From assembly GCA_046350815.1 (NCBI GenBank), contig JAXLZO010000001.1, forward strand, positions 360,001 to 392,000: a stretch of DNA of 32,000 nt, in the 5' to 3' direction. This stretch comes from Candidatus Saccharimonadota bacterium (lineage in GTDB: Bacteria > Patescibacteriota > Gracilibacteria > BD1-5 > UBA2023). This document shows, in pieces, positions 1-32,000 of the stretch. A model generated the notes under the pieces. It ran no database searches. It saw only the letters and a list, made by a program, of their open reading frames with translations, and was not told where the DNA came from. The first letter of the stretch is position 1, and each line of letters starts with the position of its first letter. The position numbers and the translations under genes are program-made.

Positions 1-483
1 ATTCTCATTGATGCAAACTTCTCTCCAGTTATATCAGTTACCTATGATATTCATAGTGTTCGTTCTGGTGAAGTGATCAATCTTGATAGTCTTGACATGG
101 TTGTGAAGACAACAGGTTCTCTCTCTCCTGATGATGCCGTAAAGTTTGCAGCAAATATGCTCCAATCATACGTCGCACTCTTCAATGAGAATGCACGTGA
201 AGTGGAACCGGGTTTTCTCGCAGATCCAAAGGCAATTCTCGAACATGAGAGTGCACAGCGCGTGCACGATGCTGAACGTGAAGCATATACTCCGATCGAG
301 ATTCTCGGACTCTCTCCAAGAACTCTCAATGCACTCGTCAATGGTGAAATCCTCTCAATTGAGGGGCTCACAAAATGTACAGAGGCAAAGCTTGGAAGTA
401 TCAAGTGATTTGGTCGAAAAGCTATGACAGAGGTTCGTGATGCACTTGCTGAACGCGGCCTCAAACTCTTTTGAGATGATTAA
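1..483 (+). CDS. rpoA: DNA-directed RNA polymerase alpha subunit, C-terminal part (5' end lies outside the window)
   Basis: Frame 1 is open from base 1. The sequence is alpha-CTD-like (PIEILGLSPRTLNALVNGEILSIEGL). Two in-frame TGA codons (406-408, 472-474) are read as Gly, and the real stop is TAA 481-483. rplQ follows, as in alpha operons. Confidence 0.88.
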
Positions 484-494
484 CACTCCATATT

Positions 495-857
495 ATGCGC
501 CATCAAAAACGCAAGTTTCTTAAATTTAAAAATAAAGATCAGTCCCATCGCGATTCTATGCTTCGCAACTTGGTGACTGCTATCTTTACTCACAAATCGC
601 TCATCACAACTGAAAAGCGAGCTCGTGCCATTATTCCAATGGTCGACAAGCTTATTCATGCGGCACAGGCTGACAATAAAATGAATGCCATTCGTACCGT
701 TATGCAGGTTGTCTACACTCAGGAATCTTCTGAAGAGCTTTTTGGAACGGTTGCTCCGGCAATGATCGGTCGATCTTCTGGCTTTACTCGTATCACTCCA
801 ATCAAGTATCGTGATGGTGATCGTGCAAAACTTGTTAAAATTGAATTCGTATCATAA
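495..857 (+). CDS. rplQ: 50S ribosomal protein L17
   Basis: 120-aa ORF starting MRHQKRKFLKFKNKDQSHRDSMLRNL..., typical of L17, directly after rpoA. Confidence 0.95.
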   Translation: MRHQKRKFLKFKNKDQSHRDSMLRNLVTAIFTHKSLITTEKRARAIIPMVDKLIHAAQADNKMNAIRTVMQVVYTQESSEELFGTVAPAMIGRSSGFTRITPIKYRDGDRAKLVKIEFVS

Positions 858-862
858 TTATT

Positions 863-1297
863 ATGCAAAAAACACTTGTAGCACCTCAAATTGCTTCCCA
901 AGACCGCCCTTGGTTTCTCATCGATGCTGAAGGTAAGACTCTTGGTCGACTTGCAACTCAGGTTGCTCGATTGCTTACTGGTCGCAATCGTGTGGATTAT
1001 ACTCCGCACAATGACAATGGCGCTCACGTTATTATTCTGAATGCAGCAAAGATTCGTGTTTCTGGATCGAAGATGCAACAGAAGCTATACCGAAGCCATT
1101 CTCAATTCATGGGTGGACTCAAAGAAGTGAGTCTTGAGAGAATGCTTGTAAAAAAGCCTCTCTTCGTTCTTGAACATGCAATTTCAGGTATGATTCCAAA
1201 GAATCGACAGCGTCAAGACGTTCTTAAACGTCTTCGACTTGAGATTGGGGGAACTCATCCATACGATGCTCAAAAGCCTCAAACTATCACTCTCTAA
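863..1297 (+). CDS. rplM: 50S ribosomal protein L13
   Basis: 144-aa ORF with PWFLIDAEGKTLGRLATQVARLLTG, an L13 signature. Paired with rpsI. Confidence 0.95.
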   Translation: MQKTLVAPQIASQDRPWFLIDAEGKTLGRLATQVARLLTGRNRVDYTPHNDNGAHVIILNAAKIRVSGSKMQQKLYRSHSQFMGGLKEVSLERMLVKKPLFVLEHAISGMIPKNRQRQDVLKRLRLEIGGTHPYDAQKPQTITL

Positions 1298-1311
1298 GCC
1301 TGTCATTCGTT

Positions 1312-1704
1312 ATGGAAAAGAAATATTTTTACGCAATTGGTCGTCGTAAGACGGCAACTGCTCAGGTTCGTCTCTTTGCTGATAAGGGTTCATCTCTTAT
1401 CAATGGACGTCCATTCAATGAGTATATTTCTCGCTCAGACCTTTTCGCTCGACTTCTTAGTCCATTGAAAATTGCATCTTTGCTTGATAGTACTCACTTT
1501 GAGGTTCAGGTAAATGGTTCAGGAATCTCTGCTCAAGCTGATGCAATTGCACTCGGTCTTGCTCGTGCAGTTATTCTCCTCGATCCTGCTCTTCGTCCAC
1601 AACTCAAGGGTGCAGACCTTCTGAGTCGAGATGCGAGAAAGGTAGAGCGCAAAAAACCTGGTCTCCACAAAGCACGCAAGGGCCCTTCTTGGTCAAAGCG
1701 TTAG
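1312..1704 (+). CDS. rpsI: 30S ribosomal protein S9
   Basis: 130-aa ORF with YAIGRRKTATAQVRL and a C-terminal ...SKR, typical of S9. Confidence 0.95.
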   Translation: MEKKYFYAIGRRKTATAQVRLFADKGSSLINGRPFNEYISRSDLFARLLSPLKIASLLDSTHFEVQVNGSGISAQADAIALGLARAVILLDPALRPQLKGADLLSRDARKVERKKPGLHKARKGPSWSKR

Positions 1705-1722
1705 TATTTTACCCTACTTTGC

Positions 1723-2145
1723 ATGCCTACTATTAATCAATTGATTCGTAAGCCTCGAACTGACAAGTCTCGTAAGAGCAAGTCCCCGGCGCTTCAATAT
1801 ATCAAAAACTCTATTGCACGAGATCTTCGTGATCAAGTGGCTCCTCAGAAACGAGGTGTTTGTACAAAGGTATATACAACGACTCCAAAAAAGCCAAACT
1901 CGGCTCTTCGAAAAGTTGCAAAAGTACGTCTTACCAATGGTCAAGAAGTGATCTCTTATATCGGTGGCGAAGGACACAATCTCCAAGAACATTCCGTTGT
2001 TCTTATTCGTGGAGGTCGTGTAAAGGATCTACCAGGTGTACGATATCATATCGTTCGTGGTGTTCTTGATTGCCAAGGAGTTGATAAGCGTCGTCAAGGT
2101 CGCTCGCTCTACGGTAACAAACGTCCAAAAGCTGCTAAAAAATAG
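1723..2145 (+). CDS. rpsL: 30S ribosomal protein S12
   Basis: [12 protein letters not shown]... and [19 protein letters not shown] are S12 hallmarks. Confidence 0.97.
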
Positions 2146-2162
2146 TATAAAATTCTGAAATT

Positions 2163-2615
2163 ATGAGTACAAAAGGTACAATCACTCTCAATGTGCATAA
2201 TGAAAAACTCATGAAGTTTGTAAATTATGTCATGAAGTGTGGCAAGAAAACTCTTGCTCTCAAGATCGTTTCATCAGCTTTTGAGACTATCAAGACAAAA
2301 GGCTTCGACAATCCTGAGGATGTCTTCGAAAAGGCATTCGATAATGTTATGCCAAAGATCGAAGTTCGTCCAAAGCGAGTTGGTGGATCTATCTACCAAG
2401 TGCCACAGGAAGTACGATCTGGTCGTCAATTTGCTCTTGCAAGTCGATGGATTCTTGCTTCTGCACGTGGAAAAAGTGGAAATAACTTCTCTGCATTTCT
2501 TGCACAAGAACTTATCGAAGCTTCTCAGGAGACTGGAAATGCTGTAAAGAAAAAGCTTGAAGTCTACAAGATGGCTGAGGCAAACAAGGCATTTGCTCGT
2601 TTTGCAAAACGATAG
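2163..2615 (+). CDS. rpsG: 30S ribosomal protein S7
   Basis: 150-aa ORF, S7-like (KCGKKTLALKIV..., EVRPKRVGGSIYQVP), directly after rpsL. Confidence 0.95.
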   Translation: MSTKGTITLNVHNEKLMKFVNYVMKCGKKTLALKIVSSAFETIKTKGFDNPEDVFEKAFDNVMPKIEVRPKRVGGSIYQVPQEVRSGRQFALASRWILASARGKSGNNFSAFLAQELIEASQETGNAVKKKLEVYKMAEANKAFARFAKR

Positions 2616-2639
2616 TTTTTATCTCTCTCGTCAACTACT

Positions 2640-2918
2640 ATGGCTCACAAAAAAGCTCAATGATCGACCGCCAATGGTCGTGATAGTAACGCCAAACGAC
2701 TTGGTGTAAAAATCTTCGGTGATCAACCTGCCATTGCTGGTAACATTATTGTTCGTCAAAAGGGCAATAAGTTCTGGCCTGCAGAAGGTGTGAGTCAGGG
2801 TTCTGACTTTACACTCTTCGCTACTCGTGATGGCATGGTAAAGTTTACTGAAAAGAAGCGTGTTCGTTTCGACGGACGCACTTACAAAGACCTCTACATA
2901 TCAGTTGTTCAGGCATAA
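2640..2918 (+). CDS. rpmA: 50S ribosomal protein L27
   Basis: Absent from the ORF track because codon 8 is TGA (2661-2663). With TGA=Gly it reads [45 protein letters not shown]..., a clear L27. Stop is TAA 2916-2918. Confidence 0.9.
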
Positions 2919-2919
2919 A

Positions 2920-2948
2920 AATTCCTTCAAAAAGAAGGGATTTTTTAT
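2920..2948. terminator. Intrinsic terminator hairpin between convergent rpmA and the minus-strand cassette
   Basis: Stem AATTCCTTC / GAAGGGATT (one G-U pair), loop AAAAA, T-run downstream and A-run upstream. Confidence 0.6.
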
Positions 2949-3081
2949 TTGTATAAAAGGAGAACAGATTTGCAATTCTAAAGAATGGAGTGGGCTCATA
3001 TCTTCCACAGACAATGGCAAAAATCGTTTTGTTCCACCAGTGCGTACGTCATCAGTTATCAAAAATGGGAAAGCTGGATCT

Positions 3082-3402
3082 TTAGTTTCAACCATATGGT
3101 ACGATTGTTGCTCAAATTGTTTTACCAAATCCTGTGGGTCAGTAGTAGCCAATTATCCTAACAATCAGTGGTAAAAAGGCGACTACTAATCCAGCACTTA
3201 CCAAACCAAATGCACCACCGCCTAAAAACAGGGCTTTTTTCACACGTACTACTTTGGGGACTGTAAGCTCGGTAAATTGCTTATCAAACCTTTGACTTTG
3301 CATACGATTAGCTTTTTTGGTATCTGCAAATAGTTTATCAATGGTTTTAGGTTTTAAAGTTGGTACTTTTTTGGATCTGAGCTTATTCAAAAAACTATTC
3401 AT
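3082..3402 (-). CDS. Small tail-anchored membrane protein, unknown function. It ends at 3139 if TGA terminates and at 3082 if TGA=Gly.
   Basis: ATG at 3402 lies 5 nt after a GGAGG Shine-Dalgarno, which host genes here lack. The N-terminus is basic and there is one C-terminal TM helix (ALFLGGGAFGLVSAGLVVAFLPLIV). TGA at 3139-3141 sits right after the helix. The 19-codon read-through tail contains 3 more TGA codons. Confidence 0.5.
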
Positions 3403-3473
3403 TTCAACCTCCGACACTTAATTCAGCTTCTAAATCAGCCAACATTTTTTGCTGTCGTTGATACTCCACCCAT

Positions 3474-3667
3474 TATTCAAGTATCGCCTTAGCTAATTCA
3501 ATCTGCGGCGGTGGACAACCATCTTCGGCATTGTTGTTTTCGATTGATTCCATGATAAGCCCCAACGCTTTAGGTAATTGTTGCTTGGTGAATCCACTAT
3601 AAAAGATAAAATTAGTTTTATCTTTTATAGTGTAACAGGAAGTTTCTGATTGTGTGGTAATGATTTC
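3474..3667 (-). pseudogene. XRE/Cro-like helix-turn-helix fragment with no usable start codon, in frame with the upstream 279-aa ORF
   Basis: The frame is open between two TAA codons (3668-3670 and 3474-3476). The peptide ...IKDKTNFIFYSGFTKQQLPKALGLIMESIENNNAEDGCPPPQIELAKAILE loosely fits the XRE HTH pattern (sq..LA..LG......ie.g...P....l..iAkaL). The only ATG (3553) would give 26 aa. Confidence 0.25.
3597..3630. repeat. Perfect 15-bp inverted repeat with a 4-nt spacer (candidate operator or hairpin)
   Basis: CTATAAAAGATAAAA ttag TTTTATCTTTTATAG, read directly. No flanking T-run on either side. Confidence 0.85.
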
Positions 3668-4507
3668 TTATACAGCTATGCTTTTTAATCTTGAAGCAAA
3701 ATAACTAAGTTCTTGCTCCTTTGATTTAGCTACTTTCCCTTGTATCAAGGCAACTCTATGACTAGATGTGGGTAAAAGCTCTGCCAAGCTATAGTCATAC
3801 CTTTTGTCCTTAACGCCTTTTCTATCCAGTAGATTCACTAAACTTCTGTATAGTTTTTGATCAATTGCTAGCAAGTCATCTTGGAAAATACAATTATCCT
3901 GTTTATATTTTCCATATACCCTATTGAAAAACTCCACTGCATCCTCTTTTCCATGCTCGGGATGCTCATATCTCGCTCCTTGATACTTTTCTATATCCTT
4001 ACCATTCAGCCCTAGTTTAATATCATCTAGCTCCTGTTCAAGATCAGTCATTTCTAGTCCATATTTGTTCTTCCTTTTCTTTGTTAAGGCAAGAAGGTCT
4101 ATGGTTGTATTCGCTTTTGCATCAATCTGCCTAATTTCAAAACCATCACCCAACAAAGCTTTTACCATCTTTTGAATGAGTTGTTTATTATTGAGGGTAT
4201 TTGAAACTTCATTCTGCTGATTTGTAGATTGTAGCAAAATTAGACTACTGATGGATTCATCAATAATTTGTTGTTTTCTGATTTGGATAGCGCGACAAAA
4301 ATCCACTAGAAAAACATTTTGCTCCTCAGGGATTTGTTCAATGAAATCGAGAAGAGTCTGAGTGCTGAGGGATTTTGACATATAATTTTCTTTGTAGTTT
4401 ATACACTTAGTCTTCTTTTGCAATAGTTTGACAAATCTTAAAAATCTATACAATGACCTCTCGCTTTTTTCGAAAGCCCCCGTTGCAATACTCCTACTTT
4501 TGAACAT
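3668..4507 (-). CDS. Hypothetical protein with no recognisable domain. An alternative start is Met43 at 4381.
   Basis: 279-codon ORF with no TGA and a TAA stop. Arg is coded mostly by AGA/AGG and Leu often by CTA/TTA, unlike the CGT/CTT-rich neighbouring genes. Confidence 0.55.
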   Translation of the reverse strand: MFKSRSIATGAFEKSERSLYRFLRFVKLLQKKTKCINYKENYMSKSLSTQTLLDFIEQIPEEQNVFLVDFCRAIQIRKQQIIDESISSLILLQSTNQQNEVSNTLNNKQLIQKMVKALLGDGFEIRQIDAKANTTIDLLALTKKRKNKYGLEMTDLEQELDDIKLGLNGKDIEKYQGARYEHPEHGKEDAVEFFNRVYGKYKQDNCIFQDDLLAIDQKLYRSLVNLLDRKGVKDKRYDYSLAELLPTSSHRVALIQGKVAKSKEQELSYFASRLKSIAV

Positions 4508-4638
4508 TCTTATTACTGAGTTCTCTCGAGTAGTACTAGAGCTCCTGGACGATATGTCCTATTTTTTGACTGAGGATTTTTCCCAATTGGATCATTGTCC
4601 ATTTCGAAAAGCGATGAATTTATTGTTTTCTTTTTTTC

Positions 4639-6174
4639 ATGTCCACATTTAGTGACTTTCCCCTTCGTCCTGAAATTCTCGCAGCGCTCGAGAAAAATGC
4701 ATATACTTCACCAACCAAAATTCAGGAAGAGGTAATTCGTGCTTCGTTTGAAGACAAACATATTGTTGGTCAATCTCAGACAGGTACTGGTAAGACGGCC
4801 GCCTTTGTTATACCTCTGCTTCAGAAGATCGATCCAAGCAAACGAGCAGTACAAGCAGTGATCCTTGCTCCAACTCGTGAACTCGCATATCAAATTCGCG
4901 AAGAAGTTTTCAAACTCTCGGAAGGTCTTCGAATGAAATCTATAGCTGTTTATGGCGGATCCCCAATTCGTCGTCAACGTGAAGAGCTTCAAAAAGGTCC
5001 TCAAATTGTTATTGCTACCCCAGGTCGTCTCATTGATCTTATTGATCGTGGTTATATTTATCTCGACCAGGTGAACTATATGGTTCTCGATGAAGTAGAT
5101 CGTATGCTTGATATGGGTTTTGTTGACGATATTGACCGTATATGGCAATCTTTCGGTGATCTTCGAGGTGTATATACCTTCTCGGCAACTATCACTCCAG
5201 AAATTCAAAATCTCCTTTCAAAATATCTTGATAGTGGGTATGAGCATATCAAGGCAACAGAAGGTCTTACTGTTGCAAAGATTGATCATAGTTTTGTGGA
5301 GGTTCCACATTTCGAAAAGTATGATTATCTCAAATCGTTTTTGACGGAGCACAAAGAAGATAAAACGATTATCTTTACTCGCATGAAGCGTGAAGCAGAA
5401 GAGATCGCTCGATATCTTGATCGCGATGGATATAGTGTAGGATTCCTCCACGGAGATATGATGCAACGTGATCGTATGCGCGCACTTCAAGCATTCAAAG
5501 ATGGTCATGTTCGAATATTCGTTACAACGGATGTAGCAGCTCGTGGACTTAATATGAATGCCATTGATCTCGTGGTAAACTACCATGTTCCTGAAGATCC
5601 AGAAGCATATATTCATCGTATCGGTCGTACTGGTCGTGCAAATGCAAGCGGTCAAGCTATTATGTTCGTTGCACGCGAAGAGGAACGTTCTCTCGTTATG
5701 ATTGAGAAGCGCAACAAAATCACTATTCGTCAGGTAGATCGTACTGGTACTGAGATTACTCGAACGCTCGCCCTTCCACAGTCTCGCGGTGCTGGAAATG
5801 GCTTCGGTCGTGGTCGTGGTCGGTATGGTAATTCTCGTCAATTTAATCCTCGACACTATAATGCTCACCGTGATGAGGGATCAGGATTTGCAGGAGGTAT
5901 GAGTGGTCGTGGTGGATACCAAGGGCGATCAAATGGAGGTAATAATGGATACCAGGCTCGTTCCGAGCGACCTCAGTCAGGTTATGGTTACCAAGGTGGT
6001 GGACAGTTTGCACCACGAAATGACGACAATGGAGGATATGCAGAGCGACCGAGATTTAATGACCGACCTCGTTCACAAGGGGTCCGCTCACAATTTTCTG
6101 ATCGTGATAATCGTAGTGGTGATGGAAGTGGTTCTATTGGTCGACCACCACGTCGTCGAAATTATGATGCATAA
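4639..6174 (+). CDS. DEAD-box ATP-dependent RNA helicase with a C-terminal RGG/YG-rich disordered tail
   Basis: Q motif (TSPTKIQ), Walker A (GQSQTGTGKTAAF), DEVD, SAT and HRIGRTGRA are all present. The last ~130 aa are Gly/Arg/Asn/Tyr-rich. There is no TGA in 511 codons. Confidence 0.95.
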   Translation: MSTFSDFPLRPEILAALEKNAYTSPTKIQEEVIRASFEDKHIVGQSQTGTGKTAAFVIPLLQKIDPSKRAVQAVILAPTRELAYQIREEVFKLSEGLRMKSIAVYGGSPIRRQREELQKGPQIVIATPGRLIDLIDRGYIYLDQVNYMVLDEVDRMLDMGFVDDIDRIWQSFGDLRGVYTFSATITPEIQNLLSKYLDSGYEHIKATEGLTVAKIDHSFVEVPHFEKYDYLKSFLTEHKEDKTIIFTRMKREAEEIARYLDRDGYSVGFLHGDMMQRDRMRALQAFKDGHVRIFVTTDVAARGLNMNAIDLVVNYHVPEDPEAYIHRIGRTGRANASGQAIMFVAREEERSLVMIEKRNKITIRQVDRTGTEITRTLALPQSRGAGNGFGRGRGRYGNSRQFNPRHYNAHRDEGSGFAGGMSGRGGYQGRSNGGNNGYQARSERPQSGYGYQGGGQFAPRNDDNGGYAERPRFNDRPRSQGVRSQFSDRDNRSGDGSGSIGRPPRRRNYDA

Positions 6175-6195
6175 TTTTCAGATACACTTGAAATT

Positions 6196-6224
6196 TTGAC
6201 AAAATTGAAAAGAAAGATTATGCT
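6196..6224 (+). promoter_or_regulatory. Candidate sigma-70-type promoter TTGACA-17-TATGCT
   Basis: TTGACA at 6196-6201, a 17-nt spacer, TATGCT at 6219-6224. Two further TATAAT boxes lie at about 6251-6266. Confidence 0.4.
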
Positions 6225-6265
6225 ATAGCTACAGTCTCCTTTCTCAATTCGTATAATTTTCTATA

Positions 6266-6406
6266 ATGCAACTTCCAGAAAAATCATCATCTTCTTTTGT
6301 AGATACGCTCAAGCTCTGGATTGCTCTGATCTTGAGTAAGGATCCAAAGAAAATGCATGATATTGTCATGCACGCGAGAAAATGAGTGCAGAATAATCTG
6401 AAATAA
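6266..6406 (+). CDS. Possible 46-aa small ORF, or a non-coding leader/sRNA
   Basis: ATG 6266 to TAA 6404-6406 with one in-frame TGA, giving MQLPEKSSSSFVDTLKLWIALILSKDPKKMHDIVMHARKGVQNNLK. No homology recognised. Confidence 0.2.
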
Positions 6407-6413
6407 AGTTGAA

Positions 6414-6450
6414 AAAACAGTGTAGCTTGCTACACTGTTTTCTTTTTATT
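6414..6450 (+). terminator. Strong intrinsic terminator
   Basis: 12-bp stem AAAACAGTGTAG / CTACACTGTTTT, loop CTTG, then TCTTTTTATT. It ends 16 nt before the next ATG. Confidence 0.75.
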
Positions 6451-6456
6451 GATTCT

Positions 6457-7146
6457 ATGGCACTCCAGACAACTGATTTTTGTCTCATTCGCAAAACACA
6501 ACTCACCCATGATGTGTTTGAGCTTGTATTCTCTGGTCCAGTGTGGGATGTCCCGAAGGCTGGTCAATACATCATATTTGTGTTGCTACAGACTAAATTA
6601 CGACGCTCGTATTCTCTCGCAAGTTATCAGAATGGAGAATATACTTGTATCATCAAGAGGCTCGAAGATGGACAAGGTGGAAGCAAAGAGATATGCGATC
6701 TCCCCTTAGAGTCTTGTGTCCCTACCATCTGACCTATTGGACATTTTACCCTCAGTGAAGGTGATAAGACTCGTGCCTATATCGGTACCGGAACAGGGTT
6801 TGCCCCCGTCTATTTTCAGGCACGATCGAGTGTTGAGCGTGGAGATCGATCGAAGCAGATATTTGTCTATGGTGTACGAAGTGAACAAGATCAATTCTAC
6901 CTGGATCAAATTGCTCATCTTTCTGAGGTTTCCTCACAATTTTCATCTTGCTTCTATCTATCACGTCCAAAGATAGTATGATCCTCAGTGCATACTGGTT
7001 ATGTGACCGATTGGATTACTGGGGAAAATATTAGTGGGATTGAAGAATTCTACCTTTGTGGAAGTCCTGCTATGGTCAAGGACGCTCGTGCAAGACTCGA
7101 GGAATTGGGAGTGCCGAAAGAATGTGTGAAATTCGAACAATTCTAA
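6457..7146 (+). CDS. Ferredoxin-NADP reductase-like FAD/NAD(P)-binding oxidoreductase
   Basis: Joined across TGA 6730-6732 and a second TGA near 6976. Motifs: RRSYSLAS (RxYS FAD motif), TI-G-PIGHF (GPxG), GTGTGFAPV (NAD(P) binding) and YLCGSPAMV. 229 aa, TAA stop. Confidence 0.8.
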
Positions 7147-7174
7147 AAAAACATATCCATTGGATATGTTTTTT
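7146..7174. terminator. Bidirectional intrinsic terminator between convergent genes
   Basis: 13-bp stem AAAAACATATCC.../...GGATATGTTTTT with a 3-nt loop. An A-run on one side and a T-run on the other. Confidence 0.6.
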
Positions 7175-7181
7175 AGTTGCT

Positions 7182-8150
7182 TACTTTGTAGTAGTACCTT
7201 CCGTTTCAAGGGATCAGAGGAGTTTCAGGGGTAATATCTCCTATAGAATCAGAACTATTGGCTCTTTGTTTGGTTTCCGTAGTAGCACCAATAACAAAAT
7301 AAGGTTTTCCATTTTCCCTTGTACCTGTTTTGTAAGAATAGGTTTGTCCGTTAGATCCATCACATCCTGGTCATTTTGTTCAAGATGGATCGAGTACTTT
7401 TGTTGGAATCGGCATGTTTTCAAAAATATTGAGAGGAATACAACCAGAAGAATCTTCAGCTGGATAGCTGCCATGATCCATAAGATAGACTTCAAGATTG
7501 ATAGCAATACTCTCAATTTGGGTAATTCTTCCTGTATCGCGAGCTTTTCCTTGAGCTCATGTAAGTGTTGGTAGGAGCGCTGCAGCTATAATTCCAAAGA
7601 GAAATAAGAGGGGAATAATAAGTGCTGCAATGATTACAAGTGCTTTCTTTCATCCGGTTAGAGGTCTTGGATTAGTATCATCACCTTTTTCATAGTGAAA
7701 TGCTGTAACAGGGAAAATAATAAAGCCAGCAAAGAGGAGTCATACTGTCCACCAACCTCCATGCCCAGTTCGTTTGGAAATACCATGATTCAGTTTTACG
7801 TATCCTATGAATCATAGGATACAACTCATTGGTATGGCAATAAGAGCAAACACTCATTGACTGGGTGATAGTCATTCTTTCAGGCCAGCACCCATCATAA
7901 GTATAATGAGAGTGATCGGTAAGATAAGTGCTGGAAGTAGGAGCCATTTCACTCCCCATAAAAAACTTTTCCCTGCAATCCAGAGCTTATTGAACCAATT
8001 AAGGATAGGAATAAACGCAAACCAACTATTTTCAATCTCCATCTTTTTTGAAAGAATATATTGGCAGTAGGCGTAGAAAATAAAGAAAATAAGTGGCAGG
8101 ATAAAAGAAGATATTCCTATACTGCCGAAATAATTACTATCTGGATACAT
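7182..8150 (-). CDS. Polytopic membrane protein (DUF5684-like N-terminal part) fused to a type IV pilin/pseudopilin-like domain
   Basis: 322 codons re-joined across 9 in-frame TGA codons with no TAA/TAG. The N-terminus has WFAFIPILNWFNKLWIAGKSFLWGV... and further TM helices. The C-terminus IIAAALLPTLTGAQGKARDTGRITQIESIAINLEVYLMDHGSYP resembles pilin alpha-1 plus the start of the head domain. Confidence 0.7.
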
Positions 8151-8188
8151 ATGTGAAAAAGGAAAAAAAACAGAGAAAGTATATTTTT

Positions 8189-8941
8189 GGGTCTAAACCA
8201 GTTGACAGGATAAATTATCCCATAAACTTGGCTCTATGATCAGTAAAACTACCTATAGGAAAAAATCACGAATTTGAGATGCAAAAATAAGAGAAATTGT
8301 GAAATATTTTTCTCTGGATTTTACTTCAGATAAAACAGCGGTATTAACAGGTCTCAATCCAAAAACAACACAGGATTGGTATAGATATATCAGAAAGGCG
8401 ATAGCCTTTCTCTGTGAGAGAGAAAAGAATGAAATATGGACTGGAAATGTTGAGATAGATGAGAGTTACTTCTGACCAACAAGAGTCCGATGAAAGAGAG
8501 GAAGGTGAGCTGGTATGAAGACAATAGTCTTTGGTTTACTCAAAAGAAACTGAAAAGTATATACTGAGATAGTTCCTGATGTAAAAGCAAGGACTCTCGT
8601 GCCAATCATTCGATGAAAACTTCGTATAGAAGAGTCTGAGATTAACAGTGATGGATGGTGAGCTTATGATGGGCTTGTAGATATTGGATATGAGAAACAC
8701 TACCGTGTTCATCACGGAGCAAATGAATTTGCAAGATGAACTCAACACATTAATTGAATAGAGTCATTTTGGAGTTATACCAAAAGAAGACTCTCTCAAT
8801 TCAATGGAATCAAGAAAGTCTACTTCTACTATTTTTTGAAAGAATCTGAATTCAGATATAATTGTCGTATTCAATGAAAAGATATTTATAAGGAAGTGCT
8901 AAAGTTACTTCGTCAATATAACCCGTAACTGGTTTAGACCC
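8189..8941 (+). mobile_element. IS1595-family insertion sequence, copy 1 (753 bp)
   Basis: 15-bp terminal inverted repeats GGGTCTAAACCAGTT. Flanked by the 7-bp direct repeat TATTTTT (8182-8188 and 8942-8948). By my base-by-base reading it is the exact reverse complement of 12850-13602. Confidence 0.9.
8236..8928 (+). CDS. IS1595-family (ISXO2-like DDE) transposase
   Basis: 230 aa with 10 in-frame TGA=Gly. ...EIDESYFGPTRVRGKRGRGAGMKTIVFGLLKRNGKVYTEIVPDV...HINGIESFWSYTKRRL...FYYFLKESEFRYN matches the family core. Confidence 0.9.
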
Positions 8942-8978
8942 TATTTTTTAAAAATTAAAAGTAAAATACACGAAAAAT

Positions 8979-11900
8979 ATGAATCAAGAACTTTTTCAGC
9001 AAGAATACGATCGTCTCAATGATGCTCAAAAACAGGCGGTAGATACGATCTATGGTCCGGTTATGGTTATTGCTTGACCGGGATCAGGAAAAACCCAACT
9101 TCTCTCACTGCGCATTGCAAATATTCTGAGGATTGCTGATAGTTGACCAGAGTCAATCTTGTGTCTTACATTCACTCATTCTGCTGCAGAGACCATGCGA
9201 AAGCGCCTCATGAAGATAATCGGAGCTCTCGCTTATCGGGTGGAGATTCATACATTTCATAGTTTTTGAGCTGAACTTTTGGCGCGTATTCGAGGTGTAC
9301 TGATTGAGAACGATCTCGATAGTGAATCACTTGTTGATGCTCAAATTGTAGGTGATCTCCGTGTTGTAGCACTTCTTGATGATCTACTCTCGAGTCTCTC
9401 ATCGACGAGTCCTCTGTATGGAATACTCAATCCTCCTGGGGATGATCGTCTCAATTCGATTCGCAAGCTCAAATCAACTTTTGGTGATCTCAAGAAATCA
9501 AATATTTCTTGAGAAACCCTTGAAGTAATTATTGGAGATATGTCTTCGGGGATCGATATGATTCGAGATCTGAGTTATAATTTCGTTCGATCGTTGGATC
9601 AATATGGTGTGCGATCACAAGCTGACAAAGATGCACGTTTTCGTCTTTTTGAATCCTATGTTCATGATCTGCAGACAACGCTCTGAGATGCACCAAAATT
9701 GATTGGTGATCATGAATCATTTGCAACTGCTTGGATGAAGATTGTCAAAAACACTATTGAGGCAATGACAGAAAATGAGAAGCTCACAATCAGTCCTCTC
9801 TCAGATTTTATTAAAAAATATCTTTTTGATGAGAAGAGCGATGCGTTTCTGTGGGATAAGGAATTACGAAAAACACAGGAATTTCTCACGCTCTATCGTC
9901 ATTATCAGGATATGATGAATGAGCGAGGATATCATGATTTTGATGATCTTCTTCTGCAAGCACATTGAGAAATCCTCGCATCTCCTCTCTTGCGGCAAGA
10001 ACTCGCTGAGCGATATGAATGGATTCTGATTGATGAATTTCAAGACACCAATGATATTCAGCTCTCACTTGCTACATCATTTCTCGAAGATATAGATTCC
10101 CCCAATATCCTAGTGGTTGGTGATGATGATCAGGCAATCTACAAATTTCAGGGTGCGAGCAGTATTAATTTTGAGCGATTTGTTCAAAAATATAGTGATA
10201 CTCAGGTCATCGTACTTGAGTATAATTACCGTAGTCTCGCACCAATCATAGAACACTCTCGATCACTCATGAGTGATCTCGTCTCTCCAATCGAGAAGCT
10301 TTTCCAGGATGTTTCCAAGTCGTTTTTATCATATCGATCAGGTATAGGGGGCGAGGAGGGATGACGTGTTGAATATATTCTTGCAGAGAATCCGATTGAT
10401 CAAGCTATCTTTGTTGTGGAGTCTATTCAAGAATATATTAAGAATGGTGGACAATATGCAGACATTGCGATTCTTTCACGCAAGAATCGATCACTCCAAC
10501 AATACCTTGGTATCCTTACACATGCAAATATCCCCGTGCAAACAACCGCGGATGAATACATATCGAAGAATGATAGTGTTCTTCTCTTAGTGGATATCCT
10601 CACTGTTATCACAGGTCTTGCATGATATATCAGTCAGGATATTACAAGGTCTGCGTGTATCAATGTGCTTGTGAGTAATCTTTGGTGATTGGATCGTCGA
10701 CAAATATGGGAAATTCTCTCCGACAAATCACTTCATTTTCTATCACCGACTGAATTCCTTCTCAGGATTATTGATCGTTCCCTCGGCACATCATCAGCAG
10801 AATTTGCTCAATTCTTCCTCGATATAGCTTCACTTCATCAATCAGTTCGTCTTGATGATATACTCGATATGGTGACAGGAGCTTCGCCGATTCTCTTTCC
10901 TCTTGAGCAAGACGGTATCACTACAGATGGACAGATAGTGTTGTTTTGATGAGCTCATAAGCAAGAACGTGTCTCTCCATTCTATCAGCGCATAATTCTC
11001 GACATTATGTCATCTTCTCCAGCACTTGCAGCAGATCGACTCTCAAATATTGATGTTTTTCTCAAAGATCTGAAGAACTTTGTTCGACAGGAGAACGTGT
11101 ATTCTCTTTCTGCTGTTGCGGACTATTTGATCCTCGGGAAGAAGTATGGATGGGCAGCAAAGAGCTCCAAACTCTTCCTTGGTGGACAGGAGAGTGTGAC
11201 TTTGTCCACGATTCACAAGGCAAAATGACAAGAATACAAGAAAGTCTTTATGATCGACACGACTGCTGATGAATATCGTGATCGAAGTCAGTCAAGTCTC
11301 TTGCCAAAATACATACTTCCACCGAGAGAGCCACAAGATATTGATGATGAACGAAGGCTTGTCTATACCGCTTTTACTCGAGCGGAGAATGAACTCACTA
11401 TTCTTTCGCTTTGACAAGGTCTCGATGAGCGACCAAAGAATCAGATTATGTCTTTGGCAAATATCAAATTCGACACACTCCCATCCTATAATATTGCTCA
11501 GCGCTCTCTCTATCTTCCATTTCTTCGTAAATCCCCAGATTCACTCTTGGTTGATATCAGTAGTGATGAGAAAGAATTTTTGCTTTCTCGGATCGCGAAT
11601 CTCTCTATGAATGCAACACTCTTCTCGGCATTCTTTCAGATTGCCGAAGATGGTCCAGCGGAATTTATATCGCGCCACATTCTCAAACTCCCATGAGCAC
11701 AGAGTGAGGCGCAGATTTATGGGAATGCTTTCCATGCAGGATTGGAAGCATTTGTTCAAGACTACGAAGCGAGAAAAATATATGATGAAAAGAAATTTTT
11801 TACCGCAGCATTTGAATTACTTGATAAGAGTGATCTGCTCGATCCAAGACGCGTATACTACAAGAGTGAGCTCACAACGCATTTTCCTATGGTATTTGAA

Positions 11901-12380
11901 AAAATAAAGGCGACGAGTCGTGATCAAAGTTTTGTTGAGTACGGATTTGGTCTTGGAAGTGGGCAAGAGAAGGTATTTCTCGGTGATATTGCTCTTAAAG
12001 GAAAGATTGACCGCATCGATCTCTCGAATGATGGTACACTTGTTGTGCATGATTACAAGAGTTCCAAACTGTCGAAAATGTCACCCTCCTATGAACTTCA
12101 ACTTCGATTCTATAGTGTCATTTTCTCACTCTCATCACGATTTGCGTCCTATCCAATCAAGTCATTTGTTCTCGACGCACTCCATAGTCATAACTGAGCA
12201 CCCTTGATTTCTCATAGTCTTTTTCCACAATCGAGTGAAATAGAACGGGATAAGGCGATCATTGCCTATGTTTATGAGCGGATTATGAATCTTGATTGGA
12301 GTATTCCAGATGGTGTCAAATCAGCGAAAGAATGGTGTGAATATATTGCAACAGAACTTGGCTATGGAGCAAATAAATAA
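8979..12380 (+). CDS. UvrD/PcrA-type SF1 helicase fused to a C-terminal RecB-family PD-(D/E)xK nuclease (AddA-like)
   Basis: 1133 codons in one frame, joining 8 track ORFs across 15 TGA codons. Motifs: Walker A IAGPGSGKT (first G is TGA 9075-9077), ILIDEFQDT, VGDDDQAIYKFQGA, YRS and TIHKAKGQEY. Nuclease motifs: GNAFHAGLE, GKIDRIDL...LVVHDYKSSK and YELQLRFY. Confidence 0.85.
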
Positions 12381-12753
12381 TTCGAATAATGCGACCAATC
12401 GTCGAACGAGTGGCGAGCGATATGAACTCATCGCTGTTGAGTATCTTCAAAAGAAAGGTTGGAAAATACTCGTTACCAACCTTCATCTCTCAAGCGAAGA
12501 AATCGATATTGTCGCACAAGATAGTTCTGGAATTATTCATCTTGTGGAAGTGCGGTCCAAGCGAGGTGTATGATACGGTTCAGCAGCTGAGTCACTCACA
12601 CGTGCCAAGCGACGATCCTTGTGGAAGAGTACTATGTTTTATATGAGTTGTTATCACCTCAATGAATCACAAATCAGTGTCGATCTTGTGGCAATCGATG
12701 ATATCCATGGGGATATCTTAGTGCAATTGTTTGAGAGGATCGAGTTGAGCTAA
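12364..12753 (+). CDS. yraN: YraN-family (UPF0102) endonuclease-like protein
   Basis: GERYELIAVEYLQKKGWKILVTNLHLSSEEIDIVAQDSSGIIHLVEVRSKRGV-G-YGSAAESLTRAKRR...SVDLVAI. One TGA. The start overlaps the end of the helicase gene by 17 nt. Confidence 0.78.
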
Positions 12754-12849
12754 TTATCTATCTATCCGATCAGAACATTCATTTTCTGAATATTTATTGA
12801 ATTTTGACAAGAGAAAATAAGTTCAATTAATTGCATTTAGTATAATAAT

Positions 12850-13602
12850 GGGTCTAAACCAGTTACGGGTTATATTGACGAAGTAACTTTAGCACTTCCT
12901 TATAAATATCTTTTCATTGAATACGACAATTATATCTGAATTCAGATTCTTTCAAAAAATAGTAGAAGTAGACTTTCTTGATTCCATTGAATTGAGAGAG
13001 TCTTCTTTTGGTATAACTCCAAAATGACTCTATTCAATTAATGTGTTGAGTTCATCTTGCAAATTCATTTGCTCCGTGATGAACACGGTAGTGTTTCTCA
13101 TATCCAATATCTACAAGCCCATCATAAGCTCACCATCCATCACTGTTAATCTCAGACTCTTCTATACGAAGTTTTCATCGAATGATTGGCACGAGAGTCC
13201 TTGCTTTTACATCAGGAACTATCTCAGTATATACTTTTCAGTTTCTTTTGAGTAAACCAAAGACTATTGTCTTCATACCAGCTCACCTTCCTCTCTTTCA
13301 TCGGACTCTTGTTGGTCAGAAGTAACTCTCATCTATCTCAACATTTCCAGTCCATATTTCATTCTTTTCTCTCTCACAGAGAAAGGCTATCGCCTTTCTG
13401 ATATATCTATACCAATCCTGTGTTGTTTTTGGATTGAGACCTGTTAATACCGCTGTTTTATCTGAAGTAAAATCCAGAGAAAAATATTTCACAATTTCTC
13501 TTATTTTTGCATCTCAAATTCGTGATTTTTTCCTATAGGTAGTTTTACTGATCATAGAGCCAAGTTTATGGGATAATTTATCCTGTCAACTGGTTTAGAC
13601 CC
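12850..13602 (-). mobile_element. IS1595-family insertion sequence, copy 2 (753 bp, inverted relative to copy 1)
   Basis: Same terminal repeats as copy 1. Flanked by the 7-bp direct repeat TAATAAT (12843-12849 and 13603-13609). Confidence 0.9.
12863..13555 (-). CDS. IS1595-family transposase (identical to 8236-8928)
   Basis: Reverse complement of the copy 1 gene. Coordinates derived by symmetry and checked at the ATG (13553-13555). Confidence 0.9.
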
Positions 13603-13645
13603 TAATAATATCCTATTATACGCAGGATATTATTTATTTTGAATT

Positions 13646-16024
13646 ATGAAATTCTTTCAGAGAGATCCTTGGTACCGAAGGTTGGTGCAAAGATCTATTC
13701 AAACATTCATTTCAAGTAGGAAAGCAAGCTCACTCCGATCTCGATTGCTTGCCATCACTGGAATAGGTGCGCTCCTCGTGAGTGGGCTGACCTTTGCTAT
13801 TGGTGGTGTGGGTGCAATAGTTTGGCCAAATGCTCCTGCGGGAGAGGCAACTGGTGGAACAATAATGACCTATTTTTACAATGCCTTTGGAGATCCAGCA
13901 ACCGGCACAGGAAAAAGTTGTAGTGGGAGTGGTCTTATCACAGGATTTGAAACGGACGGTACTCCAAGATGTATATCGATTCCTGATCTGACAACATTGC
14001 TTGGTGGATCTATGGCTTCTACAACACCAACATTGACCTTTACAGCTCCTGCTGTGGTGATGAATGGTAGTGGTGCAACTCTCAACTGGGATACCACTAA
14101 TGTATCAACTTGTACCAAATCATGAGATTGGTCAGGAGACCTGATAGGAAATCAGGTAAATCAATCCTTTACGACTCTTGCTCTCACGAGTAACAAGTCA
14201 TATACACTCACGTGTTCAAATACCGCAGGGACATCTGTTGAACAGACAGTGAATATCACAGTAACTACACCAACATTAACCTTTACGGCAACGAATACTT
14301 CCATTGTATCTAACACTCCTGCAACTCTCAACTGGGATACCACTAATGTATCAACTTGTACAAAATCATGAGATTGGTCAGGAGACCTGATAGGAAATCA
14401 GGTAAATCAATCCTTTACGACTCTTGCTCTCACGAGTAACAAGTCATATACACTCACGTGTTCAAATACCGCAGGGACATCTGTTGAACAGACAGTGAAT
14501 ATCACAATAACTACACCAACAACACCAACAATATTGATGCCAGCTCCATCACCAAGTACGTTCATGACAGGATCATCTGTGAGTCTCTCATGGAGCGCAA
14601 CTCCTGCAACGAGCTGTACCACCACCGGTCCTTCAGGTGACAAGAGTACTTGGGCAGCTACGAGTCTCTCATGAAGTAGTAGTCGCACATTCACACCAAC
14701 CGTCAGTGGAAACTATACGGTTACATGCTACAATGGATCAGTGAGTAGTAGTCAGTCAGTGTATATCACGGTGATTTCAAGTTGTTTTACATTCGATGCA
14801 AAACAGGGAAAAATTACAGATTATCACGATATATGTTCAAAATTTGTTACTATTCCAAGTACGATTGATGGTACTACAGTGACAAGTATTGGAGACTTCG
14901 CATTCTCCAGCAACTCCCTCGCCTCCGTCACCATACCAAACAGTGTGAAAAGTATTGGGAGTCATGCATTCTCCAACAACTCCCTCACCTCCGTCACCAT
15001 ACCAAATAGTGTGAAAACGATTTGAGATAATGCATTCTACCTCAACTCCCTCACCTCCGTCACCATACCAAATAGTGTGACAAGTATTGGAGACTCAGCA
15101 TTCCATTACAACTCCCTCACCTCCCTCACCATATGAAATAGTGTGACAAGTATTGGAAACGATGCATTCTACAAAAACTCCATCACCTCCGTCACCATAC
15201 CAAATAGTGTGACAAGTATTGGAGACTGGGCATTCTACGAAAACTCCCTCACCTCCCTCACCATATGAAATAGTGTGACAAGTATTGGAGACTTAGCATT
15301 CGCCGACAACTCCCTCACCTCCGTCACCATACCAGGCAGTGTGACAAGTATTGGAGACTCAGTATTCTCCAACAACTCCCTCGCCTCCGTCACCATGCTA
15401 TACGGTATGAAAAGTATTGGAAACTATACATTCGCCCAGAACTCCCTCACCTCCGTCACCATACCAGGCAGTGTGACAAGTATTGGAGACTATACATTCG
15501 CCCAGAACTCCCTCACCTCCGTCACCATACCAAACAGTGTGAAAAGTATTGGGAGTCATGCATTCTCCAACAACTCCCTCACCTCCGTCACCATACCAAA
15601 CAGTGTGACAAGTGTTGGAGACTCAGCATTCTCCAACAACTCCCTCACCTCCGTCACCATACCAAATAGTGTGAAAACGATTGAGTATCAGGTATTCTAC
15701 CTCAACTCCCTCACCTCCGTCACCATACCAAACAGTGTGACAAGTATTGGAGACTCAGCATTCCATTACAACTCCCTCACCTCCGTCACCATACCAAATA
15801 GTGTGAAAACGATTTGAGATAATGCATTCTACGGCAACTCCCTCAACTCCGTCACCATACCAAACAGTGTGACAAGTATTGGAGACAAAGCATTCTACAT
15901 GCAAAAGTCATCCAATGGTACTGTTTACGGACCATCTTCTGGGTATGTGAAGAATATTTACACATACAATTCAGATAATCAATTTGATAAATTGAATCTT
16001 TCAAATTATGTCGTTACACCGTAA
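13646..16024 (+). CDS. Large membrane-anchored surface protein with Ig-like tandem domains plus 16 BspA-type leucine-rich repeats
   Basis: 792 codons joined across 7 TGA codons. N-terminal TM helix ([27 protein letters not shown]). Repeated ...[20 protein letters not shown]... domains, then 22-aa repeats [25 protein letters not shown] 16022-16024. Confidence 0.85.
14075..14521 (+). repeat. Near-identical tandem duplication, 246-nt (82-aa) period, inside the surface protein gene
   Basis: 14075-14275 and 14321-14521 differ at 2 positions by my reading (acc/aca synonymous; gta/ata Val/Ile). Confidence 0.85.
14875..15900 (+). repeat. 66-nt in-frame tandem repeat array (about 16 units) encoding the LRR domain
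   Basis: The motif gtcaccatacca recurs every 66 nt. Higher-order near-duplicates are present, e.g. units [12 protein letters not shown] / VKTI-G-DNAFY / [12 protein letters not shown] occur twice. Confidence 0.9.
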
Positions 16025-16047
16025 TATTTATTCACTTCTTTCTCTCT

Positions 16048-16587
16048 ATGAAACCACTCATCCTCCCTATCCTCCTTCTCTCTTGTACACTCTCTTCTTG
16101 CAGTATGCCATGATATCAAAATAAAGATAAGATGACATCTGAGCAACCACCAGCACACATCATCACTATGAGTGATACTGTTATACTCGACTATCGACTC
16201 ACTCAATCAGGGAAGATTCTCGAATTAAGAGATAATTTCACTCTCAAGATGGGAAGTCACGAGCCATTCCCTGGTCTGGAGAACGCAGTACTTGGTATGA
16301 TTATCGGCGATAAGAAGTCTCTACCACTCAGTGCTGAGTACCTCTATGGAAGTGAACGAACCGAGCAGATAGCACGCCGATCTCAACTCGTCAAAGGCGA
16401 GGAATCAGACAGCCTTGCACCATTCTCTCCTCATAAATTCAAAACAGGAGCAATGGCTTCATGGAATGGGTGAGAGATGCGTATCGAGAAGATACAAGGA
16501 GAATATGTCACTATCTCCTATCCACGACCGCATCCTCTCGCAGGCAAATCTCTCACGCTTGAGGTAGAGGTGAAGTCAATACAGTAG
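16048..16587 (+). CDS. FKBP-type peptidyl-prolyl cis-trans isomerase (SlyD/FkpB-like), predicted lipoprotein
   Basis: Signal peptide plus lipobox MKPLILPILLLSCTLSSC. FKBP core VILDYRLTQSGKILE...FPGLENAVLGMIIGDKKSL...HPLAGKSLTLEVEV. Two TGA codons. TAG 16585-16587. Confidence 0.75.
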
Positions 16588-16598
16588 ATTTATACATG

Positions 16599-16642
16599 AA
16601 GATAAGAAAAACACACTCCGTCAGAGTGTGTTTTTCTTATCT
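16599..16642 (+). terminator. Intrinsic terminator after the FKBP gene
   Basis: About 19-bp stem AGATAAGAAAAACACACTC / GAGTGTGTTTTTCTTATCT with a 5-nt loop. Confidence 0.7.
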
Positions 16643-16731
16643 AAGTGGAGCATTGTATATAAATCTTATATTCCCTCTTTGAAGGAAAAAAAGAAGGAAT
16701 AATTCTTTCGTATATTTTCTCAAAAATTCTC

Positions 16732-16759
16732 TTGCAATTTTCAAGATTGTCTCTATACT
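16732..16759 (+). promoter_or_regulatory. Candidate promoter for the tRNA pair (TTGCAA-16-TATACT)
   Basis: TTGCAA at 16732-16737 and TATACT at 16754-16759, 12 nt upstream of tRNA-Asp. Confidence 0.4.
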
Positions 16760-16771
16760 CCCTCTCGCTTT

Positions 16772-16848
16772 GGTGCTATAGCTCAGTTGGTTAGAGCGCT
16801 GCCCTGTCACGGCAGAGGTCGCGAGTTCGAGTCTCGTTAGCACCGCCA
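16772..16848 (+). tRNA. tRNA-Asp (anticodon GUC), CCA encoded
   Basis: Cloverleaf folded by hand. Acceptor GGTGCTA/TAGCACC, anticodon stem CTGCC/GGCAG, loop CTGTCAC, T-arm GCGAG-TTCGAGT-CTCGT. Confidence 0.9.
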
Positions 16849-16899
16849 TTGCAATTTATGTCATTTTGTACATAGTCTCTTCGGAGAATCCACGTTTGT

Positions 16900-16976
16900 G
16901 GGGACTTAGCTCAGTTGGCTAGAGCGCCTGTTTTGCACGCAGGAGGTCAAGGGTTCGATTCCCTTAGTCTCCACCA
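16900..16976 (+). tRNA. tRNA-Ala (anticodon UGC), CCA encoded
   Basis: Acceptor GGGGACT/AGTCTCC carries the G3:U70 alanine identity pair. Anticodon loop TTTGCAC. T-loop GGTTCGATTCC. Confidence 0.9.
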
Positions 16977-17027
16977 TTTTTTATATTCTCTGGCTACTTT
17001 CCGAGAGCCGGACTTATATCTCTTTCT

Positions 17028-17243
17028 ATGTGATTGAATAATAAGCGTCCTCGCCGTAATAACTACAGCGTTAACGTAAAAGGCCCTCGCTCTGGAAAGA
17101 AGGTTGAGAATGCAATCAAGCACTTCAAGACACTCCAAAATCGCATTGAGCGAGAAGGAGAAACTCTTTGGATCCGCAATGCTCTTGTCTTTGTCAAGGC
17201 AAAGCTCAAGAAGTACAGCATTCCTCTTTCTAAGATTTCCTAA
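17028..17243 (+). CDS. Possible divergent 30S ribosomal protein S21
   Basis: ATG followed by TGA as codon 2. ...SVNVKGPRSGKKVENAIKHFKTLQNRIEREGE...FVKAKLKK weakly fits the S21 pattern V.V......e.AlrrFKr......G...e.r.r..fekps.krk. Confidence 0.35.
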
Positions 17244-17253
17244 ATACTTGCGT

Positions 17254-17343
17254 ATGGCACGACTCACGACTCATGCTCGCCGAAAACTCGGACGAACTAT
17301 TGCTCGCATCGAGAAGAAGACTCGCAAGACTCTCGCTCGATAG
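17254..17343 (+). CDS. Possible 29-aa Arg/Lys-rich peptide
   Basis: MARLTTHARRKLGRTIARIEKKTRKTLAR with a TAG stop. 11 of 29 residues are basic. No family recognised. Confidence 0.2.
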   Translation: MARLTTHARRKLGRTIARIEKKTRKTLAR

Positions 17344-17412
17344 CACAAAAATTTGATTTTTTGAGATTTTTAATAAAATCTTACTGTTTTATTTTCCAAT
17401 AATTTGCACTAT

Positions 17413-18603
<1,191 letters not shown>

Positions 18604-18691
18604 TTCTCGTTATAACTTCGCTTTTGTGAATTCCTATTCTCCTCTTTATTATGAAGGGGAGGCAGGAGTTTAGAATATTTCTCTCTTGCAC

Positions 18692-19021
18692 ATGTCTAAT
18701 AAAACTGAAAAAAAATCTGGTGCCATCCGAATTATCGTAAAGGCTTTCGAACACAAACTTATTGACGAGGCTGTTCGCAAAATCGTTTCGACAGCTCGTG
18801 ATTCTGGAGCGTCAGTTGCTGGTCCAATCCCACTTCCTACTAAGATTGAGAAAGTTACTCTCAATCGTTCTACATTCGTAAACAAGAATGCTCGTGAGCA
18901 ATTTGAGATTCGTCGCCATAAGCGACTCATCGAGATTACTCAATCAAATAGCCAAACACTTGAGCTTCTTCAGAATATCCATATACCATCAGGTGTTGGA
19001 GTTGATATCAAATTACCCTAA
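18692..19021 (+). CDS. rpsJ: 30S ribosomal protein S10
   Basis: IRIIVKAFEHKLIDEAVRKIV...GPIPLPTKIEKVTLNRSTFVNKNAREQFEIRRHKRLIEI. ATG 18692 lies within the track ORF. Confidence 0.95.
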   Translation: MSNKTEKKSGAIRIIVKAFEHKLIDEAVRKIVSTARDSGASVAGPIPLPTKIEKVTLNRSTFVNKNAREQFEIRRHKRLIEITQSNSQTLELLQNIHIPSGVGVDIKLP

Positions 19022-19027
19022 TCAACT

Positions 19028-19225
19028 ATGTCACGAGTTTGTATGCTCACTGGCAAGCACACTGCTGTCGGTAATAGCGTTTCGCATTCATTAAGACGTA
19101 CGAAACGTAAATTCTACCCAAACCTCTTTTGGCGTAATATCAAAGATCCTGTTACTGGAATGACTGTCCGTATTCGTCTTTCTGCAAAAGCAATTAAGAC
19201 TCTTAAAAAGGAAGGTCTTCTCTAG
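19028..19225 (+). CDS. rpmB: 50S ribosomal protein L28
   Basis: MSRVCMLTGKHTAVGNSVSHSLRRTKRKFYPNL... is typical of L28. Confidence 0.9.
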   Translation: MSRVCMLTGKHTAVGNSVSHSLRRTKRKFYPNLFWRNIKDPVTGMTVRIRLSAKAIKTLKKEGLL

Positions 19226-19247
19226 AAGGGTTGACCATCCATCACGT

Positions 19248-19331
19248 GCCTCGATGGTGGAATGGTAGACACGGAGGACTTAAAATCCTCTTCCGTTCGG
19301 AGTGCGGGTTCAATTCCCGCTCGAGGCACCA
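19248..19331 (+). tRNA. tRNA-Leu (anticodon UAA), type II with a long variable arm, CCA encoded
   Basis: Acceptor GCCTCGA/TCGAGGC, anticodon stem GAGGA/TCCTC, loop CTTAAAA, variable arm TTCCGTTCGGAGT, T-loop GGTTCAATTCC. Confidence 0.9.
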
Positions 19332-19353
19332 ATTTCTACTCGTCTTCAAAAAT

Positions 19354-19584
19354 ATGTTAAAAATTCGTCTTTCTCGAGCTGGGCGCAAGCATCTTCCATT
19401 CTATCGTATAGTTCTCACTGAACATACAAAAGCTGCAAAGCATGGATATAATGAAGTACTTGGATTTTATAATCCTATTTCTAAGGAGTTTTCTCTTGAT
19501 ACTGAGAAAGCGAAGAAATATATTAGTACTGGTGCTCAGTACTCTGATACTGTTGCTAAACTCGTTGCAAAATTTGCTGCATAG
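19354..19584 (+). CDS. rpsP: 30S ribosomal protein S16
   Basis: MLKIRLSRAGRKHLPFYRIVLTEHTKAAKHGYNEVLGFYNP... Confidence 0.92.
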   Translation: MLKIRLSRAGRKHLPFYRIVLTEHTKAAKHGYNEVLGFYNPISKEFSLDTEKAKKYISTGAQYSDTVAKLVAKFAA

Positions 19585-19587
19585 TCT

Positions 19588-19842
19588 ATGGATCTCCCTT
19601 CGTTGGAGGAGTATATGGGTTCTCTCATAGCTCCTCTTTTGCGTTCTTGAGTTACTCCCGATATTCTTCAAACTCAAGATTCTCTGGGTATTCTACTCAT
19701 TATTCATGTAGATAAAACTGACTTGGCGTATCTTATTTGATCGCAAGGCAAGACAATTGCTGCCTTGCGAGTGATGGCTCGGGCCTATGGTTCACGAAAT
19801 CGTCTACCAGTAAGCTTGAAAATTTTGGAAAAGCGTGTATAA
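19588..19842 (+). CDS. khpA: KH-domain RNA-binding protein (KhpA/YlqC-like)
   Basis: 84 aa joined across 2 TGA codons. LI-G-SQGKTIAALRVMA matches the KH GxxG core (the G is TGA 19738-19740). The position after rpsP is conserved. Confidence 0.8.
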
Positions 19843-19859
19843 ATCTTGAAAATCTTTTT

Positions 19860-20324
19860 ATGTTTGAAATATTCACACTTCTTATCGCATCTCCTGCATT
19901 CCTGCTCGCAACATCTCAAAATAGTGTGCTCGCAGCAAATACTGTCTATGGACTCCCGGAGATTATTCGAGTTGGAGTTTCATTAGTAGTACTTGTGGCT
20001 TGATTTCTTGCTGCAGCATTTATTGTATGGGGTGCGGTACTCATGATACTCTCAGGTGGAAAAGAGGATAAAATGAAGAGTGCTGTGAATATGATTCGAT
20101 ATGCGGTTATAGGACTCTTTCTCATCATTGTTCTCCTCTTTGTTCTACCAAAAGCATGAGATGTACTTGGTTTTCCAATTTCTCAATATATTAATCCAAG
20201 AATGGTGTTTGATACTATGCAAGATATTTCTGGAAAAATTTTGAGCGATTCCCCATCGAGTTATTCAAATTCCCCATCCTCTCTTGATAATCTCTCGAAT
20301 GACTATTCAACGAGTCTTGAATAG
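19860..20324 (+). CDS. Small secreted/membrane protein resembling TrbC/VirB2-type (T4SS_pilin-like) proteins common in CPR bacteria
   Basis: Signal-like N-terminus, then VVLVA-G-FLAAAFIVWGAVLMILSGGKEDKMKSAVNMIRYAVIGLFLIIVLLFVLP (two TM helices around an SGG.E.K motif). Two TGA codons. TAG 20322-20324. Confidence 0.5.
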
Positions 20325-20344
20325 AAAAAGTTTTATAAAAAAAT

Positions 20345-21478
20345 TGTTAAATTGCAGCGTCAAGTTTACATTTCATAAACTTCTGAAACTTCATACATCA
20401 TCGAATAGTGATTCAGACTCTCTCGCGTAAGCGAGGGAGTTTTGTATAAGAGAGTATCCTATTCGTTCAGCAGGAGTCATACCAAACATACCAAGTCCAC
20501 TGTGAGGTTTTCTATGATTGTAGTAATCAGTAAAAAGCTTGAGTTTGTATCGATATTCATGGATATCTATTTTCAATGAGTATTCTCAAAGATTCTGCCA
20601 AAGAGTTCTATGATACCTCTCTACCTTCCCATTGTGCTGTGGAGTATAGGGAGCATTTCTTTTGTGTTGTATTCAGAGTCTGACAAGAAAGTCAGTGAAT
20701 CATTTTCCAAACTCAGATCAACAATCCGTACGTATGGTTTGTATAGGAAAAGGTGAAGCGTCTATGAGATTGAGTACAAACTCCATACTCGAACGTACAC
20801 ATTGCTCACTGTGAACTCTTGAGAAGACAAACCTACTACAATCATCGATCGCATCGTATTGAACTTCTCTTCTACTGCGTCAGAAAGGAAAGCAAACATC
20901 TAACTGTATTTCTCTTCCTGGTTGATCAAGAACATAGAGTGTTTTACGTCGTTGCCTCCATTCTCATTTTCTCTTGTAGCGAACTCACGTTCGTGAGAGA
21001 ATTCTATAGATGGTGGATTGATTGAGAGAAATCTTTGTTTCTTCTTGAAGCTTCCATGAGAGACTCCTTGGTCAAAGCTCTGGATATCTTCGTGCGAGAT
21101 TCCCTACCATCTCTTCTACTACTTGATTGGTTCGATTCACTGGAATATTCTTCTTCGGTCAACATCGCTTTGGAACTACTCAAGCTTCTTACTCTATACG
21201 ATAGCGAGCTAACCACTTACTCACGCTTTGACGAGAGACCGAAAGAAGAGAAGCCACTTCGTGGACTTTCTTCGCTCCATCAAGAATTTCTTGAAGAAGT
21301 TTTATTCTCATTTGCAACATAGAAAAACAAAGATATCTTGGTCACATGGAGATAGGATGATAAGATAATGATAAGACACAAGGTTTGAACACCTCACCAT
21401 CATTCTATCTCCTTTTTCATTTCCTCCCTTTCATGACAAGAAGGGAATGATGTAAACCTAATTGCTGCAATTGTAACA
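20345..21478 (-). mobile_element. IS481-family-like insertion sequence (about 1134 bp)
   Basis: Imperfect terminal inverted repeats TGTTAAATTGCAGC...GTTTACAT / TGTTACAATTGCAGC...GTTTACAT. Flanked by a perfect direct repeat (A)GTTTTATAAAAAAAT at 20329-20344 and 21478-21493. Confidence 0.75.
20394..21320 (-). pseudogene. IS481-family DDE transposase (HTH + rve), interrupted by one in-frame TAA and lacking a TAA/TAG stop inside the element
   Basis: 309 codons with 10 TGA=Gly. ...SRQSVSKWLARYRIE-TAA-EAGVVPKR..., IQLDV, AIDDCSRF, RTDCGSEF, YTPQHNGKVERYHRTL, YNHRKPHSGLG. The TAA is at 21189-21191. After ...FDDV only TGA codons follow until beyond the left end. Confidence 0.7.
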
Positions 21479-21485
21479 GTTTTAT

Positions 21486-21520
21486 AAAAAAATCGCCTTT
21501 CTAAAAGGTGATTTTTTTTT
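21486..21520 (+). terminator. Intrinsic terminator, now orphaned by the IS481-like insertion
   Basis: AAAAAATCGCC tttctaaaa GGTGATTTTTT (one G-U pair) followed by T9. A TATAAT box (21520-25) for gyrA lies just downstream. Confidence 0.55.
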
Positions 21521-21553
21521 ATAATAAGACTCTCTCATTCTCATTGTTCAAAC

Positions 21554-24100
21554 ATGGAAACCAATTCTTCTGATATTTCTGACATTTCTTCTTCAGATCT
21601 TCACCCAATCGTTTATCAAGGCGATGAATCACGCTCGATCGTTGATGAGATGCAAAAATGTTACCTCGAATATGCGATGTCTGTGATTGTGCAACGTGCT
21701 CTCCCAGATGTTCGTGATGGTCTCAAGCCGGTACATCGCCGTATTCTTTATGCTATGCATGATACAGGGTTGCGAGCAAATGGAAAATTTCGTAAATCCG
21801 CTACAGTTGTCGGTGAGGTGCTGGGTAAGTACCATCCACACGGGGATACAGCTGTATATGATGCTATGGTTCGAATGGCGCAAGATTTCTCTATGCGTTA
21901 TCTTCTGGTTGATGGTCAATGAAATTTTGGTTCAATTGATGGAGATAATGCTGCAGCAATGCGTTATACGGAGGCAAAGATGTCACCTCTTGCAGAGATG
22001 TTGCTCGCAGATATTGACAAAGATACGGTAGATTGGCGTCCAAACTATGACGCATCTAAGGAAGAACCAATGGTATTGCCCGCTCGAGTTCCATCACTCT
22101 TGCTAAATGGAGTTGTTGGTATTGCAGTTGGCATGGCAACTAATATTGCCCCACATAACCTTGCTGAAGTTATCAATGCATTGATTTATCTGCTTGACAG
22201 TGGTGATACTCAGACCGTTACGATAGATGATCTGATGCAATATATTAAGGGTCCTGATTTCCCTACCGGTGGCATCGTATATAATCGAAAGGATATTGCG
22301 CAAGCATTTGCAACAGGTCGTGGTTCGATTGTGTTGCGTGGACGAGCGGTATTTGAAGAGGATTCAAAAGGGCGAGTATCGATTATTATTACCGAAATTC
22401 CATACCAACTCAATAAATCTACATTTGTTGCGAAGATTGCTGAGCTTGTCACTGAAAAAATTATTGTTGGTATTTCGGATCTTCGGGATGAATCAAATAA
22501 GGATGGTATTCGTATCGTGATAGAATTGAAGCGAGATGCATTCCCAAAGAAGATCCTCAACCAACTTTATAAACTCACACCACTTCAGACATCGTTCAGC
22601 TATAATATGATTGCTCTCGATGATCGCGGGATGCAACCAAAGCTTTTCAATCTGAAAGAGATTCTTGAAAGTTTTCTCCAACATCGACGTGAAGTAGTCA
22701 CTCGTCGTGTGAGTTATGAACTTCGAATAGCAGAGGCACGCGCACATATTCTCCAGTGACTCAAGATAGCACTTGATCATATTGATGAGGTGATTAAGAC
22801 GATTCGATCGAGTGTGAGTCGGGAAGAGGCGAATATTCTTCTCTGTGAACGGTTTGGACTTACAACGATTCAAGCTCAAGCAATTCTTGAAATGCAACTT
22901 CAGCGCCTCTCGGGGTTAGAGCGACAAAAGATTGAAGATGAGCTTGCCGAGAAACTTGCATTCATAGCGGATTGCCTTGATATTCTTGCAAAACCTGAGC
23001 GTGTAACGGCTATTATGCGAGAAGAATTACTTCTTATTCGAGAGAAATTCTCTGATCCAAGACGTACTGAGGTTGTCTCTGGTATGATTGGTGAATTTAA
23101 TCCACGTGATACGATTCCAAATGAAGAAGTAGTTATCACCCTTTCGAAGAATTCTTACATTAAGCGAATTAAATCTTCTGCATTTCGCACCCAAAAACGA
23201 GGTGGAAAATGAGTGACGGTTGGTCTAAAGGATGAGGACGAAGTTTCAATCATTCTCTCGACAACAAACCATAATGATCTCTACTATTTTACGAATACTG
23301 GTCGAGTATTTCGCTTACCTGCTTATGAGATACCAGAGGCATCAAGAACGACAAAATGACAACCACTCATTAATTTTATCGCCCTTCTTAAGGATGAAAA
23401 GATTACAGCAATTCTTGATCCATCAACACAACAAATCAAACATCTTGCTCTTATATCACGAAATGCGCTTATTAAACGAATTGATTTCAGTGAAATAACA
23501 AACATTCGTTCAAATGGTCTCATTGTTATGAAGCCAAAAGAAAATGATGAACTTGCTTGGGTAAAGGTAACAACCGGCGATGAAAATATTCTCGTTGTAT
23601 CAAAGAAAGGGAAGGCAATTCAATTTCATGAGACAGATGTTCGTGTAATGTGAAGAGCTGCAGCTGGTGTTCGTGCTATGCGTATGTCAGCAGGAGATGA
23701 GATAGTTGAAGCGGATGTTGTCTCACACGATGGTAAATTTGTGTTCATTGTCACAGAGAAATGAATGGGAAAGATATCTGAATGTAGTGAGTACCGTGAA
23801 CAGGGGAGAGGTTGATCAGGCGTGAAAGCTGGAGCGGTAACACCAAAAACCGGTGATATTATCTATGTATCATTATTGACAGAGGAACTTAAAAAGGACG
23901 CGTCTGTTATTCTCATGAGCCGAGATGGTCAAACGGTCCGCGTACCACTCTCAACCGTGAGAACAACTTCTCGAGTGACACAGTGAGTGATTCTTGCAAA
24001 ATTGAAAAATCCAAAAGACTCATTCATCTCGGTTGTAGTAGTGACGACAGCGGATCAAGAAGATGAAGAAGGAAATGAGAATGAATCAGTTGCTGAGTAG
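21554..24100 (+). CDS. gyrA: DNA gyrase subunit A
   Basis: 848 codons joined across 8 TGA codons. ...[29 protein letters not shown]...[49 protein letters not shown]. The C-terminal blades carry a recurrent G at TGA codons. TAG 24098-24100. Confidence 0.95.
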
Positions 24101-24125
24101 CCTAAGTGCTGAATAACGAGCAATC

Positions 24126-24159
24126 AATAAATCACATAATTTTTATTATGTGATTTATT
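24126..24159 (+). terminator. AT-rich hairpin terminator after gyrA
   Basis: AATAAATCACATAAT tttt ATTATGTGATTTATT, a 15-bp perfect stem. Confidence 0.55.
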
Positions 24160-24174
24160 CTTTATAAAAATGTG

Positions 24175-24256
24175 ATTGAAAGTATATACGAGAGTATTAT
24201 ATTCTGAAGAAATGGTGAATTCTTTGGATTCTCTCCGTTTTGTATATACTTTCAAT
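24175..24256. repeat. 15-bp perfect inverted repeat separated by 52 nt in the permease 5' region
   Basis: ATTGAAAGTATATAC (24175-24189) and GTATATACTTTCAAT (24242-24256). Pairing can extend about 4 bp inward with G-U pairs. Confidence 0.8.
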
Positions 24257-24274
24257 ATTCGCATTTTCCTCATT

Positions 24275-25486
24275 ATGAATCAAGATCTTGTCCTTTTTCT
24301 CCAGAAACTCTTAATTGTTGTTGGAGCAGTCATTCTCTTTCTTTTTTTTAAGTCATTTGGGGCACTCTTTGCACCAGTTGTTATCGCATTTATTTTGAGC
24401 CTCTTTTTTGTCCCACTTTTGGATAAGCTCAATAAATATCGAATTGGTGATTGAGTGGGTATTTTTGTTTCCCTCTTTGTATTTATTGTTTTTCTCTCAA
24501 CGATTATTTTCTTGGTTGTACCAATTTTTGTAAGAGAACTTATCAAATTCTTTGACGTTATCAATCGTTATATCATCAAAGTACAAACGGCCGTTTTTCA
24601 GTGAGATTTTTCTACCTTAGGACTTCCGGATTGGATGATAGGATATATTCATGATTATGCATCTACACAAGATATTAATAATCTTTTAACGACACTTTCA
24701 GCAAACACGAGTCAAATTGTTTCTTTTATTTCTGGAAGCGCAACGAATGTATTACAGGCATGAAAGGGAATATTTGTTTCAGTGGCGAGCACAACCTTTC
24801 TTATTGCGACAACTACTATTCTCACGGTATTTTTTCTCATCGAGCGAAAAAGGGTAGCATATGTTATACGATCATTGGTTCCACAGAATTGGTCTTTGGA
24901 ATATGATACGATCGTACATGAGTCATATTCAATCATTGGAAAGTGGGCAAAAGGACAGATGATTCTCTCATTCTCTATCTTTTTACTTACTTTCGTCCTC
25001 TTGCATCTTGCGAATGCAATGTTTGGGCTTTGATTGACGAATATTGGTACACTTGCATTTCTTGCAGGGCTTCTGGAAAATATCCCTTACCTTGGTCCAG
25101 TACTTTCACTCATACCTGCATTGGCTATTGCTTTGGGTATTTCAACAAAGGCGACTATTATTGTGGTGATTATCTATATTCTCATTCAGCAAGTTGAGAA
25201 TAATCTTCTAGTACCTCAGGTTATGTCTAAGGCCCTCTCTATATCACCACTTCTCACAATTATTGTGATGTTTATAGCTACGGGAGTACTTGGGCTTCTT
25301 GGTACTCTCTTTGCAGTACCACTGACAGCACTCATAGAGCTTCTCTATCATCGATGGCAAATAAAAAGAACAAATGGCGCCTGAATGTTACATGATGTAC
25401 TTTCTGTGAGGGAGTCTCGCGCATATAACTCGCTCATAGCACGCCTCTATCGATCGACGAAGAAATTTGTTCTTCGAAAAAAATAA
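24275..25486 (+). CDS. AI-2E family transporter (PerM/UPF0118-like permease)
   Basis: 403 codons joined across 5 TGA codons with multiple TM helices. ...AGLLENIPYLGPVLSLIPALAIAL...IYILIQQVENNLLVPQVMSKALSISPLLTII...LLGTLFAVPLTA. The start is uncertain (ATG 24275 or ATG 24212). TAA 25484-25486. Confidence 0.8.
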
Positions 25487-25496
25487 TTTATCCACT

Positions 25497-26210
25497 ATGT
25501 CTCTCAAAAACAAAGATTATGAAAGCGTGCTCGTGGTAGAAGATGATGCAACCATTCTCTCCATGATTGGAACATATCTTTCTCGTGAGGGTTTTCTCCC
25601 GCTTCTTTGTGATAATGGGAGAAAAGCAAAAGATATATTCCTTCATAATCCACCTGATATCATCATTCTTGACATCGGCCTTCCAGAAGTAGATGGTATG
25701 ACATTAACAAAATTATTTCGATCAAAATCACAAGCTCCTATTATTATCATATCAGCACGACCCACAGAGGATGATAAGGTTTATGCACTTGAAATTGGGG
25801 CTGATGACTATCTCGTAAAACCATTCTCTCTTCGTGAGTTGGTTGCGCGCATCCGTACTATTATGAAGCGCCGTACATTAATTGTATCAGAGTCAGAAGC
25901 AATCAATCAACGCAAAAATATTACCTATCAAGGAATTATTCTCAACCCAAATCTCTATACGATTGGAAGTAAAAATCAAGAGACACATCGATTGACAAAA
26001 TCAGAATTTGATATTCTCTACTTTCTTTGTCTTCATCCGGATCAGGTAGTTGAACGTGATACTCTTATGCGTGAAATCATGGGATATGGAAACTACCTCT
26101 ATGACCGCACGATTGATACACATATCAAAAATCTCCGCAAGAAAATCCCGCCTTCTATCGTGATACAGACTATTCGTTGAGTAGGCTATATTATTTCGAA
26201 GAAACTATAA
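25497..26210 (+). CDS. OmpR-family response regulator
   Basis: Receiver domain VLVVEDD...DIIILDIGLPEVDG...ADDYLVKPF. The winged helix ends ...IQTIR-G-VGYII (G is TGA 26178-26180). TAA 26208-26210. Confidence 0.9.
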
Positions 26211-27568
26211 TGACACTGAAATTTCGATTCTCTCTTTTTCTCATTCTCACACTTATCTTCGTTATTCTCTCCAATCTTCTTGCTGTGAGAATTTCTACAC
26301 TGCGTCATTTTGAGGATTATAGACAGGAAGTGAGTGAGCTTTCAGCTCAAAAAAGTTTCAAACTTCTTAAACAAGTACTCAACCCAACAACTTCGAGTGG
26401 AGATATCGTATCGGAGTATCAGTGAGTGTTTCGTGATCTCAATCATATTGATGAAACGCTGCTACATGTGGAATCATCTCTTCCATCATCATCTTCAGAT
26501 CAATGAATAGATACATGAGAAGAATGAACAACGAAAAAACGAGAATTTCTTTCATTTTCAGATTTTCTTGCATCGATAGCACTTTTTTCCCCGAAGTTTT
26601 TTGGTGATTATGACGTATTTTCTGGTGATACTCCTGAAGCTCATTTGTTTCAGAAAATATTAAAAGATCTTGTGATTTTCAACCTGGTACTTCTTTCCTT
26701 TTGTCTCATTGCTTGGTCATATCTTTTTCGTCGAAACCTTGCCCCTATTAATGCTCTTCAGTTGAAAGTAAGTCAGGCAGCTCAAACATGAGAATATTTC
26801 CCCATTCGATATCTTCCAAGGGATGAATTTTCCCCTCTTGTTGAATCTATTAATCAGCTCATGTCCGTAATTTGACAAGAAGAGAGTACAAGATCTCAGT
26901 TTATTAGTGATTTATCACATGAAATACGGACACCACTTATGGCACTTTCGTGTCTCTGTGAGGCTCTTTCTGATGGGGTTATTCCTCTGAGTCAACATGA
27001 GATAGAAAATATTCGTATGCAAGTAAATCGTATACAAAAGATTTCTGAACAAATATTGCAGTATCAAAAACTTGAATACAGAGAAGATGGAGATAGTCTT
27101 CAGCGTGAAGTGATTGATATAGAAGAGTTTTATGAAAAAATGATAGCAATATATCAAGAACTTCTGTCTAAAAACTATCAATCTACTCGTTTTGTCTCAT
27201 GAATACAAAAATTTATCGTTGCAGATCCTATTGGTCTTGAAAGAATATTTCATAATATTTTTACAAATTTTCTCAAATATGCCGGGAATAATACACTTCT
27301 TTCTCTTCGTGTTGTTCAAAAAAAGAACATGGTGCATATCATTATAGAAGATAATGGTGTTGGAACGAGTGAATATGATCTTTCACATCTTCATCAAAAA
27401 TTCTACCGTGTTCGTAGTGACCGCCCAATGATAAATGAGGAATTCCAAGGAGCATGACTTGGTTTATCCATTGTCTCTCGAGTTATGCAACAACATGGTG
27501 GCTTTATGAAGCTGGAACATACATATAGATGACACGGTCTCAGAGTCATTCTTGCATTTCCTGAATAA
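26210..27568 (+). CDS. Sensor histidine kinase (2 TM helices, HAMP-like, HisKA, HATPase_c)
   Basis: 452 codons joined across 9 TGA codons. H-box FISDLSHEIRTPL, N-box FHNIFTNFLKYAG, G1 IEDNGVG, G2 GA-G-LGLSIV. The ATG overlaps the RR stop (ATAATG). Confidence 0.85.
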
Positions 27569-27611
27569 ATTCACACAATATCCACATAAAGAATTTGATT
27601 TTTTTCATTTT

Positions 27612-27639
27612 TTGTGCATTGTGTCAGCACTGGTATAAT
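27612..27639 (+). promoter_or_regulatory. Candidate promoter with an extended -10 (TTGTGC-16-TGgTATAAT)
   Basis: TTGTGC at 27612-27617 and TATAAT at 27634-27639 preceded by TGg. It lies 18 nt upstream of ATG 27657. Confidence 0.4.
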
Positions 27640-27656
27640 TTTTCGTCAAAAAGACT

Positions 27657-28073
27657 ATGATTCGTTTTCCTCAAAGATTTTTTTCATTTTTACTTGCTGT
27701 TCTATGTATGTCTTTTGTACAAGAGATGTATGCATCCACCCCAACAGTTGAGTATATTGGTATAGTTGCGCAGAGTAATAATACATCGGATGATGATATG
27801 CTTATTGATGAGATGAACACAACGATATTGCAATCATATCTTATAAAGCTTGATAAATCATTCATCAAGATTGATAATGCTCTTCCGAATGGCAATATAA
27901 ATGATCGCAGTGAACGTCTCCGAGTATTGACAGACTTATTACGAGAGATTGATCGTGCTGATAAGTTGCTCAAGGCACGTACAGATATATCAAATATACG
28001 TCGTGACGTACTGCAAAAAGTGTACCAACACATGCAGCGAAGAATCAATGAGCTCATCATTAAAACGCAGTAG
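27657..28073 (+). CDS. Secreted hypothetical protein
   Basis: 138 aa with signal peptide MIRFPQRFFSFLLAVLCMSFVQEMYA and a helical, charged C-terminal part. No TGA. TAG stop. Confidence 0.6.
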   Translation: MIRFPQRFFSFLLAVLCMSFVQEMYASTPTVEYIGIVAQSNNTSDDDMLIDEMNTTILQSYLIKLDKSFIKIDNALPNGNINDRSERLRVLTDLLREIDRADKLLKARTDISNIRRDVLQKVYQHMQRRINELIIKTQ

Positions 28074-28084
28074 TGCGTTTTTTT
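28061..28084 (+). terminator. Intrinsic terminator
   Basis: AAAACGCA gtag TGCGTTTT followed by TTTT. It overlaps the stop codon. Confidence 0.6.
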
Positions 28085-28110
28085 TGACAATCACCGTTTC
28101 TTTTATATAC
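28083..28110 (+). promoter_or_regulatory. Candidate promoter for the rplC operon (TTGACA-16-TATACT)
   Basis: TTGACA at 28083-28088 and TATACT at 28105-28110, about 98 nt upstream of the rplC ATG. Confidence 0.5.
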
Positions 28111-28208
28111 TGTGGCAGCTTTTGTAAAAGGCGTTATGTTGTCTGAAAAAAGAAGTAAGTAATTACACACTCTCAGAGAACCTCTAAATTATTTTCTTTT
28201 TCGCCTCT

Positions 28209-28763
28209 ATGTCCGGTATTCTTGCAAAGAAGGTTGAAATGACACGAATCATCAAAAATGGTGCATTCGTGCCTGTGACTCTCCTTCGTGTCCCTGCAAT
28301 TACTGTTTTTCAAGTAAAGACGGTTGAACGCGATGGATATGATGCAGTAGTTCTTGAATTTCAAGAACATACTCGTCCTACTCGTCGTGAAGTATCTCGA
28401 ACAGGATCTCTCGAAAATGTTTCAGTTGGTGACACTGTCACTCTCGAAATGCTCGAAGAGGGAATGTTGGTTTCTATGGTAAGTTATTCAAAAGGTCAAG
28501 GTTTTACTGGTGCAGTTAAGCGATGGAACTTTAAAGGTGCTCCAGCTGGACATGGCCACAAGCTTCCTCGATCACTCGGTTCTATCGGTACTCGTAAGCC
28601 TCGTCGTACAAAACCAGGTAAAAAAATGCACGGTCACTCTGGTGATGCGCGCATTACACTTCACAAGGTTCCTGTTGAACTCATAAACAAGGAGCATAAT
28701 ATTATCGCAGTTCGCGGTCCAGTTCCTGGTGCACGCAACTCCCTTGTTATTCTTGATTTCTAA
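28209..28763 (+). CDS. rplC: 50S ribosomal protein L3
   Basis: MSGILAKKVEMTRIIKNGAFVPVTLL...SKGQGFTGAVKRWNFKG... Confidence 0.95.
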   Translation: MSGILAKKVEMTRIIKNGAFVPVTLLRVPAITVFQVKTVERDGYDAVVLEFQEHTRPTRREVSRTGSLENVSVGDTVTLEMLEEGMLVSMVSYSKGQGFTGAVKRWNFKGAPAGHGHKLPRSLGSIGTRKPRRTKPGKKMHGHSGDARITLHKVPVELINKEHNIIAVRGPVPGARNSLVILDF

Positions 28764-28776
28764 TTGATCCCATAGT

Positions 28777-29403
28777 ATGCAACAAGCAACAATGTATAGC
28801 TTCGATGGAAGCAAACAGGGAGTTGTAGATCTCAATGCCACCTATTTTGGTCGAGCGGTAAATGTTGGATTAATTCATCGATTGCTTCTCATTCAAAGAG
28901 CAAATGGTCGAGTGAATGTCGCTCATACCAAGACACGAGGTGATGTAATTGGCTCTACTCGAAAGCTCTATAAGCAAAAAAAGACAGGCAATGCTCGTGT
29001 TGGTGATGCTCGTTCTTCGATCCGTCGTGGTGGAGGAGTAGCATTCGGCCCAAGAAATACACAGAATTTTTCTCTTATGATGAATAAGAAAGAACGTCGT
29101 GCAGCCCTCTTGAGTCTTCTTTCAAGCAAAGCACAAGGCGGAAACGTTTTTGTACTTGATAGTCTTCCAACTGATACTCTTAAAACAAAAGATATAGCTC
29201 AATTTCTTTCAAAATCGCAGCAGAAATCAGTTGTATTTGCAGTAACAGCAAATGATCAGAGTTTCTTTCAAGCTGGACGCAATATTCCAACAGCGAAAGT
29301 TATTTCTGTGAATTACCTCAATCCTCACGATCTTTTGAAATTCCAGAATCTTATTTTCACTCGTGAGTCTCTTGAATCGCTTCCTACTATCTTCAAAGTA
29401 TAG
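28777..29403 (+). CDS. rplD: 50S ribosomal protein L4
   Basis: ...AHTKTRGDVIGSTRKLYKQKKTGNARVGDARSSIRRGGGVAFGPR... Confidence 0.95.
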   Translation: MQQATMYSFDGSKQGVVDLNATYFGRAVNVGLIHRLLLIQRANGRVNVAHTKTRGDVIGSTRKLYKQKKTGNARVGDARSSIRRGGGVAFGPRNTQNFSLMMNKKERRAALLSLLSSKAQGGNVFVLDSLPTDTLKTKDIAQFLSKSQQKSVVFAVTANDQSFFQAGRNIPTAKVISVNYLNPHDLLKFQNLIFTRESLESLPTIFKV

Positions 29404-29406
29404 TTT

Positions 29407-29706
29407 ATGTCTATCTACAACGTTATTAAAAAACCGGTTGTCACCGAGAAATCTCAAAGCCTTGAGATTCGAGGCGTCTATACTATCTATGTGGATGGTC
29501 GCGCTACGAAAGTAAGTGTAAAGGATGCTATTGAAAAACTCTACGGTGTTACGGTTGTTAAGGTTAATATGGTCAATGAACATCCAAAGGTTCGCACAAG
29601 CAACCGTCGTGGTGGTGTGTCTCTTCGTCGCAAAGCACGTACAAAGGCGTATGTTACTCTTGCGGATGGACAAAGAATTTCAGAGTTTCAAACCCTCGCG
29701 TCTTAA
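29407..29706 (+). CDS. rplW: 50S ribosomal protein L23
   Basis: MSIYNVIKKPVVTEKS... in the position between rplD and rplB. Confidence 0.93.
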   Translation: MSIYNVIKKPVVTEKSQSLEIRGVYTIYVDGRATKVSVKDAIEKLYGVTVVKVNMVNEHPKVRTSNRRGGVSLRRKARTKAYVTLADGQRISEFQTLAS

Positions 29707-29718
29707 ACTATTCATGTT

Positions 29719-30567
29719 ATGGCACTAAAAAAATATCGCCCTACGACGCCAAGTCGTCGTCAAATGACGGGTTACTCATTTGATGAGATCACAACAAGCA
29801 CTCCGTATAAGCCACTTACAACTCGTATCAAGACTCATGCGGGACGAAACAATACTGGTACTATTACCGTACGTCATCAAGGTGCAGGTCATAAGAAACG
29901 CTACCGTCTCGTTGATTTTGCTTTTACTGGCAAGCTCAATGTACCAGCAAAAGTTGAAACAATCGAATACGATCCATATCGAACTGGCTATATCGCACTC
30001 GTTTGTTATTATGATGGAGAGAGACGATACGTGCTTGCCCATAAAGACATGAAGGTAGGCGATGTGATTATCACTGCTGAAACGGCAAAGCCAGTTGCAG
30101 GAAATCGTATGAAGATTGGTAATATTCCAGTTGGACTTGCGATCTATAATCTTGAACTTATTGTCGGGCAAGGAGCATCAAGTGTTCGATCTGCTGGATC
30201 GAGTGCAATGGTGAGTTCACAAGAAGGTGAGTATACACAAGTAAAAATGCCCTCTGGTGAAATACGAAAAATTCACAAGAATTGTTACGCAACTATTGGT
30301 GTTGTATCTAATACAGATCATAACCAAATTGTGATTGGTAAAGCAGGTCGTTCTCGATGGATGGGTATTCGTCCTACGGTACTCGGTTCATCTATGAATG
30401 CTGTAGATCATCCACATGGTGGTGGTGAGTGACATCAATCTCTCGGTCAACGAAAAGGTCCAAAGACTCCTTGGGGAAAACTTGCTCGTGGTGTCAAAAC
30501 TCGACGACGCAAAGATACCAATCGTTGGATTGTTCGTACACGAGCTGGTAAGCTTCTCAATCCTTAG
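29719..30567 (+). CDS. rplB: 50S ribosomal protein L2
   Basis: 282 codons. ...[28 protein letters not shown]..., where TGA 30430-30432 falls on the conserved Gly. TAG 30565-30567. Confidence 0.95.
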
Positions 30568-30585
30568 TCCCTTTCTCTTCATCTT

Positions 30586-30849
30586 ATGTCACGAAGTCTT
30601 AAAAAAGGACCATATATTGCGGAAAAACTTGTCAAAAAGATTCATACTTTGAATACTTCAGGCAAAAAGACCATCATTAAGACATGGTCACGAGATTGTA
30701 CGATTACTCCTGAGTTTGTTGGACACACATTTGGTGTTCACAACGGCAAGGCTCATACTCCTGTATTTGTTACAGAAGATATGGTCGGGCACAAACTTGG
30801 AGAATTCTCTTTCACCCGCAAGTTTACTGGTCACGCTGGTAATAGATAG
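30586..30849 (+). CDS. rpsS: 30S ribosomal protein S19
   Basis: [15 protein letters not shown]...[29 protein letters not shown]. Confidence 0.95.
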
Positions 30850-30863
30850 TTTTTTTCAACGCT

Positions 30864-31190
30864 ATGAAATCATATATTCGAAACGCTCGAATCTCACCTC
30901 GAAAAATGCAGGTGATTGCTGCTATTGTCCGTAACATGGATGTAAAGCAAGCGCTTGATACACTCCAATTTATGCCACAGAAATGAGCTCTTATCCTTTA
31001 TAAGGGTCTTCATTCTGCTACTGCAAATGCAGAGCATAATGATATGCAAGAACGAACAAACCTCGTTATTGAGAGTTTGGTTGTAAGTAAGGGAGTGGTA
31101 TACAAGCGATTCAATCCTGTTTCTCGTGGGCGAGCTCACCCAATCAAGAAACGAACTTCCAATGTTTCTATTTCTCTTTCCGTAAAATAA
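30864..31190 (+). CDS. rplV: 50S ribosomal protein L22
   Basis: Absent from the ORF track because of TGA at codon 41. MKSYIRNARISPRKMQVIAAIVRNMDVKQALDTLQFMPQK-G-ALILYKGLHSATANAEHN... TAA 31188-31190. Confidence 0.9.
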
Positions 31191-31194
31191 TCCT

Positions 31195-31827
31195 ATGGGA
31201 CACAAAGTTAGCCCTCTGGCATTCCGTATTGGATATATTAAAACATGGAAGACTTCTGGTTTTTTTGACAAGAAGGAGTATGGATCAAATGTTTCAACTG
31301 ATCTTAATATTCGATTTTTTGTACAATCATTCCTCAAAGGACTTCCTATTGCAAATATTTTTATCTCTCATACAAGCACTGGTATCTCTATTGTGATCTA
31401 TACGTCACGTACGGCACTTGTTCTCGGTGAGGGTGATGAAAATGCAACAAAACTTCAATTAGCTATCCAAAAGAAGTTTGGAAAAATCGCCACAATTGAG
31501 GCAAGGGAGGTAAAAAAACCTGAACTTTCTGCAGATTTAGTCGCTGATTCTATTGCTCGACAAATCGAAAAGAAAATGCCATATCGACGAGTTATTAAAA
31601 ACGCGATTGCTCGATCTCTTGAGAAAGGTGCACTTGGAATCAAAGTTATTCTTTCTGGTCGTATTAATGGTGCGGAAATCGCTCGTCGTGAAACCTACAA
31701 AGAAGGAAATATCCCAACACAAACTATCCGAGCTGATATTGACTACGCTACAGAGCGATCAGAAACAGTAGCTGGTACAATTGGCGTTAAGGTATGGGTG
31801 TACAAAGGGGAGGTCTTCAAAAAATAG
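31195..31827 (+). CDS. rpsC: 30S ribosomal protein S3
   Basis: MGHKVSPLAFRIGYIKTWKTSGFF... with KH and S3-C regions. Confidence 0.95.
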   Translation: MGHKVSPLAFRIGYIKTWKTSGFFDKKEYGSNVSTDLNIRFFVQSFLKGLPIANIFISHTSTGISIVIYTSRTALVLGEGDENATKLQLAIQKKFGKIATIEAREVKKPELSADLVADSIARQIEKKMPYRRVIKNAIARSLEKGALGIKVILSGRINGAEIARRETYKEGNIPTQTIRADIDYATERSETVAGTIGVKVWVYKGEVFKK

Positions 31828-31867
31828 TTTTGACAATTTGCTTATTTCTCTATAATTAGGGTCGTTT

Positions 31868-32000
31868 ATGTTACAGCCATCACGGGTTAAATACCGCAAA
31901 CCTCAACGTGGGGTCATTCGTGGAATAGCTGTTCGTGGTTCTACAGTTGCTTTTGGTGCATTTGCATTGAAGACTGTTGAGCCAGGATATCTGAATTCCC
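31868..32000 (+). CDS. rplP: 50S ribosomal protein L16, N-terminal part (runs off the window)
   Basis: MLQPSRVKYRKPQRGVIRGIAVRGSTVAFGAFALKTVEPG... Confidence 0.9.
   Translation, partial: MLQPSRVKYRKPQRGVIRGIAVRGSTVAFGAFALKTVEPGYLNS

What the first reader, a model, noticed from the sequence alone, without database searches (positions are those of the whole stretch)
1..32000. UGA is decoded as glycine (table 25) across the window, so the standard-code ORF track fragments about 20 genes
In-frame TGA falls on invariant Gly positions of unrelated, well-known families. Examples: GyrA LVDGQ-G-NFGS (21920-21922); L2 HPHGGGE-G (30430-30432); L27 codon 8 (2661-2663); UvrD Walker A AGPGSGKT (9075-9077); OmpR R-G-VGY (26178-26180); the KH GxxG motif (19738-19740); and IS1595 transposase IN-G-IE (8755-8757). 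There is also an internal control in the LRR array. At the repeat position S/T-I-G-D the Gly is GGA/GGG in most units but TGA in two (15023-15025, 15815-15817). Every re-joined frame stays free of TAA/TAG for up to 1133 codons. Table 25 is known only from Absconditabacteria (SR1) and Gracilibacteria, so this also places the organism.
Basis: partly seen in the sequence, partly recalled or inferred. Interest (0 to 1): 0.75.

Follow-up and report, generated by a model that had tools for sequence, protein, structure and literature searches.

The report
UGA read as glycine (table 25)

Summary
The observation and its interpretation both hold. With only TAA and TAG as stops, the window resolves into 36 genes at 89% coding density. 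Twenty of them carry 106 in-frame TGA codons, and all 36 end in TAA or TAG. TGA means Gly, not Trp. All 8 TGAs in GyrA fall on columns that are 93-100% Gly in 71 GyrAs with no in-frame TGA (chance about 5e-12). The cited positions in L2, L27, OmpR, UvrD Walker A, IS1595 and the KH GxxG motif also align to Gly. In the LRR array the same repeat position is GGA/GGG in 12 units and TGA in 2. Against seven TGA-using relatives, TGA exchanges with GGN (219+25 cells) and almost never with TGG (1 cell). All other codons with enough data are standard, including CGA and CGG = Arg. A GyrA tree nests the window inside a clade of TGA-using MAGs, three of them labelled Gracilibacteria. The tRNA-Gly(UCA) and RF2 loss could not be tested, because neither lies in the window or within about 9 kb of it. 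Table 25 is well documented, so this is a new member of a known kind. Its value is mainly correct annotation.

The parts
1..483 (+). rpoA 3' part (RNA polymerase alpha CTD), 2 in-frame TGA
   Evidence: Pfam RNA_pol_A_CTD: 50.1 bits with Gly vs 47.3 with Trp. One TGA aligns to Asn in E. coli, a variable position in the helix-hairpin-helix.
2640..2918 (+). rpmA (L27), TGA at codon 8 (2661-2663)
   Evidence: Aligns to G, G, S in three solved L27 chains in the AHKKAGGS motif.
3082..3417 (-). Hypothetical small membrane protein, 3 in-frame TGA
   Evidence: ORF model only, no family match.
6457..7146 (+). FNR-like oxidoreductase, 2 in-frame TGA
   Evidence: NAD_binding_1 48.7 bits (Gly) vs 47.8 (Trp). 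FAD_binding_6 is detected only with Gly.
7173..8150 (-). Membrane / pseudopilin-like hypothetical protein, 9 in-frame TGA
   Evidence: ORF model, no Pfam match.
8186..8964 (+). IS1595-family element copy A (transposase 8236-8928, 10 in-frame TGA including 8755-8757)
   Evidence: DDE_Tnp_IS1595 95.2 bits (Gly) vs 84.5 (Trp). HIN-X-IE aligns to Gly in 5 of 6 standard-code homologues, and 7 of 10 TGA positions are majority Gly. It is one arm of a 779-nt inverted repeat.
8979..12380 (+). UvrD/PcrA-type helicase fused to a PD-(D/E)XK nuclease, 1133 codons, 15 in-frame TGA including Walker A 9075-9077
   Evidence: Pfam UvrD-helicase 176.6 (Gly) vs 167.7 (Trp) and UvrD_C 78.1 vs 71.1. Walker A and motif VI TGAs align to Gly of E. 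coli UvrD; four others fall at variable positions S, A, E, E.
12364..12753 (+). YraN/UPF0102 endonuclease-like protein, 1 in-frame TGA
   Evidence: Pfam UPF0102 spans the TGA.
12827..13605 (-). IS1595-family element copy B (transposase 12863-13555, 10 in-frame TGA)
   Evidence: 99% complementary to copy A over 779 nt, with an identical protein.
13646..16024 (+). BspA-type LRR surface protein, 7 in-frame TGA including 15023-15025 and 15815-15817
   Evidence: LRR_5 376 bits (Gly) vs 368 (Trp). The repeat position is GGA/GGG in 12 units, TGA in 2, GAG in 1.
16048..16587 (+). FKBP-type lipoprotein, 2 in-frame TGA
   Evidence: Pfam FKBP_C. The score slightly favours Trp (33.9 vs 30.9), but both TGAs lie outside the matched core.
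19588..19842 (+). KhpA-like KH-domain protein, 2 in-frame TGA including the GxxG motif at 19738-19740
   Evidence: KH_KhpA-B scores 36.7 bits with Gly (above the 32.1 cutoff) vs 28.3 with Trp. The same codon is GGT in L003 and TGA in L005.
19860..20324 (+). T4SS-pilin-like small membrane protein, 2 in-frame TGA
   Evidence: Pfam T4SS_pilin.
20345..21468 (-). Strain-polymorphic insertion carrying an rve (IS481/IS3-like) transposase ORF (20145-21188, 14 in-frame TGA)
   Evidence: rve 41.7 bits (Gly) vs 32.3 (Trp). The segment is absent from an otherwise 98.7%-identical NCBI MAG contig.
21554..24100 (+). gyrA, 848 codons, 8 in-frame TGA including 21920-21922
   Evidence: All 8 TGAs fall on columns 93-100% Gly in 71 GyrAs with no in-frame TGA; 6 of 8 are Gly in E. 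coli GyrA.
24170..25486 (+). AI-2E family transporter (PerM-like), 6 in-frame TGA
   Evidence: The Pfam AI-2E_transport match covers profile positions 3-325 of 327 across the TGAs. Gly 161.4 vs Trp 162.9 bits, so it does not discriminate.
25497..26210 (+). OmpR-family response regulator, TGA at 26178-26180
   Evidence: Aligns to Gly of the R-G-x-G-Y motif in 3 of 3 solved structures that cover it.
26210..27568 (+). Sensor histidine kinase, 9 in-frame TGA
   Evidence: HATPase_c 65.6 bits (Gly) vs 57.0 (Trp). The G-box TGA aligns to Gly in 3 of 3 standard-code homologues.
29719..30567 (+). rplB (L2), TGA at 30430-30432
   Evidence: HPHGGGE-X aligns to Gly in two solved L2 chains and in E. coli L2. 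44 further residues of L2 homology follow the TGA.
30864..31190 (+). rplV (L22), 1 in-frame TGA
   Evidence: The Pfam Ribosomal_L22 match covers profile positions 3-103 of 104 across the TGA. It aligns to Ala in E. coli, a variable position.
16772..16976 (+). tRNA-Asp(GTC) and tRNA-Ala(TGC); with tRNA-Leu(TAA) at 19248-19331 these are the only tRNAs in the window, and none has anticodon UCA
   Evidence: ARAGORN and Rfam.

Best explanation
The window comes from a bacterium of the Gracilibacteria/Absconditabacteria radiation (GTDB class JAEDAM01, most likely the BD1-5/Gracilibacteria side) that uses NCBI translation table 25. UGA is a fifth glycine codon, and only UAA and UAG terminate translation. 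What is shown here: UGA is a sense codon in 20 of 36 genes, it corresponds to Gly and not Trp, it never terminates a gene, and all other codons with enough data are standard. What is inferred from published work on this clade and not tested here: a dedicated tRNA-Gly with anticodon UCA reads UGA, and release factor 2 has been lost, so UGA is no longer recognised as a stop. UGA accounts for about 14% of Gly codons overall. It is almost absent from highly expressed translation genes (2.3%) and enriched in other genes (20%) and in transposases (50-56%). That pattern fits a minor, probably slowly decoded, codon.
For: Gene model: 36 of 36 stops are TAA/TAG, with 106 in-frame TGAs in 20 genes, and Pfam domains are continuous across the TGAs. 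GyrA: 8 of 8 TGAs fall on columns 93-100% Gly in 71 GyrAs with no in-frame TGA. Only 3.9% of GyrA columns are that Gly-rich, so P is about 5e-12. Position-level alignments: L2, L27, OmpR, UvrD Walker A and motif VI, IS1595. Pfam scores favour Gly over Trp by 0.9 to 10.7 bits in 9 of 11 families. LRR paralogue control: 12 GGR, 2 TGA, 1 GAG. Codon exchange with seven TGA-using relatives: window TGA pairs with TGA 45, GGN 25, TGG 1, other 5; relatives' TGA pairs with window GGN 219, TGA 45, TGG 0, other 84; window TGG pairs with TGG 25, TGA 0. In about 18 kb beyond the window ends, 5 of 8 further TGAs align to E. coli Gly and none to Trp. Other codons are standard, including CGA and CGG = Arg. 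The GyrA NJ tree places the window inside the TGA-using clade in 100 of 100 bootstraps. Literature: table 25 is established for these lineages, with tRNA-Gly(UCA) and RF2 loss as hallmarks (PMC8629427; bioRxiv 10.64898/2026.05.24.727570).
Against: No tRNA with anticodon UCA and no information on prfB. The window, about 9.5 kb upstream, about 8.3 kb downstream and the related loci contain no such tRNA, and the rest of the genome is not available. There is no proteomic evidence. Roughly a third of the TGA codons lie at poorly conserved positions, aligned to S, A, E, N, R or D in homologues, and cannot discriminate. Two families (AI-2E -1.5 bits, FKBP -3.0 bits) score marginally better with Trp. 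Placement rests on a single-gene NJ tree and on NCBI MAG labels that are known to be unreliable for this group.
Confidence: 0.96

Rival explanations
1. Table 4: UGA is decoded as tryptophan, as in Mycoplasmatales, several insect endosymbionts and some Eggerthellaceae.
For: UGA is clearly a sense codon and never a stop, which table 4 explains equally well. AI-2E and FKBP Pfam scores are 1.5 and 3.0 bits higher with Trp.
Against: None of the TGA positions checked against standard-code homologues aligns to Trp. GyrA is 8 of 8 on Gly columns. TGA exchanges with GGN, not TGG, among relatives, and TGG never pairs with TGA apart from one cell. Nine of 11 Pfam families favour Gly by 0.9 to 10.7 bits. 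The GyrA tree places the window among CPR genomes, not Mycoplasmatales.
Confidence: 0.01
2. Standard code with damaged sequence: the in-frame TGAs are pseudogene lesions, assembly or sequencing errors, or low-level stop-codon readthrough or selenocysteine sites.
For: Gene calls on record for the same organism's public contigs treat TGA as a stop and list fragments.
Against: There are 106 in-frame TGAs but zero in-frame TAA or TAG in 36 genes, including essential single-copy genes (gyrA, rplB, rpmA, rpoA). No gene ends in TGA. The TGAs are reproduced at 100% identity in independent assemblies from other samples, conserved as TGA in relatives (45 cells), and concentrated on Gly columns. Sec would align to Cys and need SECIS elements, and none of that is seen.
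Confidence: 0.005
3. Absconditabacteria-type extended variant: UGA = Gly plus CGA and/or CGG reassigned from Arg to Trp, as Codetta predicted for Absconditabacteria and some Gracilibacteria.
For: CGG is rare here, 12 codons in 9310. Rarity is typical of a codon in transition, and the lineage is related to those in which the change was reported (PMC8629427).
Against: CGA is a major Arg codon (168 uses) and aligns to Arg in 39 of 51 positions against E. coli and 6 of 8 conserved GyrA columns. CGG lies at GyrA SDL-R-DES (70 of 71 Arg; all 7 relatives Arg), at the histidine-kinase H-box SHEI-R-TPL and in an RGG tail.
Confidence: 0.02

Closest known systems
NCBI translation table 25 (Candidate Division SR1 / Gracilibacteria code; Campbell et al. 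2013, Rinke et al. 2013, as cited in PMC8629427)
   Same: UGA is a sense codon aligned to Gly. UAA and UAG are the only terminators. UGG remains Trp. The organism is a CPR bacterium, and its 40% GC lies within the reported 21-53% range.
   Different: Nothing in the code itself differs. UGA use is modest (14% of Gly codons, 8 in GyrA) compared with 12-56 in GyrA of the related low-GC genomes. tRNA-Gly(UCA) and RF2 loss are not verified for this genome.
Absconditabacteria variant with CGA/CGG -> Trp (Codetta; PMC8629427)
   Same: It shares the UGA = Gly reassignment and the broader clade.
   Different: CGA and CGG are Arg in this window.
NCBI translation table 4 (UGA = Trp; Mycoplasmatales, Hodgkinia, Zinderia, Nasuia, Stammera, some Eggerthellaceae)
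   Same: UGA is read as sense, standard-code gene calling fragments genes, and RF2 loss is expected.
   Different: The amino acid is Gly, not Trp, and the phylogenetic position is unrelated.

Membership tests
Translation table 25 (UGA = Gly) | UGA occurs in frame inside conserved protein-coding genes (sense codon) | tested here: met
   106 in-frame TGAs in 20 of 36 genes, with Pfam domains continuous across them.
Translation table 25 (UGA = Gly) | UGA positions correspond to glycine in homologues from standard-code organisms | tested here: met
   GyrA 8 of 8 on 93-100% Gly columns. L2, L27, OmpR, UvrD and IS1595 motif positions are Gly. Pfam favours Gly over Trp in 9 of 11 families.
Translation table 25 (UGA = Gly) | UGA is not used as a terminator; genes end in UAA or UAG | tested here: met
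   36 of 36 genes end in TAA (22) or TAG (14).
Translation table 25 (UGA = Gly) | tRNA with anticodon UCA carrying Gly identity elements (G1:C72, C2:G71, G3:C70, U73) | not testable with these tools
   The only tRNAs in the window are Asp(GTC), Ala(TGC) and Leu(TAA). There is none in the ~9.5 kb upstream or ~8.3 kb downstream extensions or in related loci. The rest of the genome could not be fetched.
Translation table 25 (UGA = Gly) | Loss of release factor 2 (prfB) | not testable with these tools
   Absence can only be shown on a complete genome. No prfB is present in the roughly 50 kb seen.
Translation table 25 (UGA = Gly) | Phylogenetic membership of the Absconditabacterales + BD1-5 clade (GTDB class JAEDAM01) | tested here: met
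   The GyrA NJ tree nests the window within a clade of 7 genomes with 12-56 in-frame TGAs in GyrA, exclusive clade in 100 of 100 bootstraps; three are labelled Candidatus Gracilibacteria. This is single-gene evidence, and GTDB labels were not available.
Translation table 4 (UGA = Trp) | UGA positions correspond to tryptophan in homologues; UGA interchanges with UGG | tested here: not met
   No Trp at any aligned TGA position. Window TGG never pairs with relatives' TGA and relatives' TGA never pairs with window TGG (0 cells each); window TGA pairs with a relative's TGG in 1 of 76 cells.
Absconditabacteria CGA/CGG -> Trp variant | CGA and/or CGG align to Trp columns | tested here: not met
   CGA aligns to Arg in 39 of 51 (E. 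coli) and 6 of 8 (GyrA) positions. CGG aligns to Arg at GyrA 311 (70 of 71) and at the HK H-box.
Selenocysteine recoding | Isolated UGA at Cys/Sec-aligned catalytic sites, with a SECIS element | tested here: not met
   106 TGAs are spread over 20 unrelated genes and align to Gly. Rfam finds no SECIS or tRNA-Sec.

The most novel reading that the evidence does not exclude
The window and its GC-rich sister genome L001 (JAUPLX010000026; 56.5% GC) may form a branch inside the code-25 clade where rising GC content is removing UGA-Gly codons. UGA makes up most Gly codons of GyrA in some low-GC relatives, about 14% of Gly codons in the window, and none in about 2000 codons of L001. L001's recognisable genes still avoid TGA as a stop. 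If L001 has reached an 'unassigned UGA' state, or has regained RF2, it would be a natural intermediate or a reversal of a stop-codon reassignment, observed within a single clade.
Probability: 0.12. Interest if true: 0.6.

Novelty: new member of a known kind. Interest (0 to 1): 0.3.

Why it matters
The main consequence is practical. Under table 11 this region loses about 40% of its coding capacity and 20 genes break into 126 pieces. The gene calls on record for public contigs of this organism already carry such fragments (GyrA in three pieces, L2 truncated). Re-annotation with table 25 restores the essential genes and places the organism. Biologically, the region adds a 40%-GC, low-UGA-usage representative to the code-25 clade. 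It also shows three quantifiable features of how a reassigned codon is used. UGA is almost excluded from translation-machinery genes. It is enriched in transposases, which could therefore not be expressed correctly in standard-code hosts. And its usage appears to fall with genomic GC across relatives.

Tried and rejected
- Table 4 (Trp), pseudogenes or sequencing errors, selenocysteine, and the CGA/CGG->Trp variant were each tested and rejected (see the rival explanations).
- The KH protein had no relative among solved structures. The claim was settled by the Pfam Gly vs Trp scores and by relatives' codons instead.
- A first OmpR search with too strict a threshold returned nothing and was repeated.
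- Harvesting homologues of non-GyrA genes from the 80 GyrA-centred loci gave almost nothing from standard-code genomes.
- I searched for tRNA(UCA) in the window, in both extensions of the source contigs and in eight related loci, and found none. This says nothing about the rest of the genome.
- A first tree attempt with Biopython's distance calculator timed out and was redone with numpy.
- L001's code status could not be resolved. Its four recognisable genes end in TAA or TAG and it has no in-frame TGA, while the ORFs that end in TGA have no family match and lie antisense to real genes.

Full report
**Observation**

The window is 40.1% GC. The TGA trinucleotide is about twice as common as TAA and three times as common as TAG on both strands.

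Under table 11 the ORF list is a mosaic of short pieces. With only TAA and TAG as stops, the window resolves into 36 genes:
- rpoA 3' end, L17, L13, S9, S12, S7, L27
- two hypothetical proteins, a DEAD-box helicase, an FNR-like reductase, a membrane protein
- IS1595 copy A, a UvrD-type helicase/PD-(D/E)XK nuclease, YraN, IS1595 copy B
- a BspA-type LRR protein and an FKBP
- tRNA-Asp and tRNA-Ala (not counted among the 36 protein genes), EF-Tu, S10, tRNA-Leu, S16, a KhpA-like KH protein, a T4SS-pilin-like protein
- an rve transposase, GyrA, an AI-2E transporter, an OmpR-type regulator, a histidine kinase, a hypothetical protein
- L3, L4, L23, L2, S19, L22, S3

Twenty genes carry in-frame TGA: 106 codons, or 96 without the duplicated IS. 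The longest rejoined frame is 1133 codons. All 36 genes terminate in TAA (22) or TAG (14), and none in TGA. Pfam domains run uninterrupted across the TGAs. Coding density is 0.89 under this model and about 0.50 if each gene is reduced to its largest TGA-free piece.

**Which amino acid**

I kept TGA masked as X in all queries, so the alignments could not be biased.

*GyrA.* I recovered 80 related loci from the species-representative genome collection. Seventy-one GyrAs have no in-frame TGA, and seven have 12-56. In a MAFFT alignment, all 8 TGAs of the window's gyrA fall on columns that are 93-100% Gly in the 71 sequences. In the seven TGA-using relatives, the same columns contain only TGA or GGN. 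Only 3.9% of GyrA columns are at least 90% Gly, so 8 of 8 by chance is about 5e-12.

| Position | Result |
|---|---|
| L2 HPHGGGE-X | Gly in two solved structures and in E. coli |
| L27 codon 8 | G, G, S in three structures |
| OmpR R-X-VGY | Gly in 3 of 3 |
| UvrD Walker A and motif VI | Gly in E. coli UvrD; four other TGAs at variable positions (S, A, E, E) |
| IS1595 HIN-X-IE | Gly in 5 of 6 standard-code plasmid homologues; 7 of 10 TGA positions majority Gly, none Trp |
| KH GxxG | No solved relative. Pfam KH_KhpA-B scores 36.7 bits with Gly (above the cutoff) vs 28.3 with Trp. The same codon is GGT in L003 and TGA in L005. |

*Gly vs Trp translations scored against Pfam.* Gly wins in 9 of 11 families by 0.9 to 10.7 bits. 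AI-2E (-1.5) and FKBP (-3.0) are marginally the other way.

*Internal control.* At the S/T-I-G-D position of the BspA repeat, 12 units use GGA/GGG, 2 use TGA (15023 and 15815), and 1 uses GAG.

*Codon-level exchange with the seven TGA-using relatives, over all shared genes:*

| Comparison | TGA | GGN | TGG | Other |
|---|---|---|---|---|
| Window TGA -> relative's codon | 45 | 25 | 1 | 5 |
| Relative's TGA -> window codon | 45 | 219 | 0 | 84 |
| Window TGG -> relative's codon | 0 | 0 | 25 | 7 |

*Beyond the window.* In about 18 kb of sequence past the window ends, 5 of 8 further TGAs align to E. coli Gly and none to Trp.

**Other codons**

I ran a Codetta-style tally on conserved GyrA columns and on 13 ribosomal, EF-Tu and RpoA proteins against E. 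coli. Every codon with adequate counts keeps its standard meaning. CGA is Arg (39 of 51; 6 of 8). The 12 CGG codons include GyrA SDL-R-DES (70 of 71 Arg), the kinase H-box SHEI-R-TPL and an RGG tail. The CGA/CGG->Trp change that Codetta reported for Absconditabacteria and some Gracilibacteria (PMC8629427) is therefore absent.

**Organism**

The best GyrA matches (54-71% identity) are CPR MAGs labelled Gracilibacteria, "Peribacteria", Peregrinibacteria or Patescibacteria. In an NJ tree of 47 GyrAs, the window, its sister L001 and the seven TGA users form an exclusive clade in 100 of 100 bootstraps. The window is nested within the TGA users in 100 of 100. Three of the users are labelled Candidatus Gracilibacteria. 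Together with CGA/CGG = Arg, this places the organism in the known code-25 clade (GTDB class JAEDAM01, per the gTranslate preprint), probably on the BD1-5/Gracilibacteria side.

The same organism occurs in several public data sets. Logan SRR26348422 matches at 100% identity, and the NCBI MAG GCA_964536125.1 at 98.7%.

**Mechanism**

Shown here: UGA is sense, it corresponds to Gly, it is never a terminator, and the remaining code is standard.

Inferred from the literature on this clade: a tRNA-Gly(UCA) decodes UGA, and RF2 has been lost. Neither could be tested. The window has only tRNA-Asp, tRNA-Ala and tRNA-Leu. The extensions and related loci contain no tRNA(UCA). The tools do not allow the rest of the genome to be fetched.

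**Usage pattern**

UGA is 14% of Gly codons overall. It is 2.3% in translation and transcription genes (5 of 215; EF-Tu 0 of 39) against 20% in other genes (Fisher p = 8e-12). It reaches 50% and 56% in the IS1595 and rve transposases. This fits a minor codon that highly expressed genes avoid.

**Verdict**

The finding is correct in both observation and interpretation. The phenomenon itself is well documented, with hundreds of table-25 genomes known. This is a new member of a known kind, and its main value is correct annotation and taxonomic placement. Interest is low to moderate.

Noticed in passing
window 8186-8964 and 12827-13605: Two IS1595-family copies, 779 nt and 99% complementary, lie in inverted orientation. 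They bracket 3.9 kb carrying the UvrD-type helicase/PD-(D/E)XK nuclease and YraN genes, a composite-transposon-like arrangement. Short-read contigs of the same organism break exactly at these copies.
   Followed up: partly
window 20345-21468: A segment of about 1.1 kb carrying an rve (IS481/IS3-like) transposase ORF is absent from the otherwise 98.7%-identical NCBI MAG contig CAZHVP010000018.1, so the insertion is strain-polymorphic. About 25 bp aligns to both flanks. The transposase ORF lacks a start codon and reads out of the element into the antisense strand of the pilin-like gene, so it may be defective.
   Followed up: partly
L001 (JAUPLX010000026.1), whole 8.4 kb: By GyrA this is the window's sister genome (70% identity, 91% bootstrap) and it nests inside the TGA-using clade. 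It is 56.5% GC and has no in-frame TGA in about 2000 codons. Its four recognisable genes (GyrA, CTP synthase, a reverse transcriptase, a weak Fib_succ match) all end in TAA or TAG. It could be code 25 with UGA removed by GC pressure, an unassigned UGA, or a reversion. This is unresolved.
   Followed up: partly
whole window, per-gene codon counts: TGA-Gly is nearly excluded from ribosomal-protein, EF-Tu and RpoA genes (2.3% of Gly codons) and from the DEAD-box helicase (0 of 53). It makes up 20% elsewhere and 50-56% in the two transposases. The mobile elements are the most code-25-dependent genes in the region.
   Followed up: yes
window 13646-16024: The BspA-type LRR surface protein has an N-terminal region with a near-identical tandem duplication of about 90 residues (...[24 protein letters not shown]...), each copy carrying a TGA at the same position. 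In two LRR units a TGA replaces the Pro of the otherwise conserved T-I-P-N-S motif.
   Followed up: no
L082, L086, L087 (public contigs of the same organism): The gene calls on record treat TGA as a stop. GyrA is listed as 122+266+140 aa fragments, L2 as 237 aa, IF-2 as 197+280 aa, and RpoA as 238 aa. Public protein sets for this organism are therefore fragmented.
   Followed up: partly
window 1-2918 and 17413-19842: The gene order is unusual: rpoA-L17-L13-S9-S12-S7-L27, and EF-Tu-S10-tRNA-Leu-S16-KH, both separated from L3-L4-L23-L2-S19-L22-S3. It is nevertheless conserved in the TGA-using relatives L003, L004, L005 and L007. fusA is not between S7 and EF-Tu.
   Followed up: no
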